Shown: positions 1 through 64,000 of the stretch, one piece after another | Layout of the letters: every line of letters begins with the position of its first letter | How positions within the stretch are numbered: the first letter of the stretch is position 1 | Source: an uncultured Peptococcaceae bacterium | GTDB lineage: Bacteria; Bacillota; Dehalobacteriia; UBA4068 | NCBI GenBank assembly: GCA_964372025.1 | Contig: CAYJPF010000001.1 | Coordinates: 21,696 to 85,695 of the forward strand | Length of the DNA: 64,000 nt | Reading direction: 5' to 3' | Program-made: the position numbers and the translations under genes | Notes under the pieces: model-generated | What the model was told of the DNA's origin: nothing | Seen by the model: the letters and a program-made list of their open reading frames with translations, nothing else | Database searches by the model: none

Positions 1-1607
1 TCTATACCATTCCTAAATCCCTGAATAACTTCCCATAAACTTCTATATATGATTGTATAAGTTACAATCCTTGCAGATGCATCTTTCCAACCAGAAATCA
101 TATCCCTAAAGAAACCTTCATTAACAGATCTTGCCGCTAATGATTGTTGTCTAATAAGACTAATCTGATTCTTATATTCTTTTGCAGATGTTGTCATCTT
201 ATTATAAGTTGTAGCATCGGATTTATGCAAGGCTTCCATATTTCTTAATTCTTTGACATATGCATTTGTACTATTATGCAATTGAGCAATAAGAGTTTGT
301 CGTTCTTTTGTATTTCCCCCAAAAGCACTAGCCTTAGCTTCTTCAGCTACAAGCATTTTCTGCAATGACAATGTTTTTTGTTGCAAAACATTATACTGTC
401 TCAAGGCATCAGCTTTAACTTTATCATTCTGATTACTTTGCTTTGTATTAGCATCATAAGTAATTTCAGCTTCCATTGCTTTGCCTTGATCTATTGTGTT
501 TGTAAAATCTGTGGCAGAAGCGTCCATTTCTTTATTTAGTTTTTCCCTAGATTGTGTGGCTTGATCAATTTCTCTTTTGAGTTGTTCCATATTTTTAATG
601 GACTCTTGGTCATTTTTACCACTAATTTCTATAGTATTTAATTTTTTCTTAGAATCTACAATTTGTCTGGTTAAAGATAAGTATTCTTTAGATTGTGCAT
701 TAGCCTGATTTAAAGATGCTTGTTCTTGATATAATGTCTTTTGGTTATCAGTTTTTGCCATTATATCTTCAGATTTTCGAATTGTTTCAAAAAATCCATA
801 TTGAGATTGAGACAGCTTGCTTTCTAATTTATCTTTTTCTAAAGTAGTAGATGCTATAGTAGATCTCAATCTTTCCATTTCTTGAATTTCAGATTGAGTT
901 CCTGATCCTAAAATTTCTATTTTGTTTAGTTTATTTGTCGCTTGAGCTATTTGATTTACTTTTTTCAAATAGTCATCAGCATCTTTTTTTGCTTGAGAAA
1001 ATTGTTGTGACTCTTTCTTTTCTTGGTATCCAGATGTCGCAACTAAGGCTTTTGATTCTATATTAGAAGCCTCTTGATAAGTTTTAGAAAAATCATATGA
1101 TGATTTTTTCATTTGGGTATCTAACTCTGTCTTAGCTTTTTTTGCAGAATCTATGCTTCTTTCCAACCGCTCAATTTCTGCAATTTCAGATTGAGTGCCA
1201 CTTCCCAATATTGTCAATTTATTAGCACGATTTGTCTCTTGAACTATTCTTCTTGTCAATTTTAAAAATTCATTTGCTTGTTTTGTAGCATTTGCAATAT
1301 TGCTTGTATCGACAATTTTAGCTCCTGTTAAATTCCCTTTGCCATCGTATTTCAAGGCTAATTTCATCTTTTGCAATTCTCCAGTCGCAGACTGAACTTG
1401 CATTTCAAAAGATTTCACATGCCCTTTAGCCTTATCAAACTGAGTATTAACAACATTCATCTGCTTTAAAGCTTGCTCTACATCGATATCTAAATCTACA
1501 CTCTTTAAATGATCATTGACCATCTTATTTATTTTCTCTACAACTTGCCTAGTCTGAGCATCATCAGTTTTTAATCTCAGTAGTGCTTCTAAGCCAGTTT
1601 GTGCCAT
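1..1607 (-). CDS. phage tail tape-measure protein (N-terminal part; CDS runs past the window start)
   Basis: Manual translation from ATG at 1607-1605 (RBS GGAGGGA upstream) stays open to position 1. The product is coiled-coil rich, repeats ILGSGTQSEI-x-E-x-ERL three times and ends with a GWKDASARI..Y motif typical of tape-measure proteins. Confidence 0.6.
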   Translation of the reverse strand, partial: MAQTGLEALLRLKTDDAQTRQVVEKINKMVNDHLKSVDLDIDVEQALKQMNVVNTQFDKAKGHVKSFEMQVQSATGELQKMKLALKYDGKGNLTGAKIVDTSNIANATKQANEFLKLTRRIVQETNRANKLTILGSGTQSEIAEIERLERSIDSAKKAKTELDTQMKKSSYDFSKTYQEASNIESKALVATSGYQEKKESQQFSQAKKDADDYLKKVNQIAQATNKLNKIEILGSGTQSEIQEMERLRSTIASTTLEKDKLESKLSQSQYGFFETIRKSEDIMAKTDNQKTLYQEQASLNQANAQSKEYLSLTRQIVDSKKKLNTIEISGKNDQESIKNMEQLKREIDQATQSREKLNKEMDASATDFTNTIDQGKAMEAEITYDANTKQSNQNDKVKADALRQYNVLQQKTLSLQKMLVAEEAKASAFGGNTKERQTLIAQLHNSTNAYVKELRNMEALHKSDATTYNKMTTSAKEYKNQISLIRQQSLAARSVNEGFFRDMISGWKDASARIVTYTIIYRSLWEVIQGFRNGI

Positions 1608-1637
1608 ATAATCTCCCTCCTTCCTCTAAGTGTTCAA

Positions 1638-2186
1638 TTATATTTTATTCATTTTTTTAAATTTATCCCACTCGTAATGTATAACAGAATCTATATATCT
1701 TTGAGTTTCTTCAACAAAATTTATTCCTTGATATGCAAATAAAGGACTGTTCTGCCCATAATTCACACTAGCTGCAATTTCAGATGCAAAAGGAACTCCA
1801 TCAAAGCCTGCGTGTTGACCCCACTGGTTTGGTTCTGTAGCATAGCTCACTGGTAATTTTCTACCATCTATACCTACACGCCATTCTCCATTAGAATATC
1901 TTCTAACAATTACAGCTCTTGACAATGCTCCACTTCTATGATATTTTTCATATCCTTCTGAACCATCTGATTGCGTTTCATTCAAATTATGTTGCAAAAC
2001 ATCTCTGTTATAAACCATTTCATTGATATATTTTTGCATATACCAGCCAGCCAATTCTCCTAAATATTGTCCAAATTTATCTTGAATTTCAGCTTCTATT
2101 TTTGATAAATCGGCTATGTTTGAAAAAGTTTTGCTCACTCTTATTTTTGGAACAGTAGGAGCTTTTCCAATATCATTTGTATTCAT
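1638..2186 (-). CDS. hypothetical protein (tail module)
   Basis: 182-aa ORF packed against neighbouring genes directly upstream of the tape-measure gene. Confidence 0.45.
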   Translation of the reverse strand: MNTNDIGKAPTVPKIRVSKTFSNIADLSKIEAEIQDKFGQYLGELAGWYMQKYINEMVYNRDVLQHNLNETQSDGSEGYEKYHRSGALSRAVIVRRYSNGEWRVGIDGRKLPVSYATEPNQWGQHAGFDGVPFASEIAASVNYGQNSPLFAYQGINFVEETQRYIDSVIHYEWDKFKKMNKI

Positions 2187-2198
2187 AAAATCGCCTCA

Positions 2199-2810
2199 CT
2201 ATTTTATTATTCTTGGTATTTTGCTTGAATATATTTCATCTCTTAATTTCACCATACTAGGATCGTTCATTTCTAATATATTTGTTATATTTGACAATTT
2301 ATCTGTCTCTATATTTTTAAACATATTTCCTGACGATTCTACAATTTCTTTCAAATTGTCAACATCATATCCATCATTAAATACTTCTGCGATAGATGCA
2401 CATTTAAATTTTAAGGCGTTATCTATCAAATTGCAAGCTAGAATAAAGTCATTATTGCATCTAGCTCTGATATAATCATAAAGACCAGAGTGCAATACTA
2501 CATCATAATTTTCTGCTAATATTTCGCTTGGCTTAATTTGAATATTTGTATAAGAAAATAATATTCCAAACACTTTATGTACTTCTAACATCAATGCCAT
2601 TTCTACAAAATCTTTGTCATCTGAATTTACTATAAAAAATAAATCAGATAAACTTTTTTTAATTGAAACTGAAATATACTTTTCAACTTCAATTTCATTG
2701 TCTAAAAATTCAACAAATTCTTCATGTGAAATCTTTTTATTGATCTTATCCATACATTTAGGATATATATCTAAAAAAGATACTCTTTCAAATTCTACTT
2801 GATTACTCAT
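2199..2810 (-). CDS. hypothetical protein
   Basis: 203-aa ORF in an operon with adjacent genes. Confidence 0.45.
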   Translation of the reverse strand: MSNQVEFERVSFLDIYPKCMDKINKKISHEEFVEFLDNEIEVEKYISVSIKKSLSDLFFIVNSDDKDFVEMALMLEVHKVFGILFSYTNIQIKPSEILAENYDVVLHSGLYDYIRARCNNDFILACNLIDNALKFKCASIAEVFNDGYDVDNLKEIVESSGNMFKNIETDKLSNITNILEMNDPSMVKLRDEIYSSKIPRIIK

Positions 2811-2826
2811 AATTACTCCTTTACTC

Positions 2827-3894
2827 TTAAGAATTACTTAAATAATTTTCTAATTTATCTAAATCTTTCCATTCACGCTCATCATCTCTTAAATCATTGT
2901 AAACTTTATACATCTCAGAACTCTTCCATCCCATGATTGCAATAATCAAATCACTAGACAACCCTAGCCTAGTCAAATGTGTCACAATATAATGTCTGAA
3001 TGCATGAGGGTATAGGTGCACAATTTCTTTATTTTTATTAGTTGGTTCTTCTTCTGACAAATACTTTTGCCAATTCTCAATCCATCTTCGTGAAGTTATA
3101 GTAGATGCTGGTTCTCCATCTTTGGTTATAAATATAAAACCGTGGTCATCCATTCCTTTCTCAATTAAAATTTGCTCACGAATTTCCAACCATTGTTTAT
3201 ATATGGGCATAAATATATCTTTTATAATATACTTATGAGTCTTTTCTCCTTCACGACCTCTACCTTTGGTTTTAATAGGTTTTTTTGTTTTTAAAAATAT
3301 GCCATTAAACCCAACAGAGTCTTCATCAATAATATCAGTAGTAAATCTAAATAACTCACTTATTCTTGCTCCTGATCCAATCATCAACGCTAAAAAGCAA
3401 GCCCACTGAATATTTTTCTTTTCATTAAGTAAATAATCCATAAGATTGTCTACTTGTTCTTCTGACAAGATAGTTTTTTCTCTTGTTGCAACATGGGGAA
3501 TTTTATCTATCTTAGTTATTATATTTTTAAAATCCTTATATTCATCTTCATCATCTAATATATTTACAATGTAGTTACTTAAACTACTTAAAGCACTATG
3601 CATCCTTCTGTATCTCGAACTTCCCCATTGTAATTCGACAACAGCATAGTTGAAAAATTCTGATAATTCTGATTTTTTTATATCTGCAAAAGCTTTGTTT
3701 TCATTGTGCAATACATTCCAACAAAAGAATATATTATAGTCTGATTTATAGTTTTTAACTGAAACACTTGAACTTTTAGTATCAAAAGTTTTCAAGAATT
3801 TATTAATCAATTTTTTATTTGTTGGATTAATTAATTCTATTGTTTCATCACTTGTTATTTTTTTTCTAAATGTTTCTCTTGGCAAATAATTCAC
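2827..3894 (-). CDS. tyrosine site-specific recombinase (phage integrase / XerCD-like)
   Basis: The C-terminal catalytic region has box I arginine (GARISELFRF), HAFRHYIVTHL (HxxR) and the catalytic Tyr in EMYKVY. Confidence 0.7.
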   Translation of the reverse strand: MNYLPRETFRKKITSDETIELINPTNKKLINKFLKTFDTKSSSVSVKNYKSDYNIFFCWNVLHNENKAFADIKKSELSEFFNYAVVELQWGSSRYRRMHSALSSLSNYIVNILDDEDEYKDFKNIITKIDKIPHVATREKTILSEEQVDNLMDYLLNEKKNIQWACFLALMIGSGARISELFRFTTDIIDEDSVGFNGIFLKTKKPIKTKGRGREGEKTHKYIIKDIFMPIYKQWLEIREQILIEKGMDDHGFIFITKDGEPASTITSRRWIENWQKYLSEEEPTNKNKEIVHLYPHAFRHYIVTHLTRLGLSSDLIIAIMGWKSSEMYKVYNDLRDDEREWKDLDKLENYLSNS

Positions 3895-4224
3895 CTACTT
3901 TATATTTATAATTTTAAAATCTTTTTTCCCTATTTTGCCTTCATATTCAACCTCAACATCTTTTGATGTATAAGTTCCTTTAATTTTGATATTTGTTCCA
4001 TCAAAATCAATTATAGTGTTAGATTTTAACTTTGAAACAACTTTGCATCTTTTTTTACTTGTGTCATTTTTTTTCTTTTCTGTTTTCACTGTCTCTTCTG
4101 ATATCTCTGTCTTTTCTATTTTAACATCTTCCGTCTTTTCAACATCAAGATTTATTCTTCTTTCTTTAAAATTATCCATTATTATATTCCTCACTTTCGT
4201 GTTCGATTTGAATTCTACATCCAT
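3895..4224 (-). CDS. hypothetical Lys/Glu-rich protein
   Basis: 109-aa ORF abutting the recombinase start. Confidence 0.35.
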   Translation of the reverse strand: MDVEFKSNTKVRNIIMDNFKERRINLDVEKTEDVKIEKTEISEETVKTEKKKNDTSKKRCKVVSKLKSNTIIDFDGTNIKIKGTYTSKDVEVEYEGKIGKKDFKIINIK

Positions 4225-4396
4225 TTATTTTATATAAAGGAGAACTTACAATCTTGTTTTTATCCCTACAAAATCTTATATATCCACATATGTCATTGGT
4301 TATAATGCATTTTCCTCTCTTTACTGTAGATGTAGAATTGTCTACTAAATACTTGCAGTCTCCATTCATCTCAAATATCACTCCATTTTTTTGCAA
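4172..4396 (-). CDS. hypothetical Cys-rich small protein
   Basis: 74-aa ORF with 6 Cys. It overlaps the downstream ORF by 53 nt, so one of the two may be spurious. Confidence 0.25.
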   Translation of the reverse strand: MQKNGVIFEMNGDCKYLVDNSTSTVKRGKCIITNDICGYIRFCRDKNKIVSSPLYKINGCRIQIEHESEEYNNG

Positions 4397-4460
4397 AAAA
4401 ATAGGAAAACAAAAATGTTTTCCTATTTTAAGCTTATTTTTTATTTATTTTTACTACAAA

Positions 4461-5540
4461 TTATACAACTGTCACTTGGCAAGTTGCAACCAATGCTTCC
4501 ATTGGAGCAGTTCTAGCAAGTGTAGCTGTGATAGTCGCAGTTCCAGCTCCTACAGCAGTTATAACTCCAGTCGCTGACACAGTTGCTACAGCAGCGTCAT
4601 CTGTAACATAAGTTACATCTGCTACATCAGGTCTAAATGGTGTTCCCATTGTTGGTATTACAAGAAGATCAACATTTTCAGTTTTAGCATCTGCAAGCGT
4701 CATTTCGATATCTGAATTTACACATACTAATGCTTTTGCATTACTATATTTTTCAGAACCATAAATTCTTTCTTTTATAGATGCGTATACTGCTGAAGTT
4801 GTACATCCGCCACTTGTTTGGAATGCTAATGCTCTACCAGCAAGTTCAGATTGAGATATTCCAGAACTTGACATTTGCATACCAATTCCGCTTGGGTTTA
4901 ATTGCAGAGATGGAATTTCAATTTCAACTTCACCTATTACAGAAGAAGATTCATCAGCAACTCCAGATTCAGAAGAACCTAATTGTGCTTTCAATACTAA
5001 TCTTCCTACTGATGGAATCATGTTTGCATTTACTTCAATAGTGATAGCAGTTGGGTCAAGAATATTATATGTTACACATACAATTTGATTTTCAACGCCT
5101 GAAGCATAAGTGAAGTCACTTCCTGTGAATTCAATAGATTCTCTTTCAGTGTCTACTCCAACAGTTTCCAATGTTCCTGTAACAACGCTGTTAGTTACAT
5201 ATTTTGAATTTATTGGAAGACCTTGAGTTACAGTTCCAGATCCCCCTACTCCAAGAGTAACTTCTTCTGTTACTTGGAATATATCTCCTACCATTAAGTT
5301 TGCACCAATAGATGGAGCTAACATTTCCATATTGAACTGTTGCTCAGTAAGGTTTACATTTAATTCAGCACTGTGATAGTAAATAAATTGTAGTGAATTA
5401 CCTTTTCCAGCCCTTGCATCTTCATTTTGTATTGTTGCTTCGATACTTGAGTCTACTAAAGTAGTAGATTTAAATATTAAATCTTGGCTATTGCTTTTGT
5501 AAAAATAAGCATCTGCAACAGAAAATAAAAATTTCTTCAT
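4461..5540 (-). CDS. structural protein with C-terminal bacterial Ig-like (Big_2) domain; major tail protein candidate
   Basis: The C-terminus (DVTYVTDDAAVATVSATGVITAVGAGTATITATL) is a Big_2-type Ig fold, common on major tail and capsid-decoration proteins. Strong RBS. Confidence 0.45.
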   Translation of the reverse strand: MKKFLFSVADAYFYKSNSQDLIFKSTTLVDSSIEATIQNEDARAGKGNSLQFIYYHSAELNVNLTEQQFNMEMLAPSIGANLMVGDIFQVTEEVTLGVGGSGTVTQGLPINSKYVTNSVVTGTLETVGVDTERESIEFTGSDFTYASGVENQIVCVTYNILDPTAITIEVNANMIPSVGRLVLKAQLGSSESGVADESSSVIGEVEIEIPSLQLNPSGIGMQMSSSGISQSELAGRALAFQTSGGCTTSAVYASIKERIYGSEKYSNAKALVCVNSDIEMTLADAKTENVDLLVIPTMGTPFRPDVADVTYVTDDAAVATVSATGVITAVGAGTATITATLARTAPMEALVATCQVTVV

Positions 5541-5579
5541 TATTTTTCCTCCTATTTTATTTTAATTTAAGTCTTGGTA

Positions 5580-6377
5580 TCAAATACCTAAATCACTATT
5601 TGACATATTTATTTTTTTCTTAACCTCATCATATGACGTGATGTTTTTACTTACATCTTTATCTATTTTATTCAACCAATGAGGGTATTCGCTTTTCATC
5701 GTTACAAATCCACTTTTGCTTGCGAGTGTATATATCTCATAATGCATTTTGTGGTCTACACGATCCAGTATTTTTCTAAATTTTCTTATTGTCAAATTAT
5801 TAATTGTCTCTTGATTTAAACTTGTCGTTATCATAATTGCAACTATTTGGTCTTCTAATGAACACATATTGTTTTTCCTGCTTGCATTTTGAAGCTGTAT
5901 AGTTTTTTGCAAATTTTTTCTAACAAGAGGATCTAAATCAAAGATACTAATGTCAATATTGTTTTGTTGACACACTATATGTCTTATGTTGTCAAAATCT
6001 TTATGATCGATATCTACATCATTTATTCTTAAAAAATGACGTTTCTTTTCCCCATCATAAAACAATTTTATCTCATTTACTCCATCATTAAAATCAATTC
6101 TCATACATACAGATAATAGTCTAATCAACAAGCTATCCATATATGAGTCTTGGTGTCTATCGTTATAATTAAAAATATAATCCAAGTAAGACATTGTATA
6201 TATTTCATAATTATCTATAGCATCTTCATCATTATATTGATCTAAGGTTAGGCACGCAATAGATATATAAAAATCAAAATAATCTTTTACAGTGACAGGG
6301 TACAATGTGATATCCTTGTATTTTACTGGATTATCAAACGTCAAATCTATCTCTGTTACAAAATTATTTTGAGCCAT
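5580..6377 (-). CDS. hypothetical structural-module protein
   Basis: 265-aa ORF in the structural operon. Confidence 0.4.
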   Translation of the reverse strand: MAQNNFVTEIDLTFDNPVKYKDITLYPVTVKDYFDFYISIACLTLDQYNDEDAIDNYEIYTMSYLDYIFNYNDRHQDSYMDSLLIRLLSVCMRIDFNDGVNEIKLFYDGEKKRHFLRINDVDIDHKDFDNIRHIVCQQNNIDISIFDLDPLVRKNLQKTIQLQNASRKNNMCSLEDQIVAIMITTSLNQETINNLTIRKFRKILDRVDHKMHYEIYTLASKSGFVTMKSEYPHWLNKIDKDVSKNITSYDEVKKKINMSNSDLGI

Positions 6378-6984
6378 TGATTTTACACCCCATAGTCAAT
6401 AAAAATCCTGAATAATTTCGGTTATTATAAACTCCAATACTACCTTTTGTTAAATAATTTCCATTATTATCAAAAAATATTCTCCCAATCGAGCCAACTT
6501 CAGCTCCATTCAGAGTCTCTAAGATTTGTTGAGTTATTGTTTCCACACGATTTTCTGAATTTACATCGGTTTCATTATCTTCATCTCCTAAGTCACTTAC
6601 AATTGGAATACTTTTATTATGAGCAACAATTTCAATTGTATATAATGCTGTTGTAATATCTTTACTTTCAGGTATTAAATTGGACAAAAAGATTCTGATC
6701 ATTGTCGCTTGTTCGGTATTTGCATCATCAATCCATCGCTGTCTAAATACAGCTTTATTTGTCACATCTTCTAAAATCCACTCATTCCCATTGTAGACCC
6801 AACCATTATATATCAATGCTCTTTTTTCATCTATTGTTAAATTTGACTTAGATAAAGCGTCAGGAGTTTGGTATTTTAATAATTTCCAAATTATTTCATT
6901 ATTATACATTAGGTACTCAATGATATTGTTGGAGATATATCTTAAAGGCTTGTGATTATTGTATTGCCCAATATTCTGCTTCAT
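6364..6984 (-). CDS. hypothetical structural-module protein
   Basis: 206-aa ORF whose ends overlap the flanking ORFs, suggesting translational coupling. Confidence 0.4.
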   Translation of the reverse strand: MKQNIGQYNNHKPLRYISNNIIEYLMYNNEIIWKLLKYQTPDALSKSNLTIDEKRALIYNGWVYNGNEWILEDVTNKAVFRQRWIDDANTEQATMIRIFLSNLIPESKDITTALYTIEIVAHNKSIPIVSDLGDEDNETDVNSENRVETITQQILETLNGAEVGSIGRIFFDNNGNYLTKGSIGVYNNRNYSGFLLTMGCKINGSK

Positions 6985-7997
6985 ATAACGCCTCCTAATG
7001 TAAAATTAAAAACACTAACTTCGCTATTAGCTGTGTTGGTGCATTGTATTTGTATATTCTCTTTTGTATATTTTCTATAATTCAAAATTGAAAATTGATT
7101 CTCATTTATAATATTAAAACTATATCTATCTTCTGGGATAGAATTAGGTAGCATCATAAATTCAAATTTATCATCAATTACTATCTCATCTTTATATGCA
7201 TTACAACTATAAATTAAATTCTCTCCCTGTGGAATAATATATTGATTAGGCTTGATTAATGTAACAGTCTTGTTTTCACCAATTGGAACAATTGGAGAAC
7301 TTCCTGTTGTATTATTTTTAAAATCATCCCCAACTTGGATTGTATCTAACTGCATATCTAATTCAATCAGAGGAGAGCCCTCTTCATCAAATGTGTGATC
7401 GCTCAGATAGTTAAGTACAGTTTTAACTCTGTATACCTCACTGTATCCAAGTATGAATCTATTATTGATCTTTATGTCTTTTGTATATTCATTTAATTGT
7501 AGCCAAATCTTAACAGATCCTTGAGGAATATCAACTGAATTATTGTAATATATGTTTCCATATTTCAAACTAGAATCAATAACACAAGGTTCTTTATGTA
7601 GCCCACCACTCTCATCTTGAAAAGTCAAATAATTGTTACAACGTCTTATTATACAATTGTTTGTTGGATGACCATACTCTTCAGTATTTACAGTTAGCCA
7701 AATGTTGTCAAAATATTTATATCTTCGACCCATTTGTGCGTCATACCCAACATTAAAAATTAGACTTTTCCAATCATCAGACAACTTCAACCCTGTAGCT
7801 GGGTTTAGTACATAAGTAACTCTTACTTTCATAGGAGTATATTTTTGTATACCTAATCCTATTTCCTCTTCGATATCAAACCAGTTATATGCATTTTCAT
7901 ATTGTCTATCCACAAATGCTTCCCAATTGCTTTTGTATTTTTCATTAGGAGCTTTTCTGATATTTAAACTTGCTTCAAAGAATTTCAATGAAATCAC
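6981..7997 (-). CDS. hypothetical structural-module protein
   Basis: 338-aa ORF overlapping its neighbours by 4 nt. Confidence 0.4.
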   Translation of the reverse strand: MISLKFFEASLNIRKAPNEKYKSNWEAFVDRQYENAYNWFDIEEEIGLGIQKYTPMKVRVTYVLNPATGLKLSDDWKSLIFNVGYDAQMGRRYKYFDNIWLTVNTEEYGHPTNNCIIRRCNNYLTFQDESGGLHKEPCVIDSSLKYGNIYYNNSVDIPQGSVKIWLQLNEYTKDIKINNRFILGYSEVYRVKTVLNYLSDHTFDEEGSPLIELDMQLDTIQVGDDFKNNTTGSSPIVPIGENKTVTLIKPNQYIIPQGENLIYSCNAYKDEIVIDDKFEFMMLPNSIPEDRYSFNIINENQFSILNYRKYTKENIQIQCTNTANSEVSVFNFTLGGVI

Positions 7998-8335
7998 CTT
8001 CCTTTGAAGTCTTCAGATTTATTTTCGATTAATTTCTCACATATATCAATCAGATGAAACACGTATTGCTTCAATAGATCGTGTTCACTAATTTTAATTT
8101 CAGACAGTCCTTCGACTATATTATAAATTTCAATAAACTCTACAATGTGATCAAAATTACTGGCACAGCCACGAATTTCAACTTTCAATTTATTTAAATT
8201 TTTTAAATAATTATCATAAGCTTCATTTTGCGAGTAAATCACTACCTTATTTATATGATCTCTTCCTTCAAAAGTTGGCAATAAAATGTATATTTTATTA
8301 ATCAATTTCCTACAATATTTTTCTAATACATCCAT
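7994..8335 (-). CDS. hypothetical protein
   Basis: 113-aa ORF in the operon. Confidence 0.4.
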   Translation of the reverse strand: MDVLEKYCRKLINKIYILLPTFEGRDHINKVVIYSQNEAYDNYLKNLNKLKVEIRGCASNFDHIVEFIEIYNIVEGLSEIKISEHDLLKQYVFHLIDICEKLIENKSEDFKGR

Positions 8336-8336
8336 T

Positions 8337-8777
8337 TTATCCCTCCCATTCAGTTAGCCAAGTTGAATTATCATATAAATATTTATTTATATCCAAATCA
8401 GCTTCTTCATTTATCATATTGTAATAATTCATTTTTGCTGTGAGATTTTGAGCTTCTGAATGAGTCTTAAAATCTTTATCATTAAGTTTACCTTGAAATT
8501 GAGTAACATCTTGTATTTTTTTCTTAAACCAATATTTAGCCATAAGTTTAGCCAAGATGGTTTTTTCTAAATCACTCAAATCAAATTCAAACATTTGAGT
8601 TGTATTGTCTCTTTTGCTCAAATCTTTTTTGCAACGACTAAAATCACTAATCGCAAATACAAGAAAGCCCTGAAGATAACTTAAAAATGCATTTTCTGAT
8701 TTTCCATATAATTCATTCAATTCATAATCATCTGAAATCATAGTGAATAAATCGTATATTTCACTATAAGATGTCAT
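8337..8777 (-). CDS. hypothetical protein
   Basis: 146-aa ORF in the operon. Confidence 0.4.
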   Translation of the reverse strand: MTSYSEIYDLFTMISDDYELNELYGKSENAFLSYLQGFLVFAISDFSRCKKDLSKRDNTTQMFEFDLSDLEKTILAKLMAKYWFKKKIQDVTQFQGKLNDKDFKTHSEAQNLTAKMNYYNMINEEADLDINKYLYDNSTWLTEWEG

Positions 8778-8791
8778 TGTCGTCTCCTATC

Positions 8792-9703
8792 TTATGCTTT
8801 TAATAATTCATCAACAGTAGCATCAAAGTTTTGCATCTCATCAACCATTTCCATAACCTTCACACTGCATATTTCATCAACAGTATTTATAACCATACTA
8901 CTGACATTCTTTTCATCTAAGATATCTTTTAATACAATATTTACAATCGCTTTTTGTTGATTTTCAGACAGTTCAAGCATAACTTTTTTAATAGTTGCTA
9001 TATCTTTAGTTAATAAATCTTCAAGTCCTTTTTTGTCAAGAATTTTATTGTAATGATCTGATAATCCCATAACTTTGATAACATCTTTATCGAAAATATA
9101 AAATGCACCATCTTCAGCCAATCTCTGATGATTCACTACAATATTTGATAAATCTGAATATACTATATTGCGAACTTCTCCATAGCCTTGAAATCTAATG
9201 ATTTTGGTACTACCAGAATTTGCTCCTGCATTTAAATTTAATAACTCAGGAGTTAAAGACATTACTCTTATATATTTATCAGGTCTGATATCAATATATT
9301 CATCATGAGTCTCTTCAGAAGTTTTAACATCGACCCCATCTGGTTCGAACTTTGGTGTTTCATCATTTTTTACAGTCATATTAGCCATCATTGCTTTAAA
9401 TTCTTCCATTTGTTTTTCAAAAATTAAGGCTTGACTAGCAAGTTGTTCTTTAAGCAATTCATTTTCTTTGATCATAGAATCGAGAACATCATCTTTTTGA
9501 TTTGAATCTGCTTCAAAATCTGAAAGTTCCTCATTATCTATTTCCTCATTATCTATTTCCTCATTATCTATTTCCTCATTATCTATTTCTTCATTATCTA
9601 TTTCTTGAGCTTCATTTTCAATTGCCGATTGAGGCATTGCAATTTCTGTTGTTTCTTTTGTTTCTTGAACTTTATTTGATTTATTATTTGTCATTTTTCT
9701 CAT
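8792..9703 (-). CDS. hypothetical head-module protein with EEIDN x5 tandem repeat
   Basis: 303-aa ORF. A 15-bp unit is repeated five times at 9526-9600, encoding (EEIDN)5, followed by a coiled-coil region. Confidence 0.4.
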   Translation of the reverse strand: MRKMTNNKSNKVQETKETTEIAMPQSAIENEAQEIDNEEIDNEEIDNEEIDNEEIDNEELSDFEADSNQKDDVLDSMIKENELLKEQLASQALIFEKQMEEFKAMMANMTVKNDETPKFEPDGVDVKTSEETHDEYIDIRPDKYIRVMSLTPELLNLNAGANSGSTKIIRFQGYGEVRNIVYSDLSNIVVNHQRLAEDGAFYIFDKDVIKVMGLSDHYNKILDKKGLEDLLTKDIATIKKVMLELSENQQKAIVNIVLKDILDEKNVSSMVINTVDEICSVKVMEMVDEMQNFDATVDELLKA

Positions 9704-9767
9704 TTCTCATTTCTCCTTAAAAATATAAAAAAAGGTGACTTATAAGAACAAGTCACCTTTGAATAAT

Positions 9768-10865
9768 TTACGCCAATGTAATTTGAGCAGCAATAGCATT
9801 AGTTGCTATTCCAGTTCCCCAAGATTTCATCATTGTAGTTGTTTGTAATAGGTTAGCCATATCAAATTGACCAGTTGTATTTGTCATTGTAGATCCTTCA
9901 ATAACTGCTTTAACAAGTTTTTGAGAACTTGGAGATACAATGTAAATTTTCTTGTCATTTAACGCCATTTTGTATGGAGTTCTAACATCTGGAACTTGTG
10001 GAAGAACCATAGTGTCATATCCCCCAATAGTTTTAAGATAACCAACTTTTACATAATCACTATCAACGAAGTATCTATAGTTAGCATCGTTTGGTATAAT
10101 TTTAGATAGAGCTAATTGAGTACCTACGATAACTGGCTTAGCTCCACCATTCCATGCTCCAACTTTTTGAGCAAAAGATATCATAGTTTCATAGTCATAT
10201 CCTGTAGCTTTTAATTGCTCATTTACTGGTGTAGCTGGAAGTGCTTCCATAGCTGTGTCGAAAGTTGTATAAATATCTCTTGCCATCGCAGTTTCAATTG
10301 AACGAACTGCTTTCATAGCAAATTCAGCAAGACTTTCGTGTCCAGATAATATTCTATATAAAGAAGCTTGAACAGAAATTTCTCTTAATTCTGGGTTGAT
10401 TGTAACTTGACCCACGAATTGTTTCTTTAATTCTGTCATTCTTCTTGCTCTTCCATGTTTGGATACAACAAATAGATCTCTAGGTTTTACATCGAAACTA
10501 GCATTGTCTCCAAAGCCTATATTTCTTACTTCTGTATAAAGACCTGTAGATTCTATTATAGAATCTGGAAGTATCATATCTATCATAGCCCCAACAACTG
10601 CGAAAGTTGCCCATACAGTTTGAGGGTTCATTGCGAACACTTCAGGAGCTAGATTTGTATCATTTTTAATTCCTGAAACTCTTTCAATTTCTTTTAAAAG
10701 ACCAGCATTTAGTCTTTTTTCTTTTTCATCAAGACTTACAGTGTTATCAAAACTAACTTTTGCATCATGAAAAGTAGCTTTATATTGATTAAAATAATCT
10801 TTAAATTGCTCGTAAATGTTAACATTTTCACCAGCAAATAGTTTTATTTGATTTGAGATTGCCAT
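9768..10865 (-). CDS. major capsid protein candidate
   Basis: 365 aa with a strong RBS. Its size and its position after the scaffold-like gene and before the head-tail genes fit a capsid protein. No motif-level proof. Confidence 0.4.
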   Translation of the reverse strand: MAISNQIKLFAGENVNIYEQFKDYFNQYKATFHDAKVSFDNTVSLDEKEKRLNAGLLKEIERVSGIKNDTNLAPEVFAMNPQTVWATFAVVGAMIDMILPDSIIESTGLYTEVRNIGFGDNASFDVKPRDLFVVSKHGRARRMTELKKQFVGQVTINPELREISVQASLYRILSGHESLAEFAMKAVRSIETAMARDIYTTFDTAMEALPATPVNEQLKATGYDYETMISFAQKVGAWNGGAKPVIVGTQLALSKIIPNDANYRYFVDSDYVKVGYLKTIGGYDTMVLPQVPDVRTPYKMALNDKKIYIVSPSSQKLVKAVIEGSTMTNTTGQFDMANLLQTTTMMKSWGTGIATNAIAAQITLA

Positions 10866-10896
10866 TTTATTTCCTCCTTATAATTATTCGTATTAA

Positions 10897-11454
10897 TTAG
10901 TTAGCTACTACTTCAAAAGTGAAAGCAGGAACTCTTTGGTTTGCACCTATTTGAGAGCCATCAGTAATAGAAATGTAAGTTTCTCTTACTAGCTTCATTG
11001 AGAATGCATCAGCAGTTTGAACATCAGCCCAAGTTAATCCCATACTTCCATCTGTAGCATTTACATATGCACTTACTCCAGCAGTATAAGTTCCTAAAAG
11101 AACTGCTCCACCAGTAAGAGTGATTAAATCTCCAACCACTGGTTTAAAACCACTGAATACTTGATTAGCATCTATTGCAAAATCACGAACATCAGGATTT
11201 AGTCCTTTATAATACTTTTTATCTCCAGCTTTAGTCATAACTACTTCTGGTTCAGCAGACATCCATACGCCTAAAAGTCCACCAGTTGCTGGAGCTTCAA
11301 TTGTAAATACTTCTTCTTCATCAGCAGTTGTGCTTATAGCACCTGGTTTAAAGATCATTCCATTTTCTACTTCAGCAGTATGAACAAAACTTCTGTTTAG
11401 TGCATCTATATTCATAGCACTAACTAGTGTTTGAATTAAAACATTTTTTGCCAT
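10897..11454 (-). CDS. hypothetical head-module protein
   Basis: 185-aa Gly/Ala/Thr-rich ORF lying between the scaffold-like and capsid genes. Confidence 0.35.
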   Translation of the reverse strand: MAKNVLIQTLVSAMNIDALNRSFVHTAEVENGMIFKPGAISTTADEEEVFTIEAPATGGLLGVWMSAEPEVVMTKAGDKKYYKGLNPDVRDFAIDANQVFSGFKPVVGDLITLTGGAVLLGTYTAGVSAYVNATDGSMGLTWADVQTADAFSMKLVRETYISITDGSQIGANQRVPAFTFEVVAN

Positions 11455-11475
11455 TTTTTATTTCCTCCTTAAAAT

Positions 11476-13284
11476 TTAGTCCCAAAGACCTTTTGGTTTG
11501 TTTACATCGTTATTTTCTTTTTCAAATGGTAGTGCGATCGCTTTGACATCTGCATTAGTCTCAATCCCTGTTGAGAATACAAATGCTTTTGCATATATTG
11601 CATTCTTCCAATTGTCAATATCATTTAAGCTGAAAGTTTCAGCATCAGCTTTCCAAGAATCTAATTCTTCTTGTGGTACAACAGAACATTTTAATTGAAC
11701 ATCTGCTAATGTTGATAGTACAATTGCATCTTTCTTTTCTTTTTCAACGTTGGCTTTAAATTCAAGTAATGACTCTATGTTTGTTTTTAACTCTTCATTT
11801 TCTTTTTTGAATACAGCATATTCGGCTTTCATTTCATCTAATGACATCATAGCATCTTCTTTGTCATCATCATCATCTTTGCCTTCATCATCATCTTTGC
11901 CTTCATCATCATCTTCCATTTTTTCTACTGGCTTTTCATCTTTTTTTTCATCTTCGAAAGCTTCTCCATCTTTCTTTTCTGCGTCTTTTCCGTCTTCAGT
12001 AGAAAATTCTGTCGCTGGAACTTCAGCCTCTATGACTTTTGTTTCTTTTTCTAGCATTTTCAATAATCCTCCTATATCAGCATATTCATTAAGAGAAAAA
12101 TCTTCAGTCCATGTAAGTCTAACTTCAACCTTGCTATTCATATCAATAGAAATCTCTTTGTTATTCACAGTATAGTTTATTTTAAAGTGATCACATCCAT
12201 TCCAATTATAAATAATTACATATTCATCAGAATAATCATTTATATAAAAATCTTCAAAATATTCAGACAACGCTTCATACATCAATTCTCTTTTTTCACT
12301 ATCTAGCAAAGTGTCAAACTCTTTCACATCCATATCCATCTCTCCTTCCTGTAATTTTGTTTCAGTATTTTCTTTATTTTCAAATTCAGTAGACATACTA
12401 ATATTGGGAGTTTGAATTTCTTCATATAAACTATAAAGCCATTCTTTTCCTTCTAGTCCCCCAGATAGCATATAATTGATATACTCTTTGGTAGGTGGTT
12501 CAGTAAATTCTAACTCTGATATTTTCTTTGGAAAATACTTATGGTAATGTTTTACCTTGGTTTCACTTATTGTCTCATTATTTAATATATAATTAGCAAA
12601 TGATAATAGAATAGAGTTCGCTCCTAATTCATATTCTTTTTTCAATTCGAGAGCATACTCTACTGTATTTTTGACATCACTTGGGATATCCCATTTTTTT
12701 TCTTTAGCATAATGATATTGTTCATATGCTTTTGTTCCTACCTTTACCATTTTATCAGTAGAGAACTTAGTTATTTTAATATTGGCTCCTGGACACGCAG
12801 CAGTTCTACTTAGTCCTAAAACAGTGACTCCCATAAAACAAAAAGAACTTATCCATTCTTGCTCTTCAATAATTTCTGTTTCAAGTATCAATATTTCCAT
12901 TGATACTTCCCTATAATTATCTTGAACGAAAACATCATAAGCCCATTCAGCGTATACTTTAGAAACAATAGCATTGGCAACTAAATAGTTTTTACCATTT
13001 TCTTCCTCAAGTCTAACATCATTGTCTTTTGGGAAAAATCCAAGTATTAATTGGTCTTTCCCTTCGTGACCCATAAAGTCATTATCTTCAAACCCTGCGA
13101 CTAGAAATTTGTTATAAAGGGTAATGATTGATTCTTCTACTGCTTCTGTCTTTATTGGAAAGTTGTGTAGATTTTGACCATCGCAGCAGACCCAAATTTC
13201 TGCAATTGCCAATTGTTCATCAGAAACTTCTTCTAATAATTTAATTCTATCAATTGACAATTTTAATTTTGTTTCACTCATCAC
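11476..13284 (-). CDS. head morphogenesis / scaffold-like protein (possible protease-scaffold fusion)
   Basis: 602 aa. The C-terminal third carries an acidic low-complexity stretch (KDDDEGKDDDEGKDDDDDKED, from an 18-bp repeat) plus coiled coil. The N-terminal domain has His (MGHEG) and Ser (REVSMEI) residues reminiscent of HK97-type prohead proteases. Confidence 0.3.
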   Translation of the reverse strand: MMSETKLKLSIDRIKLLEEVSDEQLAIAEIWVCCDGQNLHNFPIKTEAVEESIITLYNKFLVAGFEDNDFMGHEGKDQLILGFFPKDNDVRLEEENGKNYLVANAIVSKVYAEWAYDVFVQDNYREVSMEILILETEIIEEQEWISSFCFMGVTVLGLSRTAACPGANIKITKFSTDKMVKVGTKAYEQYHYAKEKKWDIPSDVKNTVEYALELKKEYELGANSILLSFANYILNNETISETKVKHYHKYFPKKISELEFTEPPTKEYINYMLSGGLEGKEWLYSLYEEIQTPNISMSTEFENKENTETKLQEGEMDMDVKEFDTLLDSEKRELMYEALSEYFEDFYINDYSDEYVIIYNWNGCDHFKINYTVNNKEISIDMNSKVEVRLTWTEDFSLNEYADIGGLLKMLEKETKVIEAEVPATEFSTEDGKDAEKKDGEAFEDEKKDEKPVEKMEDDDEGKDDDEGKDDDDDKEDAMMSLDEMKAEYAVFKKENEELKTNIESLLEFKANVEKEKKDAIVLSTLADVQLKCSVVPQEELDSWKADAETFSLNDIDNWKNAIYAKAFVFSTGIETNADVKAIALPFEKENNDVNKPKGLWD

Positions 13285-13466
13285 TCATCTCCTTTCTTGT
13301 AAATTTCAATTAATTTTATAGTTTTATCAGATTGTGCATATATATAATTGCCATGTTTGTCTTTTGATAAAATGGGAATACCTTTCCCTATTAAATATTC
13401 TCCAATATCTTTATCTACAACAATTATATTATCTTTATTTAATTTATTATAATTACATACAAACAC
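13281..13466 (-). CDS. hypothetical small protein
   Basis: 61-aa ORF whose end overlaps the next gene start. Confidence 0.3.
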   Translation of the reverse strand: MFVCNYNKLNKDNIIVVDKDIGEYLIGKGIPILSKDKHGNYIYAQSDKTIKLIEIYKKGDE

Positions 13467-13468
13467 AA

Positions 13469-14002
13469 TTAGTATTCTCGCTTAATTAGTTTTGTAAATT
13501 TAGGGAAATCTTTGTCAAAATTTTGCACACCTGAGTGAACACTGTATTGAAGTGCCTTTTCTTTCCATATTATGGCTTGTTTAATATATAATGTAAGATC
13601 AGTATATACTTCTTCTAAAGATATTTTGATTCTTATATCTCTATTTTCTTCTGCAATCTCAATTGCCTCTACAATTAATCCATCTAAATCTTTGCTTAAG
13701 AATTCTAAAATATCATCAAAACAATCAATGAAATTCGTATAAGATTGTTCAAATCCATCCACAGGCAAACGCACAGGTCTAGCGTTATTGTATTTTTGTA
13801 AATCATTAAATTTATCTGCATATAGTGGCAACCAATGAGCATATGAGTGATGCACAATATCACTTGTAATTACCATATTAAAATTAACATCTAAATTATA
13901 TACAATATTATCTGCCATTGCATTTCCATTAAAGCAAGCTTGAACTATTTTGTCAATTGCACTTTTTGTTTCATCTGAAATCAAAGCCTTTATTTCTGCC
14001 AT
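13469..14002 (-). CDS. hypothetical protein
   Basis: 177-aa ORF between the portal and scaffold-like genes. Confidence 0.4.
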   Translation of the reverse strand: MAEIKALISDETKSAIDKIVQACFNGNAMADNIVYNLDVNFNMVITSDIVHHSYAHWLPLYADKFNDLQKYNNARPVRLPVDGFEQSYTNFIDCFDDILEFLSKDLDGLIVEAIEIAEENRDIRIKISLEEVYTDLTLYIKQAIIWKEKALQYSVHSGVQNFDKDFPKFTKLIKREY

Positions 14003-14013
14003 TTAGTCACCTC

Positions 14014-15591
14014 CTACTCTTGTATATTATTGCTTCTTTCTGAAGCTCCACTATCTGTTAACTGAGATGTATCTGATTTTGGTCTACCACCCTCGTTTCC
14101 TGTTGCACTATCAGTATATATATTCAACATAGGCATCAAATTATCTGCAAATTTAGAAGCCTTTGCTTTTTCCATTTGTTTTTCTAAATGATGAGGATAC
14201 ATATCTAATGAAAATGCCAATCTATCAGGAAGGACAACTCCTATAGCTGATAATTCAACGAATTCTTTTCTTCTGTCTTTGATATCTTCTGTAGTATTTA
14301 TTCCACCCAACTTGATTTTAAATTTAAAATCTTTGGTCAAACTATTTATTTGATAGTTTAAGAAATCTTCAAAATATGCATACATATAAGATAATGTCAT
14401 AACATCTACATCTAAAGATAATTGAGTCTCCATTATATTTGGCTTGTCTGATGTAAATATCAATCTCGAATTTACGCCCGATAATGACGTTGTTGTTCTA
14501 GCATAGTCCTCCAGCATATTTCTAGTACTGCCCTCAAAGTCCAATGTTTTTATATCTTCAAAAGGAGCTGCTCCTGTCTTAATAACATCTCCAATTCCTT
14601 TCTTTATCAGATTTAAGAACTTTCCAGCAGTAACATCAGAAATACCAATCATATCTTTCATATGACCGCCTTTGGCATCTTTAATCATTGGTATTAAACC
14701 AACCATAACTTTGGTTGCCTCAATCATATATTTGTTAGTTTGCAAATTTCTAATCAATGGTTGTAACACCACATCTTGAAATAATGGTGCTAAAAAAGGT
14801 ATGTTTGTCACTAATTCAGGTGTTAACTTCCAAGCCCAAAATCCATCCAATGGCGAAGTTTGAGTCCACAATGTCCAATTTCCATTTCTATTTTGAGCAG
14901 ACGATGCAGGTTTATAATTTCCTTCATTGTCATACATTACCCTATTGTACATTTCTTTAAATACATCAGGATACATATTTATATCTACTCCAGAATTTAA
15001 AAACCAATACATATTAAAATCAAACAACAGTCCATAAGACCATCTTCCTGTAATTTTGCAATACTTACTAGGCAATTCTTGGAGTGTGTATTTATCTCCT
15101 TCATTCCTTATAACCCAAAATGAAGAATCTTTACGCAATAATTCCCTCATTACTTTTGAGAATTCTTGTTTTATATCAAATTTATCTAAAAAATCACATA
15201 GGATAGCATAATCTTTTTTATATTTACTACTATTATAATCTTTAGCTTGAGCATTTTTGCATATTATATCTTTTACAGAGAAAGATAATAAATGTGCTAG
15301 GTAATAAAGCATTCTTTTATATATCATTGAAGTTAATTCAAAGAATTCTGAATACCCGATTAATTTTTCTTCATTGTTTTTCGGATCAGCCAAAGCTCTT
15401 TCAATTTCTTCTTTTGTTCCTTTTAAGGGATTGAGGTTGACATCTTGCATTTTTGCATTTATCAAATCTGGTGTAAATACATTTGGGTATCCACCATTAT
15501 ATGCTTGACGTGCAAATTCTAAGACATCAAATAGTTGTTCTTCTGTGATATTATCAGCATTTTGTTTATTTTTTTTGTTATATCCAGCCAT
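14014..15591 (-). CDS. portal protein candidate
   Basis: 525-aa ORF immediately downstream of the terminase large subunit, the usual portal position and size. Confidence 0.45.
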   Translation of the reverse strand: MAGYNKKNKQNADNITEEQLFDVLEFARQAYNGGYPNVFTPDLINAKMQDVNLNPLKGTKEEIERALADPKNNEEKLIGYSEFFELTSMIYKRMLYYLAHLLSFSVKDIICKNAQAKDYNSSKYKKDYAILCDFLDKFDIKQEFSKVMRELLRKDSSFWVIRNEGDKYTLQELPSKYCKITGRWSYGLLFDFNMYWFLNSGVDINMYPDVFKEMYNRVMYDNEGNYKPASSAQNRNGNWTLWTQTSPLDGFWAWKLTPELVTNIPFLAPLFQDVVLQPLIRNLQTNKYMIEATKVMVGLIPMIKDAKGGHMKDMIGISDVTAGKFLNLIKKGIGDVIKTGAAPFEDIKTLDFEGSTRNMLEDYARTTTSLSGVNSRLIFTSDKPNIMETQLSLDVDVMTLSYMYAYFEDFLNYQINSLTKDFKFKIKLGGINTTEDIKDRRKEFVELSAIGVVLPDRLAFSLDMYPHHLEKQMEKAKASKFADNLMPMLNIYTDSATGNEGGRPKSDTSQLTDSGASERSNNIQE

Positions 15592-15611
15592 CTATACTCC
15601 TTTCTATAAAA

Positions 15612-18557
15612 TTAAAATAACATTGCATATCCTTCAAGTAATTTAAAATCATCTTCTAATGTTCTCTTAGGATTTATAACGTTATCTCTTCTTATTGTAT
15701 GTAATGCATATCCTAACATTGCCATGCAATAGGCACGGTCATCATGCATCTTATTTTCTTTATCAGGGGACAAATCGTATCTGTATCCACCATTTGTTCC
15801 ATCAAATCTATATATATTTACTAATTCTTCTTTTAAAAAATCTATTTGTACAAAAGCATCTTTTTCATCTTGTGAAAGCATATGAATCTCTTCTTTATCA
15901 TTATCTGTTATAAAAAATTCTTTGCCATCATACTCTAATGGGAAAGATATCAAATCTAAACTAAGCATTTCAATCAACGCATCGTACATTACTGTTTTAT
16001 ATTTTTTTGGAGACAGCAATTTTAATTTATCAATTGCGTCTGGGAAATTATATAATTCTTCCTTGCTTTCCTCAGAATCTATAAGTCCTCTATGAAAATT
16101 ACCTGATGCATCATACCAATCTTCCATAAGATAATCAGCAATTGTAACTCCGCCTCCTCCTGAACCAGAATCTATAGATAAAGAATGTATATTTTCATAA
16201 TCGGCTGACATTTTGCCATTATAATCCAACATCATTTTCTTTATATAGTCAATTTGTTCTGGAGTTCTAATTGGAGTTCTTTTCTTCTTCATAATATCTG
16301 AGAAAGAAACGCAATTAATAATATCCATTTTATATCCAACATTTTCATCTAAATATATTTTTCCGACAAGCACTATGGAGTTATCATAGCTACGAGCTGG
16401 GTCGAAAGCCAATACAAATAAGCTTCTATCATCATTGTAAAATATTGGCAAGTACTTGTGCGAATTTCTCACGATCATTGCCCTTTTAATAGGCTGTGAA
16501 TCTCCTCCATCTTTAGTAAATATATTTTTGTACTCCCTCATAGCTTTTTCGGGATTTTGTCTCATTGCTAAATCAATTGTCTCTTGATCTATAAGAGGCG
16601 TTACGGGCTTTCCTTTCATTGTAGGGGCAAGTACCATATCGCAATTTATATCTGCAACAAAATAATTCGGATTCCCCATAAACATTTGCATTGAATATTC
16701 TTTATACATTGCGAAAAAATGTGTATCAACAGAAGATGCTGATGATGCAAGTATTCTTTGATTTGGTAAACTTTTAGGAGCTAATAAATTTGCAACTTGA
16801 TCTTCTTCAGATCCATATTTTGCTGAAGCATTTTGTGTTAAGAATGGCTCAGTTGCAATAAACAATTCATTTGGAGTAAATCCAGATTCATCGTAAAAAT
16901 TTAAATTAGAACGTATTCCTCTCAATCTATCATAAGCTCCCGATAAAGAGGTGATTTCTGATCCATTAAATAATTCGCAAGAATATCTTCCGTCTTTATG
17001 TGTAAACCCATCACTCTGAGAATTGCTACGCACTAATTCCATCGCAAATATATCTGTGCCACCAGTTATACTAGTGATCTCTTTTTTTGCAGTTTTTTCT
17101 ATCTTTTTAAATGTCTCCTGAGATTGACTTGCAGTCGATGCTAACAAATATGTTTTGTGACTTGGAAACAACATTGATTTAGCCATTATAAATGGAGCTG
17201 ACAGGAACGAATTATGTGTAACGGTGTGTTTTCCGCCACATATAAATAGTCCAGTGTTGTTGCCAACTGTGATGCATCTCATAGGTTTCTTAATTTTTGT
17301 TTTCCTTACGTCTACGATTGCTTTTGTCTGAGATATATCTGAAGATTTGTCTAATAACCTATCATATTTTCTTTTAAGTTTAAAAACTGCCATTTCTTTA
17401 CTTGCTGAAAAGTGAATTATATAAGTAAAAGCTTTTGTGCCATCTTTTTTTACATAGTTTATATTTTCTTTTTTTGTTATATTATTTTTTATTCCTAACG
17501 AAGATAATAATTGAGAAACTTGACTTATCAAATTATAATTAGTTTGGGAAAAACTACATCTTCCACTTTTATCAACATACCCATCACTATCCATAAGCCC
17601 TTGCAATAACTCTAGTCTTTGCTCTACAGAAGCATATAGATATTCATTTGGAATATGTTTGTTTTTGTATAAGTTCATTTCTCTGATTTTATTTAAAAAT
17701 GATCTTTTTTTCGAGCTCATTTTCGAACATCCATTTTCTTTAAAATCTTTTTCAAGGTCAAAAATAAATAAAAAACAATTATTTCTACTTTTATCTTTTT
17801 TTGTCTTAAAATAAGAAATTTTATTCTTAGTATTTTCAATCAAATCAGAAATATCGCTTTCAGCACATGTGATGTGAGAAGCACTACTAGTCCCATCTCC
17901 TAACCAATATCCTAGTATATATGGATCGATCTGCAAATTGTGTGATTTAGCATATTGAAGAGGTTTGCACAAAGGAATATGGAATCTATATTCTTTATTT
18001 CCATCTGTTCTTTCTATTAAAAATTTGCTATATAAAAAATCTGTATTTCTCAAACATGTCTGTCTTTCTCTTCTTTGCATAAATGACTTATCATAAACAG
18101 ACCATAAATGACTAGAATTTGCCTCAATTACTTCTCCATCTTCAAATTCAACTTCATAAACTTCTTCAAAGATAATAGGATTCAAATGTATGACTTCTGT
18201 TAATTTTCCATCATCGCCAAATATCTTATCTCCTATTTTTAATTCTCCAATTGTTTTTGTTACATTGTATCTATTTTCTTTTTCTCCTCTGTCTTTTGTC
18301 GAGACGTATACTTTGGTATCAAGAGTGACCGCTTTACCAGCCGATCTGTTCATTGCCCATAGACAAAAGGGAGTTCCCCAACTATTCATGAATACATATT
18401 TTTGAAAATCCATCAGATATATTCCAAAAAAATGTTCTACAAAACTAATTGGATTCTTTCTGCCCCATTGTATAATTTCACACCATTTTAAATATGCCTC
18501 ATATTTTCTTGTTGACATCTCGGTAGGAGTTTGTTTTATTATAATATTAGAATTCAT
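15612..18557 (-). CDS. terminase large subunit containing a LAGLIDADG intein in the Walker A motif
   Basis: The N-extein ends ..AMNRSAGK and the C-extein begins SFLSAPF.. Splicing restores the P-loop GKS. The intein has block A (AVTLDTKV), block B (EANSSHLW), two LAGLIDADG motifs (ILGYWLGDGT, LLQGLMDSDGYV) and a terminal HN followed by Ser+1. Confidence 0.7.
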   Translation of the reverse strand: MNSNIIIKQTPTEMSTRKYEAYLKWCEIIQWGRKNPISFVEHFFGIYLMDFQKYVFMNSWGTPFCLWAMNRSAGKAVTLDTKVYVSTKDRGEKENRYNVTKTIGELKIGDKIFGDDGKLTEVIHLNPIIFEEVYEVEFEDGEVIEANSSHLWSVYDKSFMQRRERQTCLRNTDFLYSKFLIERTDGNKEYRFHIPLCKPLQYAKSHNLQIDPYILGYWLGDGTSSASHITCAESDISDLIENTKNKISYFKTKKDKSRNNCFLFIFDLEKDFKENGCSKMSSKKRSFLNKIREMNLYKNKHIPNEYLYASVEQRLELLQGLMDSDGYVDKSGRCSFSQTNYNLISQVSQLLSSLGIKNNITKKENINYVKKDGTKAFTYIIHFSASKEMAVFKLKRKYDRLLDKSSDISQTKAIVDVRKTKIKKPMRCITVGNNTGLFICGGKHTVTHNSFLSAPFIMAKSMLFPSHKTYLLASTASQSQETFKKIEKTAKKEITSITGGTDIFAMELVRSNSQSDGFTHKDGRYSCELFNGSEITSLSGAYDRLRGIRSNLNFYDESGFTPNELFIATEPFLTQNASAKYGSEEDQVANLLAPKSLPNQRILASSASSVDTHFFAMYKEYSMQMFMGNPNYFVADINCDMVLAPTMKGKPVTPLIDQETIDLAMRQNPEKAMREYKNIFTKDGGDSQPIKRAMIVRNSHKYLPIFYNDDRSLFVLAFDPARSYDNSIVLVGKIYLDENVGYKMDIINCVSFSDIMKKKRTPIRTPEQIDYIKKMMLDYNGKMSADYENIHSLSIDSGSGGGGVTIADYLMEDWYDASGNFHRGLIDSEESKEELYNFPDAIDKLKLLSPKKYKTVMYDALIEMLSLDLISFPLEYDGKEFFITDNDKEEIHMLSQDEKDAFVQIDFLKEELVNIYRFDGTNGGYRYDLSPDKENKMHDDRAYCMAMLGYALHTIRRDNVINPKRTLEDDFKLLEGYAMLF
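17211..18332 (-). mobile_element. intein (about 374 aa) with LAGLIDADG homing-endonuclease domain, inside the terminase large subunit
   Basis: Boundaries were mapped at codon level: Ala1 at 18332-18330 directly after GK, and the HN terminus at 17216-17211 followed by Ser. The Ala1 start resembles KlbA-type inteins. Confidence 0.6.
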
Positions 18558-19669
18558 CAGCCAGTATTCCCACCTAACTTAACAATTTCTTGTTTTAAAT
18601 ATTCATTTTCTTCTTTTGATAGCCTTAAATTTTCTTCTAATGATTTGTTGCTTTTATCTAAAGACATCATTTTTTCTCTTTGTTCTTTCAGCATTGTTGC
18701 ATAGTCATTCTCATCAAACATAAGTTGAGATGCTATACTTTTATTGCTTATTTCGGCTATTTTTATGAAAGCTTCTGATGTTTTTATATCAAAAAAGTTT
18801 TCATCAACTGGCTTTATTTTCTTTTCTCTGAGCTCTTTTAATTTTCCAGATAAAGTATCTGATCCTTTTGTACTTCCATCTTGTTTACTTGAAGTAAGAC
18901 GATTTTCCTTTGCAAATGACATTATTTGCATAGTAAGCATTTTTTTTATTTCCATCAATTGTTTTAGCTTCCCACTTTGAGACTCTAAATTTACTGTATC
19001 TTTAGTCAAATTACTTATAACATTATTCATAATGTCTAATTGGGAAAACATCTTTGTAACCTCAATTACAGCAGATAATTTAAAACTGTCTCCTACTGTA
19101 CTCTCATCTAAATAATTCAATATAGTATTATATAAAAATGGTCTTTCGTCTGCATTAGAATCGGCAAAAGGGTCGTACTTAATCAATTCAATTACTTCAT
19201 TCATATTTTCTAAATCTTTAGCGTCGAGGACTTTGAATTCCTCTTGTGTTAAAGAATTCTTAACTTTCATCGTCTGTACTGCCGAATTAGAGAAATCCTT
19301 ATTAGAATATTGTGGCAATGAATTTATTTTTTGTATATATAATTTAATTACACTTGTATTCAAAGTGTCTTTTTGTTCTACTAGAGATTTTGCTAGAACT
19401 TCATCGTAATACATATCTAACATCTGACATATTTTAAATACAGAAAATTTTTCATCATCGTATTTCAATACAAGGCTATCATATAAATCAACAATGCATT
19501 TTTTACATATCCATAATTTATTATCATTACCTTTGGTTAGCATACTATAACTATTGTAAAAAGATAATATAACATAGCTTTTCCCACAATATGTGCAATA
19601 ATAATCTTTACTTCTCTTTTCTCTTGTTTTTTCTTCAATTGTTTCACTCATTTGTCTCGTCACTCCCAT
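18557..19669 (-). CDS. hypothetical protein with CxxC zinc-finger-like motifs and a coiled coil (terminase small subunit candidate)
   Basis: 370-aa ORF whose stop overlaps the terminase start. It carries CTYCG...CKKC and a C-terminal coiled coil. Confidence 0.25.
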   Translation of the reverse strand: MGVTRQMSETIEEKTREKRSKDYYCTYCGKSYVILSFYNSYSMLTKGNDNKLWICKKCIVDLYDSLVLKYDDEKFSVFKICQMLDMYYDEVLAKSLVEQKDTLNTSVIKLYIQKINSLPQYSNKDFSNSAVQTMKVKNSLTQEEFKVLDAKDLENMNEVIELIKYDPFADSNADERPFLYNTILNYLDESTVGDSFKLSAVIEVTKMFSQLDIMNNVISNLTKDTVNLESQSGKLKQLMEIKKMLTMQIMSFAKENRLTSSKQDGSTKGSDTLSGKLKELREKKIKPVDENFFDIKTSEAFIKIAEISNKSIASQLMFDENDYATMLKEQREKMMSLDKSNKSLEENLRLSKEENEYLKQEIVKLGGNTG

Positions 19670-19746
19670 CTATCTCAATTTTCATTTATAATTCTTAAAA
19701 AAGAGTACACTTTTTATAAATGTACTCTTTTTGAAAAATTATATTA

Positions 19747-20967
19747 TTAATTTAAAATTATATTCTTTGTTCCAATATGACCATGAATATCATTAAATTC
19801 ATATAGTCTTACAGAAGCTTTCGATCCAACTCTCAAAGAATCTGCATATGGACAACTCCCTATAAAAGATGGAGACATTAATAATGTCACATCATTGCTA
19901 ACTCCTTCGCTTACAGATAGTGTTTTTGCAGTATGTTTGTGTCCCATAAAACAAATATCATAAAATATACGGTGTTGCACAGACAAGTCTTTTAAAATTG
20001 TTTCTGTGTTTTTGACTTGGTGTCCGTGTATAGCGATACATTTTGTATTAAAAATATCAAATGCTAAAAAATCTGTTTCATAATCTTTATGTATTTTAAC
20101 TCTAGGATTATTTACTAGAAGATCATATACATAATTTATAATTATAAGCTCCATATCTTCAGTTGCTATTTCGCTTGCCTTTGTACTCAATGGTCTTATC
20201 TGCGTATGATTTGACATAGGCACATGATAATATTCTACATCGCAATTTATTGAAAGTTCATTTAAGAAATTAGCTAGAATTCTTGATATCTCCACAACAC
20301 TCATTACCACAGATGTCTCATTTAAAGTCAAATCACTAATTCTTAACATTCCTTGAATAGTGTCCCCAAGGTTTAAAACTTTGATTTTATTAATCTTATT
20401 TTTGATTATTTCCTTATTTACTTCGCAAAGCATTTTCTCAAATCTTTGAATACATATTTCTCTTGAATATTTATTGTTCATTCCAACAAAATGAGAGTTA
20501 TAGTGTATGTCTGAAATAGCCAAAACATATTCCTTATTTTCATCTAAATAGAGATTATTGCTATATACAAAATCTGGAACGTCTAATGTCTCAATAGCAT
20601 TTCTTACGTTTTCATAAAACAATTCGAATCTACTGTGAATTCTCAATGTTTTAAGCTGTTCATTTTTTGTCGCTTGAAGTTTATATCTTTCTCTAATATA
20701 TTCTTCTTTTGCTTCTTCAATTTTTGATATTGCATCTGATTGTCCATTATCTGATATTTCACTTAATGCATCTTGATAACCATCATTAAATCCCTCAGAA
20801 TAAGGTCTAAACCATTTCCTATAAGCGTCAGAACTCTTATTTTCTCCACTCTCGCTATTTAGCAAATCTGCAATTTCTTCATTGGTTAAATTATATAGTT
20901 TTCTATTCCTGAAAAGTCTGATCTTGTATTCTTTTAAAGTCTCATCTTCTCTTTTTTGAAGCTCCAA
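19747..20967 (-). CDS. calcineurin-like metallophosphoesterase
   Basis: Motifs LAISDIHYN (DxH), NLGDTIQG (GDxx), SNHT (GNH[DE]-like), IHGHQ and GHKHT (GHxH). Confidence 0.55.
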   Translation of the reverse strand: MELQKREDETLKEYKIRLFRNRKLYNLTNEEIADLLNSESGENKSSDAYRKWFRPYSEGFNDGYQDALSEISDNGQSDAISKIEEAKEEYIRERYKLQATKNEQLKTLRIHSRFELFYENVRNAIETLDVPDFVYSNNLYLDENKEYVLAISDIHYNSHFVGMNNKYSREICIQRFEKMLCEVNKEIIKNKINKIKVLNLGDTIQGMLRISDLTLNETSVVMSVVEISRILANFLNELSINCDVEYYHVPMSNHTQIRPLSTKASEIATEDMELIIINYVYDLLVNNPRVKIHKDYETDFLAFDIFNTKCIAIHGHQVKNTETILKDLSVQHRIFYDICFMGHKHTAKTLSVSEGVSNDVTLLMSPSFIGSCPYADSLRVGSKASVRLYEFNDIHGHIGTKNIILN

Positions 20968-21032
20968 TAAATCAACTCCTTTAACACAGTGGGATACTAA
21001 CCGTTAGTACCCCACACTTCAATTTTTCCAAT

Positions 21033-21317
21033 CTATTTTACAGGAATTTCAGAGGCAATTCTCTTTAATTCACTTGTATTATCTATTGTTATTTTATTCT
21101 TAGGTGCGATATCAATCACTTCTTGTGTTTTAGGATTGATGCCCTTTCTAGCTTTACTAGTTTTAATTTTTGCAGTAAACATACCATCCTTAACAACTCC
21201 ATCAGTTGCAAGTCCCTTTGCTCTTGCTTCATTAATTGCATCAAGGCAAGTTCCAACATCTTTTTGTGTAAATCCAGTTGCATCTGCTACTGCTTTAATT
21301 AATTCTACTTTAGTCAT
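21033..21317 (-). CDS. HU/IHF-family DNA-binding protein
   Basis: 94 aa. MTKVELIKAVA..GFTQKDV and the GINPKTQEVIDI arm are typical of HU. Confidence 0.7.
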   Translation of the reverse strand: MTKVELIKAVADATGFTQKDVGTCLDAINEARAKGLATDGVVKDGMFTAKIKTSKARKGINPKTQEVIDIAPKNKITIDNTSELKRIASEIPVK

Positions 21318-21360
21318 TTTATCTTATTCTCCTTTTCGCTTTTCGCTTTTCGCTTTTCTC

Positions 21361-22005
21361 TTAAATAATTATATCTATATCAAAAACAATCTCATCTGCC
21401 ACACCATAGTCTATCGCTTCTTTAGCTGTCAAGAACCATTCTTTTTTAGAATATTTCCCATATATCTGTGTAGTGATTTTTGAATGTTCTAAAATATACT
21501 GTTTTACTTCTTTTTCTGTTTTTTTAATATCTTCAACTGTTTCAATAACTTGATTAGTTGTCCCTGAAACTCCATTTACATTGCCTTGATGTATAAGTAT
21601 TTTACTCTTAGGCATCACATACCTTTTGTCTCCAGCAAGGAATATCAGAGCTCCTGCTGACATACATATTCCCATATTGATAGTGTATATTGGAGTCTTG
21701 CTCATCTTGATAATATCAATTAGAGCATTTGCAAAATCCAATCCTCCCCCATATGTATAAATATATATATTGATAGGTTGTCTTGATTCTACAGGAATAT
21801 TTATATCTTCTAAGTTCCATTTCATTATATATCTAATGAAGTCCATATAATATTCACTAACTGTGTCATCTAACCATATCTTTCTATCTTTGAGATTTTC
21901 ATAGTAAACCATTGTAGCTGGATTTGGTAATTGCATATTATATAGTTCTTCTCCACCTACTATCCCAAAATCTCCTAATGATATCGATATTTCTTCTTTT
22001 CTCAT
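21361..22005 (-). CDS. ClpP-family serine protease
   Basis: GICMSAGALIFLAGDKRYVMPKSKILIHQ parallels the E. coli ClpP segment [28 protein letters not shown] that holds the catalytic Ser and His. Confidence 0.65.
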   Translation of the reverse strand: MRKEEISISLGDFGIVGGEELYNMQLPNPATMVYYENLKDRKIWLDDTVSEYYMDFIRYIMKWNLEDINIPVESRQPINIYIYTYGGGLDFANALIDIIKMSKTPIYTINMGICMSAGALIFLAGDKRYVMPKSKILIHQGNVNGVSGTTNQVIETVEDIKKTEKEVKQYILEHSKITTQIYGKYSKKEWFLTAKEAIDYGVADEIVFDIDIII

Positions 22006-22037
22006 TCAATTCTCCTTTACTCTAACACTCTAGTTTT

Positions 22038-22447
22038 TTACATCTCATCTGCTAGTCTTGAAATAGGATTTCTATAATCTGATTTAAGTTTAATACATCC
22101 AAATTGTTTATTTCCCCTAAATATCTCTATCATTCTTTCCATTCCAGCATCTTCTTCGTTTAGAACATCTTTTTGCTCTAAGATATCTCCTTCAATTAAC
22201 AATTTGCATCCAAATTTGCATCGTTGTATAATTGTTTTCATTTGATATATATTTATATTTTGGGCTTCTGTTACAATAACAACATCTCTCTCTCCAAATT
22301 CAACTCCTCTAATTTTACTTAAAGGAATGACTTCTAATTTTTCTTCATAAAGAAGAGTTGTTACTAAATCTGATCCACCTAATTTTGTTTTTAAAATCAT
22401 ACCTATATTATCATCCAAAAGTTTGTCTGTAAGACTACCTGGCAAAA
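22038..22447 (-). CDS. PIN-PhoH (YlaK-like) ATPase, exon 2
   Basis: PhoH C-terminal half: LPGSL..., IRGVEF, VVIVTEAQN (Walker B/DEAQ), GDILEQKD. It joins exon 1 in frame (T + TT gives Phe). Confidence 0.55.
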
Positions 22448-23741
22448 CGGTTTTCACTATAACTTTCATTATAGTCCAGACTATATCTTAATCTTAATTA
22501 ATTTTTATTTTTTAGATTTAAATATTTATCCCTTTTACGTTCTAAATATCTTTCGCAATTCTCATAATACAATTTGTCCATTATCTTTAAAACTTGTTGT
22601 TTTCCTCTCCATGCACAATGCCATGCATTTGTTTTAAATATCTTGTTGGATTTATTCTTTTTAATCATTTTGTCAATAATTTGTTGTATTTGCATTGTTA
22701 TGTTTTTAGAATAACTTGTAAAATGCAATGTTACATCTTTACCTTCTTCATCATAAGTAATGCATCCATCTCCATCAAACAATCCTCTTACAAAATCAAC
22801 TCTATATTTGTCAGGGATAAATTCTAATTTAAGAGAATCAATTTCGTATGTTTTATTTGGAACAATATTGTATTGCTTTAAGTCATCAAACATTTTTTTA
22901 CTTACAAATCCAATAGAACAATAGCCATTTCCTCTATTGTCATATTCAATTTTTGCATCCAAATTCAAATCATTTTTAAACTTTATAATTGTTTCAACGT
23001 CATCTTTCTTTAATCCAAACCTTATTTGATAAGTAGTATTTTGTATATTTCTAACATTGCCGTCAGCAAACAAAAATCCTATCCAATATGCTTTGAGTGG
23101 ACTATCTATTACTTCAAAATAGTCTTCATTAATAAATTTGTTTACAAAATTATTGTTTGGTTTACTTATTTCATTTTTCCTTATTATAAAACTTAAAGTA
23201 TTTGTATCTACATTATATTCTTTTGAAAGTTGGGATATCGTATATTTGTTACTCTCATATTTGTTTCTTATATCAGCTATCTCATCTTCTGTAAATTTTT
23301 TGCGTTTTCTTCCGCCTTTTATATAAACATTATTATTTCTCAGTATTCTATTTATCTGAGAGTATGACAAATCAAACACTTTTGTCATTTTCAATATAGA
23401 TACATTATTATTTGTATAATATTCTATCACTTTATTTTTTAGATTTAAATCCATTTTGTTTCCTTTAATTAATTAAGATTTGTTGTACTTCGAGATTTTA
23501 CTCCCTACTCCCTCACGGGATAGTCGTTGAACGTTCTCCTATTCGGAGCTTCGCTGCTGATTGCCCATTGTACTAGTACTTAGGATTTAACCATATACCA
23601 TCCAATTAATTTTTTCTGCTTTCGCAACTATTCCATTTAAGCATATTTCATCTTTCTGTTTTAGTTTAATTGGCTTTAGGGTATTCCAGCAATTCACAAC
23701 ATTTTCAATGCATATCACTATACAAGGGGGCTATGCCACTA
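22448..23741 (-). mobile_element. group I intron with a LAGLIDADG homing endonuclease ORF in P8
   Basis: Conserved P (AAUUGCUGGAAUA), Q (AAUCAGCAGC), R (GUUCAACGACUA, 23516-23532) and S (AAGAUAUAGUC, 22479-22489) elements are present. The exon 1 terminal U and an omega-G at 22448 define the splice sites. The spliced junction reads EPIG-F-LPGSLTDK, matching the PhoH consensus GFLPG. Confidence 0.6.
22498..23454 (-). CDS. LAGLIDADG homing endonuclease (intron-encoded) with N-terminal HTH repeats
   Basis: Two LAGLIDADG motifs (AYWIGFLFADGN and FVRGLFDGDGC). RBS AAAGGAAAC. Confidence 0.7.
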   Translation of the reverse strand: MDLNLKNKVIEYYTNNNVSILKMTKVFDLSYSQINRILRNNNVYIKGGRKRKKFTEDEIADIRNKYESNKYTISQLSKEYNVDTNTLSFIIRKNEISKPNNNFVNKFINEDYFEVIDSPLKAYWIGFLFADGNVRNIQNTTYQIRFGLKKDDVETIIKFKNDLNLDAKIEYDNRGNGYCSIGFVSKKMFDDLKQYNIVPNKTYEIDSLKLEFIPDKYRVDFVRGLFDGDGCITYDEEGKDVTLHFTSYSKNITMQIQQIIDKMIKKNKSNKIFKTNAWHCAWRGKQQVLKIMDKLYYENCERYLERKRDKYLNLKNKN

Positions 23742-24549
23742 ACCCTATTGGTTCACTTCCTTTTAACTCTTTGCAAGTTGATAACATATATATTTTGTTT
23801 ATATTTCCATTTTCCAATGCAGACAATGCATATCCTAATGAAAGAATTGTTTTTCCACTGCCACTTCGTCCAAACAAACAAGTGATGTTATTTGTTGAAA
23901 TACTGTCAAACGCACATCTTTGAACCACATCAAATGGCTTAACTTCTCCAATATATTTATTTGTAAATTTTTTATGAGAAAGTTCAATGTGTTCTTCTCC
24001 ATTCCATTTTAGAATACTCACAACATCATCTGTCTTGTCTTTCACAAGGATATATTCGTTAATTGACAAATCATAAATGTTTTTATCAAGATTTTCATAA
24101 AAATATGCTAATTCATCGTCGGTGTTTATTTTAACAAATTTATATCCTTTGAAGATTTCTTTAGCTTTATAGTCATTAAAATCTCTAACTCTAATACCTA
24201 ATGCCCTACATTTTTCAATCATATTTAAATCTTGAGTAAGCATTATCGCATCTCTATCTAAAGTTTCTTGAACGTGTAATGCACTTAATACAATTCTATT
24301 ATCGGGTCTTGTTATATCTAAATCTAATATATTTACCCTTGTTGCATTTGGCATTATATATATAAATTTATCTTTCAGCTCATTGATTTTTCTCATTGCT
24401 TGACGTGCTTTAAAAGATCTTGATGGATTTTCACTTGTTTTTAATTTATCTATTTCTTCTAAAACTACAATCGAACAATAAATTTTTTCATATTCTTCTA
24501 ATTCAACATCATTTAAAAGAATATTAGTATCTACAATGCAAGATTTCAA
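23742..24549 (-). CDS. PIN-PhoH (YlaK-like) ATPase, exon 1
   Basis: TTG start at 24549 with RBS AAAGGGTGA. An N-terminal PIN domain is followed by the PhoH Walker A (GRSGSGKT). The exon ends ..EPIG with a terminal U at 23742. The ORF-track tail LVA* is intron read-through. Confidence 0.55.
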
Positions 24550-24567
24550 ACCTTATCACCCTTTCTG

Positions 24568-24732
24568 TTAAAATGACTCAATCGTATGTTTGCTCATAAC
24601 TTCACAATATTTGTAAAAGTCTCTGTCGCTTAACCAATAATGACGTTTTTTAACAGATTTCGATACTCCATCTCTTGGAATAAAACCGAATTTTTTTGCT
24701 TGTTTATACTCGGCTTTTCTAATGCTACGCAT
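24568..24732 (-). CDS. hypothetical small basic protein (not in the ORF track)
   Basis: 54-aa ORF (MRSIRKAEYKQAKKFGF...) with RBS GGAGGA 6 nt upstream, lying between two genes. Confidence 0.3.
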   Translation of the reverse strand: MRSIRKAEYKQAKKFGFIPRDGVSKSVKKRHYWLSDRDFYKYCEVMSKHTIESF

Positions 24733-24837
24733 TCACAATCCTCCAATTATTTTTACTACGAAAACTACAACTTATGAAAATTCCTTGTATTTAGGCGTTT
24801 TTTTAACACCTTAAATATATTATTACATAATATAGTT

Positions 24838-25464
24838 TTACTTCCAAATTTTGTCATAAAGCCCAACTATATTATTATCAGATAAGTTAAAATCTCCTTT
24901 ATTGCTGTAATCTACTAGTATTTTAAATCTCATCTGTTTGTAATTTTTTTGCATATCCTTGTCGTCATCCCACCCCCATTTAGACACTGTAGGATTTATT
25001 TTTTCAACATAGTCGAACAGTACAATCTCAGGAACGTGTTTCTTTTTTATCATTTCGTAAGACAATCCTGTAAATTGAGCTAAAGACGGATAAGATATTG
25101 CTATCTCATCACTATTAGTGTGTTTTGCCACACATAATAAAGCCAAAGCTGTTTTTCTACAATTTGCATTGTCAAATCTTTTATTAATAATATCAATGTC
25201 TTGCTGACTAATATTTATGTCAACCTTATCGCAGAATACAAAATCATCATTTTTTACCACTAGCATTATTGCTTTATTAAGGTCAAAGTAATGCTTATGT
25301 CCATATTTATTTTCCCATTCCTCTAATGCTTCTTTTATCTGCAATGCACTAAATCCTTTATTGTGATAATATTTTATAAGATTTAAATACGCTGAAAAGA
25401 AATATTCTTTTTTAAATGGAGTACCATTCAGTAACTCCTCACTTCGCTGTAACTCGTTAAGCAT
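24838..25464 (-). CDS. hypothetical protein
   Basis: 208-aa ORF in the replication/nucleotide module. Confidence 0.4.
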   Translation of the reverse strand: MLNELQRSEELLNGTPFKKEYFFSAYLNLIKYYHNKGFSALQIKEALEEWENKYGHKHYFDLNKAIMLVVKNDDFVFCDKVDINISQQDIDIINKRFDNANCRKTALALLCVAKHTNSDEIAISYPSLAQFTGLSYEMIKKKHVPEIVLFDYVEKINPTVSKWGWDDDKDMQKNYKQMRFKILVDYSNKGDFNLSDNNIVGLYDKIWK

Positions 25465-25482
25465 TGAATTCTCACTTTCTTT

Positions 25483-28005
25483 TTATATTTTTTCCATATC
25501 ATAAAACCTACCTAGATATTCATATTTTCCATTTTCACTCAATGATGGAAGATAAATTTCTGATTTATTTTTACTTAGATTTTCCAATACTCCTAATGGA
25601 GCAACTTTCCAAATAAAAGATTTATCTTTGTTAGAATATTTTTCATAACATAATTGTACGACAATATTTGCTAATTCTTTTTCGTTGGGGCATATCTCTT
25701 GGCATCTATCTTTATATAAATCATAATAGTGTTGCCAATCGAATTTAAATCCTATAATTTCATCTTGTGTCATATCTGGATAATACAAAGATATCCAATT
25801 TTTATACTTGCTATGATTATTAAATTTATATTGATGTTGAGCTAATTCAGCCATTTCTTTTGTGTACTCTTGAAATACTCTTTCAATTTTTTCAACTGTT
25901 TTTTTATTTAGAGGGATATTCTCATCTGTCATAATCTTATAATTAAAGTCTTTTATTTTTTGTTTATGTTTCACAGTATTTTTTTCCCATTTTTCAATTT
26001 CCCAGCATAGTCTATTCATATTGGTTTGAGTATTTGCAAATTCTGATAACCCTGCATAATAACTACTAGCGTACTTCATAAAATATGGCAGTGGTTTTGC
26101 GTATTTTGCTATATGTCTTGGTATGTTAAATATTACTCCAGTTTTAGCAAAATCGATTGCCTTTCCGTTTATAATACTTAAAATATCAACATATTTCAAG
26201 TATTTTTGTTTTGTTTCTTCTGACTTTGGATTTTTATTGATATAGCAAGTCGCAGTGTTTGATATTTCTCCTATCAAAGAATTTACTGTTCTTAATACCA
26301 ATGCAAGTAGGTTTTCTTTATTATATTCTTCATCAAGAGCTGTAATTTTATCTTCTGTATCGATTACGATTGGGATATTCCTAGGTGCTCCCTCCTTCAT
26401 AATCTCATTGTCGATAACTAAAACTAAGTCTCCATCTACGTCCGAACCATTTAGTTGTTGCAATACCAAGCTTTGCCCATTTATCATACATATATTTGAT
26501 AGGTGAGAGCACCATCTTGATATATCTGAATTTTCTACAGCATTAAGTAATACGTGTTCAGATCTTGTTATATGAGGATTTCTTTCTATAAGATATTCTC
26601 CTTTATAAGAGCCATTTAGATTATTTGTATAAAATTCATCATTATTCAAACATCCTTTAGGCTCTAATCCTCCAATATATTCCATAAACATTATTAAATC
26701 AACGCAAGATATTTTAAAAGTAGATTTAATCCACAGTTTGCCACTCTTCATTTCATTAATGTATTTTTTAAATAATGAAATTAAATATTTGCGAATACTC
26801 TCTTCTTTAAACATCTCTTCGTTCATCAACAGTGCTTTCATATAATTATTTAAAGGTTCGTGCTTTTCTTTTGTAAGCCCTAAGAAAGCATAAGAGTATA
26901 GTTTATCTCCACCTAATATTTTCTCAATCCAAGATATACTATATTTTGCCAACTTAATAAATTTATTAAATGGAAGTTCTAAATCTTGCAATATTTGATA
27001 ATTTGCACGAGTGTAAACAGGTTCTTCTTTTAAAGAAAAATTCCATTTGGCTATTCCAATGCAATGATTATATTCGTCAAATTTATTCCAATAATTCGTC
27101 CAATCTTCAAAAGTATTTTTATCTTTAAAATATTTAAAACCTTTGTACATACTCTCGGTCATAATTATCATCACGCTGTCTATCGAATGTTTCTCTCCCC
27201 AGATATCAACTATAAACTCAACGTTTCTTTCTCTTAGAAATGTCGTATAATCCATCTCGTGAGTAACCCCTTTGATAAATGGTGCACGCCACATAATACT
27301 TGTTGGCTTAGTCTTGCTTTTTAGATGTTCTTCGACTTGATATGTTATATAAGGATGGTGGATTCCCATTCCGTCAAAAACATTAATTTCATAATCGACG
27401 ACACTTTCTGAAATTCCCTTTTGCACCCATTGTTTTTCTTCTTCAGTTTCTTTATCTATATAGGTTGAATGTTCATCTATAAGATGTTTTATCTTTTGAT
27501 TTTTAATCACTTTCATATAATCTGATACAACTATAATTTTAGGCTTCCAATTTTCTATACAGTGACAAGATGATAACATCAATCCTCTATATGCAACATA
27601 CTTAGACAAAACAGTTCTATTGATTTTTAAGCCCATTGTAACACGTTCAACTAGTTGTTTTTCTATATCTTCTCTAACAAAACTTAATGTTGCTTGACGT
27701 GTCATACTAGCACTTCTCTCGGACATTATATATTTTTTATTATCAATATAAAATCCTTCTTTTATGAGCTTTGATAAATTTTCTAAATCACTTTTTCCAC
27801 TCTTAATATCTACAAAAACAATATATTTATTGTATCTGCAACTATCTTCAGTAATTAATCTGATTTGTCTAAATAGCAAATTGTCTTGTTGATTTATAGC
27901 ATATCTATTCCTATCTTTTGTTCTTTCAAAATCAAATCTAAAATCATTATCTATAATTTGTCTATAAGTAAATTTCAAAACTTGATATAATTTAGGTGCA
28001 AACAA
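25483..28005 (-). CDS. candidate single-subunit non-canonical RNA polymerase (YonO-like, beta-prime-type double-psi beta-barrel)
   Basis: 840 aa. ERNPHITRSEH is followed 38 aa later by NGSDVDGDLVLV, reproducing the spacing of beta-prime NRAPTLHRL....NADFDGDQMAVHV (catalytic Asp triad). Its size is close to YonO (about 830 aa). Confidence 0.45.
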   Translation of the reverse strand: MFAPKLYQVLKFTYRQIIDNDFRFDFERTKDRNRYAINQQDNLLFRQIRLITEDSCRYNKYIVFVDIKSGKSDLENLSKLIKEGFYIDNKKYIMSERSASMTRQATLSFVREDIEKQLVERVTMGLKINRTVLSKYVAYRGLMLSSCHCIENWKPKIIVVSDYMKVIKNQKIKHLIDEHSTYIDKETEEEKQWVQKGISESVVDYEINVFDGMGIHHPYITYQVEEHLKSKTKPTSIMWRAPFIKGVTHEMDYTTFLRERNVEFIVDIWGEKHSIDSVMIIMTESMYKGFKYFKDKNTFEDWTNYWNKFDEYNHCIGIAKWNFSLKEEPVYTRANYQILQDLELPFNKFIKLAKYSISWIEKILGGDKLYSYAFLGLTKEKHEPLNNYMKALLMNEEMFKEESIRKYLISLFKKYINEMKSGKLWIKSTFKISCVDLIMFMEYIGGLEPKGCLNNDEFYTNNLNGSYKGEYLIERNPHITRSEHVLLNAVENSDISRWCSHLSNICMINGQSLVLQQLNGSDVDGDLVLVIDNEIMKEGAPRNIPIVIDTEDKITALDEEYNKENLLALVLRTVNSLIGEISNTATCYINKNPKSEETKQKYLKYVDILSIINGKAIDFAKTGVIFNIPRHIAKYAKPLPYFMKYASSYYAGLSEFANTQTNMNRLCWEIEKWEKNTVKHKQKIKDFNYKIMTDENIPLNKKTVEKIERVFQEYTKEMAELAQHQYKFNNHSKYKNWISLYYPDMTQDEIIGFKFDWQHYYDLYKDRCQEICPNEKELANIVVQLCYEKYSNKDKSFIWKVAPLGVLENLSKNKSEIYLPSLSENGKYEYLGRFYDMEKI

Positions 28006-28007
28006 AT

Positions 28008-28556
28008 TTACATCACCCCTAGCATTTTACAAATTTTCCTCGTATTATCCACCACATCTCTCAAATTGGTTGATTTGGAAATATAATCCCATTCGTCATA
28101 ATTATCTAATAGTGTTTCACTCTTGTGCTTCTGAGCTTCTTCAGATAATTCACTCTTATAATTAAGCCTTTCTACTCTTATAGTCATAACTTTATCAGTA
28201 CCAAACTTCTCTTTGACATATTCAATTTCGTTTGGAAACCTAGTGTCTGGAATCAGGATATAATCAAAATCATCTTGAACAATTTCGATATCTTCGCAAG
28301 TTCTGCTGACGTGGAAATCTGGCTTATTTAACTTCTCTCGAATAATCTCTGTCCCTAGTAATTGCAATTTATTTCGAGCCCAATCCGTCTTGATTCCATT
28401 CCAATTATAAAAATCAGACAATATTCTTTTAATATGTGTTGCATACCTTGTAGTTGCAACTTTTTTTCCATTTAATATCATCTGAGATGTTATAGCTTCA
28501 GCCAACGTATCCTTTCCGTGACCTGCCTTTCCTGAAATTAAAATTATTTTTTCCAA
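28008..28556 (-). CDS. deoxynucleoside monophosphate kinase (T4 gp1 family)
   Basis: P-loop ISGKAGHGKDT (T4 gp1 SGVKRSGKDT) and YILIPDTRFPNE (T4 YYIVPDTRQDHE). Confidence 0.7.
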   Translation of the reverse strand: MEKIILISGKAGHGKDTLAEAITSQMILNGKKVATTRYATHIKRILSDFYNWNGIKTDWARNKLQLLGTEIIREKLNKPDFHVSRTCEDIEIVQDDFDYILIPDTRFPNEIEYVKEKFGTDKVMTIRVERLNYKSELSEEAQKHKSETLLDNYDEWDYISKSTNLRDVVDNTRKICKMLGVM

Positions 28557-29149
28557 TCAACCACTTCCTTTGCATCAATTCTCATTGAATCTAAATACCT
28601 ATATATTTCTTTCCAATTACTAGCACTAATCATCATTGTCTTTGATTTCCGAATATCAGTGGTATCTCTTTCAATCTGATCGAATAATATCTTTAAAGTT
28701 GCATTTGTTGAATCTAACACATTCACATTGTCATCAATAAATATTCCATATGACATATCTATTGTTGATTTTTTCTTTTCAAAATCAGTTACTCCAATAA
28801 ATTTAAATTCAAAAGGCAAATTTTCATTACACCAAATTTCTTTCAATCTTAAATTCTCTTCGTCTCCAAGTGTTGCAATATGATAGTTGTAGTATTTATT
28901 TATTTTCTTCAGCACTTTAATCATTCCTCTTTGTTTTTTTAATTTATGAAAGAAATTTTCCTTATTCATAAAATCAAGAATGTCGTCGTGTGTTAGGTTT
29001 GGGAATATATCTGTCAAACTATATTTTCTAGTGTCTCTTACTTTGAATTTTGTTCCAAATTCTTTGTTCATCAGTTTCAATAATTGTATAGTAGAACATA
29101 CTAAAACATCATCAAAGTCTATAAATAAATCTATTTTTCTAATTTCCAA
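28544..29149 (-). CDS. HAD-family 5'(3')-deoxyribonucleotidase
   Basis: Motif I LFIDFDDVLV (DxDx[VT]) and motif IV GIFIDDN, as in NT5C-type nucleotidases. Confidence 0.55.
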   Translation of the reverse strand: MEIRKIDLFIDFDDVLVCSTIQLLKLMNKEFGTKFKVRDTRKYSLTDIFPNLTHDDILDFMNKENFFHKLKKQRGMIKVLKKINKYYNYHIATLGDEENLRLKEIWCNENLPFEFKFIGVTDFEKKKSTIDMSYGIFIDDNVNVLDSTNATLKILFDQIERDTTDIRKSKTMMISASNWKEIYRYLDSMRIDAKEVVDWKK

Positions 29150-29694
29150 ACATCCCCTTTTTCATAATTCTCCTCGCATACTTTCATAATATATTCAATA
29201 TCAAAATTGAATTTTACTTTCTTTTTTTCTTGAGGGATGACAATTCCTCCATATTGTTTTACGTCTTCCTCATTGATACTCTTTTTCAAAGTGTCTTTCA
29301 CAAACTTTAGAAAATCAAGTATATGCAAAAAATATGTTGTCTCTTTATTTCTAAAATTAAGAAAAAACCCTGATATTGCTCCAAATTTAAATGACTCCAT
29401 CAAGCCATCTATTTGATGAGCCTTTATATCTACATTCTTATTTTTCTTATCCAGAGAAAATGATAGTCTTCCATCATTTTTACTTTTGCATTCAATTGTG
29501 TATAGATATGGAAGTCTATACATCCAAAAATCATATGGATTTTTATTTGAAAACCTAATAACAGAATTTTCTTGAGGATTGAATGACTGAGGAGGGTCTT
29601 CGATCCTCAAATAATAAATCCCTTGACATTTTTTGACGCTGTCTCTTATTTGATTCTCAAAATCTTTGCCACTATTTACACTAATAAATATCAC
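29131..29694 (-). CDS. RecU-like Holliday junction resolvase (PD-(D/E)xK)
   Basis: PYLYTIECKSKNDGRLSFSL and HQIDGL align with B. subtilis RecU GRYIDFEAKETKNKTSFPL and HQIEHM. Confidence 0.6.
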   Translation of the reverse strand: MIFISVNSGKDFENQIRDSVKKCQGIYYLRIEDPPQSFNPQENSVIRFSNKNPYDFWMYRLPYLYTIECKSKNDGRLSFSLDKKNKNVDIKAHQIDGLMESFKFGAISGFFLNFRNKETTYFLHILDFLKFVKDTLKKSINEEDVKQYGGIVIPQEKKKVKFNFDIEYIMKVCEENYEKGDVWKLEK

Positions 29695-29861
29695 CTATCT
29701 TTCTTAAAAACTTAGAAATAACTTATAGCTTATGTTAATTATAACACACCTATTGTTTCGCATCAAGTATTTTTCATATTTTTCTTAATTTTTTTAATAT
29801 TTATAATTTTTTGACTATTCTACTTGTAGCTATTATTATAATATATATAATTGTTAAGTAT

Positions 29862-30146
29862 ATATATATACCACCCGTCCCCACCCCCACCCTCATATTA
29901 TATTCTATACATATATAATAATCCATTACAATTATATTACAAATATATTAATATTATATTATATGTATTTACTAATAATATAATACATAGTATTATATTA
30001 TTTATATATTAATATTACATAGTAATATTAATATAGTATTTATATGTAATATAATTGTAATATTATATTAATATATATGTAATTGATTATTATTAATAAA
30101 TATAATATAATATGAGGGTGGGGGTGGGGACGGGTGGTATATATAT
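29862..30146. repeat. 285-bp imperfect palindrome with perfect 44-bp GC-rich terminal arms, in the divergent intergenic region
   Basis: Left arm 29862-29905 (TATATATATACCACCCGTCCCCACCCCCACCCTCATATTATATT) is the exact reverse complement of right arm 30103-30146. The 197-bp AT-only spacer is itself imperfectly palindromic. The arms carry four G-runs (GGGTGGGGGTGGGGACGGG). Confidence 0.8.
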
Positions 30147-30211
30147 GCTATTAAAAAACGATTGTCAATACAAAAATGAAAAATAAATAAAAAATATTTT
30201 TAAAAAAGTAT

Positions 30212-30240
30212 TGACACGAAATACAAAATGTGTTATATTT
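30212..30240 (+). promoter_or_regulatory. sigma70-type promoter of the plus-strand early operon
   Basis: TTGACA, 17 bp, then TGtTATATT (extended -10), about 40 bp upstream of the 30282 start. Confidence 0.5.
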
Positions 30241-30281
30241 AATACATAGTTTAAAAACAAAGGATTGAAAGGAGAAATAAG

Positions 30282-30971
30282 ATGAATAAGAAAAAATTAA
30301 AATGTGATTTTCACACACATCCATTATCGCATAGATACTATCCTATGGAATGCATATATAGTGCCAAAAAAAATGAAAATGGTATGGTTATACTATCTGA
30401 TGAAGATAAGAAAAGAATAGAGGAATTTGTTCACTATTGCATAGATGAAAGAGAATTAGATGTGGTTGCAATAACTGATCACGATTTGGCAGAGAGTTCT
30501 ATATACGCAAGAGAATATGTGAAAGAGAACAATCTCCCAATTAAAATCATAATTGGAGCTGAATGCGAAATAATATTACTAGATTCATTTGCAGATGGAT
30601 ATGTTCATTTGCTTGTGCTTGGGCTAGAAGATATACCAGAACATCCTAGATATATGACAATAGAAGAAATGCAAAAGTTTGTAGACGATATTCAAAGAAA
30701 AAATGGATATGTAATTATGGCTCATCCAAAATATTCTGAATTTATATTTTATAATTTATGCGAATATTTAGATGGATATGAAGAGTTAAACAGAGATACT
30801 ATTTCATTTGAAATAGATAAAAATAAAGCAAGAGACAGAAAAAATTTGGAGCATCTAAGAGCATTTAAAAATTCTGATATTCATTTTTTTGGAGAAGGGC
30901 ATACTCCTCTTCCAACATATTATAATGAATTAGACGAAGATGATGAGATGCTAAGAAATTTATTGTATTAA
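30282..30971 (+). CDS. PHP-domain metal-dependent phosphoesterase
   Basis: CDFHTHP (HxH), ITDHD, IIGAE and MAHP motifs of the PHP fold. Confidence 0.55.
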   Translation: MNKKKLKCDFHTHPLSHRYYPMECIYSAKKNENGMVILSDEDKKRIEEFVHYCIDERELDVVAITDHDLAESSIYAREYVKENNLPIKIIIGAECEIILLDSFADGYVHLLVLGLEDIPEHPRYMTIEEMQKFVDDIQRKNGYVIMAHPKYSEFIFYNLCEYLDGYEELNRDTISFEIDKNKARDRKNLEHLRAFKNSDIHFFGEGHTPLPTYYNELDEDDEMLRNLLY

Positions 30972-30984
30972 AGGAGAATTAAAA

Positions 30985-31218
30985 ATGTTATTTTATTCAA
31001 TATCAAAGCACGCAAAATTTAGGGGAATTGAAGATGAAGATTCAATTATAGCAATAAGCTGTGTTATAAAGCAAGATGAAAAAGATTTGACTGACAAAGA
31101 ATTATCTGAAAAGCATAGGGCTTGGGTTAGCAATCAATTATCAGTGCCTTTAATATACATAGTTTCATTAAGTGAAGAAGAATATCTTAAAAAATCGGAG
31201 GAAGAAGATGGAAAATAA
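30985..31218 (+). CDS. hypothetical protein
   Basis: 77-aa ORF with RBS AAGGAGAA. Confidence 0.4.
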   Translation: MLFYSISKHAKFRGIEDEDSIIAISCVIKQDEKDLTDKELSEKHRAWVSNQLSVPLIYIVSLSEEEYLKKSEEEDGK

Positions 31219-31537
31219 TTTTAAATCAGAGCATATTTGCAGAAATAAAAATACAAACAAAGGAAATAGTGTTTGCTTAAGAGTATCATCAAATAGCACA
31301 TATGTAAATACCTGTTTGCTAGATGAAATTAACTATTTATATAATGAGCATAACATTGTGATTCTTGAACATTATTGTGGATATGGTTCAGGAAAAGGAT
31401 CTATAAGTGTAGGCATATTAGAAGCTGAAACTATGGAAAGCTTAGGATATGAGAGAGTGATTGATGTTGTTGATACAGATGAATTTAAAACTGTAATTGC
31501 ATTTGTATCTAAATCTCCATTGCCACATAAGGTATAG
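31208..31537 (+). CDS. hypothetical protein
   Basis: Start reassigned to the MENNF ATG, which has RBS GAGGAAGAAG. The ORF-track start at 31172 lacks an RBS. Confidence 0.35.
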   Translation: MENNFKSEHICRNKNTNKGNSVCLRVSSNSTYVNTCLLDEINYLYNEHNIVILEHYCGYGSGKGSISVGILEAETMESLGYERVIDVVDTDEFKTVIAFVSKSPLPHKV

Positions 31538-31549
31538 AAAGGAGTTTTT

Positions 31550-31840
31550 ATGTTAACGACGTTGATATTTTTTAGTATCTTATTTGGGAGTTCATTACTT
31601 ATTAGATTTATTGGAAAAAGAATAAGTTTTCATCAACAATACCATTACGAGAGAGTATATAATGGCTTTTTAGAGAATTATGAACTATATACAACTCAAG
31701 AACTTTATGATTGGAAATATCTCCTAGAAGATGATATTGCTTTTAGAGATAAAAATCCTTATAATAGAAAAATGTTAAATTTAATAGACGATCAAATAAT
31801 TAAAATGGATTTAAAGGCAGGGGATGTTTATGAAGCTTAA
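31550..31840 (+). CDS. hypothetical membrane protein
   Basis: N-terminal TM helix LIFFSILFGSSLLI. RBS AAAGGAG. Confidence 0.4.
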   Translation: MLTTLIFFSILFGSSLLIRFIGKRISFHQQYHYERVYNGFLENYELYTTQELYDWKYLLEDDIAFRDKNPYNRKMLNLIDDQIIKMDLKAGDVYEA

Positions 31841-32084
31841 AGATGCGATGCATAAAGTTGCAGAAGAATATTATGCTGAAGATATCTATTTTGTTGTCAT
31901 CTATGATGTATATAAAAATCAAGTTTTATTTGACGACAGCGTAGATAAAATTGACAAAAATTTCATTTTTTTGGAAAATGCAAATGTTATATCATATAGC
32001 TATTTATACGAAACTATCTATTTCATTACCAATACAGATATTGAATTGGAAGTATTTGAAGAATACTATGATGATCACAACTAG
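31824..32084 (+). CDS. hypothetical protein
   Basis: 86-aa ORF overlapping the previous stop. Confidence 0.35.
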   Translation: MFMKLKDAMHKVAEEYYAEDIYFVVIYDVYKNQVLFDDSVDKIDKNFIFLENANVISYSYLYETIYFITNTDIELEVFEEYYDDHN

Positions 32085-32193
32085 AAAGTGAGGGCTTTAG
32101 TGAATTACAAATCAAATATAATAGACATAACATTGTTAATTTCAGCAATTGTGTTATTAATAGTCGTTGTTTCAAAAATTTTATAGAAAGGAA

Positions 32194-32751
32194 ATGCAAG
32201 ATATGGAAACCAAAAAAATATATAAGCATCGTACATTTGATGATATAATTATTCCTGTCTATGAGACATCTACGCATATAGCATATTTAGGAAATTATGA
32301 GACAGAAACTATAGTCGTAATTGAAAAACGTAAGTGTATACCTATATCATATGAAGACTGCATAAAAGAGCTAAGTGAAAAAATGGGAAATTATGAAAAT
32401 AAAATACAGGAAATTAATTTGCAAATTAAAAATATAGATGTTTCAGAATGTCTAAAGATGGATATTTATAATACGCTAAAAAATATTTATAATCAAGCAA
32501 CATCTGTTTCAAATCTTATCCATCAATCAGATGACCCGTTCGAAGATAGTAATATAGCTGAAATATTGAAAGAAATTGATAAGATTTACAGATTTAAAAA
32601 AACATACAAAGATTTATGTAGAAAAAATCAGTCTTACAGCCAATTTACCAAAATATATAATTTAGAAAAGACAAAGAATACATACGAACGACATAAAGAA
32701 AACATTGCGAGTATTGCAAACAGAGTAAATAAATATGTTATAAAGGAGTAA
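32194..32751 (+). CDS. hypothetical protein
   Basis: Start reassigned to MQDMET, which has RBS GAAAGGA. Confidence 0.4.
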   Translation: MQDMETKKIYKHRTFDDIIIPVYETSTHIAYLGNYETETIVVIEKRKCIPISYEDCIKELSEKMGNYENKIQEINLQIKNIDVSECLKMDIYNTLKNIYNQATSVSNLIHQSDDPFEDSNIAEILKEIDKIYRFKKTYKDLCRKNQSYSQFTKIYNLEKTKNTYERHKENIASIANRVNKYVIKE

Positions 32752-33104
32752 TGAATATGAAACAAAATAAAAAAACAAAAGAATTGATCACTTTAATATC
32801 TGAAAATACCGACCTCCCAATTAAATTTATGGTAAATTCAGATATTATAACTGAAGAAGGGTACTCATATTACCTCGCAGACTTAGAATCATTTAACATA
32901 GAAGAATATACCGAATACGAAGAAACAATCCATTTTAGATCGGATATTGGAGATTTGATTGATGCTTACTATAACCAAAATGCAGATGAGATACATAGTA
33001 AACTTGGTGTTAATGATGTCAATGATAGTAAAATTGATGAATTTATAATATCTCAATTTGAAGATAAATGGACAAAAGCTATTTTAATTTGGGTAGGATT
33101 ATAG
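32751..33104 (+). CDS. hypothetical acidic protein
   Basis: 117-aa ORF with an ATGA start/stop overlap and RBS AAGGAG. Confidence 0.4.
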   Translation: MNMKQNKKTKELITLISENTDLPIKFMVNSDIITEEGYSYYLADLESFNIEEYTEYEETIHFRSDIGDLIDAYYNQNADEIHSKLGVNDVNDSKIDEFIISQFEDKWTKAILIWVGL

Positions 33105-33116
33105 GAGGAAAAATTT

Positions 33117-33422
33117 ATGGCATATTTAGACACACCTCAAACAAGGTATTTGATTTCAGATGATAATAAACCTTGCATACAATGTGGACTTAAAACTCCT
33201 TTAATTGAAATCTACAGTGAAGCTCGGTTTTGTGGAGATAGATGTACAAGTGAATTTTGGACTGAGGCTAATAAAAAAATTAAGGAATCCGACAAAGAAG
33301 ATGAAGAAGATGAAGAAGATGAAGAAGAATTTCTTGAGAAATTAGAATCTTCGGAAGTAAATGAAAAATTAGACAAAATAATTGAAGGACTTGAAAATCT
33401 GATTGAAAATATAAAAGACTAG
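33117..33422 (+). CDS. hypothetical zinc-ribbon protein with poly-acidic tract
   Basis: CIQCG...CGDRC motifs and (EDE)n from a GAAGAT hexamer repeat. Confidence 0.4.
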   Translation: MAYLDTPQTRYLISDDNKPCIQCGLKTPLIEIYSEARFCGDRCTSEFWTEANKKIKESDKEDEEDEEDEEEFLEKLESSEVNEKLDKIIEGLENLIENIKD

Positions 33423-33442
33423 GAATTTCCTAGTCTTTTTAA
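33419..33442 (+). terminator. rho-independent terminator
   Basis: Hairpin CTAGGAATTTCCTAG followed by TCTTTTT. Confidence 0.5.
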
Positions 33443-33883
33443 ATAGCAATATTATTTTCCTTGTCTAATTTGAGACAATGCATCTCCATAGCATCCATTT
33501 ATCATTTCGATAGTTTCAATTATGTTTCTCATTTTCTTTTTCCTTTCTATTAAAATATTTTGATTGATTATTTATCTTTCTATATATAGTATACAACATT
33601 GATTGCTTTAAAATATCGTTCATTGTATATGAATATTGATATCTTCGTATGTGTATTTTATCTAAGGAGTTCAAGAAAAGATACTTGTGTGTACATATAC
33701 CCCTGCCATACAGTATTGCAAATATGTAAACATAGGGGGTATATGTAGTTTAAATAAATCGAATTTAAAATAAATATTGTTTTTAATAGGCAAGGCTGTG
33801 TGCATATAAAATAATCGCTTAGAGGTACGATTATTGTGATTTAAATTCTTTTATAAATTTTTGAATTATTTTTAAAAAAAGGT

Positions 33884-33918
33884 TGACAAGAAAGATTTGT
33901 TGTGCTATACTTAATATA
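33884..33918 (+). promoter_or_regulatory. sigma70-type promoter
   Basis: TTGACA, 17 bp, then TATACT. Confidence 0.5.
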
Positions 33919-33973
33919 AATAAGAAATCAATAGGAAATAACGAACAATTTTAAGAATAGAAAGGAAATAAAA

Positions 33974-34408
33974 ATGTTTAAAAGAAAATTAGAATTTTAT
34001 TCAGTTGGAGAAAAATTACCAGAAGAAGAAGGGGATGTTCTTACAATAACAGATAATGATAACTATGCAATGCTTAATTATTCACTAAAACATAAAGCAT
34101 TTAACGCATATAGCTACAGTGATGATTGTAAACATAAAATAGATGTAAAATATTGGGCATACATTCCTCACCCATTTGTTTTAACCAAAGGAATGTGTGG
34201 AGATAATAAAAGGGGAATATATGAGCATATTAGAAAAAAAGAAGTGGAAGATGGGCATCAAATGAGAAAGTTGTGGAAAATGATAGAAGATGAGTGCTAT
34301 AAAGAAGACATATCATCGCTTTTAAATCGTTATGATTTAACTTTTGATGAATGGCATGATTTAAAAAACGTATTTGAGACACTAATGATTGGAGATTGGA
34401 GAGATTAA
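33974..34408 (+). CDS. hypothetical protein
   Basis: 144 aa. Its C-terminal 45 aa are paralogous to the next small ORF. Confidence 0.4.
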   Translation: MFKRKLEFYSVGEKLPEEEGDVLTITDNDNYAMLNYSLKHKAFNAYSYSDDCKHKIDVKYWAYIPHPFVLTKGMCGDNKRGIYEHIRKKEVEDGHQMRKLWKMIEDECYKEDISSLLNRYDLTFDEWHDLKNVFETLMIGDWRD

Positions 34409-34409
34409 A

Positions 34410-34568
34410 TTATGGATGTTGAAAAATTAAATAGATTCTGGATGATGATAGAGAATGAATTAGGCGGACGCAATCTTAGATCACTTTTGCAATACTATGG
34501 TTTGACTAAAAAAGATTGGTTTGAAATGGAAGAAATATTTGATAAGCTAATAATTAAAGATTGGAGAA
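34410..34568 (+). CDS. hypothetical small protein (paralog of the C-terminus of the preceding gene; not in the ORF track)
   Basis: 52-aa ORF MDVEKLNRFWMMIENEL..DWRKIDD. It resembles KLWKMIEDEC...IGDWRD of the upstream gene. Confidence 0.35.
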
Positions 34569-34574
34569 AAATAG

Positions 34575-34775
34575 ATGACTAATTACGAATTTTTGCAAAA
34601 CAACAAGATTTACTTAGCTAAATTACTAGTAGACACATCATTTTACAGACAACACTCTGGAGATAGTGGAACTTATTATTTTGATGAAAGGACTTTTTAC
34701 GAAAGGTCTGATTGCATCAAATATGTTGTAAATTGGCTAGACAATGAAAGAAGTGAAGAGCAATGGAAAATATAA
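34575..34775 (+). CDS. hypothetical protein
   Basis: 66-aa ORF. Confidence 0.35.
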   Translation: MTNYEFLQNNKIYLAKLLVDTSFYRQHSGDSGTYYFDERTFYERSDCIKYVVNWLDNERSEEQWKI

Positions 34776-34919
34776 TACAAAAAATATGCAGACTAATAAC
34801 AAAACATAAATTTAGAAAGCAGATAGCATATTCTGTAGGAATCGAACCTACCGAATATTATCACGAATGCAAAATATGCAAATATAATTTTTGGAATTAT
34901 ATAGGAAAGGAAGTGTAAA

Positions 34920-35159
34920 ATGAAAAGATATGATTTATATGTGAAAGCGAAATGTTTAAAAACTGGAAAATATGTGGTTGGCTTCTACGAAGAGAGATTT
35001 GAAAGCAATCAATTTGGGTTATCTCAAACAAATTCATATATCAGACAACCCAGCATATTTTTAAATGGAAAGTCAAAAGTATTTTTGGTTGATCCTAGAA
35101 CAATATTGAAATACACAGGAGAGAAAGATAAAGAAGGATTTTTGATTTTTGAATCATAG
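34920..35159 (+). CDS. hypothetical protein
   Basis: 79-aa ORF with RBS GGAAAGGAAG. Confidence 0.4.
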   Translation: MKRYDLYVKAKCLKTGKYVVGFYEERFESNQFGLSQTNSYIRQPSIFLNGKSKVFLVDPRTILKYTGEKDKEGFLIFES

Positions 35160-35176
35160 ATAGTATGGAGGGATAA

Positions 35177-35470
35177 ATGCTATATCGAGGAAAGCCCAAA
35201 TATAGAAATTCAGATTATTGGGTGTATGGAGAATATAAAGAATATGGTGATGAAGGCGTAATATTCTACAGTTATAAATTAGATTCGTCGAAGATCACTG
35301 TAGAAATTATTATTGACAAAAACACTTTAGAAGTTTATGATGAATGCAGTACACTTATAAATACAAGCCAATTTAGAGGAGGGCATTCTAAAATTCCAAA
35401 ATTAATTTTTAACAACATTTGGGACTCAGGAAAGAAAAAAATTGCAAGAGATTTAGGAGATATAAAATGA
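35177..35470 (+). CDS. hypothetical protein
   Basis: 97-aa ORF with RBS GGAGGGA. Confidence 0.4.
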   Translation: MLYRGKPKYRNSDYWVYGEYKEYGDEGVIFYSYKLDSSKITVEIIIDKNTLEVYDECSTLINTSQFRGGHSKIPKLIFNNIWDSGKKKIARDLGDIK

Positions 35471-35895
35471 ATTTAAAAAAATTACTTAGAAAAATACCAG
35501 ACACTCAATTAATATATGTAAAACAAAATGCAAGAATATTACACAAAGGAAGAGCACATGAGACACCACAGGAATTATTTAAAAAAGAAGTGAAGATAAT
35601 ATTTCTCACTGAGGGACAATGCTTTGTGACACATGGAGTTTCCGTTCCATATATAGAAATCATTGTAGGAGATTCTGAGAAAGTTAAACCCCCTAAAGAT
35701 AAACCCCTGACCATTGAAGAATTGAAGAAAATGGAAGGAAAATCTGTTTGGATAGTTTGGGTTGGAGGAGCATCGTGGCACGTAATCAAGAAAGTTGATG
35801 ATGAAAATTATACTGTGTGGCTTAATGACAATCATTGTGTAAGTGTAGACTTAATTAAAACTGAGAAAGTTCGATGTTATACAAAAGAAATATAA
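35467..35895 (+). CDS. hypothetical protein
   Basis: Start reassigned to MNLKKLLRK (ATGA overlap with the upstream stop; RBS GGAGAT). Confidence 0.4.
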   Translation: MNLKKLLRKIPDTQLIYVKQNARILHKGRAHETPQELFKKEVKIIFLTEGQCFVTHGVSVPYIEIIVGDSEKVKPPKDKPLTIEELKKMEGKSVWIVWVGGASWHVIKKVDDENYTVWLNDNHCVSVDLIKTEKVRCYTKEI

Positions 35896-35911
35896 AAGAA
35901 GGTGAAATAAA

Positions 35912-36073
35912 ATGGAAATAAGTACAATCGAAAAAAGAACAGTTGGAGATTTGGGAAGAATTGTTATTCCTAAACAAATTAGAAAAGATTTAAATATAAA
36001 TGAAGGCGATTTGATGAAAATCACTGTAGATGGGAATAAAGTGATTTTTGAAAAGTGCGATGATGAGGAATAA
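35912..36073 (+). CDS. AbrB/MazE/SpoVT-family swapped-hairpin DNA-binding protein (not in the ORF track)
   Basis: 53 aa, MEISTIEKRTVGDLGRIVIPKQIRKDLNINEGD..., the signature of AbrB-type domains. RBS AAGGTGA. Confidence 0.5.
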   Translation: MEISTIEKRTVGDLGRIVIPKQIRKDLNINEGDLMKITVDGNKVIFEKCDDEE

Positions 36074-36474
36074 TGAGTATGGAAAATTCTTATGATTGCA
36101 TATATGCATATCCTGATTTAGATTGTGTTGGATGTTCTCATCCAGATAAGACGACAACAAGTATATGTGAGTGTAATCCAAATTGCAATTTGGGACGCAT
36201 TCCTAGATTTAAAACATTTTATTTATTTGAAGATAAAGATGAGCCACAAAAGTGGATTGATAGAGTGATAGATATAATTAAAGAAACATCTATTGATTTA
36301 AAAACTACATATACATATATAAACCCATATCAAGTTAAAACACCTTATTTTAAGGTAGTAATAAATGGAACACAAAGAGCAATGAGCTTGGGAACTATTA
36401 TGTACGATGGAGAAAAGCTACTTAATGAAATTAGAAAGATATGCAAAGAGCTAGGAATAATGAAGGAGGAATAA
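36073..36474 (+). CDS. hypothetical protein with Cys-rich N-terminus
   Basis: 133-aa ORF with a TAATG overlap. Confidence 0.4.
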   Translation: MSMENSYDCIYAYPDLDCVGCSHPDKTTTSICECNPNCNLGRIPRFKTFYLFEDKDEPQKWIDRVIDIIKETSIDLKTTYTYINPYQVKTPYFKVVINGTQRAMSLGTIMYDGEKLLNEIRKICKELGIMKEE

Positions 36475-36630
36475 TATGAATACTAAGATAATAAATTGTG
36501 TTGCAAACTGTTTGCGTTGTAAAAACAATACATCTGAAACTTATAATGATATAAAATGCAAACACATTGTTTTCTTTGATCATATTAGATTCAAATGTTA
36601 TAATTATATACGTGAGGATAGAAAGGGGAA

Positions 36631-37092
36631 ATGAGAATGGAAGATTATGTAATGAGAATGAGAATTACAATTTTTGATGAAGACCGAATTTTAAAAAACA
36701 AAGATGGTACGATAAAAGAAATTACCACTGATTATATTATAGATAAAGATATAGACAATTTGATAAGTAGATTTATAGATTATATTAATATTTGGGAAGA
36801 CAAACACTGGAAAGAATTTCCTACTTCAATCAGAATCTATAAAATAATGGAAGAACTAAAGAGGATTGATGAAAATTATTATAATACTATAATATCCATT
36901 GCAATTGATGGAGTGGAATATCACTATAATGCAAAGTATGATAAAGAAGAAGTGAAAACAGAGGGCTGTGTTTACTGCACAGGAGTTGTCTTAAACATAT
37001 ATGAAAGCGATGAAATATGCTTGACGGTGTTCGATATTGGAACAAATGGAGCAAATTTTTGTCCTAAATGTGGAAGGAAATTAAATGATTAA
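36631..37092 (+). CDS. hypothetical protein with C-terminal zinc ribbon
   Basis: CVYCTG...CPKCGRKL. Confidence 0.4.
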   Translation: MRMEDYVMRMRITIFDEDRILKNKDGTIKEITTDYIIDKDIDNLISRFIDYINIWEDKHWKEFPTSIRIYKIMEELKRIDENYYNTIISIAIDGVEYHYNAKYDKEEVKTEGCVYCTGVVLNIYESDEICLTVFDIGTNGANFCPKCGRKLND

Positions 37093-37321
37093 AGATATAT
37101 TAAGAATTATTGAATTACAAGTTAAATTAACAATGCATAAAATATTTTATAAGACTTTTTTAGTATCTTATGCTTTTCAAACAGAAGTAGGACTAGGTAT
37201 GGGTAGTTCAGCTATCTCTGCTAAAAATAAAAAAGATGCTATTTTCATAGCATTAGAAATAAATGATTTGCCTGACTTTAAGGATACAGAGAAAATTATT
37301 TTAAATGTAGAAAGGTTGTAA
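37085..37321 (+). CDS. hypothetical protein
   Basis: 78-aa ORF. Confidence 0.35.
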   Translation: MIKDILRIIELQVKLTMHKIFYKTFLVSYAFQTEVGLGMGSSAISAKNKKDAIFIALEINDLPDFKDTEKIILNVERL

Positions 37322-37327
37322 AACGTT

Positions 37328-37576
37328 ATGAATAAAATAGATGAGATTATAAAAAGGGTTCAATATGATATAGACTATGGCATAGAAGATGATGGTCAGT
37401 TTGATAGTGATATAAGAAAAATGATAAAGGTATTTAATCATATCAATACATTTGTCACGAGACATGGCACTATAACTTTGGAATGTGGGTCTGAATGGTT
37501 ATATCAGAGTGGTACTGGGCAAGAAGATGCGTTAGAACTAATAGGAAGAATACTAGATGAATTTGGCGATATGTGA
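37328..37576 (+). CDS. hypothetical protein
   Basis: 82-aa ORF. Confidence 0.35.
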   Translation: MNKIDEIIKRVQYDIDYGIEDDGQFDSDIRKMIKVFNHINTFVTRHGTITLECGSEWLYQSGTGQEDALELIGRILDEFGDM

Positions 37577-37608
37577 TAACAATGATATATATAAAGGAGG
37601 TATAAGAT

Positions 37609-37860
37609 ATGACAAAAGAAGAGATAGATAGTGCGTTTAAAAGAATTAGTCATCTTATAGATGCAAAAGATAATTGTGAAATGTACTTCAGTAAAAGTAT
37701 TAAAACAAATTCGAGATTTAATGAATACACAGAAAAATTTGAAGACGAATATGATATTAAAATTCAAATGAGACAACAACTAATAGATGATTTAAATATT
37801 GCTATTAGGTGTATGAAAGATCAAGCGAGGGAAAGATATGACAAAAGAACACTTATTTAA
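37609..37860 (+). CDS. hypothetical protein
   Basis: 83-aa ORF with RBS AAGGAGG. Confidence 0.4.
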   Translation: MTKEEIDSAFKRISHLIDAKDNCEMYFSKSIKTNSRFNEYTEKFEDEYDIKIQMRQQLIDDLNIAIRCMKDQARERYDKRTLI

Positions 37861-38215
37861 AATGTATGACAAATTGTGTGATGAATATGATGAATTGTGT
37901 AGAAAGATAAAAGAATTGCAAATAAAATTAGAAAGTAGCATAGAAATTCCTTGTGAAATTGGAGATAATTTATATTTTCTAATGACAGATGGAAGTATCT
38001 CAAAAGGAAAAGTCGTTGATTATACACATTTTATTTCTTGTGGGTTTTGCGTCGTAGTGGTCAGTGAAGACGGCATGTTTAACAAAATGAACATTCCTTT
38101 TGATGATTTAGATATAAACTCCCACAGACAAAATGGAAGAGCCAGTATATTTTTTAGCATGGAAGATGCTGAAGCTAAATTAAGAGAAATTAAGGAGAAG
38201 AGGAATACAATATGA
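37838..38215 (+). CDS. hypothetical protein
   Basis: 125-aa ORF. Confidence 0.35.
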   Translation: MTKEHLFKMYDKLCDEYDELCRKIKELQIKLESSIEIPCEIGDNLYFLMTDGSISKGKVVDYTHFISCGFCVVVVSEDGMFNKMNIPFDDLDINSHRQNGRASIFFSMEDAEAKLREIKEKRNTI

Positions 38216-38631
38216 AAGATTATACAATTAGTGAAATGATAGAAATATCAAATAAATATCTCGACAAACTAGGAGTGAAAGATGGTTCTTGTGCACAAAT
38301 TGATTGTACAGAGTGTGTATTTTTTTATGAAGATTACTCAGGGCATTTTTTAAAATGTGCTATAGAGAAGAGAGGATTTCCTGATATAGTAACGCTAAAT
38401 GAAATGCTATCTAAAGCAGAAGAATACATTGGCAAAATAGATTGGACTAAAGTAGAAGTTGATACTAAGATTTTGGTTAGAAGTAGTGTTGGTGGAAAAT
38501 GGTATAAAAAACATTTTGCTAAATATAAAGATGAAAAAGTATATGCCTTTTCAAATGGAGGAACATCTTTCTCATCAAAAGACCATCTAAGTGTTTGGGA
38601 AGAAGCCAAGCTGTATATGGAGGACGAATAA
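38212..38631 (+). CDS. hypothetical protein
   Basis: 139-aa ORF. Confidence 0.4.
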   Translation: MKDYTISEMIEISNKYLDKLGVKDGSCAQIDCTECVFFYEDYSGHFLKCAIEKRGFPDIVTLNEMLSKAEEYIGKIDWTKVEVDTKILVRSSVGGKWYKKHFAKYKDEKVYAFSNGGTSFSSKDHLSVWEEAKLYMEDE

Positions 38632-39296
38632 TGATAATACATAAGGATATATTTAATTTTTATATTTTAAAACAATTAGACTTTTATATGAAAGGTCATA
38701 AAGGATTTATAGCTGGTGGGTGTTTCAAAAATATATTTAATGGTGAGAAAATCAAAGATATAGATATATTTTTCCAAAATGAAAAGGATTGGTTTGATGC
38801 AATTTGTTATTATGACTCTATGACAAAAGGATATAACAGAGATGACAAGAGAGATGAAATATATCGTTTTTACTATGAAAATGAAAGAGTAAAGGCATAT
38901 AAAAACTTGCAAAATGGAATCGTTGTTGAATTATGTAATTCAGTTTATGGAAAGCCAGCAGATGTCATTTCTAACTTTGATTTCACTATATGTAAATTTG
39001 CATATTATAAAAATATTGAAATAGTAGAAGATGAATTTGAAGAAGGAGAATTTAGAGAAAGCATAGTTTATAAAGTATGTATGAACAATAATTTCTTTGA
39101 ACATCTTCATTTAAAAAGGTTGGTTGTGGACGATCAATTATTGTTTCCTGATTCAACTTTTGAAAGAATGATAAGATACATAGGATATGGATTTAAGCCT
39201 TGTAGGGAAACTAAAATGAAAATGATGTTGGGAATAAATAATATGAATGAGGAAGATATTAGGGTTGGCAAAGGACTTTATGTTGGATTAGATTAA
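38631..39296 (+). CDS. nucleotidyltransferase-fold protein (minimal pol-beta-like NTase)
   Basis: IAGGCFKNIFNGEKIKDIDIFF fits the hG[GS]x9-13Dh[DE]h NTase signature. Start set at the TAATG overlap with the upstream gene. Confidence 0.4.
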   Translation: MIIHKDIFNFYILKQLDFYMKGHKGFIAGGCFKNIFNGEKIKDIDIFFQNEKDWFDAICYYDSMTKGYNRDDKRDEIYRFYYENERVKAYKNLQNGIVVELCNSVYGKPADVISNFDFTICKFAYYKNIEIVEDEFEEGEFRESIVYKVCMNNNFFEHLHLKRLVVDDQLLFPDSTFERMIRYIGYGFKPCRETKMKMMLGINNMNEEDIRVGKGLYVGLD

Positions 39297-39314
39297 GAGA
39301 TTTGGAGGAATAGA

Positions 39315-40040
39315 ATGAGAGAGATATTATTTAAAGGAAAGACAATTGATGATAAAAAATGGGTTTATGGCGTTTATTACCATCAAACAGAATTCTATAA
39401 TGATCCTTCAGACGTGCATTGTATCATATATAAAGGGACTCTCGAATATTTAGAATGTGGATATGAAAGAGTAATACCTGAGACAGTAGGGCAATATACG
39501 GGATTTGATGATATAAATGGAGTTAAAATTTTTGAAGGAGATATTATCAAATATACAAAAGATTATTATCCTTGCTATTGTGGAAAGGCGAAACCTCAAG
39601 TAGTAGTTGCTCCTATAGTTTATGAGCATAGTACCTTTTATACAGGATGGTTTGAAGTGAAAAGCGGTCATCGAAAAGGAAAGAAGCAACGTATGTTATT
39701 GTGTCATTCTTATGAAAACTTTGAAGTTATAGGAAATGTGTGGGACAATCCAGAGCTATTAGAAGAGGGGAATATAAGTGAATTTACAAATACATCAAAG
39801 ATACCCTTTGAGAAATTTCATAAAGAATTAGTCTCATATTTTAAAAGTATAAATGGAGATCCTGATCCCAAAGGTGTTTGTTGGTGTGCGTATTGTGAAT
39901 ACTGTTTGTTTAATAAATATTGTTATAGTGGAGAAGATGCAGTATGGCTTCAAGGCAAGAGCAGTGAGGAGTTTTATAAGAACGAGGAAGTATATAGATT
40001 ATTTAAAAGGCATTTAGAACAGGAAGGCAGGGACGGATGA
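39315..40040 (+). CDS. YopX-family protein
   Basis: N-terminal MREILFKGKTIDDKKWVYG and C-terminal GNVWDNPELLE are characteristic of YopX (PF09643). Confidence 0.55.
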   Translation: MREILFKGKTIDDKKWVYGVYYHQTEFYNDPSDVHCIIYKGTLEYLECGYERVIPETVGQYTGFDDINGVKIFEGDIIKYTKDYYPCYCGKAKPQVVVAPIVYEHSTFYTGWFEVKSGHRKGKKQRMLLCHSYENFEVIGNVWDNPELLEEGNISEFTNTSKIPFEKFHKELVSYFKSINGDPDPKGVCWCAYCEYCLFNKYCYSGEDAVWLQGKSSEEFYKNEEVYRLFKRHLEQEGRDG

Positions 40041-40447
40041 AAGATGAAATTTTAAAAGCAATTGAAATATGCGACAGTATGATTGCTTTTGTCAATATGG
40101 CAGATGAGACTGATGATAGTGTTATAATGTCTAAATCAGATAGAATAAGATTTTTTGCATTATCAAAAGGTGCTCTTTATGAGAAGCTGGAGAGAATTGA
40201 GAATAAGCCTTTGACAATTGATGAATTAAGAGAAATGATTGAAATGCCAGTATATATAAAATTTTTTAATAGCATGTATAAAGAGAGTTTTTGCACCATA
40301 ATCAAAAGAATAAGTGAGAAATTTATTTACTTTGACGATGGAGGCAAATGCGAGCTTTGTGATATCTATACAGAAGCACAAGAAAATCAAGGCGACGTTA
40401 TTTTTTACAAATATAAGCCAATAGAGGAGATAGATTATGATAACTAG
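40037..40447 (+). CDS. hypothetical protein
   Basis: 136-aa ORF. Confidence 0.4.
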   Translation: MKDEILKAIEICDSMIAFVNMADETDDSVIMSKSDRIRFFALSKGALYEKLERIENKPLTIDELREMIEMPVYIKFFNSMYKESFCTIIKRISEKFIYFDDGGKCELCDIYTEAQENQGDVIFYKYKPIEEIDYDN

Positions 40448-40724
40448 AGAAGAAGTAAATAATATTTATAAAGACAATAGAAAGATAAAGAAGATTGAAG
40501 AAAAATTAGAAAAATGGATTGTCAAAGCATCAACAGAGGGCTATGATGGATGTGTATTGAAATTTCAATCAAAAGATGAGTGTTATCAATACGAAAGAAT
40601 TGCTAAACTTCACGATTTTGAAACTTCAGTAAAGAGAATTGATAAAGCTTCTGAACAGTTAGATATACTTAAAGTTAGGGACGATGAATTTTATGCAGTA
40701 TATGAATTGAAAATTGGGTGGTGA
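40437..40724 (+). CDS. hypothetical protein
   Basis: 95-aa ORF. Confidence 0.35.
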   Translation: MITREEVNNIYKDNRKIKKIEEKLEKWIVKASTEGYDGCVLKFQSKDECYQYERIAKLHDFETSVKRIDKASEQLDILKVRDDEFYAVYELKIGW

Positions 40725-41305
40725 TAGATAAATGAATGAAATGATATATAAATCAAGTTCAATGAAAGAGATATTTTCATATGAAAATAGTCCAATAATT
40801 AAAAGTATGCAATTTTTAATTATTGAAAAATGTCTTACTCAATGTTTAACTAAAGGAGTGGAAAGTGATGATAAGTAGAAGCGAAAAAGGAAATTTAAGA
40901 ATTAGTAAATTAGAAATGATGGGGGTTTTTGAAGAATTATTTGAAGCTTGCAATAGCGAAGAAGAAACAGAGTTTCTTAGAAATGAATTAATTGGTTACA
41001 TCGAATTAGCAGAAGAAGAACGAAATGAAGAATTGTTTTAATTATTGAGGGGTAGGGCAGATGAGGGGGCAGGGATTTGTAAAGGTGGGGGTGGTTCTGA
41101 GCTTGGTAGTCTGTGGGATTACCCACTAACCCCTCCCAGAAAAACCAAAAATTACCATAAATGGAAACTACCCCCTATCTTTACAAAATTATACATACCA
41201 TCCATTTTCTCCCATTACTACCATTTATTTTTCCAATAACCACCGCCTATATTGTATACTTTATACAATAGCCTTTAAAAGGCTCTAAAACCCATTTTAA
41301 GCGAT

Positions 41306-41339
41306 TAAAATAAAAAATGGTACTCAACTATTATTAAGT
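41306..41339. terminator. stem-loop between convergent transcription units (candidate bidirectional terminator)
   Basis: AAAATGGTAC - 14 nt - GTACCATTTT, a perfect 10-bp inverted repeat. A second perfect 22-bp palindrome ATTATGCCTTATAAGGCATAAT lies at 41366-41387. Confidence 0.4.
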
Positions 41340-41371
41340 ACCATTTTATCCTTATATCCTCAAATTATGCC

Positions 41372-41980
41372 TTATAAGGCATAATCTAAGATATATATAT
41401 TGTTGTTCCATACTCCGACGTTACTCGAATTGTCGAGGACGTCACGTATTCTATATTTAAGTATTAACTTTTCAATACTCGAGTAATTATATTGTTGTCC
41501 TATATAATTAAGGCAGTCGCTTAAGTTACCGACATATTCGCAATATGGCTCTAAGCTTGCTACTAGCCTATCCCAACTTTTTAAAGTTGGTAATAAATAT
41601 TGCCCGATATCAGAGTCTTTTAAGCTCTCATATCTCTTAACTTGACTCATAAGTTGCGGTAGCTCTGTATCATATTCTACCTTTAGGCAGTATTTAAAGC
41701 CATTCAAATTGAATATGATAGCTATTTTACTATAGCCACAACTTATTTTCTCAATAAGCCCATATTGAGTTTTCATATCTGAAAACTCACTTTGATTATA
41801 TCTGATAATAGTAACTGCTTTTTTAACGCTCTCACGAGTGTTAAAACGGTCGTTTTTATCAAAATCTTTTATATAATCGGTTTTACTGATTATTTCCTTT
41901 AGTATATTTGATATACTAAAATTACTGTTTACGGGACTCCCTTTAGTCCCTATTATTGTAGTCGACTTATGTAGTTTCAT
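41372..41980 (-). CDS. hypothetical protein (CpG-rich moron; weak kinase-like C-terminal motif)
   Basis: 202-aa ORF with RBS AGGAGGT. Its CpG content is unusually high for this genome. The C-terminal RDVLDNSSNVGVWNNNIYILDYA loosely recalls a kinase catalytic loop plus DFG. Confidence 0.4.
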   Translation of the reverse strand: MKLHKSTTIIGTKGSPVNSNFSISNILKEIISKTDYIKDFDKNDRFNTRESVKKAVTIIRYNQSEFSDMKTQYGLIEKISCGYSKIAIIFNLNGFKYCLKVEYDTELPQLMSQVKRYESLKDSDIGQYLLPTLKSWDRLVASLEPYCEYVGNLSDCLNYIGQQYNYSSIEKLILKYRIRDVLDNSSNVGVWNNNIYILDYAL

Positions 41981-42615
41981 TTTGTTTACCTCCTAAACGT
42001 TCAAATTTGAACGTTTTTATTCTTTTAACTCCTTAAAACGTTGCAATTTCAACGTTTCTAACTTATATTTAATATTATAATTGAAATAAATATAAATTGC
42101 AATACCTTTTTAAATTTTTTTTAGTAAAATTTACTTTTTTTTTATAGCTCTAAAAACACTACTAGAAAACACTACTAGAAAACACATTTTAAAACACTCT
42201 AAAAACATACTCTCATACTAGCATTAAATACATTAAATTCAATGCTTAGAGCTTAAAGCAGAGAGTTTTAAAATGTGATTAAAATTATCTCTGTATTGTA
42301 AGTGTAACAATAGTTTTTACTAGTAATAAAAACACTGTATGCATATATACAGATATACAGAGAAAAATCCAGCAAAGTTGTATACACTATTCTAAATATT
42401 CTGACAATTCAAAATATTCTGAAAATTTCGAAAAATCAGACATCTCAATTTGGTAAAATTTACCAATTCTACCAATATTTCCCATATATAACATAATATC
42501 CCTATATTCCCAATATTTTCCATGCACCACATATTCTACCATATATTCCATATATTGCCAATTGACCAGATCTGGTAAAATTTACCAATTCTCAATAATA
42601 AAAAAAATAAGATTT

Positions 42616-42897
42616 TTACACCTTATTTTTACTAATTACTAAATTATAGTAACTATCTTCAGCAGGAATCCATAATTCCTTGCTATCATTTATGAAGGCT
42701 CTAACGTCCTTCTCTTTTATACTATAGCAACTCATATCGCTATAACTAGCATCATCAGATACTATATTTACAAGCTCTAAAGCCTTTTCAAGTTCTTTAA
42801 AGCCTACTTGATAGCTGTCATCTTCAGCTATCATATTTAGTTTTACATTAAATATATTATCTAATATATTTAATTGTAATTGTAATTTTAAATCCAT
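42616..42897 (-). CDS. hypothetical protein
   Basis: 93-aa ORF whose start overlaps the upstream stop. Confidence 0.35.
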   Translation of the reverse strand: MDLKLQLQLNILDNIFNVKLNMIAEDDSYQVGFKELEKALELVNIVSDDASYSDMSCYSIKEKDVRAFINDSKELWIPAEDSYYNLVISKNKV

Positions 42898-43337
42898 TAT
42901 AACACCTCTTGAGGGTAGTACCCTCCATTATCCCTATTAAAATGATATAGCGTTATTGTTATACCATTTTTTCTAGTAGCATTTAATACTGCTACTAATG
43001 CCACAGTTAACCCTGTGACATACAGGTTTATATGGGCATTCCCATATTTCGACAAGCTTTCTTCAGCTTGCTCTTGCAAACCCTTTGTATCCAAAGGATT
43101 TACATTTTGAGGGAATAAATATTCGCTTATTCCCTCTATTTCATGTCGACTCTCACATAAGCCGACATTTACTTCCTCTACTACTGGAGGAACTGGAGAC
43201 ATATCTCCAATTTCCAACCAATAGTTACAATAATCAGCTAGATGGCAATTCCAACAATTGCCATTTGCAGAAGTCTGTTGACCTCTACAGAAATTATTGT
43301 TATTGTTATTGTTATTGTTATTGTTATTGTTTCTCAT
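42897..43337 (-). CDS. hypothetical protein with N-terminal poly-Asn tract
   Basis: RBS ACGGAGG. (ATTGTT)x7 at 43293-43334 encodes N13. A 5'UTR hairpin abuts the SD. Confidence 0.45.
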   Translation of the reverse strand: MRNNNNNNNNNNNNNFCRGQQTSANGNCWNCHLADYCNYWLEIGDMSPVPPVVEEVNVGLCESRHEIEGISEYLFPQNVNPLDTKGLQEQAEESLSKYGNAHINLYVTGLTVALVAVLNATRKNGITITLYHFNRDNGGYYPQEVL

Positions 43338-43676
43338 TTTTCTACCTCCGTATGTTGGAACATTGCAATTCCAACGTTTTTAATTTTAACTTGTATATAG
43401 AATATCACGATTAAAAACATAAGTCAATAGCTTTTTTAAAATTTTTTAATTTATTTTAAAAATATCTTTTATATCCTCCGCATCCTCCGCATTTTATGTA
43501 AAATTTACTAAAATTTTACATAAAATAAAAACATATCCTTATGGTAAAATTTACCATATCACACCATCCTCCGCATCAAAGATAGCTTTGGTAAATTTTA
43601 CCATAAGGAGTAAAATTTACCAATTAAATAATTTTTGGTAAAATTTACCAATTCTACCAAAAATAAATTTTCTGAA

Positions 43677-43829
43677 AATTCAGAATTGTCAGAATATTTG
43701 AAAAATTCAGAATATTTCAATATTTCAGAATCGTTGCAATATTCAGAATATTCAGAATACACAAAGTTTACAGAAAATTCAGAATTGTCTGATAATTCAC
43801 AATATTCACAATATTCACAATATTCAGTT
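43677..43829. repeat. tandem array of 17 x 9-bp repeats (consensus NATTCAGAA)
   Basis: Perfect 9-bp register across 153 bp, immediately followed by two copies of the palindrome TGTTTCACGTGAAACA (43834, 43871). Confidence 0.8.
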
Positions 43830-43981
43830 ATAATGTTTCACGTGAAACACTCCTATAATATTTTAAAAAATGTTTCACGTGAAACACTGTGTAATGGTAA
43901 AATTTACCATTATAATCCTATATGTCAACATCTACCATATTTACTAAATTTTACCATATTTAACATAAAAAAGAAAAAGAG

Positions 43982-44176
43982 CTATATAGCTCTTAATCTT
44001 TTCATAATAGGTTTATGATAATTTGATTTATACCATAATCCCATTCTTAGAGCCTCTGCAAGCTCTGCATTGCCATAACAATGCCACTCTGTTAAGGCTT
44101 GACTAGCACTTGCTAGCCATAAGAGCTTTTTATTGAAGCTCTTTTTATTTAATTTTATTGTATTTTTTCTTCTCAT
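43982..44176 (-). CDS. hypothetical protein
   Basis: 64-aa ORF with RBS AGGAGGATG, third gene of a small operon. Terminator hairpin AGAGCTATATAGCTCT follows. Confidence 0.4.
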   Translation of the reverse strand: MRRKNTIKLNKKSFNKKLLWLASASQALTEWHCYGNAELAEALRMGLWYKSNYHKPIMKRLRAI

Positions 44177-44188
44177 TTTTTCATCCTC

Positions 44189-44422
44189 CTATTGTACTCT
44201 TATTATCTCATTTAAATTTATTTTTCTACCATGTGATATAAAGTATATATCACCATTGCTTTTATATCTGAGCTCAGCTCTTGCTTTCCTTGATACTGTA
44301 TCTCCTGAAACATATTGATATGTAATATAATTATCATCTATATCAATAACTCCAAGCCCTCCAGTATTGCTTAAATGCATCGTCCCTATATAATTATATT
44401 TTTTATACTTTATTGTTTTCAT
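44189..44422 (-). CDS. hypothetical protein
   Basis: 77-aa ORF with RBS TAGGAGGTA. Confidence 0.45.
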   Translation of the reverse strand: MKTIKYKKYNYIGTMHLSNTGGLGVIDIDDNYITYQYVSGDTVSRKARAELRYKSNGDIYFISHGRKINLNEIIRVQ

Positions 44423-44433
44423 CTTTATACCTC

Positions 44434-44562
44434 CTAATATATAGTAAACATTTTACACGTTTTACTATTCTCATAAAGCTTTATACATAAAGCTTCACAT
44501 ATGAAATTACCTTCTCTTGTCTCTGTGCAATAAGCACAGTCTAAACAACCTATACTATACAT
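44434..44562 (-). CDS. Cys-rich 42-aa peptide (not in the ORF track)
   Basis: MYSIGCLDCAYCTETREGNFICEALCIKLYENSKTCKMFTIY with RBS GGAGAGGT. It is preceded by a TTGCAA-17-TATAAT promoter and a TTGCGAGGGTCGCAA hairpin/operator in the leader. Confidence 0.35.
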   Translation of the reverse strand: MYSIGCLDCAYCTETREGNFICEALCIKLYENSKTCKMFTIY

Positions 44563-44900
44563 TCTTACCTCTCCTATCTGTTGCGACCCTCGCAACCCTT
44601 GAAATACTAACGTTTTATTTAACGTCTTGACTTATTATAGCATATCTAAAATAGCATTGCAAGCTTTTTTTAAAAAATTTTTAAACTTTTTTAAATTTAT
44701 TTTTTATACCACGATTTATATTATATATCAGAATTTTCTGAAAATTCAAAACATTTGCACAACTTCCAATCCATACACTTGGTAAAATTTACCAATCCTC
44801 CGCATCCTCCGCCATAAATGCTTTATGGTAAAATTTACTATTTAAACCATATATTTTAAAATAAATAAATATGGTAAATTTTACCATAAAGCATTTTTTG

Positions 44901-44999
44901 TTTTCAGAAATTTCAGAATTGTCAGAAAATTCAGAATTTACAAAAATTTCAGAATTGTTAGAATTGTCAGAATATTTAAAAAATTCAGAATATTCTTAC
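44901..44999. repeat. tandem array of 11 x 9-bp repeats (NTTTCAGAA family)
   Basis: Same repeat family and register as the 43.7-kb array. It ends in TGTTTCACGTGAAACA at 45004. Confidence 0.75.
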
Positions 45000-45117
45000 T
45001 ATATGTTTCACGTGAAACACCCTTATATTCTCACACTCTCGCATTGCCTACCTATGGTAAAATTTACCATAAAAATTTCATAAAAAAGAGATGGCAATTT
45101 TTACCATCTCTTATATT

Positions 45118-45251
45118 TCTTATATCATTGATTCACATATGCTTCCAATAATTGGTATTCCAAATAATACCATAAATGTTAGAAATGTCGCCATCCCTCC
45201 GTCCATTTCAGATTTCTTATTACTTCTTTTATATCTTATTGGTTTGCTCAT
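45118..45251 (-). CDS. hypothetical small membrane protein (not in the ORF track)
   Basis: About 43-aa ORF with strong RBS AAGGAGGTGG and a TAATG coupling to the upstream gene. One TM helix (FLTFMVLFGIPIIG). Confidence 0.35.
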
Positions 45252-45421
45252 TATTTCCACCTCCTTAAAGCTTCTTCTCTATCTAATTCGCTCATGATGA
45301 GTTCCTCTTCAGTTATCATCATGTTTTTTAAAACTTGTTTTCTCTCTCTGTCTAGCTCTCTGAACCTCTTTTTTAAATCGCTCTCACTCCATTTTTTAGT
45401 TTTTTTAATTTCTTTACTCAT
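45251..45421 (-). CDS. hypothetical small basic coiled-coil protein
   Basis: Start reassigned to MSKEIKKTKK (RBS AGAGAGGTAAA). The 5'UTR carries the hairpin GTTGAGATATTCGAATCTCAAC. Confidence 0.4.
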   Translation of the reverse strand: MSKEIKKTKKWSESDLKKRFRELDRERKQVLKNMMITEEELIMSELDREEALRRWK

Positions 45422-45718
45422 TTTTTTACCTCTCTTTTTTCTGTTGAGATATTCGAATCTCAACGTTTCTTTGTTTTAACCTACCTATATATTATCACAC
45501 CTTTATATATATGTCAACACTTTTTTTAAATTTATTTTTTATTTTTTTAATGTTGTAAAATTCTAAATTTTCTGAAAATTTAGAAAATTCGATCAACTCC
45601 AATCGCTCTACTTGGTAAAATTTACCATAACTTGCATCTCTGATATTTAGGTAAAATTTACCAATACCATTCCAATAAAAAATGGGAATATTTTACAATT
45701 CCCATTTTATACCATATT

Positions 45719-46288
45719 TTACAGATTTACATAATCATATATATTTTTTATTAAATCACTTCCAAATATTCCCATACATTTTTCATGTGTTTTTTTCATA
45801 TCTTGGTAAGCTCCTATTCCTCTCTTATATTGCTTTACATTTTCAGTATATCCAAATTCCTCAATAAACATATCTTCGTTATTATATTCTATAATGTTTG
45901 AGTCTGTCAATATGCACCATATGCAATCAAATAATAGTTTAATTCTATCAAATTTAAGGTCTCTTTTATTGTCTCTTACGTTTATTCCACTACCTGTATT
46001 ATATTTAAATTCATGTCCATTTATAATAAATAAATGTCTATTATGTCCCCATTTTTCGCCATTCTCATCATTATCAAAGTAGCCTATATTAATATATTTA
46101 ATTGTATCTAACTTAGAAAATATCTCATAAAATTTCTTTTCACTATCTATATAATCTTTATAATATTCGTATAAATTTACTATACATTCTCTAGCTTCAT
46201 CTTGAAGCTCTTCGCACCAGTTAGCAAAATCACTTTTTCTGTTCCATTCCCAATTTTTCATAGTGTTCTCATAAGTTTCAATTCTCAT
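45719..46288 (-). CDS. hypothetical protein
   Basis: 189-aa ORF with the cassette promoter TTGACA-17-TATTCT, leader AAGTTAAAGTTAA, a 5'UTR hairpin and RBS AGAGAGGT. Confidence 0.45.
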   Translation of the reverse strand: MRIETYENTMKNWEWNRKSDFANWCEELQDEARECIVNLYEYYKDYIDSEKKFYEIFSKLDTIKYINIGYFDNDENGEKWGHNRHLFIINGHEFKYNTGSGINVRDNKRDLKFDRIKLLFDCIWCILTDSNIIEYNNEDMFIEEFGYTENVKQYKRGIGAYQDMKKTHEKCMGIFGSDLIKNIYDYVNL

Positions 46289-46551
46289 TTTTTACCTCTC
46301 TTCTGTGCAAACTCTGTGTTTGCAACGTTTTAACTTTAACTTGTATATAGAATATCATATCTTGACCCATATGTCAATACTTTTTTTAATGTTGTAAAAT
46401 TCTAAATTTTCTGAAAATTCAGAAAATTCGATCAATTAAAAAATATAAATATGGTAAAATTTACCAATCCTCCGCACCCTCCGCCATATGGTAAAATTTA
46501 CTAAAAAAGGAAATATATATAATTGGTAAATTTTACCATATGGCGGAGGAA

Positions 46552-46803
46552 ATTGTCTGAATTGTCAAACAATTCAGAACTGTCGAAATTTTCAGAATCT
46601 TTTGAATTGTCAGACAATTCAAAATTGTCAGAATATTTCCAATATTCTCAATTATTATAATTGACTGAATTTTCAGACAATTCAGAATATTCCCAATATT
46701 CTTAATTGCCCATATACACCAAATATTCTGAATATTCTTAATTGACCGACTTTTCTGAATTGTCAGAATATTTGCAATATTTTTAATTATTATAATATTC
46801 TTA
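46552..46803. repeat. tandem array of 28 x 9-bp repeats (consensus ATTNTCAGA)
   Basis: 252 bp in perfect 9-bp register, ending in TGTTTCACGTGAAACA at 46809. Confidence 0.8.
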
Positions 46804-46838
46804 CTATATGTTTCACGTGAAACAAAATATTGCAAGTG

Positions 46839-47291
46839 TTATTTAACACTTACAATATTTTCCATTTTTACTGTTATTACACTTAATTCACTGCTATTAG
46901 AAAATTCACTTTTTAAGCACAATATTTCAGCTTCAGCCTTTGTAATCTCAACACCATCTTTATAATATGTTGTCGTCGCTTTACTTTTAGGGCTTGTTGT
47001 CACTCTTAAATATAAGTTTTCTTTATGTTCTATTATATATGGAAAGTGCTTCCACTGTCCCCACGGTAGAGCTTGAACTATTGCTTTTCCATCTGCTCCT
47101 ACTCCGTTTCTTTCTTTAGTGTCTTTCATATTAGCATAATCTACACCAAATCTACAAGATGTCATAATTGTTATTTTCTCAACCTTATTGTCTATTCCTT
47201 TTCTTGTCTTAAGTTGCTTATTCCATTTTACTGTTGTAAAAGCTCCTTTTTTTAAACTCTCTACTTGTTTTTTAACTTCTCCATAAATCAT
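46839..47291 (-). CDS. hypothetical protein
   Basis: Start reassigned to MIYGEVKK (RBS GAGAGGTAACA). The ORF-track N-terminal extension ..NYKLKLRI.. is a translation of the conserved leader. Confidence 0.45.
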   Translation of the reverse strand: MIYGEVKKQVESLKKGAFTTVKWNKQLKTRKGIDNKVEKITIMTSCRFGVDYANMKDTKERNGVGADGKAIVQALPWGQWKHFPYIIEHKENLYLRVTTSPKSKATTTYYKDGVEITKAEAEILCLKSEFSNSSELSVITVKMENIVSVK

Positions 47292-47522
47292 ATTGTTACC
47301 TCTCTTTTTAATTCTTAACTTTAACTTATAATTCATTATAGCACATATAAAAGCATCTGTCAATACTTTTTTTAAAAAATTTTTAAATTTATTTAAAAAA
47401 TATATTATGTAAAATTTACCAAATTTTTACAGTAAAATAAATATGGTAAAATTTACCTTATGTGCATCATTCTTCTCTATGGTAAAATTTACCACAACAA
47501 AAAAAAAAAAAAAAAGAAGAGC

Positions 47523-47747
47523 TTAAAGCTCTTCTAAATCATCAAATCCATTCCATACGTCCTCAAGCACTATTTCATTATATTCATTTATTATGATGTG
47601 TGGTGCTTCATCTCCATAATATTCATGTTCTAATAAAAATACTTTGCCATATTCTTTATAATCCATCTCGTCTACCACATACCACGTCCCCTTGTGTCCC
47701 TCTACTCTGATATTGTCACTCTTTGCAGTAATTTTCATATTGCTCAT
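47523..47747 (-). CDS. hypothetical small acidic protein
   Basis: 74-aa ORF with cassette promoter and leader. A strong terminator (hairpin plus T17) follows. Confidence 0.45.
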   Translation of the reverse strand: MSNMKITAKSDNIRVEGHKGTWYVVDEMDYKEYGKVFLLEHEYYGDEAPHIIINEYNEIVLEDVWNGFDDLEEL

Positions 47748-47791
47748 TTTGTTACCTCTCTTATTTATTATTTAACTTTAACTTATAATTT

Positions 47792-47820
47792 ATTATACCA
47801 TATGTATTTTAATCTGTCAA
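47792..47820 (-). promoter_or_regulatory. representative cassette promoter (TTGACA-17-TATAAT)
   Basis: -35 at 47820-47815 and -10 at 47797-47792 on the minus strand, followed by leader AAGTTAAAGTTAA (47784-47772) and an RBS. The same layout recurs at least 15 times between 43.4 and 59.4 kb. Confidence 0.55.
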
Positions 47821-47974
47821 TAGTTTTTTCAAAATAATTTCAGAAAAATTTCAGAAATAATAATGGTAAAATTTACCTGATGAAAATTTCAGAAGTGCGA
47901 ACAAGCTAGGTAAAATTTACCATAAAAAATTCAGAATAAAAAATGGGAATATTTTACAATTCCCATTTTTTATA

Positions 47975-48241
47975 TTATCTTATTTTTCTATCTAGCACTA
48001 GCACACAATTTTTCTTAAGCTCTGGTGCATACTGACTTTGAGATATATATAATATTGTATTAGGATATTCCAATATTATATTTTTGTCCTCATCTGTCAA
48101 TGGTCTACTTATTTCAAACATTGTTCCATATATTTTCTTTCCATCTCTTTTTATATGTGTTCTGTAAAAATTATTATATGCATTGTTATTGCAGTCTCTT
48201 AATAATTTATAAACTCCATAATCATCTAATTTCTTTCTCAT
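47975..48241 (-). CDS. hypothetical protein
   Basis: Start reassigned to MRKKLDD (RBS GAGAGGTAAA). Confidence 0.4.
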   Translation of the reverse strand: MRKKLDDYGVYKLLRDCNNNAYNNFYRTHIKRDGKKIYGTMFEISRPLTDEDKNIILEYPNTILYISQSQYAPELKKNCVLVLDRKIR

Positions 48242-48314
48242 TTTATTTACCTCTCTTTTATTTAACTTTAACTTATATATAGAGTATATCACATACATTT
48301 TATATTGTCAAGCA

Positions 48315-48914
48315 TTATTTTAATTTAAATTTATTTAATTTGTCTTTAGCTATTTTAAATTCATTCTCTTTTATTTTGACCTCTTCAATTGCAGATACTA
48401 ATTCTTCAACATATTTATCAATACTAGATATGTATTCATAATCTTTATAATTGGCATTTACAAACTTTTTATTTTCAAAGTCGATAAACACATTATCTTC
48501 AATAAAAGCATCTCCATTTTCAAGTTCAATACTTCCCATATATAAACTCCCATAATAAATTGAAAATCCATCATCAGACAAGTTTATTTTAAAGTAATGT
48601 AAGAAAAATTCTATTTCACTTTTCAACATATGTAAATTATATTCGTTAGCACGTTTGCAATAATATTTCTCTATTACCTTTATAATATCATTATTGCAAT
48701 ATTTTAAAATAAAATATACTATATTATTTTTAATAACTAAATTCTTCTTTTTTTGAGATAGAGGCATAGTAGAGTCACATCCTCCATACTCCATATATGT
48801 ATCTTCCAAATATACTAAATTGCTTCTTAAAGTCTCCAAATCTTTTATTTCTTGTCGAGTTCTATCCATAAAATCGTTTATGCTTCTTTCTAAAATGTTA
48901 AATTCACTATTCAT
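48315..48914 (-). CDS. hypothetical protein
   Basis: 199-aa ORF with RBS GAGAGGTAAGA and cassette promoter. Confidence 0.45.
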   Translation of the reverse strand: MNSEFNILERSINDFMDRTRQEIKDLETLRSNLVYLEDTYMEYGGCDSTMPLSQKKKNLVIKNNIVYFILKYCNNDIIKVIEKYYCKRANEYNLHMLKSEIEFFLHYFKINLSDDGFSIYYGSLYMGSIELENGDAFIEDNVFIDFENKKFVNANYKDYEYISSIDKYVEELVSAIEEVKIKENEFKIAKDKLNKFKLK

Positions 48915-49098
48915 ATTCTTACCTCTCTTTTTATTTAGTAATAACTTTTATCTTACTTATATATTACCACACATATATAATAAAGTCAAGCATTATTTTT
49001 AAAATTAAAATGTTTAAATATTCAGACAATTCAAAATATTCAAACAGATCATACACTAGGTAAAATTTACCATATATACATAAAAAGAGAAAAAGAGC

Positions 49099-49347
49099 CT
49101 ATAGCTCTTCTTCGTCCTCTTCTTCGTCCTCACACTTATTATATAATTCCATAATATCAGCTAGTTCAAACCACACAAAGTCGTTTATCTCTGTTTCTGT
49201 GCATGCCTCTTTGCACATATATTCCTCTATTATTTCTTGAGCCTCTTGTTCTCTGTCTTGAAATCTTATTTCTTCGGCTACATCTTGCCCACCACTCCAA
49301 AATTCAAAACTATCAAATTTAAATTCATATTCTTCTCTTACTATCAT
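49099..49347 (-). CDS. hypothetical highly acidic protein (DNA-mimic-like composition)
   Basis: 82 aa ending EDEEEDEEEL, with cassette promoter. Confidence 0.4.
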   Translation of the reverse strand: MIVREEYEFKFDSFEFWSGGQDVAEEIRFQDREQEAQEIIEEYMCKEACTETEINDFVWFELADIMELYNKCEDEEEDEEEL

Positions 49348-49437
49348 TTTATACCTCTCCTTTGGTTATCTAACTTTAACTTATAATTCATTATAACATA
49401 TACATATTACTTTGTCAATAGTTATTTTAAAAATATT

Positions 49438-49650
49438 TTAATAAATTGAAACCCCTTCATAATAATATAATAGTTTATTATTTATACTGAAATTATCATT
49501 TGATTCTTTACTATGCACATATACACTGCCACACATATCAAACCTCTTAACTTTATATCCTAGCATTTTCAATATTGCCATTCCCATTTCTTCAGGTGAA
49601 TATCCACAATTTTTTGCTAATCTCTCTAAATTTTTTGTTGTTATATTCAT
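49438..49650 (-). CDS. hypothetical protein
   Basis: 70-aa ORF with cassette promoter. Confidence 0.4.
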   Translation of the reverse strand: MNITTKNLERLAKNCGYSPEEMGMAILKMLGYKVKRFDMCGSVYVHSKESNDNFSINNKLLYYYEGVSIY

Positions 49651-49874
49651 CTCATACCTCTCTTTTCATTATTTAACTTTAACTTATATATATAATACCA
49701 TACATTTATATATTTGTCAATAGTTATTTTAAAATAAATCAAAGATATTCTCCTTCCACATACTAGGTAAAATTTACCATATCCCATAATAAAAAAAAGA
49801 ACACACATTCGTGTGTCCTATATTTTACTAGAGACAATGAGAGAGGTAATCGCATTGCTCTAGCCTATTTAGCA

Positions 49875-50144
49875 TTATTTTACAAAATTTTTATATACTC
49901 TTGCAAACTCATTAGCTGATAATCTAGCTTCTTTTCTGCCACCATCAATCCAGTTTAAATGTTTGCCTGTAGTAACTCCCCATATATTTTGATGTACATA
50001 TAATTGCCCACCAACTTTAAATGCTACCAATGTTTTGTATGAGAAATAAAATTCTCTTCCTTTTGCATCTGTGAAAACCAATGTGTGGCTTCCATAATTA
50101 TCACTTGAGTAATTTCCATAGTTTCTATAATTTACATTCATCAT
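49875..50144 (-). CDS. hypothetical protein
   Basis: 89-aa ORF with cassette promoter. Confidence 0.4.
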   Translation of the reverse strand: MMNVNYRNYGNYSSDNYGSHTLVFTDAKGREFYFSYKTLVAFKVGGQLYVHQNIWGVTTGKHLNWIDGGRKEARLSANEFARVYKNFVK

Positions 50145-50247
50145 ATCTTTTTCTCCTTTATTTGTTAACCTCTCAACAACTTATAATTCATTATACCACA
50201 TATATTTTACTTTGTCAATAGTTTTTTTAAAATATTTTTAATTTATT

Positions 50248-50562
50248 TTACCATCCTATATATATTTTAGGATATACAATAATTTCCATGTTCTCATCAA
50301 ATTCAGCTCTTTTAATCATCATAACTTCAAATCCTTCATCTGTCAATACATCTATAATTGAATAGTGGCAAGTATCACTGTCTTTTATATGCGAGAATTC
50401 ATATTCTATATATCCTATATTCTCACCATGTATGTTTGCAGTTATTTTATTTATGATATCGCTTATAGTCATATCAATTATAGTCTTACGTTTCATCATA
50501 GAGGGTGAATTAGCCTCTATATCTTTTATTAGGTTATATATATCTCCTTTTGCTTTTGCCAT
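50248..50562 (-). CDS. hypothetical protein
   Basis: 104-aa ORF with cassette promoter. Confidence 0.4.
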   Translation of the reverse strand: MAKAKGDIYNLIKDIEANSPSMMKRKTIIDMTISDIINKITANIHGENIGYIEYEFSHIKDSDTCHYSIIDVLTDEGFEVMMIKRAEFDENMEIIVYPKIYIGW

Positions 50563-50729
50563 CGTTATTACCTCTCTTTCTTAACTTTAACTTACATATA
50601 TAATATCATACATTTATATATTTGTCAATAGTTATTTTAAAATAAATTAAAAATATTTTTCCTCTATCTACTAGGTAAAATTTACCATATATAATATAAA
50701 AAGAGAGAGCATATTGCTCTCCCATATTT

Positions 50730-51293
50730 TTACATATTTCTTTCATTCTCAATGATAGCATCCATTGCTTCTCTATATCCTTTTGACCAATCTTCTGTGT
50801 CAAGTATATCCAGAGAATCTCCATATTTTTTAGTATATAATTTCCTTTGCAACATATAATCCACATATGAATAATGAGCTTCTTGAGTAACCGATTCGAC
50901 GTGTCTCATTATATTTGTTTCTAGTGCATTCAATACTGCAAAAGCTTTTTCTTTATCAATTGTCAAAAATATACTATCTTCTGCCATATATTCGCAATTT
51001 TCTACAATAACATCAAAATAAGATATATCATTTTCGTCTTTTAAATCATACTCTTCCATTGCTTTTTCCTGTATTTCGTGTTTAGTAATAAACATTGTTC
51101 TCATTACTACATCATACAATATTTCAGTCTCAAGTGTTTCTATATTTTCAGAATTACATAATGGGCAAAATTCTTTTTTGCTATTCCTACTTACAAATAC
51201 ATCTTTTAAATATCTCCCACAATCTCTGCATCTTATTACTTCTTTGTCCTCATCATAGAACTCATGTTTTATTAAATCAATATTATTTGTCAT
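50730..51293 (-). CDS. hypothetical zinc-ribbon protein
   Basis: CRDCGRYL...CPLC motifs, with cassette promoter. Confidence 0.45.
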   Translation of the reverse strand: MTNNIDLIKHEFYDEDKEVIRCRDCGRYLKDVFVSRNSKKEFCPLCNSENIETLETEILYDVVMRTMFITKHEIQEKAMEEYDLKDENDISYFDVIVENCEYMAEDSIFLTIDKEKAFAVLNALETNIMRHVESVTQEAHYSYVDYMLQRKLYTKKYGDSLDILDTEDWSKGYREAMDAIIENERNM

Positions 51294-51374
51294 TTTACCT
51301 CTCCTTATTTTAATTGCTTAACTTTAACTTATAATTCATTATAGCATATATATTTTACTTTGTCAATAGATATT

Positions 51375-51974
51375 TTAAAATAATTTGCCATCTTCATAAA
51401 ATTCATATTCGCTACAGTCACACATATCTTGCATTTCTTCTTCATCAATATTATGTAGAAAGTCATATCCATCTTTCTCATATTTTTTCTCTAAATCTTC
51501 CATATAGTCCATTGCACTGTTAAAGAATTTTACCAATACATCTTCATTGATATTTTTTATATCATTATATTCTAATTCATATATCACATTTTTTACCCAT
51601 TCATCACTTTTTTTATGTATAAATTTTACACTATAAGCATAACGAGTGTTGGCAGATAACATAATTGCATCATTATCATCATATTTAGCATAGAATTTAA
51701 TCGCTCTTTTCTCTTTATCTGTCATATCTAATTTATCAACAATATCACATACATCTAATGTGCCATAAATATTAAGTCCATCGCCTTGACAATATCCTAG
51801 CGAATATTGAGTATGCAATTCAGAGTTAGGAAAATCTTCTTTTAAATCACACTTTATATTATCACTAAATATGTCATTTCTTATTTCGCAATCTAAAAAA
51901 TCTCGTTTCACTCTCTCCTTTGCTTCTTCAGATAATTCTTCATACTTGTAAATTTTTATCTCTTCAATTCTCAT
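51375..51974 (-). CDS. hypothetical protein
   Basis: Start reassigned to MRIEEIKIY (RBS GAGAGAGGTATAAA). Confidence 0.45.
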   Translation of the reverse strand: MRIEEIKIYKYEELSEEAKERVKRDFLDCEIRNDIFSDNIKCDLKEDFPNSELHTQYSLGYCQGDGLNIYGTLDVCDIVDKLDMTDKEKRAIKFYAKYDDNDAIMLSANTRYAYSVKFIHKKSDEWVKNVIYELEYNDIKNINEDVLVKFFNSAMDYMEDLEKKYEKDGYDFLHNIDEEEMQDMCDCSEYEFYEDGKLF

Positions 51975-52076
51975 TTTATACCTCTCTCTTTCAACTCTTA
52001 ACTTTAACTTATAATTCATTATAGCATATATTTTTTACTTTGTCAATAGTTATTTTAAAATAAATTAAAAATATTT

Positions 52077-52352
52077 TTAGTGATATGTATATTGCAATTC
52101 ATAATCATTTAATATTTCACTTATTTCTTTATCAGTGAATTCTCTATCAGAGTTTTCTAGTAGTGACCTTGCACAGTCCTCACAGAATTTTCCACTCATA
52201 TCTAAATATTCACAGTCATCTCCATCATAATATATAGAATCTTCAAATAATACACTATCGCATCTATCACACACCTCTATACAATATGGGTCTTTACTTC
52301 CACAGTTTCTGCATGTCTCACAGTCTAAGCAGTCATTTCTTTGCACTAACAT
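52077..52352 (-). CDS. hypothetical Cys-rich protein
   Basis: 91 aa with 10 Cys (CLDCETCRNCG...). Confidence 0.4.
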   Translation of the reverse strand: MLVQRNDCLDCETCRNCGSKDPYCIEVCDRCDSVLFEDSIYYDGDDCEYLDMSGKFCEDCARSLLENSDREFTDKEISEILNDYELQYTYH

Positions 52353-52624
52353 ATTTTTTCTCCTTCCTTATATTCCTTAAGATATTTGATACTCATTCTC
52401 AAGTGATATATTCTATTATCATGTTCTTCTTCAGCAGATAATTCATCTATCCAAGATTGCAGAGCATCTATAGTTTCTTCTATTCCTTCTACATCCATCA
52501 AATATCCACTCATATCACAGTATGGACAGTGATTTTCTCCTATCTCATCATCTCTTCCATCATATTTAACGAGTATTTCACCCTCATCCATTGTGTTTTC
52601 ACACCAGTTACATTTAATTCTCAT
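52346..52624 (-). CDS. hypothetical zinc-ribbon protein
   Basis: CNWCEN...CPYCD, with cassette promoter. Confidence 0.4.
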   Translation of the reverse strand: MRIKCNWCENTMDEGEILVKYDGRDDEIGENHCPYCDMSGYLMDVEGIEETIDALQSWIDELSAEEEHDNRIYHLRMSIKYLKEYKEGEKIC

Positions 52625-53347
52625 ATTATTTATTCCTCTCTTTCAATATAAATAACTTTAACTTACATATATAATATCATAGTTAAAGCTATTTGTCAAT
52701 AGGTATTTTAAAATATTTATTATTGGAAAAATTTGGTAGGATCGGTCATATTGGTAAAATTTACCTTTATAATACAATAGAGTGCAAAAGGTTGCAAAAT
52801 CGCTTTAGCGGTTTTAGCAAACCTAGGAATTGACGTACAAAATGAGTAGAAAATATTTATATTTTCTACATTTTGTAGTCAAGGAGTGGAGCTCAAGAGC
52901 CTTATGGAATATGAATATTTCATAAGGTATAAGGCTTAACAGCCCTATTCTGCCAAATAGAGAAAGTGTAAACACTTTCTTGCTATTTGGTGCGAATATT
53001 CCCCCCTTTGCCAAAACTGCTGAAGCAGTTTCGTCAACCATATTCAACTGGTTTCAATATTTCTACTTAATTTGTATTGAAAATTAGAATTTTATAAATG
53101 CATAAAATTTAAAAACATATGATTATGACAAAGAAATATTTTGATTTAGAAAATTGTTATTGTTGAGAATTCCAAAATACAAAATTCGAAAAATCAAAAA
53201 TAAATGTTGAAATTTCAACGCTTAAACCCCCTCGCTCTAAATATAATGTACTAAAAAATTAGAATTTTTAGCGTAAGCAAAACACGAGGGAGAAGCGTGA
53301 GCAAAAAACGGACAGCGACTGCTCTTGATTGTTGTTTAAATTTGTAT

Positions 53348-54709
53348 TTATTCTTCAATATTTTCATCTAAATCCTCATACATATTTTCATATGATTGAG
53401 ATTCAAGTATAACTTCTTCATTTAACCAACTATGTAGCAAATTCCTCATTCTCTTAGATGGAATATATACATTTATATTATTGTATTCTCTAATAGCACT
53501 TCTAAATATAAATTGCAACATTTCAGATAGAGCGAATAAATCATAATTGATTTTTACTTTATGAAATAAAAAAAATTGTTTTACATAAGGATTAGGAAAT
53601 CTGTTAGCGAAATAAACCACACAAGTCCTATCCTTATACATATTAGTTCCTCTTGTATTTAGAGCGACAAATCCTTTTGTATATCCTTTCCCACTATATA
53701 ACTTTTTATATTCCTTATATACAGTCCATATTACTTTATTAGAATGAGATTTAGAAATTTTTTGAACATAATTCTCTATATTATTTTTAATTAACTTAGT
53801 CACCTTATCATTCTTAGACCAAGTATCAAACCATGTTTTTGAGAGAGCTGTCTCAAATTCTCCTATATCATTCAATTTGCTATTTTCATGAATTGAAATA
53901 AGTGGCTTATATCTTTTTATATCATATTTTTGAGGAACATCTGTTAGGCAATATCTCCCACCTTCTTTTTTTACATACAGATAATTATATTCTACATTAT
54001 GAAAATCAAAATAATATTTCTGAATTTGGGCATCAAACATATATGTCAATATATATACACGTCTAAAGGCTTTAAATATTGAAACTGGAAAATTCCATGC
54101 GATTGTAGAATTATTATTTCCATAAGCATACAGTGATTCTATTTCACACATTTTTTTGTATTTATTATATTCTCCACTATATGATTTATCTGTCCACACT
54201 ATCAATCCATCTTTTTCTATTTTTGCGTGTTTAGAAAATATATTTTGTCTGTCTGATTTACTTATAGCTGTTGTTCCCACTACATCTGCAACTTCATCCA
54301 TAACCAATATATATCGATTTAAAAATGCAAGCTGTACCATTTCTGCATCGAAATATTGGAATAAAGCATGTGTAGTTACAATATTCTTGCCTTGATTTAT
54401 TAGTTCTTTTATATTCTCTGTCTTAGTAGATACTGCATCTGATGGTTCAATAAAATGTTTGTCTTTGCAACTCTCTTTGATTCTTTTGACCTCATCAAGA
54501 TATGGGGTAACATACATATACCTATATACATCATCTGACATTTTGTCCTCATTTATAAAGTTTATCAAAGAACTTGTTTTCCCTTCCCCCATAGGAGCAT
54601 CAACTACATTAACTTTATAATGTTTGTAATTATCACTTTCAACAAACATATCTACTAATTCATCAAATTCTTCATTGGTTATTATTTTACTCATTATAAT
54701 GTCTCCCAT
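53348..54709 (-). CDS. superfamily-2 helicase-like P-loop ATPase
   Basis: Walker A DAPMGEGKTS, Walker B LVMDEVAD (DExx) and a motif VI-like QFIFRSAIRE. Confidence 0.4.
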   Translation of the reverse strand: MGDIIMSKIITNEEFDELVDMFVESDNYKHYKVNVVDAPMGEGKTSSLINFINEDKMSDDVYRYMYVTPYLDEVKRIKESCKDKHFIEPSDAVSTKTENIKELINQGKNIVTTHALFQYFDAEMVQLAFLNRYILVMDEVADVVGTTAISKSDRQNIFSKHAKIEKDGLIVWTDKSYSGEYNKYKKMCEIESLYAYGNNNSTIAWNFPVSIFKAFRRVYILTYMFDAQIQKYYFDFHNVEYNYLYVKKEGGRYCLTDVPQKYDIKRYKPLISIHENSKLNDIGEFETALSKTWFDTWSKNDKVTKLIKNNIENYVQKISKSHSNKVIWTVYKEYKKLYSGKGYTKGFVALNTRGTNMYKDRTCVVYFANRFPNPYVKQFFLFHKVKINYDLFALSEMLQFIFRSAIREYNNINVYIPSKRMRNLLHSWLNEEVILESQSYENMYEDLDENIEE

Positions 54710-55350
54710 ACTTTACATTCTTTGTTAATTTTCTCATAACATTCTTTCCCATATCCTCTTCTAATACTCTCACTATCTGTTAATCTCCTACCACAGTTTC
54801 CACATTTAGCAACATATGTCATTGTGATATTTCTACTTAGCACATTTCTTGATAATTGCGTAAGAGCTGATAATAGTAATCCTATTTCATAATCACTCTT
54901 TTCATAATTTCCTGATTTTCCTTTAGAAAATCCAAAAGAAGAATTGTCATTTACAAATAAACAACCTCCGTATAAAGGGTCGTCAAAAGGCTCTTTTTCA
55001 TCTAACAATGTAACAAAATACATATTCCTAGTTGGCTCAGGTTTGGTTAGGAAATATCTTATTTCTCTTGTCTGTTCCTTATCTTGCTGTATTATAAATT
55101 CAGATTTTGTTGAAAGTATAAACTCTAGCATATCTGCATATGTATCAACATTTACGTTTGGATATGTAGGTTCATCATTCAAAGGTGGGTGCATATCATA
55201 TCTTGGTTTACTTTCAGATAAATTTAAAACTTCATATTGTGGTGAAAGTAAATTTAAATTATGTAGCTCTCCTATATTAGTATCTGCTAGGTCTGAAATC
55301 TCAGCATTTGATTGAGATACCACATCTATTATTTCAATTGTTGTATTCAT
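54694..55350 (-). CDS. hypothetical protein with C-terminal zinc ribbon (partner of the helicase-like gene)
   Basis: 218 aa overlapping the helicase-like gene start by 16 nt. CGNCGRRL...C motifs. Confidence 0.4.
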   Translation of the reverse strand: MNTTIEIIDVVSQSNAEISDLADTNIGELHNLNLLSPQYEVLNLSESKPRYDMHPPLNDEPTYPNVNVDTYADMLEFILSTKSEFIIQQDKEQTREIRYFLTKPEPTRNMYFVTLLDEKEPFDDPLYGGCLFVNDNSSFGFSKGKSGNYEKSDYEIGLLLSALTQLSRNVLSRNITMTYVAKCGNCGRRLTDSESIRRGYGKECYEKINKECKVWETL

Positions 55351-55476
55351 ATTGTTCTCCTTTGTTTTAATTTATTATTTATGTATTCATTATATCATAT
55401 TTTATTGGTGGTGTCAAGCATTTTATTTAGCTTGATCTTGGTAAAATTTACCATATGAATATAAAAAAGAGAGGCA

Positions 55477-55977
55477 TTAAAATGCCTCTTTAATCGCCTC
55501 TATAAGTGGCTCTAAACCTGTGGAATATCTCCATATTCCTGAATTGTCTGAATATTCTGCATTTCCATTATATTCACATTCTTCTATAAAGAACTCTGTG
55601 ATTACATAATGCTTATGATATGGGCAGTACCAATATGTTGACCTTAATTGTGCTACCACCTCTACTGCTAAACTATATGTGGTATATGACCCCATTATTT
55701 CCCCACCATCTGTTTCAGTAGTTATCCCTGTTTTGATAGAGTGTCTCTCCTTGAATGGAATTTCTACAGTAGACTTCTTTATTTCATATGTTTTGCATTT
55801 GAATATATAATTGTCCTCTGCAACTTCTGCTCCATAGCATTCATCTATGTAAGTCTTTAAAAGCTCCATAGCTTGCTCTATATCTTCTGCTTCTACTATT
55901 TGAGAATCCCATTGAGACTCCAATCCATTATTTAATTTAAATTGAATTCTAAATGCGTTTACTTGTTTATGTTTCAT
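55477..55977 (-). CDS. hypothetical protein
   Basis: 166-aa ORF with cassette promoter. A terminator hairpin AGAGGCATTTTAATGCCTCT plus a T-run follows. Confidence 0.45.
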   Translation of the reverse strand: MKHKQVNAFRIQFKLNNGLESQWDSQIVEAEDIEQAMELLKTYIDECYGAEVAEDNYIFKCKTYEIKKSTVEIPFKERHSIKTGITTETDGGEIMGSYTTYSLAVEVVAQLRSTYWYCPYHKHYVITEFFIEECEYNGNAEYSDNSGIWRYSTGLEPLIEAIKEAF

Positions 55978-56073
55978 ATTACACCTCTCTCTTTCACTTA
56001 TTTAACTTTAACTTATAATTTATTATAGCACAGGTTGAATAGATTGTCAATAGTTTTTTAGAAATTTTTTATT

Positions 56074-56475
56074 TTAATTCAAATATTCATTCAACATATT
56101 CAATATTTCTGTCTCATATTGCATAGTTGGAATTACAATCTCTTCCATTGTTACAGTTAGTAAACTCCCATATTCAGCTCCAACCAGTGCTTGTTCATAT
56201 GGTGTAGAGATAGGCATTGATGCTATTTCATATATTTTGTTTTCACCATAGTCCATATAGTCAAGAGTTGAAGTAAGATTGTTGTTCACTTCATCACGTA
56301 TAGTGTTCAATAGTTCATCAGCCTCAATTCTTAGGTCTTTCTGCACTTGGACTTCTCTCTGTAGATTTCCTATGGTGATATCTTTCCCCATAGGGTTTGT
56401 AATAGCGATTGTTATTATTGCTGATACCATTACTGATACTAATATAATTGCGATTGTTTTAATTTGTTTTTTCAT
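56074..56475 (-). CDS. hypothetical membrane-anchored protein
   Basis: N-terminal TM helix IAIILVSVMVSAIITIAIT. Confidence 0.4.
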   Translation of the reverse strand: MKKQIKTIAIILVSVMVSAIITIAITNPMGKDITIGNLQREVQVQKDLRIEADELLNTIRDEVNNNLTSTLDYMDYGENKIYEIASMPISTPYEQALVGAEYGSLLTVTMEEIVIPTMQYETEILNMLNEYLN

Positions 56476-56521
56476 GTTTATTCCTCCTTATTTGTTGTTT
56501 AGTTTTAACTTATAATTTAAT

Positions 56522-56749
56522 TTAAAATAAAGGTTCATCAGGGAACATATATGTTCCATTGCTTTTAAATGATTGATTATGGAAATCTATTCTTTTTGCC
56601 ATTTCTTTAATTGTTTTAACTGGCTCAATAGTGATAGGATTTTTCATTTGTTTTATTTTAGATAATAAATTATCATTATCACTACATCTCAATCCATTTG
56701 CAAAATATGTTCCATTATCCTCATGTACTACCACATAGTTAAATTTCAT
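56522..56749 (-). CDS. hypothetical protein
   Basis: Start reassigned to MKFNYVVVHED (RBS AGGAGGAATAAAT). Confidence 0.4.
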   Translation of the reverse strand: MKFNYVVVHEDNGTYFANGLRCSDNDNLLSKIKQMKNPITIEPVKTIKEMAKRIDFHNQSFKSNGTYMFPDEPLF

Positions 56750-56953
56750 ATTTATTCCTCCTTGTTTGCTGTTTAACTTTAACTTATAATTTATTATAGC
56801 ACAGGTCAGAATATATGTCAAGCATTTATTTTATAAATTTATAATTTATTTTTCAAATATCTATATGGTAAAATTTACTAAGATCTGTAATGAAAAAGAC
56901 ACCCATTACAGGTGTCTCTCTCGAAAGGAATAATAACAACTTATGTAAACAGA

Positions 56954-57877
56954 TTAGCTTGCTAATCTGAAATACTCTTGAGCTTTGCCAACCCACTCAT
57001 TACCTTTAACAAGATTAAAGAAACGATTCTCACTGGCTGTAGATGTTTGTCTTAATGGCTCACTATGACTAGCAAGGTCAGTTACTGCCATATATGCTCC
57101 ATATTGTGTTCCTTTGAATGGTTGAATATCTACTTTATTATTGTATACAGATATTATCTCATTCCTAAGTTTAGCTACATTCTCTTCTTTGCGAGAGCTT
57201 GCATCTGTTGGAGTAGGGAATAAGAATTCAGAGAAATTGACTATATTGTCTAATTTAGTATCTGCTAATTTCTCCATCTCATTCTCAAACTTACTGATGT
57301 ATTTGTTAGCTTTAAGAATGCTATCGTGAGCTAGTTGCAGTCTGTTCATAACTTGAGCAGTATGTTTAATTGACCATGAGAAGTTGTCGTGCTTCATCAT
57401 ATATGTCATTCCATTGGCACACCATTGACGCAACATAACTACATTTAGTTTGATACTGCCTGAACCATCAAATGAATTCTCAAAGTATATATATGGGGTG
57501 ATATCATCACCTAGAATATTGATGTCTTCTAGCTCTCCCAGTATCCATACTTTCTTAGAATCTGCTGATGCGTTAGCCATATGAAACTTCATACCCTCTT
57601 CAACCATACCATCTATAAATGAGAATGCTTCTTGGTTGTTGATTATATGGTATCTGCTACCAACTATACCCAACACTTGTTCTGTATCAGAACGCATATT
57701 TGCGATGTAGTTAGGAACTTTATTCCCATTTACTATAACATCCTTTTGCTCTACTGTGAAGTTTAGGTTTGAGATATCTAATACCTCTTGTAAAGATTTT
57801 GCTTCTTTACAGTCAACTCCTAGTCCTCTCCACGGTGTGTTAACATTTACGTTTTTAAATTTAGTTACATTATTCAT
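56954..57877 (-). CDS. DUF932-family (phage/plasmid-like) protein
   Basis: ENSFDGSGSIKLNVVMLRQWCANG matches the DUF932 signature as recalled (NS.DGS.S ... R..C.NG). 307 aa is typical for the family. Confidence 0.45.
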   Translation of the reverse strand: MNNVTKFKNVNVNTPWRGLGVDCKEAKSLQEVLDISNLNFTVEQKDVIVNGNKVPNYIANMRSDTEQVLGIVGSRYHIINNQEAFSFIDGMVEEGMKFHMANASADSKKVWILGELEDINILGDDITPYIYFENSFDGSGSIKLNVVMLRQWCANGMTYMMKHDNFSWSIKHTAQVMNRLQLAHDSILKANKYISKFENEMEKLADTKLDNIVNFSEFLFPTPTDASSRKEENVAKLRNEIISVYNNKVDIQPFKGTQYGAYMAVTDLASHSEPLRQTSTASENRFFNLVKGNEWVGKAQEYFRLAS

Positions 57878-57965
57878 ATTTCTACCTCTCCCTTTCAGTT
57901 ACTTTACTTTAACTTATAATTTATTATAGCATAGATTTTCATGATTGTCAAGCATTTATTTTATT

Positions 57966-58358
57966 TTAATTTAAAATATTTTTACCTTCAATAGATAAGA
58001 GTCTGTCAAACTCTTTGACACAGTGAGTTAGCACTTCATCAAATAATGTATAGAAATATGTAAATGCATTAGCAAGCTCCATATTGCCATCTTCTACCAT
58101 TGTATTATATGTTTGCTCTGCATCTGACAACAGGTCTTCTATATCGTTTGCATTTATTTCACCATATCCATTTGATTGAGTATGCTCTTTGAATATACTG
58201 TATAGATTACGTTGATATTCATTTATAACATGTAATGAATGAACTAGCTCTATATTATCTTCTCTTGTATTTACGATGTCTCCTACATTTGGAATTGTAG
58301 GCTCTTTGCTTTCTGATATTATCTCTTCCCACGATTTTATTATTCTATTTGTTTGCAT
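57966..58358 (-). CDS. hypothetical protein
   Basis: 130-aa ORF with cassette promoter. Confidence 0.4.
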   Translation of the reverse strand: MQTNRIIKSWEEIISESKEPTIPNVGDIVNTREDNIELVHSLHVINEYQRNLYSIFKEHTQSNGYGEINANDIEDLLSDAEQTYNTMVEDGNMELANAFTYFYTLFDEVLTHCVKEFDRLLSIEGKNILN

Positions 58359-58690
58359 ATTTGTTCCTCCTTATTTGTTGTTAACTTTAACTTGTGATAT
58401 AAGTATAGCACAGGTTTAATAATATGTCAATACTTTTTTTATTTTAATTTAAAATATTTTTCATTTAGAAAAATGGATCATATTGGGTAAATTTTACCAA
58501 TAGGGTATAAAGACAAAACCACCAGTAATAATACTGATGGCTTTATCTTAAGCTTAATCTTCATAATGGTTTGGAGTGGACACTAATCACTCCTTCATGC
58601 AAGATACGGAGGTGTAAGGAGAAAGGTGTATGAAAACCTTTGTAAGTTAAAGTGTGCCTTGCATGAAGCAATGACTAGCATTGCAATGGG

Positions 58691-59329
58691 TTATTTTTTC
58701 TTATTCACTTCTTTTATAGTTAAGTTATTGTCTTTGCATCTAGCACAATTATATAGCATATTAAATCCATTTAATAAGTTTCTCACTGTTTCACTACGTT
58801 TGTAGTAATATGTATTTATGCCACAAGATGGACAAGATACGATATATTTTGGATTTGTTGATTTAGAGCTATTATATTTTCTAAATAATATAGACATTGC
58901 TCTACCCATCAGTCTTTCTATTTTGTAATTTGTTTGAGATGTTACTTGTTTTGCATAGGCAGTCCACACTTCACCATGATGTTCTTTGGATTTATCTTTC
59001 TCATAAGTTATATTGTGGAGCATCTCATGTATGATAGTATTTGTAAGGTCATCTAGGTTGTGAGTATCTATACAACAGTTTAAATAATTGATACCTATTA
59101 CTATTTCACGAGTTTCTGTAGTACAATGTGCTACAGATTTTTTCATCCTATGGCTTATTTTTATAGAGTAATATTTGCTTGGGTTCATTAGTATGTTGCA
59201 TTTAATTAGTGTAAGAAATGCCTCTGTGTATGCATTGATTATTATTTGCTTTTGTTTTTTAGTTAGTTTTGGGTCTGATTGTATTTGTTGTGTCAGACGT
59301 TCTACATTTGTTGTTTGTGTTTGTGTCAT
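58691..59329 (-). CDS. SprT-like zinc metallopeptidase
   Basis: IIHEMLHN (HExxH) followed by HHGEVW (SprT HGxxW) and a C-terminal zinc ribbon (CPSCG...CARC). Confidence 0.6.
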   Translation of the reverse strand: MTQTQTTNVERLTQQIQSDPKLTKKQKQIIINAYTEAFLTLIKCNILMNPSKYYSIKISHRMKKSVAHCTTETREIVIGINYLNCCIDTHNLDDLTNTIIHEMLHNITYEKDKSKEHHGEVWTAYAKQVTSQTNYKIERLMGRAMSILFRKYNSSKSTNPKYIVSCPSCGINTYYYKRSETVRNLLNGFNMLYNCARCKDNNLTIKEVNKKK

Positions 59330-59681
59330 ATTGTTCTCCTCTCTCTACGTTGTTTTAACTTGTTGTTTTAACTTATGATATAAGTATAGCATAGGAGGAG
59401 GTGTTTGTCAAGGGGTTTTTAAAATTTTTTTATTTTTATTTTTGAGTGGGTTTGTCAAGTAAGGGAGCTTGATGTATTTGAGGGGAAAGGGGGAGTGGGA
59501 AAGATTGACATCGTTGGTAAATTTTGGGAGTTAAGAGATTAAGCGATACAAAGTATACATCTAACCTTTAGTATCCAAAAGATACCATTCCCAAATACCA
59601 ACATTTACATTCCATTTAACCCCATTCTAACCCCTACTCACCCTCAAACCATCAATCCCCATCCCAAATCCCAACTCACCA

Positions 59682-59873
59682 TCACCTATCCATCATCACT
59701 ATCAACACCACTATCCCCACAAGCACAATTACCGATATCCACAATGGTGATAACACCCAAATCCAAGACCAACTTATTACATCAGTCAACTTCAACACTA
59801 TAAACGCAATAGTCAACAATCCTACAAATCCTATTCCATTATAAGTACTTCCATTGCTATTACTATATCTCAT
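59682..59873 (-). CDS. hypothetical small membrane protein (two TM segments; holin-like topology)
   Basis: 63 aa with two hydrophobic segments. Confidence 0.35.
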   Translation of the reverse strand: MRYSNSNGSTYNGIGFVGLLTIAFIVLKLTDVISWSWIWVLSPLWISVIVLVGIVVLIVMMDR

Positions 59874-59896
59874 ATTGTAATCCTCCTCTTAAAATC

Positions 59897-60274
59897 TTAA
59901 TCCATCTTTTCTATCAAATCCCTCATATTGGCAATCTTTAACGCATATTTCTTAGCTGATTCATAATCATTGTAACGTAACGACTTTGCTAATAAATAAT
60001 AATCACTGCCGATACTATAGCATTTATTGCCAAAAACCTCTTCATAGATACAATTTTTGCAATCTACAATTAGCTCTCCACATTCCCCACATTTTCCCCA
60101 ACATCTAGGATATGCCTTTCCATCTATTTCTTCTCTAATCAATGAATAACTTCCTAATAATCCATTCAATGTTTGATAATAACCATAGTCTATATTCCCT
60201 ATATTTTCAGCAATCCACGTATACTGTAATTTAATCTCATCTAATATCTTTTCTTTATCTAAGGTCATATCCAC
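59897..60274 (-). CDS. hypothetical Cys-rich protein (paralog A)
   Basis: Shares QYTWIA.NI, YPRCWG.CG, C..CIY, YYLL and YALKIANM with the ORF at 61467-61853. Confidence 0.45.
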   Translation of the reverse strand: MDMTLDKEKILDEIKLQYTWIAENIGNIDYGYYQTLNGLLGSYSLIREEIDGKAYPRCWGKCGECGELIVDCKNCIYEEVFGNKCYSIGSDYYLLAKSLRYNDYESAKKYALKIANMRDLIEKMD

Positions 60275-60792
60275 TTTAATTTCTCCTTAATCTTCTATTC
60301 CAAACACTCCTTCTACCATATCCCACACTAATAATGCGAATTCCACGATAAAAGAAATCATACGCATCACTCCTCGCTCTATATCTACGTTTTTTCCTCA
60401 TAATCAATATTTTCCTTTGTAAATTCCTCCCATAATCCTTTGTACCACCTATGCTTCACTTTCTTAAATCCATATCCTGTACTAAGAGTGTAAATTCCAC
60501 GATAATAAAATCTATATGTATCACTCCTTGCTCTACGTCTTGAACTCCATCTTATAATTCCACTCCTCCTATATATTCACCAATCCAACAACACTCAATC
60601 CTTGTAAAATACAAAGAAACATAAATGGAATTAAAAACATCTTAGCTACAAAAGGTTTACTTATTTCATCTGTGAAAATAACATTTATTACAGATAGCCA
60701 CATTAAAAATGTCAAATATATAAGCCATAAATATAACATTACTTAACCTCCAAATCTCTTATTTCTCTGCATAATTACCTCCCTATTTTCCT

Positions 60793-61260
60793 CTATATTT
60801 CAAGTTTTATAGCATTTGTAACATCTATGCTTTTATACTCTCCATTACAGTAAATTATTTGAAAATACTTTGTGTTTTTCTTACTAATATGTTCTTTCTT
60901 GATAAACTCTCTCTTGCCATCTATAAAATCATAGTCCCATTCATCATTTTTATTATAATCCACACTATCTAATTTAACTTCATGAATTTCTCCATTTTCA
61001 AGAAATTCAACGTATTTCACTATACTATATGGATTTTCTTGACTCTTCGCATAAAAATTATATTTCTTTGGATTGTCTGCTAAAAATTTTAATATTTTAA
61101 CTGTATTTTCAAGTTGACTCATCCTACTGTTTGCATCTTTATTTTCGTTATTTTCCAACATTTCCGCTCTCTTTTTAATATCCTCATTGCTCTTAAAGAG
61201 AATTACTTCTCCAATCAACAATAATGCCAAACATACAGATTGCCCTATTGCTTCTATCAT
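60793..61260 (-). CDS. hypothetical protein with N-terminal TM helix
   Basis: 155-aa ORF. Confidence 0.4.
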   Translation of the reverse strand: MIEAIGQSVCLALLLIGEVILFKSNEDIKKRAEMLENNENKDANSRMSQLENTVKILKFLADNPKKYNFYAKSQENPYSIVKYVEFLENGEIHEVKLDSVDYNKNDEWDYDFIDGKREFIKKEHISKKNTKYFQIIYCNGEYKSIDVTNAIKLEI

Positions 61261-61263
61261 TTC

Positions 61264-61470
61264 TCAATCCTCCACTTTAATAATTACTTTAATATCATAA
61301 TGTATGCCTTCAATAGCATTGATTTTTACTACTTCTTTTTCCCACAACTTCTCAACTTCTTCGTCATCCCATATTCTAATTAAATGACCCTCACCTACAG
61401 TTTTCTCATTGTGTACTATACAAACACCTTGACCCCCATTCATTACATTCATCAAGTCTATAAGTTTCAT
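61264..61470 (-). CDS. hypothetical protein
   Basis: 68-aa ORF. Confidence 0.35.
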   Translation of the reverse strand: MKLIDLMNVMNGGQGVCIVHNEKTVGEGHLIRIWDDEEVEKLWEKEVVKINAIEGIHYDIKVIIKVED

Positions 61471-61853
61471 TTTTGTTCTCCTATTATATCCCCCATATTT
61501 GCTATTTTCAATGCATAAATTCTAGCTAAATCATAGTCTTTACAACTTAGACATTGTCTTAATAAATAATAAGAACTATGGGGATAATGACAACTATGAC
61601 CAAATGCTTTTTTATAAATACATATATCACAATTTCTTTTTAATTTCCCACATTCACCCCAACATCTAGGATACATAGGATATTTTCCATTCATTCTCTC
61701 TTTAATCTTGGCATAAAAATGCACCAAATTGGTCAAAGGATTGTAAGTATTATCGCCTAAATATATTTCATTATCTATATTTTTAGCTATCCATGTATAT
61801 TGATATTTAATTTCTTGTAACACTTGTTCTTCAGTATAATCCCTATAGTTCAT
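61467..61853 (-). CDS. hypothetical Cys-rich protein (paralog B)
   Basis: Paralog of 59897-60274. Confidence 0.45.
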   Translation of the reverse strand: MNYRDYTEEQVLQEIKYQYTWIAKNIDNEIYLGDNTYNPLTNLVHFYAKIKERMNGKYPMYPRCWGECGKLKRNCDICIYKKAFGHSCHYPHSSYYLLRQCLSCKDYDLARIYALKIANMGDIIGEQK

Positions 61854-61863
61854 AATTTCCTCC

Positions 61864-62103
61864 TTATAATTTTGAATATTTGCTTTTTACAGTGTTTAAT
61901 TCTTCTCTAATTCCAACATATTCAATGCTACTGACAAATTCGCTATTTATCAATACTACACTTCCATCTTCGCATTTCCAATCACTTAATGCTCTTACAA
62001 CATATGTTCCAAATACATTCTTTATCATTTCTTCTGTTGTTTTAGCATCACTAATTACTCTGTAGAAATCCTTATTGTTCATTCTGATATTCCATATACG
62101 CAT
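61864..62103 (-). CDS. hypothetical protein
   Basis: 79-aa ORF. Confidence 0.35.
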   Translation of the reverse strand: MRIWNIRMNNKDFYRVISDAKTTEEMIKNVFGTYVVRALSDWKCEDGSVVLINSEFVSSIEYVGIREELNTVKSKYSKL

Positions 62104-62112
62104 ATTGCTCTC

Positions 62113-62919
62113 CTAATCCTCAAATCTGCTGATATCAAAAGGTTTTTTATCTGTTGATTTTATCATTTTGAAATAATCACTATCTATTACAATAGGAGTT
62201 TTGCTATTTCTCTCAGTCTCCCAAATGTTGCCATTAATCATCGAAACAGTTAGAAAAGGAGCATTATGGAATCCTCGAAGAACATTTGCTCCAAGTGGCT
62301 CTTCTCTAGCAATGTATTTGCACCCATTCATCTTTAAGAATTTAAGGACAATTTTCTCTTTATCAGTTAATTTATATTTTTTAACATACTCTTCATCAAG
62401 CCATTCCGCCAAATCTTCACAATCATCAAGTTTCCCTAATGCACAATTTTCATGTCCATCAATTTCACTGCAATCTACTACAGCATCTGTTTCAATATCT
62501 ATTCCAAAATTCTTAATCCCTTTATTGATAATAGCATCTGTTATTGCATCTTGATATTTATCTCTATTTGTCATATTTTTTACTAATTCCCATTCAGCCA
62601 TACTGTGTTGAACCCATTCTTCAAAAGTCTTGGTTATACTTCTTGATTTATAATCATCATCTATTAGCATTCCATTTTCAACTTCATAGATTTTGCCTGT
62701 TGTATAGAAAGAAAATCCACAACTATCTACACATCTCATTGCCCAACTACCTTTTACAATTTCCCACTTTGATGCTCTACCTCTAATAAAATCTTTAAAA
62801 TCAATGAAAATAACAGATTCTCCTTCATCGTCAATAATACAGCCATTCTCAACACTATATATTTTACCTTCAGTCCATTTATTTGGAACATATCCTCTAT
62901 CTAAACATCTAATTTTCAT
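62113..62919 (-). CDS. hypothetical protein with internal tandem domain duplication
   Basis: GKIYSVENGCIIDDEGES...WEIVKG is repeated as GKIYEVENGMLIDDDYKS...WELVKN. Confidence 0.4.
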   Translation of the reverse strand: MKIRCLDRGYVPNKWTEGKIYSVENGCIIDDEGESVIFIDFKDFIRGRASKWEIVKGSWAMRCVDSCGFSFYTTGKIYEVENGMLIDDDYKSRSITKTFEEWVQHSMAEWELVKNMTNRDKYQDAITDAIINKGIKNFGIDIETDAVVDCSEIDGHENCALGKLDDCEDLAEWLDEEYVKKYKLTDKEKIVLKFLKMNGCKYIAREEPLGANVLRGFHNAPFLTVSMINGNIWETERNSKTPIVIDSDYFKMIKSTDKKPFDISRFED

Positions 62920-63199
62920 TTTTATTCTCCTTATCTACTAATTTAACTCCTGTAATTCTCAATCCTATCTCCATATGACAACGCTTTCCAAAGTTCCCAT
63001 TTTCATACATTTTAGTCCTCTTAAAACTAGTTTCATCATATATTCCAGCACAATTCACTAGTCCATTTTTTTTAGGGAATTTGCAACAAAATACTTTTAT
63101 AGCTTGAGATTCACTATCAGCTACAACCTCTACCCATCCATCTTGAAATGGCATATCTTTATTATTCCCAAATGTAAAATAATATCTTGTATTAAACAT
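62909..63199 (-). CDS. hypothetical protein
   Basis: 96-aa ORF. Confidence 0.35.
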   Translation of the reverse strand: MFNTRYYFTFGNNKDMPFQDGWVEVVADSESQAIKVFCCKFPKKNGLVNCAGIYDETSFKRTKMYENGNFGKRCHMEIGLRITGVKLVDKENKNEN

Positions 63200-63200
63200 T

Positions 63201-63515
63201 TTAATCCCTCTCTTTCTTCATCCATTTATCTACGCATATAACATCAAATTTACATATATCTCCAAAGCTATTTCCTGTGATATATACCTCATCCCACACA
63301 TCACTTTTTACAAATCTATCATATATCTCTCTAGCAACAATTTCTTCCTGTATTATATTCTTATTATCATCAACGTCTTTAACCAATACACTAGAGTATT
63401 TATTTATATAGTCTCTCCTAATGCAGACTACTTCATAGTAGTCTATCTTTTTTTCTGCATTTTTATCTGTATTTAACATACCTTTTATCTTATTTATTAT
63501 ATTCATAATTACCAT
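63201..63515 (-). CDS. hypothetical protein
   Basis: 104-aa ORF. Confidence 0.35.
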   Translation of the reverse strand: MVIMNIINKIKGMLNTDKNAEKKIDYYEVVCIRRDYINKYSSVLVKDVDDNKNIIQEEIVAREIYDRFVKSDVWDEVYITGNSFGDICKFDVICVDKWMKKERD

Positions 63516-63528
63516 CTCCTCTCTTATT

Positions 63529-63663
63529 CTCTAAAACATACTTTGTTCAAGTCTGATTTCTTTAAGTTTTTCCTCTTTTTCTTTCTTCTCTACAGTGTGC
63601 AATCCATTTATGCACCCTCCAAAGAATGATACAACCAATGTTATTAGTATAACTTCATATGTC
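63529..63663 (-). CDS. hypothetical small membrane protein (not in the ORF track)
   Basis: 44-aa ORF MTYEVILITLVVSFFGGCI... with RBS GGAGGTAAATT. Confidence 0.3.
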
Positions 63664-64000
63664 ATTAATTTACCTCCCTGTTCGAAAATGCGATATATGC
63701 CTTATTGCATATTTCTTAATCTCCCTTGCGTTTGATTATATCTTATATTAACATACAATATCCCTATTGTCAATACTTATTTCACATATATATTTTTTAG
63801 CCATATTTTTCCATAGGTCGATGTTTTCTTAATAATAAAATATCTCCCTCTAAGGGGAGTTTTTCATAGTATTTTATTCATATATTAAAAGGTATTAAAA
63901 TGAAAGCTATTTTGTATATACAAGTGTCTAAAATCTCTTTAAAAATATGCACTCGTACTTATATATTGTTTTATCTATTTTTTCTTTTATTTACTATTGT

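Follow-up and report, generated by a model that had tools for sequence, protein, structure and literature searches.

The terminase locus

The window, i.e. the whole 64-kb stretch of DNA that was analysed, carries on its minus strand a gene for a phage large terminase (TerL) with an insert in the Walker A motif. The features of this locus are as follows, with the evidence in brackets.

15612..18557, minus strand: TerL precursor, an open reading frame of 981 aa with a stop codon at its end (PHROG TerL families; TerL profile in two pieces flanking the insert)
18333..18557, minus strand: N-extein, aa 1-75, last residues ..AMNRSAGK, Walker A (homolog alignment)
17211..18332, minus strand: intein of 374 aa, very probably class 3, precursor aa 76-449 (Pfam, residue signature, AF2 fold)
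18003..18332, minus strand: N-terminal HINT half, blocks A and B (alignment to the class 3 DnaB inteins 6rix/6riy/6bs8)
18330-18332, minus strand: Ala1, i.e. Ala76, codon GCG (residue coordinates)
18117-18119, minus strand: Asn(B7) (residue coordinates)
18108-18110, minus strand: His(B10), i.e. His150 (residue coordinates)
18102-18104, minus strand: Trp(B12), i.e. Trp152 (residue coordinates)
17328..17960, minus strand: LAGLIDADG homing endonuclease domain, limits approximate (Pfam, PI-SceI alignment, fold)
17895-17897, minus strand: Asp of LAGLIDADG motif 1, D221 (PI-SceI alignment)
17658-17660, minus strand: conserved Lys of the endonuclease, in NKHIP (PI-SceI alignment)
17583-17585, minus strand: Asp of LAGLIDADG motif 2, D325 (PI-SceI alignment)
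17211..17327, minus strand: C-terminal splicing half, blocks F and G (PDB alignment and residue table of the relatives)
17274-17276, minus strand: Cys(F4), i.e. Cys428, intein Cys353 (residue coordinates)
17217-17219, minus strand: Thr(G5), i.e. Thr447 (residue coordinates)
17214-17216, minus strand: His(G6) (residue coordinates)
17211-17213, minus strand: Asn(G7), i.e. Asn449 (residue coordinates)
17208-17210, minus strand: Ser+1, first residue of the C-extein, completing GKS
15612..17210, minus strand: C-extein, aa 450-981, first residues SFLSAPF (profile and fold of a homolog)

TerL proteins consist of an ASCE ATPase at the N-terminus, which bears the Walker A and B motifs, and a C-terminal RNase H-like nuclease, and their gene lies beside the portal gene. 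The reading of this frame as a large terminase, already made in the earlier note, is upheld by its match to PHROG terminase large subunit families, by the fold of a homolog and by the portal gene (phrog_2739, 6.9e-53) directly downstream. The extein has no match in NCBIfam and no significant one in a single-sequence PDB search, so that the identity of the protein was established by profile and fold. In the homolog profile, SRNSGKT is aligned with the Walker A motif of T4 gp17 (SRQLGKT), and Walker B also aligns. The fold was modelled on the homolog P0002, which is 68% identical to, and distinct from, the window protein. This model matches the TerLs of T4 (gp17), D6E, Sf6 and HK97 (7.5e-15 and weaker), both as full-length proteins and as separate ATPase and nuclease domains, and its residues 62-87 form a strand, a P-loop and a helix. 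The host protein is a phage TerL, with the fold predicted on this homolog; its C-extein holds the nuclease domain as well as what remains of the ATPase, with a Walker B-like NFYDESGF.

The gene order around TerL is the same in L001, a syntenic relative without intein, and the yonG-like / TerL / portal operon has the one-base ATGA-style overlap found there. No match was obtained by megablast of the frame against 50,697 phage records, nor by tblastn of the C-extein alone against phage records, i.e. cultured phages hold no close relative of this TerL; their matches to the full protein are mostly due to the intein part. The scan of genome contigs returned a single TerL match, 39% identical, from a Christensenella MAG, and IMG/VR returned only intein-less TerLs, with at most 54% identity. 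The phage belongs to a low-GC, SPbeta-like lineage without close cultured relative.

Anatomy of the insert

The insert lies between the Lys and the Ser of Walker A (..SAGK/A...THN/S..). Its 374 residues, from AVTLDTKV after ..AMNRSAGK to HTVTHN before Ser, were read in the translation of the frame exactly as proposed earlier. Its splicing blocks are A = AVTLDT, B = SSHLW, F = MRCITV..GLFICGG and G = VTHN/S. Pfam identifies LAGLIDADG_3 (PF14528, 4.7e-13), Hom_end (PF05204, 3.5e-8) and, weakly, Hom_end_hint. Double-motif LAGLIDADG endonucleases have two helices, each with an acidic end residue, and an alpha-beta-beta-alpha-beta-beta-alpha core. Here the motifs are ILGYWLGDG and LLQGLMDSDG, and both Asp, together with the Lys of K-x-I-P, are aligned with PI-SceI.

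The AF2 model of the intein (pLDDT 93.6, pTM 0.92) was compared with the PDB using Foldseek. The top match is PI-SceI (7e-20, TMq 0.68), and the model also matches the M. smegmatis class 3 DnaB intein 6bs8 (rmsd 2.5 A), the inteins TliVMA, gp41-1 and MchDnaB-1, and the endonuclease I-DmoI. In this insert a PI-SceI-like LAGLIDADG endonuclease is nested within a HINT splicing domain, the HINT fold being a predicted structure. Pfam, fold and the alignment of orthologs agree with the original description of a LAGLIDADG intein with two motifs in the Walker A loop.

Mobility and distribution

Intein and extein identities are discordant. The most similar inteins (51-58% identical) are found in TerLs with exteins only 37-50% identical, and the closest exteins (55-61%) bear inteins only 37-47% identical; among the matches listed, those of the intein-only search are proteins of at most 654 aa, without the window's own 981-aa protein, and the closest inteins are on truncated TerL fragments, the extein identities coming from 24-226 aligned residues. 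This is the pattern that past transfer would be expected to leave.

It is possible, though rather unlikely, that the splicing domain works and the endonuclease has decayed, the intein having lost the ability to home and being passed on vertically as a fixed passenger. No near-identical intein copy was found by megablast and IMG/VR searches, and the search for a close intein-less allele yielded at best 57% DNA identity to the site, over 60 nt. Both results favour decay, the second being also a point against the main explanation. Decay is further favoured by P0027, where a sister TerL has at this site a mini-intein that lacks the HEN; this shows that endonuclease loss occurs in this lineage. Against it, the endonuclease domain of the window intein is full length and confidently folded in the AF2 model, both motif Asp and the conserved Lys are retained, and the discordant identities are those that past transfer predicts. 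Much less probable is that the insert has lost splicing and the gene its function (dead intein or TerL pseudogene), a reading with nothing specific in its favour. It was rejected: the 981-codon frame is uninterrupted, all catalytic positions are retained, the TerL profile search found no second TerL in the 64-kb window and the yonG-like / TerL / portal operon is normal.

Co-conversion of the extein flanks (S+1 and 'SAP' are shared with the donor-like clade) was considered and dropped, since S+1 also occurs in some intein-less TerLs.

The second LAGLIDADG element reported for the window is indeed present, and interrupts PhoH. Rfam matched no intron model, either across the window or within the PhoH insert. 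The predicted ligated PhoH exon would read ..ATAGGGT/TTTTGCCAGG..

Probable class 3 assignment

Class 3 inteins are defined by a non-nucleophilic residue 1 and the WCT triplet, Trp(B12)/Cys(F4)/Thr(G5) (PMC2807308); the Cys of block F is their obligate first nucleophile, and two successive branched intermediates are formed (PMC2807308, PMC5222942). The window intein has the complete signature: A1, His(B10)-x-Trp(B12) (SSHLW), Cys(F4) (MRCITV), Thr(G5)-His-Asn and Ser+1 (Ser450). Chance is ruled out by the invariance of His(B10), Cys(F4), Thr(G5) and Asn(G7) in related inteins (each 104/104 aligned relatives); Trp(B12) is present in 102 of the 104, and the +1 residue is S or T in 103. Residue 1 is variable among them (A, G, Q, L, M, S, C, P, D), and relatives with Cys1 or Ser1 nevertheless retain the WCT triplet. 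Three class 3 DnaB inteins head the PDB sequence matches, 6rix (5.3e-9), 6riy and 6bs8; the WCT residues align in 6rix (query ansshlwsv against adaahqwpt) and also in 6riy. In our view the insert is very probably a full-length intein of class 3 that harbours a LAGLIDADG endonuclease and lies between the Lys and the Ser of the TerL Walker A motif.

The Ala1 start, which the earlier note had singled out, is present but not anomalous: it is explained by the class 3 type, of which a non-nucleophilic residue 1 is the defining trait, and it comes with the full signature. The TxxH block B described there has to be corrected, the actual sequence being A-N-S-S-H-L-W with Asn at B7. Class 1 inteins start with Cys, Ser or Thr and have Thr(B7)-x-x-His(B10) in block B, whereas here position 1 is Ala and B7 is Asn.

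The Asn at B7 was counted as a point against the class 3 explanation, tempered by the closest clade and by prototype data: B7 is Asn across the closest clade and Asp in most relatives outside it, and is dispensable in the class 3 prototype (PMC2807308).

Class 2 (KlbA-like) inteins have no block F nucleophile, and their N-terminal junction is attacked directly by the +1 residue; in favour of this class, the window intein has Ala at residue 1, as KlbA inteins do (PMC2807308). By definition, class 2 lacks the WCT triplet, and the described inteins have Asp at F4 and Cys+1 (PMC2807308). Here Cys(F4), Trp(B12), Thr(G5) and Ser+1 are found and conserved across the 104 relatives, and the top PDB sequence matches are class 3. 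Class 2 was rejected on account of the WCT triplet and Ser+1, and is scarcely credible beside the class 3 assignment.

The empty site in related terminases

The distribution of the insert is sporadic: it is carried by only 7 of the best 120 TerL homologs. In alignment A1 it lies at the same point in six other orthologs, and GK[ST] is contiguous at the site in eight intein-less orthologs. Orthologs of ~600 aa without the intein, P0002 (68% identical) and many others, have an uninterrupted GK[ST]. A TerL profile derived from homologs that lack the intein hits the window frame in two pieces, with the break at the insert. Excision would restore GKS, as had been claimed, and intein-less orthologs are contiguous at this site. 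A synthetic intein-less TerL site would read ..GCTGGTAAA/TCGTTCCTG.., and the fused site on a plasmid ..CAGATCGGCTGGTAAA/TCGTTCCTGTCAGCTCC.. The comparison with terminase homologs proposed in the earlier note refutes a native accessory domain of the terminase family, to which we give practically no credence, as 113 of the best 120 homologs lack the insert and are collinear across the site.

Proposed splicing and homing

From experiments on other class 3 inteins, we infer both the splicing chemistry and the activity of the endonuclease. Before removal of the intein, the precursor would be unable to bind ATP properly. Since residue 1 is Ala, splicing would not start at the intein N-terminus. In the first step, Cys428, presumably positioned by His150 (B10), Trp152 (B12) and Thr447 (G5), would attack the Lys75-Ala76 bond and take the N-extein as a thioester; its SG would be expected some 4-6 A from the Lys75 carbonyl, by analogy with MchDnaB1 and the model of the prototype. 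The N-extein would then be transferred to the side chain of Ser450 (+1), cyclisation of Asn449 would free the intein, and an O-to-N acyl shift would leave a normal Lys-Ser bond. The predicted product is a 607-aa TerL with an intact P-loop (..SAGKS..). In co-infection the endonuclease would be expected to cut intein-less TerL alleles, and repair would copy the intein in (homing).

Oxidants are known to block class 3 DnaB inteins in a reversible manner (PMC6195587), and MchDnaB1 is inhibited by H2O2 (PMC7664689). Together with the predicted dependence of splicing on one internal cysteine, this raises the idea that the TerL intein may be a redox- or metal-sensitive switch, through which the packaging ATPase would mature later in a phage whose host is anaerobic and of low GC. 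We regard this as improbable; if true, the intein would be a regulator and not a pure parasite.

Significance

The window intein adds a sound, though ordinary, case to a known phenomenon, with nothing to surprise a specialist. Its main value is for annotation: the proper description of the gene is a TerL precursor that very probably contains a class 3 intein, with a predicted mature protein of 607 aa, and Ala1 needs no special account. Published surveys focus on actinobacteriophages, and a well-resolved TerL intein of this type is now added from a low-GC SPbeta-like lineage. The discordance of inteins and exteins, the HEN-less mini-intein and the Cys1 or Ser1 relatives with WCT make the clade a reasonable data set on the movement of class 3 inteins between terminases and on the freedom of residue 1. 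A compact, confidently modelled intein with Ser+1 may also interest protein engineers.

Comparison with known systems

The TerL intein of Klebsiella phage vB_KleM_RaK2 occupies the same Walker A site (..ARQMGK/A...PTHN/T) and likewise combines a class 3 signature (A1, EDHLW, CRCLQV, T-H-N, T+1) with a LAGLIDADG endonuclease. It differs by its sequence (~28% identical over the aligned region), by Thr at +1 and by its unrelated TerL lineage, T4 gp17-like, of a Gram-negative jumbo phage. K64-1 and related jumbo phages are counted here with RaK2; Hint and LAGLIDADG domains have been noted in the RaK2 and K64-1 TerLs (PMC5259590). The TerL intein of mycobacteriophages LittleE and Omega, described as class 3 (bioRxiv 10.1101/2025.01.02.630785), is 32% identical across the whole intein and also has a canonical LAGLIDADG endonuclease in the TerL ATPase domain. 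In contrast to the window intein, it belongs to high-GC actinobacteriophages, and in LittleE the Walker A motif (SRQNGKGS) is intact, the intein lying ~27 residues downstream, after ..HEFK.

The class 3 prototypes (MP-Be DnaB, M. smegmatis DnaBi1 6bs8, M. chimaera DnaB-1 6rix/6riy) share WCT, a non-nucleophilic residue 1 and Ser/Thr+1, but their solved structures are mini-inteins without endonuclease and their host is a replicative helicase. PI-SceI, the yeast VMA1 intein, has the same HINT and double-motif LAGLIDADG architecture, but is class 1 (Cys1) with a sequence identity of ~15%. Most class 3 inteins are reported to be inserted in the P-loop motif of an ATPase (Tori 2010). At the mycobacteriophage TerL1-a site (Kelley et al. 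2016), the insertion separates the invariant Lys of the TerL P-loop from its hydroxyl residue, in a host TerL of a different family, terminase_1; this insertion point is called the 'classic' P-loop intein site (PMC5050341). Class 3 inteins in terminase ATPase domains and P-loops have already been published (PMC2807308, PMC5050341, bioRxiv 10.1101/2025.01.02.630785).

The TerL precursor and its Walker A site

The large terminase (TerL) gene is a single open frame, in which the junctions read ...CLWAMNRSAGK / AVTLDTKV...GGKHTVTHN / SFLSAPFIMAK...; residue numbers below are those of the precursor.

15612..18557, reverse strand: TerL precursor ORF, single unbroken frame of 981 codons
17211..18332, reverse strand: insert of 374 aa, precursor residues 76-449

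The compositional contrast is faint, with a G+C of 0.287 in the insert, 0.31 in the N-extein and 0.32 in the C-extein. Within the insert, Pfam reports LAGLIDADG_3 (4.7e-13), Hom_end (3.5e-8) and a sub-threshold Hom_end_hint; the sole Pfam match of the extein spliced in silico is a weak TerL_ATPase (E = 0.022). The precursor falls in terminase large subunit families of PHROGs: phrog_2 matches the C-extein (5.7e-17), and the matches to three further such families (1.7e-45 to 1.3e-22) take in the intein region. A portal gene lies downstream of TerL (PHROGs, 6.9e-53). In Pfam, its product (14014..15591, reverse strand) also resembles a prokaryotic STING domain, but the match is weak (E = 0.0015) and its 19 bits fall below the cutoff of 27.1; it is probably a chance hit.

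The spliced extein was used as query and 1,905 homologs were returned; the top ones are about 600 aa long and at most 68% identical, and several carry the NCBI name "terminase". In the alignment of TerL orthologs, eight intein-less sequences are gapless across the insertion point (...SRN(A/S)GK-[T/S]-(F/T)L...), and extra sequence is found at the identical point in the window protein and in P0007, P0013, P0023, P0048, P0078 and P0027. Interrupted TerLs represent 7 of the best 120 homologs of the 1,905, a sporadic pattern as expected for a mobile element. When the window was scanned with a profile made from 88 homologs that lack the intein, the ORF was hit twice, at profile positions 2-76 and 73-603, with the break at the insert; the profile finds no second TerL in the 64-kb window.

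The single extein sequence has no match in PDB or NCBIfam. Against PDB, the best match of the homolog profile is T4 gp17, which is weak (E = 0.039) but aligns msrnsgkTT on the Walker A motif LSRQLGKTT and ydesgf on the Walker B segment IDECAF. We also modelled with AF2 an intein-less homolog that is 68% identical, P0002 (pLDDT 80.7). Its predicted strand (62-67), loop (68-72) and helix (73-87) form a classic P-loop arrangement, and K73 and T74 flank the insertion point. Foldseek matches this model to T4 gp17 (7.5e-15), D6E, Sf6 gp2 and HK97 TerL, as well as to isolated terminase ATPase domains and nuclease domains. Taken together, the profile alignment and the predicted fold indicate that, within Walker A, the intein lies between the Lys and the Ser/Thr. 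The gapless GK[T/S] of the eight orthologs and the split profile match agree with the earlier note that the insert interrupts TerL; the intein-less extein is collinear with terminase homologs, and excision between the Walker A Lys and Ser/Thr would restore GKS as proposed there.

In the TerL clade carrying the closest inteins (P0131, P0135, P0138-P0143), the intein is preceded by ..NSRK instead of ..NSGK. An Arg in place of the Walker A glycine is unusual in a functional P-loop, and some clusters of this clade have hundreds of member sequences.

Class 3 signature and predicted splicing

Class 3 inteins have a non-nucleophilic first residue, Ser or Thr at +1, and a co-varying triplet of Trp (block B 12), Cys (block F 4) and Thr (block G 5), abbreviated WCT; they strongly favour the ATPase P-loops of helicase-like proteins, including "terminase large subunits of bacteriophage" (Tori et al., PMC2807308). 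The window intein has A76, H150-L-W152 in ANSSHLW, C428 in MRCITV, T447-H448-N449, and S450. All four defining features of PMC2807308 are present, and by its sequence the element is a class 3 intein. The three best-scoring PDB sequence matches are class 3 DnaB mini-inteins (6rix, 5.3e-9; 6riy, 1.8e-8; 6bs8, 2.4e-6). The block B His-x-Trp, block F Cys and block G Thr-His are all matched in 6rix and 6riy, and the terminal Asn in 6rix.

His(B10), Cys(F4), Thr(G5) and Asn(G7) occur in every sequence of an alignment of 104 related inteins from metagenomes, and Trp(B12), His(G6) and a Ser/Thr at +1 are found in 102, 103 and 103 sequences respectively. Residue -1 is Lys nearly throughout, and residue 1 is A, G, Q, L, M, S, C, P or D. 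This conservation is that of class 3. Class 1 is ruled out by the first residue, A76, and class 2 (KlbA-like, without WCT) by the triplet. The Ala start that the earlier note singled out is thus real but no oddity, a non-nucleophilic residue 1 being a class 3 hallmark. The "TxxH block B" of that note was misread: the block is ANSSHLW, with Asn at B7. This position is Asn in the closest clade also and mostly Asp in more distant relatives; it is dispensable in the class 3 prototype (PMC2807308).

Among close relatives that occupy this TerL site, the first residue is Cys in P0122, P0143 and P0145 and Ser in P0125, P0129 and P0136, and all six keep the full WCT. Within this single clade of TerL-site inteins, residue 1 alternates between nucleophilic and non-nucleophilic types.

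With class 3 chemistry as template (PMC2807308, PMC5222942, PMC7664689), Cys428 would attack the Lys75-Ala76 bond and produce a branched thioester at block F. Transfer of the N-extein to Ser450 would follow, then Asn449 cyclisation, and an O-N shift would restore the Lys-Ser peptide bond. Since 374 residues split the Walker A loop before splicing, the precursor is not expected to function in packaging. The same reasoning was applied to mycobacteriophage TerL inteins by Kelley et al., who observed efficient splicing in all five that they tested (PMC5050341).

Fold and endonuclease

The intein and five flanking residues on either side were modelled with AF2 from a 92-row alignment. The model is confident (pLDDT 93.6, pTM 0.92), with an alpha/beta middle domain wrapped by beta-rich N- and C-terminal parts. 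Foldseek ranks PI-SceI structures first (7e-20, TMq 0.68), then the endonuclease-bearing inteins TliVMA, PhoVMA and PI-PfuI; the middle domain resembles the I-DmoI family, and the splicing domain resembles mini-inteins, among them "The class 3 DnaB intein from Mycobacterium smegmatis" (2.5 A rmsd). The motifs ILGYWLGDG and LLQGLMDSDG pair with LLGLWIGDG and FLAGLIDSDG of PI-SceI, and the Lys of NKHIP with that of VKNIP. We take both motif Asp and this Lys to be the counterparts of the PI-SceI catalytic Asp/Asp/Lys, and the endonuclease is probably active. The empty site of the orthologs, the class 3 residues and the predicted fold all support a LAGLIDADG intein in the TerL P-loop, as first suggested.

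Between block A and the first hairpin, intein residues 9-25 (18258..18308, reverse strand) hold about 11-17 extra residues (YVSTKDRGEKENRYNVT), common to the closest intein clade only and modelled with lower confidence (pLDDT 71-85). At the identical site, the sister TerL P0027 (757 aa) has about 150 extra residues that keep HLW, MRCITV and VTHN/S. This insert is a mini-intein without endonuclease, so that the lineage offers one case in which the endonuclease has been lost.

Mobility and phage context

The most similar inteins (51-58% identity over full length) lie in TerL fragments with exteins 37-50% identical to that of the window, and in the TerLs whose exteins come closest (55-61%), intein identity is only 37-47%. 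This discordance, a comparison of short extein fragments and not a tree test, points to transfer between terminase lineages. The intein family is very large: at E <= 1e-3 it comprises 17,324 cluster representatives, and at E <= 1e-30 still 1,756. The same class 3 type occurs, always after Lys, in dCTP deaminases, RecT, IstB-like ATPases, PD-(D/E)XK/Cas4-like nucleases, an ADP-ribosylglycohydrolase and two other terminase families (P0160-P0240), a spread that suggests repeated switching between host proteins.

A syntenic metagenomic locus, L001, has an intein-less TerL whose empty site is identical to the fused window junction at 34 of 60 nt. Its gene order (PhoH, ClpP-like protease, HU, YonJ-like, YonG-like, TerL, putative portal, YonD-like) is that of an SPbeta-like module. 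The structural module at 9768..24549 is syntenic with the SPbeta yon genes, and L001 encodes YonD, YonG and YonJ domains. The putative major capsid protein (9768..10865) shares 38-42% identity with proteins of Enterocloster phages and of a human-gut phage contig; the phage host is probably a low-GC anaerobic Firmicute.

With a custom endonuclease-domain profile, the window yields two LAGLIDADG ORFs and no more, the intein and one inside PhoH.

22038..24549, reverse strand: PhoH (PIN_4 + PhoH), split gene
22448..23741, reverse strand: PhoH insert, 1,294 nt
22498..23454: free-standing LAGLIDADG ORF of 318 aa, in the PhoH insert

Without the insert, PhoH is a 405-aa protein collinear with the uninterrupted PhoH of L001, and the second LAGLIDADG element announced by the earlier note is supported, as a putative intron. 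The last nucleotide is U in the upstream (5') exon and G in the insert, which is also the case for group I introns. No Rfam intron model matches the insert, even at E <= 1, and no family reaches gathering score anywhere in the window (1..64000), which also contains no tRNA genes.

Comparison with known TerL inteins

The Lys/Thr P-loop position is a "classic" intein site according to Kelley et al. (PMC5050341). The large terminase of the Klebsiella jumbo phage RaK2 (..ARQMGK/AISNNTPIL...EDHLW...CRCLQV...PTHN/TTV..) carries an intein at the same site as that of the window, with the same class 3 signature and also with a LAGLIDADG endonuclease. PMC5259590 already noted Hint and LAGLIDADG domains in this terminase. 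The class 3 TerL intein of mycobacteriophage LittleE is 32% identical, but lies about 27 residues downstream of a P-loop that is intact. A 2025 survey lists 293 actinobacteriophage TerL inteins, and 287 class 3 inteins over four host proteins (bioRxiv 10.1101/2025.01.02.630785). The window intein is well-documented biology, set apart by its lineage only, a low-GC (about 29%) SPbeta-like phage without close cultured relative.

Follow-up and report, generated by a model that had tools for sequence, protein, structure and literature searches.

The Staphylococcus phages SA11 and phiSA_BS1 (Twortvirinae, Herelleviridae) carry, between the two halves of a RecA/UvsX-like recombinase gene, an ORF of 322 aa whose product combines an N-terminal helix-turn-helix (HTH) region with two LAGLIDADG_3 repeats; in SA11 this ORF is annotated in GenBank as an intron-encoded putative endonuclease. 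In Kayvirus a group I intron of the recombinase gene encodes I-MsaII, and for phage fRuSau02 the recombinase of the interrupted gene has been detected by LC-MS/MS (PMC5618024). Among the enzymes of phage introns, those of the LAGLIDADG type are rarer than the HNH and GIY-YIG types (PMC3984707, PMC11878797), as an earlier, sequence-only reading of the present locus had also stated. A second set of described systems comprises the IA2-like introns of Firmicute phages, found in Enterocloster phage CB457P1, in the tail-tube genes of phiIPLA-RODI and Remus, in the RNR gene of Enterococcus phage phiM1EF22 and in the Pol III gene of Lactococcus phage AM9. The locus described here has affinities with both. 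Its endonuclease is homologous to the SA11 and phiSA_BS1 ORFs, for which, rather than for I-MsaII, homology is established (32-37% identical along about 65% of the length, with a like architecture), and its ribozyme core and covarying helices are common to the IA2-like introns. However, its host gene is PhoH, which differs from the recombinase of the former and from the various host genes of the latter, and the phage that carries it is SPbeta-like and not a member of the Herelleviridae.

We conclude, with a probability of about 0.92, that positions 22448-23741 on the reverse strand of the window (the whole 64-kb stretch of DNA that was analysed) are a mobile, IA2-like phage group I intron that is inserted in a PIN-PhoH gene and carries a LAGLIDADG endonuclease. 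All features below lie on the reverse strand. Exon 1 (23742-24549), delimited by the ORF list, Pfam and alignment with intron-less homologues, has a TTG start and encodes a PIN domain and the N-terminal part of PhoH with the Walker A motif GRSGSGKT, ending in GSEPIG and the first base (T) of a phenylalanine codon. Exon 2 (22038-22447), defined by its Pfam PhoH match and the same kind of alignment, supplies the last two bases of that codon, followed by LPGSLTDK, then VTEAQN, which resembles a Walker B motif, and the C-terminal end of the PhoH domain. The three ORFs from which the sequence-only reading had started are all present in the ORF list. That at 23731-24549 (272 aa) matches PIN_4 (E 5.7e-17) and positions 2-55 of the Pfam PhoH profile, while that at 22038-22469 (143 aa) matches profile positions 92-188; the latter begins at an ATG of its own at 22469, and its first seven codons (MKVIVKT) are intron sequence, within P9, and so lie outside the exon. 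The spacing of 1.29 kb that had been given for these two ORFs holds for the intron itself, which is 1,294 nt long, but the ORFs are only 1,261 nt apart. Public annotation treats the locus as three separate gene products, all without names; recognising the intron restores a single PIN-PhoH gene of 405 aa.

Evidence for the junction comes from the product that splicing would generate. Joining the U at 23742 to the base that follows G 22448, the junction originally suggested, is in frame and recreates GSEPIG-F-LPGSLTDK, so that the insertion lies in phase 1 of the phenylalanine codon in the conserved G-F-L-P-G motif; the predicted spliced junction reads CCAATAGGGT|TTTTGCCAGG. The conceptual 405-aa protein matches the Pfam PhoH profile in one stretch, from position 2 to 188 of 205, with 103.5 bits (E 1.4e-29), whereas the separate halves score 32.2 and 59.9 bits; its PIN_4 match is retained (E 1.9e-16). 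Alignment with YlaK/PhoH homologues, which had been proposed as a check, bears the junction out: almost all of the spliced protein can be aligned with 12 intron-less homologues, with zero gaps at the junction. The best of these, P0002, is likewise 405 aa long, with an identity of 62% (BLASTP) or 64% (alignment), and two homologues bear the JGI name 'predicted ribonuclease YlaK'. Intron-less PhoH genes of Geobacillus, Bacillus and Enterococcus phages give single-piece, full-length tblastn matches, and a scan of IMG/VR with the spliced protein returned one distant PhoH locus. Judged by its domains and this colinearity, the product is a PIN-PhoH protein of the YlaK/PhoH2 type, in which a PhoH P-loop ATPase follows a PIN domain at the N-terminus. 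The canonical Walker B of PhoH is D-E-A-Q. This is absent here, but the T-E-x-Q that takes its place occurs in the window protein and all 12 aligned relatives, with T329, E330 and Q332 invariant; it is a variant of the whole clade, not a defect of the window copy.

The intron can be resolved into the parts of a group I ribozyme on both sides of the endonuclease gene. By direct reading, P1 (23728-23745) consists of exon GGGU and intron UA (23745-23740) paired to the guide UAGCCC (23733-23728); the splice-site U 23742 stands opposite a G, and a U.G pair is found at the corresponding column in 7/9 aligned introns. The P1-loop GGCA is able to pair with UGCC of exon 2 as P10. The 5' core (23470-23727), recognised by a partial Rfam match, folding, covariation and identity to phage introns, comprises P2 (23724-23709), the 5' strand of P3 (23701-23695), the P element with P4 (23694-23682), an extended P5 domain whose P5a pairs 23673-23666 with 23609-23602, the Q element with P4' (23562-23553), P6 (23548-23536), the R element with the 5' strand of P7 (23532-23521), P7.1 (23520-23509), P7.2 (23503-23492), P3' (23487-23481) and the 5' strand of P8 (23480-23470). 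The 3' part (22448-22500) contains the 3' strand of P8 (22500-22490), which overlaps the TAA stop of the endonuclease ORF, the S element formed by J8/7 and the 3' strand of P7 (22489-22479), and the P9 hairpin (22475-22456), followed by GAAAACC and the terminal G 22448, the last base of the intron. The 11-bp P8 stem (AAUCUUAAUUA / UAAUUAAGAUU) flanks the endonuclease ORF on both sides. The catalytic core from P3 to P8, with its P3/P7 pseudoknot, is complete: every core helix is intact in the window, with P3, P4, P5a, P6 and P8 perfect, and the P, Q, R and S strings named by the sequence-only reading each occur once in the intron region.

Comparison with other phage introns supports the group I assignment. 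The ribozyme matches known phage introns by blastn with E 1e-44, and its 5' core is 78-80% identical to the introns of Enterocloster phage CB457P1 and the tail-tube gene of Staphylococcus phage phiIPLA-RODI. Across nine aligned introns the named helices are paired in 91.3% of cases, against 33-42% when partners are slid, a control that favours the named structure in as much as this was itself derived from the window sequence. Compensatory changes, on both sides of a pair, affect 46/75 base pairs, and 0/500 shuffles reach any of the measures. An unconstrained fold of the intron with the ORF deleted recovers P2-P6, P7.1, P7.2, P8 and P9. Extra P7.1 and P7.2 hairpins between P7 and P3' are a trait of subgroup IA; both form in the window fold, but their comparative support is weak, with 69% and 67% of cells paired and only four comparable sequences. 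An nhmmer profile built from a 355-column alignment finds no second copy of the ribozyme in the window.

The Rfam scan proposed with the original group I claim gave a mixed result, with partial matches on both sides of the ORF but a score on the native sequence below the gathering threshold. Applied to the whole native window at that threshold, Rfam matches zero families, the RF00028 cut-off being 50 bits, and an E-value scan of the whole window returns only a chance-level miRNA. In a 2.1-kb search, and only in a search of such a short region, Intron_gpI emerges as two halves, 29.5 bits for the 5' half (E 4.4e-5) and 24.8 bits for the 3' half (E 1.2e-3), scores that lie either side of the 957-nt ORF and are not simply additive. 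Group I is the only intron family of Rfam matched in the region. The shortfall probably arises because the ORF in P8 splits the model, since the CB457P1 intron, the nearest relative whose P8 hairpin is unbroken, scores 93.6 bits on RF00028. The sensitivity of Rfam for these introns is evidently uneven, since the phiIPLA-RODI intron, although about 80% identical to the core in the window, yields nothing at E <= 1.

The ORF within the P8 loop (22498-23454, 318 aa) was assigned from Pfam, 37 homologues, an AlphaFold2 model and Foldseek, which agree with the two LAGLIDADG motifs first noted in the sequence. LAGLIDADG_3 is matched with 38.4 bits, above its cut-off of 22.5. The ORF is full length, and two three-helix HTH-like modules (about aa 1-95) precede a double-motif core, in which motif 1 is WIGFLFADG (aa 124-132, 23085-23059) and motif 2 VRGLFDGDG (aa 222-230, 22791-22765). 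All 37 homologues retain the catalytic aspartates D131 and D229, as well as K201 and the glycines of the two motifs. The AlphaFold2 model (pLDDT 93.7) has the secondary structure of two helix-then-strand modules, and its best PDB matches by Foldseek are I-AniI, the bI3 maturase, I-OnuI and I-Tsp061I (probability 1.00, E 1.8e-8 to 1e-6), although a PDB search by sequence gives zero matches. Profile match, invariant active-site residues and a predicted pseudo-dimeric fold (alpha-beta-beta-alpha-beta-beta-alpha) together identify the product as a monomeric, double-motif LAGLIDADG enzyme. A scan of IMG/VR with the endonuclease returned nothing, and the ORF of the phiIPLA-RODI intron, considered as a possible relative, was rejected, having zero similarity and being I-HmuI-like. 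A Shine-Dalgarno-like AAAGGA stands 6 nt upstream of the ATG of the endonuclease, while promoter-like sites between 21900 and 24800 are no more frequent than in shuffles (21 against 19.9 expected) and terminators are likewise not enriched.

In proposing how the element operates, we infer splicing, endonuclease activity and the target sequence, and the following model is correspondingly conditional. The transcript would fold into P1-P9, with exon GGGU paired to the internal guide GCCC; an external guanosine would attack after U 23742, and the freed exon 1 would attack after the terminal G 22448, giving a ligated mRNA that encodes the 405-aa PIN-PhoH protein. If it behaves like the homing endonucleases of other introns, the enzyme should, in a mixed infection, cleave PhoH alleles that lack the intron close to GGGT/TTTTGCCAGGTAGT, whereupon repair would copy the intron into the cut allele (homing). 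LAGLIDADG enzymes typically leave 3' overhangs of 4 nt.

The existing data must also be weighed against other explanations, of which the least improbable is that the intron is a relic, with a dead ribozyme or endonuclease, and that PhoH is now a pseudogene or makes only a 272-aa fragment of PIN and Walker A. Splicing is after all a prediction here, the gathering score of Rfam is not reached, and in the public gene calls the region appears as three proteins. Nevertheless, decay would be expected to bring frameshifts or broken helices, and what we see is an intact element: all core helices are preserved, five of them perfectly, both exon frames are uninterrupted and keep the invariant PhoH residues, the endonuclease ORF is complete with both catalytic aspartates, and the guide sequence still fits the exon. 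We regard a relic as improbable for these reasons.

That a free-standing homing endonuclease has simply been inserted, leaving two halves that reassemble as separate polypeptides without RNA splicing, as is reportedly the case for the split nrdA of Aeromonas phage Aeh1, seems less probable again. The downstream ORF does possess its own ATG, but this lies inside the P9 hairpin and the first seven codons have no counterpart in homologues; moreover, the break falls within a codon of the most conserved motif, and a free-standing endonuclease gene would have no reason to be flanked by a complete, covarying ribozyme. An element of another kind is hardly credible, although two circumstances might recommend it: related ribozyme cores in Clostridium phage c-st and Bacillus phage LY2 precede ORFs annotated as transposases, which recalls the IStron type of group I intron and insertion sequence chimera, and an intein is present elsewhere in the window. 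The insert is not an intein because the frame of exon 1 meets a stop three codons into it. For a group II intron or an IStron the expected reverse transcriptase and transposase domains are absent, the only ORF being LAGLIDADG by Pfam, and the sole intron family matched by Rfam also tells against group II. We therefore excluded all three on Rfam family, exon 1 stop and Pfam content, and retain the group I intron as the explanation of the locus.

This intron belongs to an uncultured, SPbeta-like phage. The phage also has a gene for a YonO-type RNA polymerase (RNAP), by which its closest isolates are Thomasclavelia phages (41%). The large terminase gene of the window holds an intein. Two syntenic contigs, L006 and L007, have in common the order RNAP, an ORF of about 210 aa, PhoH, ClpP, HU, YonJ-like, YonG-like and TerL, and PhoH is uninterrupted in both. 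The three closest homologues of the endonuclease (41-45% identity) come from three other phage contigs of metagenomic origin (L017, L018 and L019), where each lies within a split PhoH gene. In L017 and L018, where TAG is read as a sense codon, the intron occupies the identical site and codon phase of G-F-(L/Y)-P-G and the ORF is again in P8, while PhoH exons are 34-35% identical to those of the window and endonucleases 41-45%. The insertion in L019 lies three codons downstream of the window's site, and the EKLL motif is lost at the junction whichever G-terminated 3' splice site is assumed. One endonuclease family thus recurs at one PhoH site in distantly related phages, which together with the empty sites of L006 and L007 is indirect evidence that intron-less alleles are cleaved. 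It is tempting to go further and regard G-F-L-P-G of PhoH as the home of a dedicated, hitherto undescribed intron and LAGLIDADG lineage that moves between unrelated gut phages, some reading TAG as glutamine, with the HTH-LAGLIDADG protein serving beyond homing, perhaps as a maturase of its ribozyme like I-AniI and bI3; or else splicing efficiency might set, in the course of infection, when the complete PIN-PhoH ribonuclease is made rather than a shortened PIN-only product of 272 aa. We offer this as speculation with slim prospects.

This intron is a real mobile element, if a rather ordinary one, and it leaves our understanding of such elements unchanged; recombinase-gene interruptions in Staphylococcus phages were already known to carry LAGLIDADG enzymes with this architecture. 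Among the papers retrieved by a full-text search on phage PhoH and group I introns, judged mainly from titles and abstracts, none describes a homing intron in PhoH. The annotation of two further metagenomic phages at least (L017 and L018), and probably of a third (L019), calls for the same correction, and PhoH, a widely used phage marker gene, becomes one more conserved gene of phages that homing introns target. A compact and confidently modelled LAGLIDADG enzyme with a tandem-HTH domain could also interest meganuclease engineers.

Set beside known systems, the element is modular. Its closest IA2-like relatives appear to have P7.1 and P7.2 between P7 and P3', but they are ORF-less or encode other enzymes (GIY-YIG by annotation in CB457P1, I-HmuI-like in phiIPLA-RODI), and their ORF, where there is one, lies downstream of P7' and not in P8. 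These different enzymes and ORF positions indicate that ribozyme and endonuclease gene have separate histories: the ribozyme is nearest to introns with HNH-like or GIY-YIG enzymes, while the LAGLIDADG gene is nearest to those of other PhoH introns. The PhoH introns of L017 and L018 have ribozymes of the same family as the window's, although these, like that of L019, are without P2 and two P5-domain hairpins that the window possesses. Finally, I-AniI, the bI3 maturase and the I-OnuI family have the same monomeric, double-motif LAGLIDADG fold, and maturase function is documented for the first two; however, their sequence identity to the window enzyme is only 10-17%, and they are without the N-terminal tandem HTH domain by which it is distinguished.

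The element that divides the PIN-PhoH (YlaK/PhoH2-type) gene on the minus strand at 22448-23741 is, judged from its sequence, a mobile IA2-like phage group I intron with a LAGLIDADG homing endonuclease encoded in P8; its splicing, cleavage and homing we infer. The sequence-only reading that proposed such an intron was borne out as a whole, in observation and interpretation alike. The ORF list places three minus-strand ORFs at the coordinates it gave: one of 272 aa (23731-24549) with PIN_4 and the first 55 positions of the PhoH profile, including Walker A; one of 143 aa (22038-22469) covering profile positions 92-188; and, between them, the endonuclease of 318 aa (22498-23454). The database record carries all three as separate, unnamed gene products. 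Conceptual splicing after the U at 23742 and after the G at 22448, the junction originally put forward, yields in frame a 405-aa protein (...GSEPIG-F-LPGSLTDK...) whose PhoH match is a single stretch (profile 2-188 of 205, 103.5 bits), while the unspliced halves separately score 32.2 and 59.9 bits.

Many full-length PIN-PhoH proteins occur among the 5.8 billion proteins searched, and tblastn finds full-length, single-piece PhoH matches in Geobacillus, Bacillus and Enterococcus phages. The best homolog, P0002, is exactly 405 aa long (62% identity by BLASTP, 64% in the alignment), followed by P0003 (57%) and P0004-P0007 (50-51%). Alignment to such homologs, suggested beforehand as a check, sets GSEPIGFLPGS of the spliced product opposite GSEPIGFLPGT of P0002 with a gap at the junction in none of 13 sequences, so that the intron interrupts the conserved G-F-L-P-G motif in phase 1 of its Phe codon. 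In exon 2, the Walker B position (VTEAQN, 22254-22271, minus strand) reads T-E-A-Q, the usual PhoH form being D-E-A-Q; none of the 12 aligned relatives departs from Thr, which recurs in the metagenomic phage contigs L017 and L018, so that T-E-A-Q reads as a clade-wide variant.

The four conserved group I elements named by the first reading each occur once, P at 23694-23682, Q at 23562-23553, R at 23532-23521 and S at 22489-22479, and all helices were placed by hand on the window sequence. P1 pairs GGGU/UA (slash, splice site) with UAGCCC, a G lying opposite the splice-site U; P2 is a hairpin with a GUGA loop; P3 pairs UGUUGUG with UACAACA, P4 UGCUGG with UCAGCA, P6 CUCC with GGAG and P7 GACUA with UAGUC, while P5 is a long domain. 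Two hairpins, P7.1 and P7.2, occupy the interval from P7 to P3', the 11-bp P8 stem (AAUCUUAAUUA with UAAUUAAGAUU) brackets the endonuclease ORF exactly, and GAAAACC plus the terminal G come after the P9 hairpin. When the intron was folded without constraints, four bases standing in for the ORF, P2-P6, P7.1, P7.2, P8 and P9 were recovered; P7, which crosses P3, cannot form in such a fold.

The Rfam scan proposed as a further check succeeded only in part: the native window gave no family at gathering score, but when 21900-24000 was searched alone Intron_gpI matched on both sides of the ORF, at 23473-23751 with 29.5 bits and E 4.4e-5 (positions 1-253 of the model, long insertions included) and at 22459-22491 with 24.8 bits and E 1.2e-3 (positions 219-251). 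The intron of Enterocloster phage CB457P1, which has a short P8 hairpin in place of the ORF, reaches 93.6 bits on RF00028, and the insertion of 957 nt into P8, rather than a missing ribozyme, is therefore the best explanation for the failure at the gathering threshold. The window's 5' core is 78-80% identical to that of the CB457P1 intron and of the tail-tube-gene intron of Staphylococcus phage phiIPLA-RODI, and has recognisable kin in introns of Bacillus, Clostridium, Enterococcus, Lactococcus and Brochothrix phages. In an alignment of nine of these introns the structure, itself derived from the window sequence, pairs 91.3% of cells; sliding the 3' partners by 1-3 columns lowers this to 33-42%. 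Both sides have changed in 46 of 75 pairs, and none of 500 shuffles matches the real alignment on any of five measures. The support is clearest for P5a (8 pairs, seven compensatory, 100% paired); P7.1 and P7.2, with four comparable sequences, are poorly supported. Core helices and covariation across the nine introns thus uphold the group I assignment.

The endonuclease matches LAGLIDADG_3 above the Pfam cut-off and contains both of the LAGLIDADG motifs attributed to it (WIGFLFADG and VRGLFDGDG); G126, D131, G132, K201, G224, F226, D227, G228, D229 and G230 are invariant in 37 homologs. Its AlphaFold2 model, a confident one (pLDDT 93.7, pTM 0.74), has a pair of three-helix modules up to about residue 95 and, after them, two helix-plus-sheet LAGLIDADG half-domains. 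A PDB sequence search returned no match; Foldseek against the PDB returned I-AniI, bI3 maturase, I-OnuI-family enzymes, I-Tsp061I and PI-PfuI, each with probability 1.00. The model and weak HTH matches suggest that the N-terminal part may be a DNA-binding domain.

Could the element be a decayed relic that no longer splices? This is unlikely, because no helix is disrupted, both exons keep their frames and the active site of the endonuclease is intact. It is also unlikely that the split gene functions as two polypeptides, given that the downstream ATG belongs to P9 and that a codon of the best-conserved motif is itself interrupted. An intein at the PhoH split is ruled out by a stop three codons into the insert, and a group II intron or IStron by ORF content and the Rfam result.

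As regards mobility of the intron, two metagenomic contigs, L006 and L007, have the same gene order as the window (YonO-like RNA polymerase, ~210-aa ORF, PIN-PhoH, ClpP, HU, YonJ-like, YonG-like, large terminase) and have an uninterrupted PhoH, with empty sites GGAT/TTTTACCGGG in L006 and GGAT/TTCTTCCGGG in L007, the window reading GGGT/TTTTGCCAGG. The three closest endonuclease homologs, P0123 (45%), P0122 (41%) and P0127 (42%), are each encoded within a split PhoH gene of another phage contig. The introns of L017 and L018 interrupt the same codon in the same phase, with the endonuclease ORF likewise in P8 of a smaller ribozyme of the same family that lacks P2 and two P5-domain hairpins. Such a distribution would be expected of a site-specific homing element aimed at a conserved motif. 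PhoH exons are 34-35% and endonucleases 41-45% identical between these contigs and the window; the distribution by itself fits horizontal transfer and slower endonuclease divergence alike.

L019 (2280-3552) provides a third such PhoH intron, its endonuclease again homologous, inserted after A-L-P-G and thus three codons downstream of that site; none of the possible 3' splice sites ending in G keeps the F-E-K-L-L motif that follows, and the best junction would require a non-G terminal base. PhoH/endonuclease genes of L017 (2501-3445) and L018 (1364-3915) contain in-frame TAG where homologs have Gln (for example ITEA*NLD against ITEAQN), in L017 in the endonuclease ORF and not in the PhoH exons, which suggests that these phages may read TAG as glutamine. 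The ribozyme family occurs once more in L018, as an intron at the end of a lysozyme gene (4870-5166; 124.5 bits by nhmmer, above that contig's PhoH intron), with a NUMOD3-containing ORF behind it.

Ribozyme and endonuclease have separate histories. The ribozymes nearest the window's carry no ORF, an I-HmuI-like one (phiIPLA-RODI) or, in CB457P1, one with the annotation I-TevI-type intron-associated endonuclease, and where present these ORFs lie downstream of P7' and not in P8; the nearest endonucleases are housed in trimmed ribozymes. The same core also occurs in the portal gene of Bacillus phage LY2 (L009, 1801-3331) and in Clostridium phage c-st (L010, 1801-3545), followed by transposase-annotated ORFs; these loci might be IStron-like chimeras of group I intron and insertion sequence.

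Elsewhere in the window, the large terminase (981 aa, 15612-18557, minus strand) contains a 374-aa intein (~17211-18332) directly after Walker A, bordered by ...NRSAGK/AVTLDT and VTHN/SFLSAP... and enclosing a LAGLIDADG_3/Hom_end domain. Syntenic terminases show three states: that of L006 (609 aa) has no intein, that of L007 (757 aa) a mini-intein at the same site without the endonuclease domain, and the window's own the full intein. With its N-terminal Ala, a Cys in ...MRCITV... and THN/S, it may be of class 3 type. Identity between its endonuclease and that of the intron is only 24%, which points to an independent invasion. An 840-aa protein (25483-28005, minus strand; Pfam RdRP PF05183, E 4.6e-21) is 25-27% identical to SPbeta YonO, annotated in SPbeta-like Bacillus phage records as a DNA-directed RNA polymerase, and 41% identical to its nearest isolate relatives, in Thomasclavelia phages TR-TP1/TP2; with its YonJ-like and YonG-like neighbours it marks the window as an SPbeta-like phage.

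The literature searched contains no description of an intron in PhoH, and PIN-PhoH is thus a host gene not previously reported as an intron target. LAGLIDADG enzymes in phage introns are uncommon, in line with the initial remark that they are rarer there than GIY-YIG or HNH enzymes: the intron-encoded proteins in a 2025 survey of Bastillevirinae include a single LAGLIDADG-motif homing endonuclease, located in a DNA polymerase gene (PMC11878797). Yet they are not new. Homologs of the window's enzyme with the same length and HTH-plus-LAGLIDADG architecture occur in Staphylococcus phages SA11, where GenBank annotates an intron-encoded putative endonuclease, and phiSA_BS1, but there they sit between the halves of a RecA/UvsX-like recombinase gene instead of in PhoH. 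A recombinase gene is interrupted in the related kayvirus fRuSau02 as well, there by the I-MsaII intron, and mass spectrometry detected the recombinase from that gene (PMC5618024).

Follow-up and report, generated by a model that had tools for sequence, protein, structure and literature searches.

To our knowledge, no relatives of the cellular RNA polymerases smaller than the YonO-type enzymes have been described, and these enzymes are discussed as models of the single-chain ancestor of those enzymes. We know of no member other than YonO itself, from the Bacillus subtilis prophage SPbeta, that has been studied biochemically. [quoted passage not shown] In SPbeta it initiates upstream of yonK-yonJ and transcribes the late operon; of the 148 SPbeta genes that mitomycin induces, 37 late genes fall silent when yonO is deleted, and induction of the remaining 111 persists (PMC5467207). 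The sequence of its promoter and any requirement for additional factors were explicitly left open in 2017 (PMC5467207).

The polymerase gene and its two-barrel active site

The DNA analysed here, a 64,000-nucleotide stretch of a contig from an uncultured Peptococcaceae bacterium (the window), had been predicted from sequence to encode an 840-aa YonO-type RNA polymerase at 25483-28005. This open reading frame is present, on the minus strand, and begins with a TTG codon just 3' of a Shine-Dalgarno-like AGGGGTGA. Conservation of the N-terminus MFAPxLYxV across 55 homologues supports the chosen start. The gene is uninterrupted, unlike those of several Clostridia-phage relatives, which carry introns at the DxDGD codons.

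The predicted kinship with YonO is borne out by significant similarity over much of the chain: a tblastn search against SPBc2 yonO aligns residues 77-642 at 27% identity (E 7e-27), BLASTP against YonO aligns ~590 residues (E 2e-33), and residues 75-646 match the RdRP/YonO family PF05183 at 75.6 bits (E 4.6e-21), well above the gathering cut-off of 23.8. An unrelated family such as a primase-polymerase had been named as the outcome that would overturn the prediction; no primase-polymerase or AEP family appears among the Pfam, PHROG or fold-search results. The window protein thus almost certainly belongs to the YonO family. It is a divergent additional member of a known family, and a distinct lineage within it. 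We infer its function from homology, on the strength of the 27% identity to YonO.

The polymerase has the fold with two double-psi beta-barrels in one chain: its AF2 model has a pLDDT of 92.2 and a pTM of 0.87, and Foldseek matches it to QDE-1 and RDR2 at E ~2e-20. The homology, model and fold checks proposed in the original prediction were all positive. These RNA-dependent enzymes are the closest solved structures; YonO has no solved structure in the PDB copy searched. Among PDB chains, a single-query sequence search returned no polymerase and one chance match (UL16), and a profile built from 55 sequences returned only a chance match to L31, which leaves the tie to solved structures as one of fold only. 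The protein does not show the hallmarks of a multisubunit beta' subunit (clamp, bridge helix, trigger loop, NADFDGD and a separate beta subunit). The polypeptide is ~100 kDa, and the pair of double-psi beta-barrels forms its active site, as in the beta/beta' core of cellular RNA polymerases.

Both catalytic motifs singled out at the outset lie where they were expected, ERNPHITRSEH at residues 474-484 and NGSDVDGDLVLV at residues 519-530, and the claimed spacing of about 38 residues is exact when counted from H484 to D522. A DxDGD motif arises in 0.37% of shuffles of the 840-aa protein. In the BLASTP alignment, YonO RSPHLFREHG stands opposite RNPHITRSEH and YonO DNDGD opposite DVDGD; DNDGD is the triad altered in the YonO 3D>3N mutant, as read from the mutagenic primer (PMC5467207). 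Two-barrel polymerases share an eight-residue signature, consisting of D, R/K and K in barrel 1 and of RxP and DxDxD in barrel 2 (PMC2919709). All eight residues of this signature are present in the window protein (D211, R240, K245, R475, P477, D522, D524 and D526), and each is invariant in the 55 homologues. The spacings in barrel 1 are those of QDE-1 (29 residues from D to R, 5 from R to K), and R475 is separated from D522 by 47 residues, compared with 45 in QDE-1.

Table 1. Features of the polymerase locus and of the genes downstream of it
Feature	Position	Strand	Basis or remark
Sigma-A-type promoter, TTGATG-17-TATAAT with TG extension	29738..29766	-	Scan, 10/12 matches plus TG
YonO-family single-chain two-barrel RNA polymerase gene, 840 aa	25483..28005	-	ORF, Pfam, homology to YonO
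D211...R240...K245 codons, first (beta-like) barrel	27271..27375	-	Equivalent to QDE-1 D709, R738, K743
R475-N-P477 codons, RxP motif	26575..26583	-	Equivalent to Rpb1 R446/P448, QDE-1 R962/P964
D522-V-D524-G-D526 codons, catalytic Mg-binding Asp triad of beta'-like barrel	26428..26442	-	Aligned with YonO DNDGD
p208, 208-aa winged-helix protein	24838..25464	-	18 nt downstream of polymerase gene
Conserved non-coding element CTATATTATGTAATAATATATTTAAGG, candidate cognate (late) promoter or control site	24809..24835	-	Starts 3 nt after p208 stop
Small basic ORF, 54 aa, first gene after element	24568..24732	-	GGAGG ribosome-binding site
HU homologue, syntenic with SPbeta yonN	21033..21317	-	Pfam Bac_DNA_binding, E 1.6e-16
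Start of presumed target late module	14014..20967	-	PHROGs, synteny
YonJ-like exonuclease	19747-20967	-	37% identity to SPbeta yonJ
YonG-like protein	18557-19669	-	PHROGs
Intein-containing large terminase	15612-18557	-	
Portal	14014-15591	-	PHROGs

The window polymerase resembles YonO in being a single chain of ~840 aa with a two-barrel active site, a DxDGD triad and the same Pfam family. It differs in that sequence identity is 27% and the C-terminal 190 residues cannot be aligned. Its relatives reside in Clostridia, compared with Bacillus for YonO, and form a Clostridia-phage PF05183 clade that includes Thomasclavelia phages TR-TP1/TP2, Enterocloster phage PMBT24 and prophages of Diplocloster, Anaerolentibacter and Faecalibacillus. 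Members of this clade are 41-69% identical to the window polymerase over the full length; setting aside one identical NCBI entry, the nearest relative is 69% identical. At the nucleotide level, megablast of 20-32 kb against phages returned only a 215-bp intron match. The crAss-like phi14:2 gp66, Thermus phage P74 gp62 / '8f72 gp64' and P23-45 gp96 share no detectable sequence similarity with the window protein; they come from other phage groups and have another size and domain context (virion-packaged or tape-measure-fused). T7-type RNA polymerases offer a functional analogue, as single-chain phage enzymes made early by the host RNA polymerase and dedicated to later genes, and the parallel might extend to recognition of a ~20-nt promoter; their right-hand fold, however, is unrelated, and there is no homology.

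A winged-helix partner gene and a conserved non-coding element

Directly 3' of the polymerase gene lies a gene for a separate winged-helix protein, p208, a pairing that sets the window apart from SPbeta. A p208 homologue occupies this position in 21 of 22 related loci, and the pairing was recovered in all three loci examined from the p208 side. Polymerase and p208 form a tight gene pair, one that the Clostridia-phage clade shares with the window together with the downstream late genes. The AF2 model of p208 has a pLDDT of 86, and its fold search returned only generic winged-helix proteins, with weak scores (E ~0.1). Six of 27 p208 family members match Pfam HTH_36; window p208 itself matches no Pfam or PHROG family. 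Tentatively, p208 is a candidate for a factor that binds DNA and confers specificity or acts as an accessory, a role that we consider plausible but somewhat less than an even bet. A p208 HMM found no match near yonO in SPbeta or in Clostridium botulinum phage D-1873. YonO, however, ends in a Zn-ribbon tail, and in BUCT082 that tail sits on a p208-like protein; in the broader proposal given below, this shared tail hints that part of such a protein may be joined to YonO in SPbeta.

Immediately after p208 lies a conserved AT-rich element (Table 1). Relatives carry TATGAATACTA at the same place, and related elements occupy it in 19 loci, always in the orientation of the polymerase gene. L032, whose polymerase is only 59% identical, shares a 22-mer of the element without a mismatch, and the 20-nt core of the element, TATATTATGTAATAATATAT, has a single site in the window at up to three mismatches. 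The window version differs from that of clade B: it reads ATG-T-AATAATA in place of the ATG-AATACTA of the clade-B/SPbeta core, so that aligning them requires a 1-nt gap. The 13.6-kb SPbeta locus has a single copy of the core ATGAATAYTA, and this copy falls within the P_YonO amplicon, where ATGAATATTA is found; by our own scaling from an expectation of 0.28 for the whole locus, ~0.003 chance occurrences would be expected in the amplicon. In B. subtilis 168 coordinates, the published YonO start site is 2225998 (PMC5467207); within our SPbeta locus (L001) the start site is bracketed by the primer-extension primers only, at 8928-9146, where 8928 is a G at position 60573 of AF020713. In BUCT082 the P_YonO region is kept at 95% identity, although the polymerase, which has a 278-aa partner, is only 25% identical to YonO.

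Three other identities for the element were considered and rejected. A start of a small ORF ('MNT...') does not fit the missing Shine-Dalgarno sequence, the ATG-TAA reading in the window clade or the repeat periods of 13-14; a sigma-A promoter lacks both a -35 box and a TATAAT-like -10 box; and a terminator lacks a hairpin and T-run. Iteron-like tandem repeats with a period of 13-14 follow the element in at least seven relatives, and in the broader proposal p208 may bind these phage-specific 13-14-nt repeats; no tandem repeats follow the element in the window itself. That the element is a promoter seems to us nearly, though not quite, an even proposition.

Gene order and a proposed late-transcription programme

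The order of polymerase, HU, YonJ-like protein, YonG-like protein and terminase is that of SPbeta, and YonJ_N and YonG_N Pfam labels are present in syntenic loci. The original prediction placed the HU homologue next to the polymerase; it lies 4.2 kb downstream, encoded in the same direction. SPbeta, TR-TP1, PMBT24, D-1873, L027 and L032 likewise have an HU gene after the YonO-like one. Judged by eye, a small basic ORF similar to that of the window stands at the same place in L024, L031, L032, L013, L014 and L027. Unlike those of SPbeta, the late genes of the window are not preceded by a 1.7-kb non-coding RNA spacer. Neither Rfam at gathering scores nor a tRNA scan gave a match anywhere in the window. 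Origin-like features lie elsewhere, in the form of a 300-bp palindrome (29851-30157) and 9-bp arrays at 43-47 kb.

The sigma-A-type promoter at 29766-29738 heads an operon of RecU, NT5C, dNMP kinase, polymerase and p208, and a similar promoter was found in L024. The host-type pattern TTGACA-N13-15-TGNTAT has 20 matches in the window against 0.43 expected; 17 of them fall in the early region (46-59 kb), on its coding strand, two head the plus-strand cluster, and the coding strand has none between 1 and 29.7 kb. Strong host-type promoters thus appear to be frequent in early regions and absent from the downstream 25-kb late module. The late module also contains intrinsic terminators, among them those at 19.7, 9.7 and 4.4 kb, with no room behind them for new promoters, and a strong hairpin follows HU in the window and in L024.

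A polymerase dedicated to the late operon would fit both the synteny and a late module that lacks strong host-type promoters. In the programme we propose, host sigma-A RNA polymerase would transcribe the operon from RecU to p208. The phage polymerase would then act as a DNA-dependent, processive RNA polymerase on the ~25-kb late module, transcribing as one long unit the small ORF, PhoH, ClpP, HU, the exonuclease, terminase, portal, and head and tail genes, and reading through the internal intrinsic terminators. More tentatively, initiation would occur at or next to the element, possibly with p208 as a DNA-binding helper. By analogy with YonO, the late genes are probably transcribed by the phage polymerase, although transcription of the entire minus-strand block from the sigma-A promoter at 29766 is conceivable in principle. 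Taken as a whole, a YonO-type enzyme with such a late-transcription programme is an explanation in which we have good confidence.

Alternative readings and implications

An RNA-dependent RNA polymerase that copies or amplifies phage or host RNA would account for the name RdRP borne by the best Pfam family, for the best structural matches (QDE-1 and RDR2) and for the annotation 'RNA-dependent RNA polymerase' of the TR-TP1, PMBT24, Anaerolentibacter and Gehongia relatives. Those database names, however, derive from the Pfam label and not from experiments, and YonO, with its strong preference for DNA templates and its role in late-gene transcription, is 27% identical to the window protein, compared with 12-17% for the eukaryotic enzymes in structural alignments (PDB 2J7N, 7Y7P, 7W84). 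The fold and active-site signature are common to both groups, but QDE-1 and RDR2 work in RNA silencing, a setting unlike that of the window enzyme; RNA-silencing partners are absent, and the genes are arranged as in a phage module for late transcription. We consider this reading very improbable. A role in replication, with p208 as an origin-binding initiator on adjacent repeats and the polymerase making a primer or activating transcript, is also improbable, if less so. The HTH_36 family, matched by six p208 members, is common in replication initiators. The DNA-metabolism neighbours (RecU, NT5C, dNMP kinase, PhoH, HU and exonuclease) also fit such a role, as do the ORC/Cdc6 winged helices among the weak p208 fold matches and the iteron-like repeats of the relatives. 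Against it, the window has late genes and no tandem repeats directly after the element, the palindrome and 9-bp arrays elsewhere are more origin-like, and yonO deletion in SPbeta silences late genes while the remaining genes still respond to induction.

A further reading keeps the late-gene RNA polymerase and makes the element an operator for p208 autoregulation, or some other site, with the promoter elsewhere, for example near the hairpin that separates HU from the exonuclease gene (20968-21032). This is a sizeable minority possibility: the element, being AT-rich and partly palindromic, could instead be an operator, its partial palindrome ATATTAT-GTA-ATAATAT is typical of dimeric repressor sites, the hairpin after HU recurs in L024, and in SPbeta YonO starts transcription beyond the HU gene yonN and not directly after yonO. 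The lone SPbeta core within the P_YonO amplicon, the near-identity of that region in BUCT082 beside so divergent a polymerase, and the constant orientation of the element argue against it. A broader proposal is that YonO-type RNA polymerases recognise their promoters through the combination of polymerase, p208 and element; the short promoter would have a core close to ATGAATAYTA, conserved between SPbeta of Bacillus and the phages of Clostridia, and the fast-evolving p208 would be the specificity or recruitment factor; we offer this as a speculation that is rather unlikely to hold in full.

The window adds a confidently modelled, divergent YonO-type member whose phage relatives live in gut Clostridia, and the public 'RNA-dependent RNA polymerase' annotation of the Clostridia-phage clade is probably misleading. 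The locus bears on how a two-barrel polymerase finds promoters without sigma. For this question it supplies reagents, namely a conserved partner protein and a ~25-nt element linked to the mapped P_YonO region; the promoter system of YonO-type enzymes may be marked by this partner gene together with the conserved motif beside it. If correct, this would offer a possible compact orthogonal transcription system for Firmicutes.

The polymerase and its family

The original prediction of a YonO-type RNA polymerase, after the single-chain enzyme of B. subtilis prophage SPbeta, started from two motifs in an 840-aa ORF. Both are present, ERNPHITRSEH at residues 474–484 and NGSDVDGDLVLV at residues 519–530. 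When this one protein is shuffled, just 0.37% of the shuffles contain DxDGD. The gene has a TTG start, supported by conservation of the N-terminus MFAPxLYxV among homologues, with a Shine-Dalgarno-like AGGGGTGA just upstream. Eight residues are invariant in all two-barrel polymerases, corresponding to D709, R738, K743, R962, P964, D1007, D1009 and D1011 of the eukaryotic RdRP QDE-1 (Ruprich-Robert and Thuriaux, PMC2919709). Their counterparts in the window polymerase are D211, R240, K245, R475, P477, D522, D524 and D526, with the D–R (29) and R–K (5) spacings of QDE-1, and all eight are invariant over 55 homologues (48–69% identity).

This signature and database searches support the YonO-type assignment. 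The single significant Pfam family is RdRP PF05183 (residues 75–646, E 4.6e-21; score 75.6 bits, cut-off 23.8), and the PHROGs match was phrog_8308 (E 3.5e-87), a family of unknown function. With tblastn, 42 of 50,697 phage records matched, led by a human-gut phage contig (42.6%) and Thomasclavelia phages TR-TP1/TP2 (40.7%), which carry the annotation 'RNA-dependent RNA polymerase'; the SPbeta group including yonO ranked next (27% identity, E 7e-27), followed by Enterocloster phages and C. botulinum phages c-st and D-1873. BLASTP aligned about 590 residues with YonO (E 2e-33), pairing RNPHITRSEH with RSPHLFREHG and DVDGD with DNDGD. The latter is the experimentally essential triad of YonO, since the primer published for making the inactive 3D>3N mutant targets it.

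The expected fold was recovered as well. An AlphaFold2 model built from the 55-homologue alignment (pLDDT 92.2, pTM 0.87) retrieved QDE-1 and RDR2, another eukaryotic RdRP, from the PDB with Foldseek at E about 2e-20, then 8f72, titled 'Phage P32 gp64 RNA polymerase' (E 1.3e-5), and beta' chains only at E above 1e-3; sequence-only searches of PDB chains found no polymerase. Because no primase-polymerase or other unrelated family was matched in the polymerase searches and homology to YonO was detected, the prediction is supported.

A word-indexed search gave 439 homologues, including one identical NCBI protein, the next best at 69% identity and most at about 50%. Scanning 1.84 billion 50%-representatives exhaustively with HMMER returned 1372 proteins with E<=1e-3, of which 889 reached <=1e-10 and 218 reached <=1e-30. 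Genome matches were Clostridia: Diplocloster, Anaerolentibacter, Faecalibacillus, and Lachnospiraceae and Oscillospiraceae MAGs. The polymerase is therefore a new member of an already known, moderately large family, not a new type of enzyme.

In related loci L018, L019, L020 (about 10001–13400) and L024 (2741–3115), stop-containing insertions, probably group I introns, break the polymerase gene exactly at the DxDGD codons and other conserved motifs, and many database fragments of the family begin or stop at residues 523–525. The window gene, unlike these, is uninterrupted.

Gene order and transcription signals

Every gene from about 29.7 kb to 1 lies on the minus strand. In order, this block opens with RecU-like, NT5C, dNMP kinase, polymerase and p208 (a 208-aa ORF) genes, continues with a 54-aa ORF, an intron-split PIN-PhoH gene, ClpP and HU, and proceeds to a YonJ-like exonuclease, a YonG-like protein, large terminase, portal and further structural genes. 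The HU homologue, predicted to adjoin the polymerase, is not adjacent but lies 4.2 kb downstream. SPbeta has the same order, yonO, yonN (HU), yonK, yonJ ... yonG, the window's exonuclease sharing 37% identity with yonJ. Contig L032 (111 kb) shows full synteny with the window.

The PIN-PhoH intron matches Rfam RF00028 over the full model (29.5 bits, E 3.4e-5, below the gathering score). The 981-aa terminase carries an intein, as LAGLIDADG_3 and Hom_end domains lie inside it (residues about 302–386); the syntenic 949-aa terminase of L032 has the same domains. Between HU and the exonuclease gene is a hairpin with a 12-bp stem (GTGGGGTACTAAC GG TTAGTATCCCAC) and no T-run, and L024 has a different hairpin at that place.

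The pattern TTGACA-N13-15-TGNTAT occurs 20 times in the window against 0.43 expected, 17 of them on the coding strand of the 46–59 kb early region and two at the head of the plus-strand cluster; there are none on the coding strand of the 1–29.7 kb block. Small early genes are driven by some 17 strong and nearly identical promoters of the sigma-A type, each comprising an AT-rich upstream region, TTGACA, a 17-nt spacer and TGnTATnnT, followed by the conserved leader AAGTTAAAGTTAAA. Within the late block, intrinsic terminators at 19.7, 9.7 and 4.4 kb leave no room behind them for a new promoter. YonO is reported to be highly processive with little pausing, and to transcribe the late genes of SPbeta as a single operon (PMC5467207). 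The host-type promoter pattern, the internal terminators and YonO processivity make it likely, judging from homology and layout, that host RNAP would make the phage polymerase, which would then transcribe the late block.

Other repeats also mark the window. A palindrome of roughly 300 bp (146-nt arms, 77% complementary), with an extremely AT-rich core and GC-rich outer ends (CCACCCGTCCCCACCCCCACCCTCA), sits in the divergent intergenic region 5' of the polymerase operon and may be a pac site or origin. Viral contig L024 starts inside a homologous copy, and SPbeta has its packaging/opening site at the equivalent place by synteny, between yonR and yonP. The 13-bp palindrome GGTAAAWTTTACC (23 copies, 0 expected), confined to the early region and mostly intergenic, is not terminator-like and is probably bound by a dimeric regulator. 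Non-coding 9-bp arrays look like iterons or a centromere.

Coordinates of features in the window and in related loci
Feature	Position	Strand	Remark
Polymerase gene	25483–28005	-	840 aa
p208	24838–25464	-	208 aa
Conserved element CTATATTATGTAATAATATATTTAAGG	24835–24809	-	starts 3 nt after p208 stop
Sigma-A-type promoter with TG extension, TTGATG-17-TATAAT	29766–29738	-	5' of polymerase-containing operon
Early sigma-A-type promoters	46352–59411	-	
Further promoters of this type	30211; 33883	+	
PIN-PhoH coding parts	23731–24549; 22038–22469		
Group I intron	22459–23751	-	in PIN-PhoH
LAGLIDADG endonuclease ORF	22498–23454		inside intron
Intron DNA	23521–23735		81% identity to Staphylococcus phage phiIPLA-RODI stretch
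Large terminase	15612–18557	-	
Hairpin	20968–21032	-	
(AAAGCG)n-like repeat	21318–21360		just 5' of HU gene
15-nt tandem repeat TTCCTCATTATCTAT	9527–9601		5 copies, within ORF 8792–9703
Imperfect palindrome	29851–30157		
13-bp palindromes	42452–58498		
9-bp arrays, consensus close to CAGAATATT	43660–43850; 44710–45020; 46550–46825		
Period 13–14 repeats 3' of element	L004 6120–6200; L017 5917–6068; L013; L014; L032; L003; L007		related loci
RNA matches, yonN–yonK spacer	L001 10027–10092; 8673–8782		SPbeta locus

A partner gene and a candidate promoter

Of the 22 related loci that have downstream sequence, 21 carry a p208 homologue 2–200 nt 3' of the polymerase gene, and in reverse look-up three of three distant homologues overlap a PF05183 gene at its end. 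At the corresponding place in Enterocloster phage PMBT24 is a 240-aa ORF with weak similarity to p208. In the Spbetavirus BUCT082 (L034 3260–8960), an overlapping 278-aa ORF follows the polymerase and scores 18 bits against the p208 profile. The C-terminal Zn ribbon of this ORF aligns with the very end of YonO (45 residues, 40% identity). Pfam HTH_36 is matched by 6 of 27 p208 family members, and the p208 model (pLDDT 86) has generic winged-helix fold matches only. Given this linkage and these matches, p208 is a predicted DNA-binding protein whose gene is firmly tied to that of the polymerase.

The first 22 nt of the conserved element after p208 are identical in L032, though the two polymerases share only 59% identity, and L031, L033 and L024 have close variants of it. 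The 20-nt core TATATTATGTAATAATATAT, scanned at up to 3 mismatches, matches the window only at this site. The clade at about 50% identity carries tTTATATGAATACTAnnAATGTG there, and in 13 loci the exact 11-mer TATGAATACTA, always co-oriented with the polymerase gene. In 15 of 19 loci the start of the element falls between -11 and +42 nt relative to the stop codon of p208. SPbeta has a single copy of the core ATGAATAYTA, at L001 8926 (0.28 expected for the whole 13.6-kb locus, both strands). Published primer-extension primers for P_YonO, the mapped YonO promoter region, start at L001 8928 (forward) and anneal at 9146–9172 (reverse). BUCT082 has a polymerase just 25% identical to YonO, yet its P_YonO/ncRNA region shares 95% identity with the SPbeta one. 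The element is the leading candidate for a promoter of this family, the SPbeta start site being only bracketed. The 1.7-kb yonN–yonK spacer of SPbeta has an Rfam DUF3800-VIII RNA match (47.5 bits, gathering score 40.2) and a sub-threshold skipping-rope RNA match.

The element is AT-rich and partly palindromic, its window variant aligns to the core of clade B only with a 1-nt gap, and it may be an operator, not a promoter. Phage-specific tandem repeats (period 13–14, 3 to 11 copies) directly follow it in at least seven relatives; the window has none after its element. These iteron-like repeats, the adjoining DNA-metabolism genes and the HTH_36 matches of the p208 family suggest that the polymerase may serve replication priming, a role at odds with the SPbeta knockout phenotype. 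That the enzyme is RNA-dependent, as database names and the choice of structures that happen to be solved would have it, is very improbable, the only characterised close relative being DNA-dependent. Beyond the enzyme itself, the value added by this analysis is a partner gene and a conserved element, through which YonO promoter recognition becomes directly testable.

Follow-up and report, generated by a model that had tools for sequence, protein, structure and literature searches.

A 13-bp palindrome as a putative operator marking early transcription units bounded by terminators in an SPbeta-like phage

The 64,000-nucleotide stretch of DNA analyzed here (hereafter, the window) has phage genes in the order of SPbeta, i.e., genes for portal, terminase, a YonG-like protein, a YonJ-like exonuclease, HU-like YonN, ClpP, and YonO RNA polymerase and, continuing this order, a divergent early region, a YonV helicase, and a YomM-like recombinase. 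The early region of this SPbeta-like phage contains the 13-bp palindrome GGTAAA(A/T)TTTACC in 23 exact copies and ~31 copies at ≤2 mismatches. Counting both GGTAAAATTTACC and its reverse complement, the window has 23 occurrences vs 0.00 in shuffles, and the core GTAAAWTTTAC was observed 30 times vs 0.1 expected. The 31 credible copies (≤2 mismatches), where none would be expected by chance, are confined to positions 42123–58498 and distributed over 14 intergenic spacers. These data bear out the earlier note, which had described the palindrome as repeated, intergenic throughout (31/31 copies between our gene calls), and always followed by a minus-strand promoter, which we found downstream of every copy. 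All 28 positions that it listed are real, with 43533 corrected to 43543 and a few others 1 to 2 nt off, and three degenerate copies (42123, 43497, and 43943) were absent from its list. It had also reported copies in pairs, for which we measured an intra-pair distance of 35–47 bp, and had excluded a CRISPR array, with which we agree.

On the transcribed strand, which is the minus strand, the central base is T in 26 copies and A in 5 (orientation bias, p = 2e-4). Longer spacers contain additional copies in groups of 2–5, spaced by 35–47 bp, upstream of the next promoter. Copies below are exact unless a sequence is given. At the low-coordinate end, the copy at 42123–42135 (AGTAAATTTTACT on the minus strand, 2 mismatches) is located 20 nt upstream of the −35 element at 42102, followed by copies at 42452–42464, with TGGTA-GAAT before it as an extra TGGNA half-site, and 42574–42586. 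Further copies are at 43497–43509 (AGTAAATTTTACA, 2 mismatches; 70 nt upstream of the −35 at 43426), 43543–43555, 43590–43602 (central A on the transcribed strand), 43609–43621 (GGTAAATTTTACT, 1 mismatch), 43637–43649 (TGGTA-GAAT before it), and 43896–43908, which has two parS sites immediately downstream. The copies at 44781–44793 (118 nt upstream of the −35 at 44662), 44827–44839 (AGTAAATTTTACC, 1 mismatch), 44873–44885 (central A), 45614–45626 (96 nt upstream of the −35 at 45517), 46453–46465 (75 nt upstream of the −35 at 46377), 46490–46502 (AGTAAATTTTACC, 1 mismatch), 46525–46537 (central A), 47408–47420 (GGTAAATTTTACA, 1 mismatch; 44 nt upstream of the −35 at 47363), 47445–47457, and 47865–47877 (44 nt upstream of the −35 at 47820) come next, while the copy at 52753–52765 (53 nt upstream of the −35 at 52699) is situated at the end of a 723-bp non-coding stretch.

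The remaining copies are each preceded by an intrinsic terminator on the minus strand. Past the terminator stems at 43977–43994, 45087–45111 (which itself holds the motif-like GGTAAAAATTGCC), 45681–45706, 47515–47535, and 47941–47968, the first copies are at 43943–43955 (GGTAAAATTTAGT, 2 mismatches; 21 nt past the stem), 45056–45068 (18 nt), 45650–45662 (18 nt), 47481–47493 (21 nt), and 47909–47921 (19 nt), respectively. Six such copies are also close to a −35 element: 49059–49071 (17 nt past the stem at 49089–49113; 69 nt upstream of a TTGACT −35 at 48989), 49766–49778 (19 nt past 49798–49819; 45 nt upstream of 49720), 50674–50686 (16 nt past 50703–50723; 45 nt upstream of 50628), 55440–55452 (15 nt past 55468–55491; 22 nt upstream of 55417), 56867–56879 (AGTAAATTTTACC; 17 nt past 56897–56917; 45 nt upstream of 56821), and 58486–58498 (central A; 20 nt past 58519–58540; 55 nt upstream of 58430).

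The earlier note had placed all copies 45–110 bp upstream of a −35 element. This does not hold, as the gaps vary from 12 to >500 nt and 13 of the 31 copies lie within 44–110 nt. Moreover, eight near-consensus early promoters (59411, 57951, 56050, 52046, 51366, 50218, 49418, and 48311) have no motif copy, and the same is true for the promoters at 59–64 kb and the plus-strand promoters. Accordingly, the proposed regulon of >20 independently regulated promoters gives way to 14 motif-bearing spacers, with 8 strong promoters lacking a copy; the expected enrichment over chance was confirmed, while the expected consistent position relative to promoters was not. By contrast, the gap between the terminator stem and the first copy is 15–21 nt in 11 of the 12 terminator-bearing spacers, a regularity reached by 0 of 100,000 random placements. 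The motif is present in every terminator-bearing spacer and absent from the eight promoter-only spacers. Because the sites keep their position relative to the terminators, what they appear to mark are transcription units bounded by terminators, not individual promoters. A similar arrangement was found in the metagenomic phage contig L009, which has one small protein in common with the window and no DNA homology to it; here, the terminator-to-motif gap is 17–19 nt at 7 of 11 terminators.

Each motif-bounded unit is a complete cassette with a promoter, 1–4 small genes, and a terminator, and some spacers are duplicated (e.g., 49673–49803 and 50581–50711, 86% identity). T4 PeSL cassettes are a precedent for a duplicated module. 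Together with the central-base bias (26 T, 5 A), this could mean that the 13-mer has no dedicated binder and is part of a duplicated terminator-spacer-promoter module or a short homology/recombination junction for shuffling, deletion, and acquisition of units. We consider this very unlikely: the 13-mer is invariant whereas the stems and the spacers on either side of it have mostly unrelated sequences, the core and its terminator spacing recur in L009 without DNA homology to the window, and the same core forms tandem arrays in other loci. In addition, 13 bp is short for homologous recombination, and the asymmetric 1-nt center matches no known site-specific recombinase.

The same bias and the constant position right behind terminators are also what a directional nucleic acid signal might display, such as an element serving the YonO-like two-barrel RNA polymerase encoded at 25483–28005 (Pfam RdRP, 5e-21) as a promoter or for pausing/termination, or a small read-through RNA hairpin. 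This is the explanation to which we give the least credence. The near-perfect palindrome lacks asymmetric flanks, L009 does not keep the orientation bias, the motif is missing from the late minus-strand structural module, the expected target of a YonO-like polymerase, and the tandem arrays at other loci, with as many as 15 copies, are unlike promoters. The hairpin itself is marginal and, as previously suggested, a poor one (−1.8 to −3 kcal/mol, no better than shuffles). Being located between terminator and promoter, the copies are mostly untranscribed DNA. The information profile is symmetric and spans no more than 13–15 bp, with background levels outside −1 to +14 and diverged flanks. Because this symmetric conservation ends at the motif edges, it argues for the site of a dimeric protein and not for an RNA element, in agreement with the dimeric DNA-binding protein proposed earlier; no Xre/Cro-type protein, as also proposed, was found in the window. 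Most likely, judging from sequence, the 13-mer is a putative docking site for one DNA-binding protein that would mark and control each early transcription unit.

A candidate for this protein is encoded on the plus strand at 35912–36073, a 53-residue homologue of the AbrB/SpoVT N-domain (Pfam MazE_antitoxin, 5e-12; PDB matches SpoVT-N, 4e-8; AbrB-N, 9e-7; Abh-N, 2e-5). In our alignment, R9, R16, R24, and K25 of this protein match R8, R15, R23, and R24 of AbrB. Position −1 is T in 27 of the 31 copies and position +14 is A in 22 of them, so that with its flanks the palindrome becomes TGGTA-AATTT-TACCA. High-affinity AbrB sites are bipartite TGGNA motifs in any orientation with a 4–5 bp AT-rich spacer, and extended AbrB-bound regions hold many TGGNA motifs (PMC3738160). 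Thus, the AbrB-like candidate named in the earlier note gains independent support, since TGGTA-N5-TACCA corresponds to the published consensus and the ORF is a true N-domain homologue. Between two palindrome copies, at 42466–42560 on the minus strand, there are ~9 TGGNA pentamers spaced by 4–5 bp, where we estimate from base composition that ~0.7 would be expected per 160 nt; similar runs are present in L009. Direct bipartite TGGNA motifs occur 12 times with a 5-bp spacer and 7 times with a 4-bp spacer vs ~1 expected each. Because the site equals an idealized inverted bipartite TGGNA-N5-TNCCA operator, we slightly favor an AbrB-type swapped-hairpin protein as the putative binder, i.e., the phage homologue, host AbrB, or both.

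Several observations fit this candidate less well. Conservation is highest in the core GTAAAWTTTAC and lowest at the outer T and G of TGGNA, most markedly in L009, where AGTAAA, AATAAA, and CGTAAA variants predominate; this pattern of a strong center and a weak outer TG runs opposite to the AbrB logo. All 31 copies show no variation in the "N" or the spacer, which implies that the binder recognizes more bases than are known to be recognized by AbrB. Moreover, the phage protein is without the C-terminal tetramerization domain of AbrB, no AbrB-like ORF was detected near the 13-mer in 52 other loci, and phiCp-D, which has the closest phage AbrB-like gene, has no such sites.

In the three longest spacers, the 13-mer copies bracket CodY-box arrays and parS sites. 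We regard these as probable sites for global regulators of a Firmicutes host and count them in favor of the AbrB-type operator. They would also be consistent with the sites being DNA decoys, in which the replicating early region acts as a sponge titrating AbrB, CodY, and ParB/Spo0J, or alternatively couples early expression to the growth or sporulation state of the host. Phage phi29 reportedly couples its early expression to host state through Spo0A boxes and parS. Perfect consensus sites of AbrB type, for CodY (4 perfect, 17 near), and of parS (4 perfect) cluster in the same spacers, and the arrays of 9-bp period in the window match the 9-nt offset of overlapping boxes at which CodY binds cooperatively (PMC10415144). 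Nevertheless, decoys seem an unlikely explanation, as titration does not require a fixed terminator distance, invariance at 13/13 positions goes beyond what AbrB needs, and the same 13-mer is found in elements of phyla without AbrB.

A winged-helix protein whose gene lies beyond the window is an equally serious candidate for the binder. Specifically, the 76 kb of phage DNA not covered by the window might encode an HTH_36, phage RepO, or DnaD-N-like initiator or regulator. This protein would resemble a replication initiator, and the dispersed copies would serve it as secondary sites for titration, handcuffing, or control of transcription, while elsewhere the same 13-mer would be a tandem iteron array beside the binder gene and an AT-rich unwinding region. 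A two-copy search for the exact 13-mer identified 5 IMG/VR, 41 metagenome, and 6 genome loci. Across these 52 loci (G+C, 27 to 68%), which include many unrelated mobile elements, the 13-mer forms tandem arrays of 2–15 copies, and 23 of the 52 encode an HTH_36-like winged-helix ORF (profile E ≤ 0.01), which in the inspected loci terminates just ahead of the array. By BLASTP, these ORFs belong to several unrelated families. In the initiator-like genes of L011, L013, and L017, the repeats are in frame within a linker and encode VNFT or VKFT; lambda ori is likewise situated inside gene O. Copies adjoin a pure A+T stretch in L001/L005, L003, and L009, and GAGGGTGGGGGTGG together with a pure-AT element is common to L009 and the window. 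The center-weighted conservation (GTAAAWTTTAC) also suits a winged-helix binder better than AbrB. On the other hand, profile, regex, and Pfam searches of the 64-kb window and of L009 identified no HTH_36-like ORF, no motif copy lies within 12 kb of the window's ori-like AT-rich element (29871–30137), and the copies in the window are spread over 16 kb and terminator-linked, not tandem. Also, the flanking bases vary by family (C..G, G..C, A..T, and T..A), so the binders need not be identical. Overall, we rate a winged-helix initiator or regulator from outside the window as possible, if on the doubtful side.

Our preferred, still tentative reading, which we hold at somewhat below even confidence, is that the 13-mer (as 15-mer, T-GGTAAA-W-TTTACC-A) is a putative operator marking the terminator-bounded early units of this SPbeta-like phage. 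The binder would be a single symmetric, sequence-specific protein, dimeric or a dimer of dimers. The copy 15–21 nt behind nearly every early terminator would lie just past the point of RNA release, so that a protein bound there could contact the leading edge of an RNA polymerase inside the U-tract. From this geometry, an occupied site may act as a roadblock and insulator that would back up termination and prevent read-through into the next unit, and neighboring copies would occlude or modulate the upstream part of the following promoter. While the sequence, copy number, positions, symmetry, and terminator spacing of the 13-mer and its recurrence in the unrelated phage L009 are observed, we infer that a protein binds, which protein this is, and how transcription is affected. 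If one factor binds, ~14 early units (~30 small genes) would be switched together. It counts against this reading that sampled relatives do not carry the motif, neither one that encodes a YonV helicase nor three that encode both a YonV helicase and a YonO RNA polymerase.

The closest analogues appear to be SPBRE/MrpR of SPbeta, the stoperators of L5, and the KorB operators of RK2. SPBRE is a short element in ~10 intergenic/promoter regions of early genes of the 134-kb Bacillus phage SPbeta and is bound by the master repressor MrpR/YopR, which silences those genes together (PMC10516654). As in SPbeta, one short conserved element is repeated between early genes of a large phage. The sequence differs, however, and the window motif is absent from SPbeta positions 1–100000; the window has three times more copies, and SPBRE is located at promoters whereas the window motif keeps a constant distance from the terminator. 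An inactive recombinase of the MrpR kind was not seen in the window, in which the sole tyrosine recombinase retains the R...HxxR motifs and has no match to MrpR.

The stoperators of mycobacteriophage L5 and cluster A phages are reportedly ~30 copies of a 13-bp site in short intergenic spaces bound by the repressor gp71. They have a preferred orientation relative to transcription, and the bound protein blocks elongating RNA polymerase and not only initiation. The likeness lies in the ~30 intergenic 13-bp copies with a preferred orientation; however, stoperators are asymmetric, bind a monomeric HTH repressor, are not known to be tied to intrinsic terminators, and act in lysogeny of actinobacterial phages, whereas the window site is palindromic and terminator-tied. 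The OB site of KorB from plasmid RK2, a global regulator of the ParB family, is a 13-bp palindrome with a central base, present in 12 dispersed copies at distances from promoters that vary from adjacent to >1 kb. Dispersed 13-bp palindromes at variable promoter distance are thus common to both systems, while the OB sequence differs and is not known to be terminator-tied. The window has no ParB-family gene, and an array of the window 13-mer lies in or beside a ParB-like gene at two unrelated loci (L017 and L048/L050).

Iteron origins of the lambda O/ori type (HTH_36/Phage_rep_O), situated inside or beside initiator genes, are similar in that many phage and plasmid loci from metagenomes have such arrays made of the identical 13-mer, but the window copies are in 14 spacers and adjoin neither an initiator gene nor the AT-rich ori-like element. 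Finally, host AbrB sites are degenerate, whereas the 13 central positions are invariant in the window with the outer T/G least conserved, and the phage homologue differs from AbrB in being without the C-terminal oligomerization domain. With the operators of Bacillus subtilis AbrB, the window site shares two TGGNA motifs, here inverted, around a 5-bp AT-rich spacer (PMC3738160, PMC3025583), as well as nearby TGGNA motifs at a 9–10 bp period and a phage-encoded AbrB N-domain homologue.

The 13-bp palindrome GGTAAAATTTACC, counted together with its reverse complement, has 23 exact matches in the 64-kb window and none in 100 dinucleotide-preserving shuffles, and its 11-nt core, GTAAAWTTTAC, was observed 30 times in the window, while 0.1 occurrences were expected. 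Allowing up to two mismatches, we obtained 33 matches, of which two (at 608 and at 45093, the latter within a terminator stem) were dropped as unrelated, leaving 31 credible copies. All 31 are located between 42123 and 58498 and are intergenic by our own gene calls, and the surrounding genes are on the minus strand. The element is real and highly non-random. Each of the 28 coordinates listed in the earlier note corresponds to a genuine copy, with 43533 corrected to 43543, while three degenerate copies (42123, 43497, and 43943) had been overlooked. A literature search for the 13-mer sequence itself returned primers only.

The information content of the motif is symmetric, with invariant positions 2-6 and 8-11 and background levels beyond -1 and +14. 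The central base on the transcribed strand is T in 26 of the 31 copies (p = 2e-4); because orientation is mixed in L009, a metagenomic phage contig with dispersed copies of the same 13-mer, we do not treat orientation as essential. As RNA, the motif forms a marginal hairpin, as the earlier note had proposed (-1.8 to -3 kcal/mol, no better than those of shuffles), and the copies are situated between a terminator and a promoter. Based on this energy and position, we dropped a reading as RNA hairpin or terminator; a search of the window against Rfam gave zero matches. CRISPR arrays consist of direct repeats of 23-50 bp at regular spacing with unique spacers, while the repeats here are 13 bp long, palindromic, and irregularly spaced by 19 bp to 2.7 kb with genes between them, which excludes a CRISPR array, again as previously noted. 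The symmetric profile, the marginal hairpin, and the location between terminator and promoter are together the hallmarks of duplex DNA bound by a symmetric protein dimer. We therefore predict with considerable confidence that the motif is a specific protein-binding site, and the previous suggestion that a dimeric protein, perhaps an AbrB-like one, uses the motif as its operator is reasonable.

The phage genome is 140 kb (source contig, 140,306 bp), and the window has a G+C content of ~29%. A minus-strand block at 1-29.7 kb encodes the portal, terminase, YonG-like, YonJ-like exonuclease, HU-like (21033-21314), ClpP (21361-22005), and PIN/PhoH (23731-24549) proteins and a YonO-like RNA polymerase; the tail genes of the block include one for a tyrosine recombinase. 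This gene order matches SPbeta yonE, yonF, yonG, yonJ, yonN, and yonO, with yomM among the tail genes. The YonO-like enzyme, a two-barrel single-subunit RNA polymerase (25483-28005, minus strand; Pfam RdRP, 5e-21), is surrounded by an SPbeta-like gene set (14014-29694, minus strand) that also includes dNMP kinase, NT5C, and RecU. Beyond a plus-strand block of small genes at 30.2-41.2 kb, the region from 41.3 to 64 kb comprises ~44 small minus-strand genes under the control of ~25 near-consensus extended -10 promoters (TTGACA-17-TGnTATAAT), and a YonV_C helicase is encoded in this early region. The low G+C content and the SPbeta gene order support that this is a distant SPbeta-like phage of a Firmicute with the motif in its early region. 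INPHARED had no nucleotide match to 42-50 kb by Megablast, terminase and portal share only 28-37% identity with known phages, and close relatives of the YonV-like helicase were not found in IMG/VR. The terminase large subunit (981 aa; 15612-18557) has split PHROG matches (101-512 and 449-959), and Hom_end, Hom_end_hint, and LAGLIDADG_3 matches occur in the window protein set, so that an intein in terminase is probable; a separate LAGLIDADG/WhiA-like protein of 318 aa is encoded at 22498-23454. The tyrosine recombinase (2827-3894, minus strand), positioned like SPbeta yomM, has intact GARISEL and HAFRH motifs, and together with parS sites in the early region it hints at a temperate or plasmid-prophage lifestyle. 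At 29871-30137, ~220 bp of ~90% A+T lie between the arms of a perfect 24-bp inverted repeat, GAGGGTGGGGGTGGGGACGGGTGG. Because this element sits at the divergence of the late and plus-strand modules, where GC skew also changes sign, it is likely a replication origin. L009 contains a similar GGAGGGTGGGGGTGGAGGG with a pure-AT element at ~5095-5220.

The earlier note placed the motif always 45-110 bp upstream of a -35 element. We found that the gaps range from 12 to >500 nt and are 44-110 nt in only 13 of the 31 copies. Moreover, promoter placement is not consistent: eight strong promoters lack a copy, as do the promoters at 59-64 kb and those on the plus strand. The eight copy-less strong promoters directly follow the previous gene with no terminator between. 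Among the 12 terminator-bearing spacers, 11 have a first copy that begins 15-21 nt past the last stem base of the upstream intrinsic terminator, a result that never arose when the first copy was placed at random within these spacers 100000 times. The terminator stems preceding the copies are mutually unrelated in sequence. L009 (12 kb) carries 22 dispersed copies; it shows no homology to the window at the DNA level, and the two have only one small acidic protein in common. In this contig, a motif variant follows 7 of 11 terminators at 17-19 nt. The sites are locked to terminators rather than to promoters, and the anatomy described previously is corrected accordingly. A second, weaker regularity is a -35 gap of 44-45 nt in five spacers. 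Fixed helical phasing with promoters was rejected, with site centers at approximately -54, -62, -64, -86.5 (five times), -95, -97, -112, and further upstream. In all, 14 spacers carry copies; in the three longest, motif copies enclose parS sites as well as arrays of 9-bp period. Given this placement, each motif-bounded interval is a complete unit of promoter, genes, and terminator.

From this anatomy, which is the part shown here, we infer a mechanism. One symmetric DNA-binding protein would occupy all the copies. At 15-21 nt behind the stem, a copy would lie ~8-14 nt past the RNA release point, a spacing at which RNA polymerase with its active center in the U-tract would contact the bound protein. 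The geometry suggests that this protein could act as a roadblock, backing up termination and insulating neighboring units, and the extra copies upstream of promoters could provide co-ordinated repression or modulation of ~14 early units.

Genome-wide footprinting in B. subtilis identified the high-affinity AbrB site as two TGGNA motifs, in any orientation, with a 4-5 bp AT-rich spacer, and long AbrB binding regions consist of many TGGNA motifs (PMC3738160). With its flanks, the window motif reads TGGTA-AATTT-TACCA. The full inverted bipartite site with TGGTA/TACCA in both halves is present in 14 of the 31 copies, T occupies position -1 in 27, and TAGTA replaces TGGTA in 5; in L009, the outer G is frequently missing. 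The spacer between the pentamers is AATTT or AAATT in all 31 copies, matching the 4-5 bp AT-rich spacer of AbrB sites. The window also has an extended region of multiple TGGNA motifs like that of AbrB operators, with ~9 further pentamers 4-5 bp apart at 42466-42560, between the copies at 42452 and 42574, and L009 has similar TGGCA repeats adjoining its palindromes. Direct bipartite TGGNA arrangements are enriched in the window (12 and 7 occurrences vs ~1 expected each). A plus-strand gene at 35912-36073 encodes a 53-aa homologue of the AbrB/SpoVT/Abh N-domain (Pfam, 5e-12; PDB SpoVT-N, 4e-8, and AbrB-N, 9e-7), and similar genes were found in phages of Clostridium, Bacillus, and Paenibacillus. 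In our own alignment, the protein keeps the four basic residues with which AbrB contacts DNA. Thus, the predicted binder of the motif is possibly an AbrB-type protein. Several observations argue against it. The outer T/G is least conserved and the inner GTAAA most conserved, especially in L009; the "N" of TGGNA and the spacer never vary among copies; and the 53-aa protein has no AbrB C-terminal domain. In addition, phiCp-D, the phage with its closest phage homologue, has no such sites, and an AbrB signature regex detected no AbrB-like ORF near the 13-mer at 52 other loci. A search of 5.8 billion proteins returned the query itself only, and IMG/VR contained no close relatives. As other binders, the HU-like protein (21033-21314) and the LAGLIDADG protein (22498-23454) were rejected, neither having a link to the site. 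Taken as a whole, a one-protein operator/roadblock mechanism with an AbrB-type binder is plausible, if somewhat short of probable.

The 52 loci were identified by the criterion of two exact 13-mer copies 15-45 nt apart (5 IMG/VR, 41 metagenome, and 6 genome loci). They range from 27 to 68% G+C, include Selenomonas, Arsenicibacter, Luteolibacter, and Ruminococcus, and bear on a second candidate, a winged-helix binder possibly encoded in the 76 kb outside the window. The loci carry tandem arrays of 2-15 copies, and at 23 of them a small winged helix-turn-helix ORF matches the profile and, where inspected, ends just upstream of the array. These array-side ORFs match HTH_36 (up to 4e-8), Phage_rep_O, and DnaD_N in Pfam and share a conserved recognition helix, T/S-E/D-K-T/S. 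At three loci with initiator-like genes (L011, L013, and L017), the array lies in frame within the gene, in a linker, and encodes VNFT or VKFT; in L001/L005, L003, and L009, a stretch of pure A+T borders the copies. Such loci look like initiator-iteron origins. In the 64-kb window, however, we found no HTH_36-like ORF by profile, signature regex, or Pfam, and the profile and regex had no match in L009 either. Moreover, the window copies are dispersed rather than in tandem by an initiator, and the copy nearest to the origin-like AT element (29871-30137) lies 12 kb away instead of adjoining it. We regard a winged-helix binder as possible but rather doubtful, and the probability left beside the AbrB-type and winged-helix binders is shared by decoy, cassette-junction, and RNA/promoter readings. 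Across families, the outer flanking base pair of the 13-mer varies (C..G, G..C, A..T, and T..A), and in some of the unrelated elements the arrays are beside ParB-like rather than HTH_36/RepO-like genes. In L003, a 239-kb IMG/VR contig, the array-side winged-helix gene (3421-3852) is broken by in-frame TAG codons only, suggesting TAG reassignment in that jumbo phage. A search of IMG/VR for the motif followed by 20-50 nt and TTGACA gave 24 single matches at chance level and no relative with dispersed copies.

The early region contains further elements. Four perfect copies of the parS consensus TGTTTCACGTGAAACA (43834-43849, 43871-43886, 45004-45019, and 46809-46824; 0.04 expected) all fall within the three longest spacers of the early region. 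Their presence suggests either that host ParB/Spo0J is recruited, as for spore entrapment by phi29, or that the phage segregates like a plasmid. Arrays of AATATTCTG/ACAATTCTG units with a 9-bp period are present at 43660-43850, 44899-45020, and 46550-46830, and also at 42395-42427, 44732, 45566, and 46405. Within them, 4 CodY boxes are perfect and 17 near-perfect (AATTTTCWGAAAATT; 3.3 expected). Overlapping CodY sites are offset by 9 nt (PMC10415144), and with this same period the arrays look like long CodY oligomerization tracts. Direct repeats GCGGAGGA(T)GCGGAGGA with a 9-bp offset (43480-43580, 44795-44815, and 46467-46487) are interposed between motif copies of the three largest spacers, where they are the sole G-rich elements. 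A conserved 5' leader, AAGTTAAAGTTAA, begins a few bases past the -10 of ~15 early promoters (e.g., 47785-47797, 49375-49388, 50583-50596, and 56004-56017), in some cases followed by a hairpin, AACGTTG...CAACG (43352-43377 and 45442-45465); the leader matches no Rfam family. A stretch of ~500 bp with GC-richer segments (52830-53347), which separates the YonV-like helicase gene from the next promoter, contains no convincing ORF and may encode a non-coding RNA, with no match in Rfam. The early protein at 42897-43337 (minus strand) starts with MR and then 13 asparagines from (AAC AAT)n repeats, a tract that is possibly slippage-prone.

We know of no earlier description of an operator that keeps a constant distance from the intrinsic terminator ahead of it and is conserved between two unrelated phages. 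Such an operator would suggest that bacterial viruses can switch termination or insulation with the help of a protein, and the motif is a testable entry to early-gene control of poorly studied clostridial-type SPbeta-like phages with a YonO RNA polymerase. Judging from its predicted sites, the early region would connect AbrB, CodY, and ParB, regulators of the host, with early transcription of the phage, and one 13-bp palindrome recurs as a predicted protein-binding site in mobile elements of 27 to 68% G+C. A joint reading combines three parts. First, with a phage roadblock site fixed 15-21 nt behind each intrinsic terminator, one factor would switch both termination and insulation for a dozen early units in tandem, much like the "pause and release" terminators of Reb1/TTF-I in eukaryotes. 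Second, the same regions would serve as decoys for host AbrB/CodY/ParB. Third, the 13-mer would belong to a binding code in wide use among mobile elements of several phyla, which would employ it for origin iterons, for arrays resembling centromeres, and for operators coupled to terminators. We consider this combination unlikely.

Dispersed operators of one phage regulator are already known (SPBRE/MrpR, stoperators, and phiC31 CIRs), and the motif is a variant of this class, the dispersed operators of a phage global regulator. SPBRE/MrpR of SPbeta is closest in kind and phage lineage but differs in that SPBRE has another sequence, is located at promoters, and is bound by a repressor of tyrosine-recombinase fold that is catalytically inactive (PMC10516654). 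The window sites lie upstream of early promoters in a phage with SPbeta-type gene order, at variable distance, and eight promoters have none. We found no MrpR-like protein in the window, where the sole Phage_integrase protein (2827-3894) matches Tn1549 Int and not MrpR. SPbeta positions 1-100 kb contain one match of the window motif with one mismatch and no array, and the SPbeta early promoter regions share another element, ACAAATAATATGTAT. The motif is also absent from four sampled SPbeta-like contigs, L053 (YonV helicase) and L082-L084 (YonV helicase and YonO polymerase). The iteron origins elsewhere use the same 13-mer, but the window lacks both of their defining features, tandem copies by an initiator and an AT-rich neighbor. 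RK2 KorB operators are likewise 13-bp palindromes at variable promoter distance but require a ParB protein, and ParBc had no Pfam match among the 98 window proteins. The stoperators of L5 and other mycobacteriophages likewise comprise tens of intergenic sites in a preferred orientation (here 31 sites, with T in 26) and an elongation-blocking logic; they are, however, asymmetric 13-bp sites of a monomeric repressor, while the window motif is palindromic with a symmetric profile. Given its absence from the sampled relatives and from SPbeta (positions 1-100 kb), the motif is specific to a lineage among the SPbeta-like phages, which fits a regulator that co-evolves with the sites it binds.
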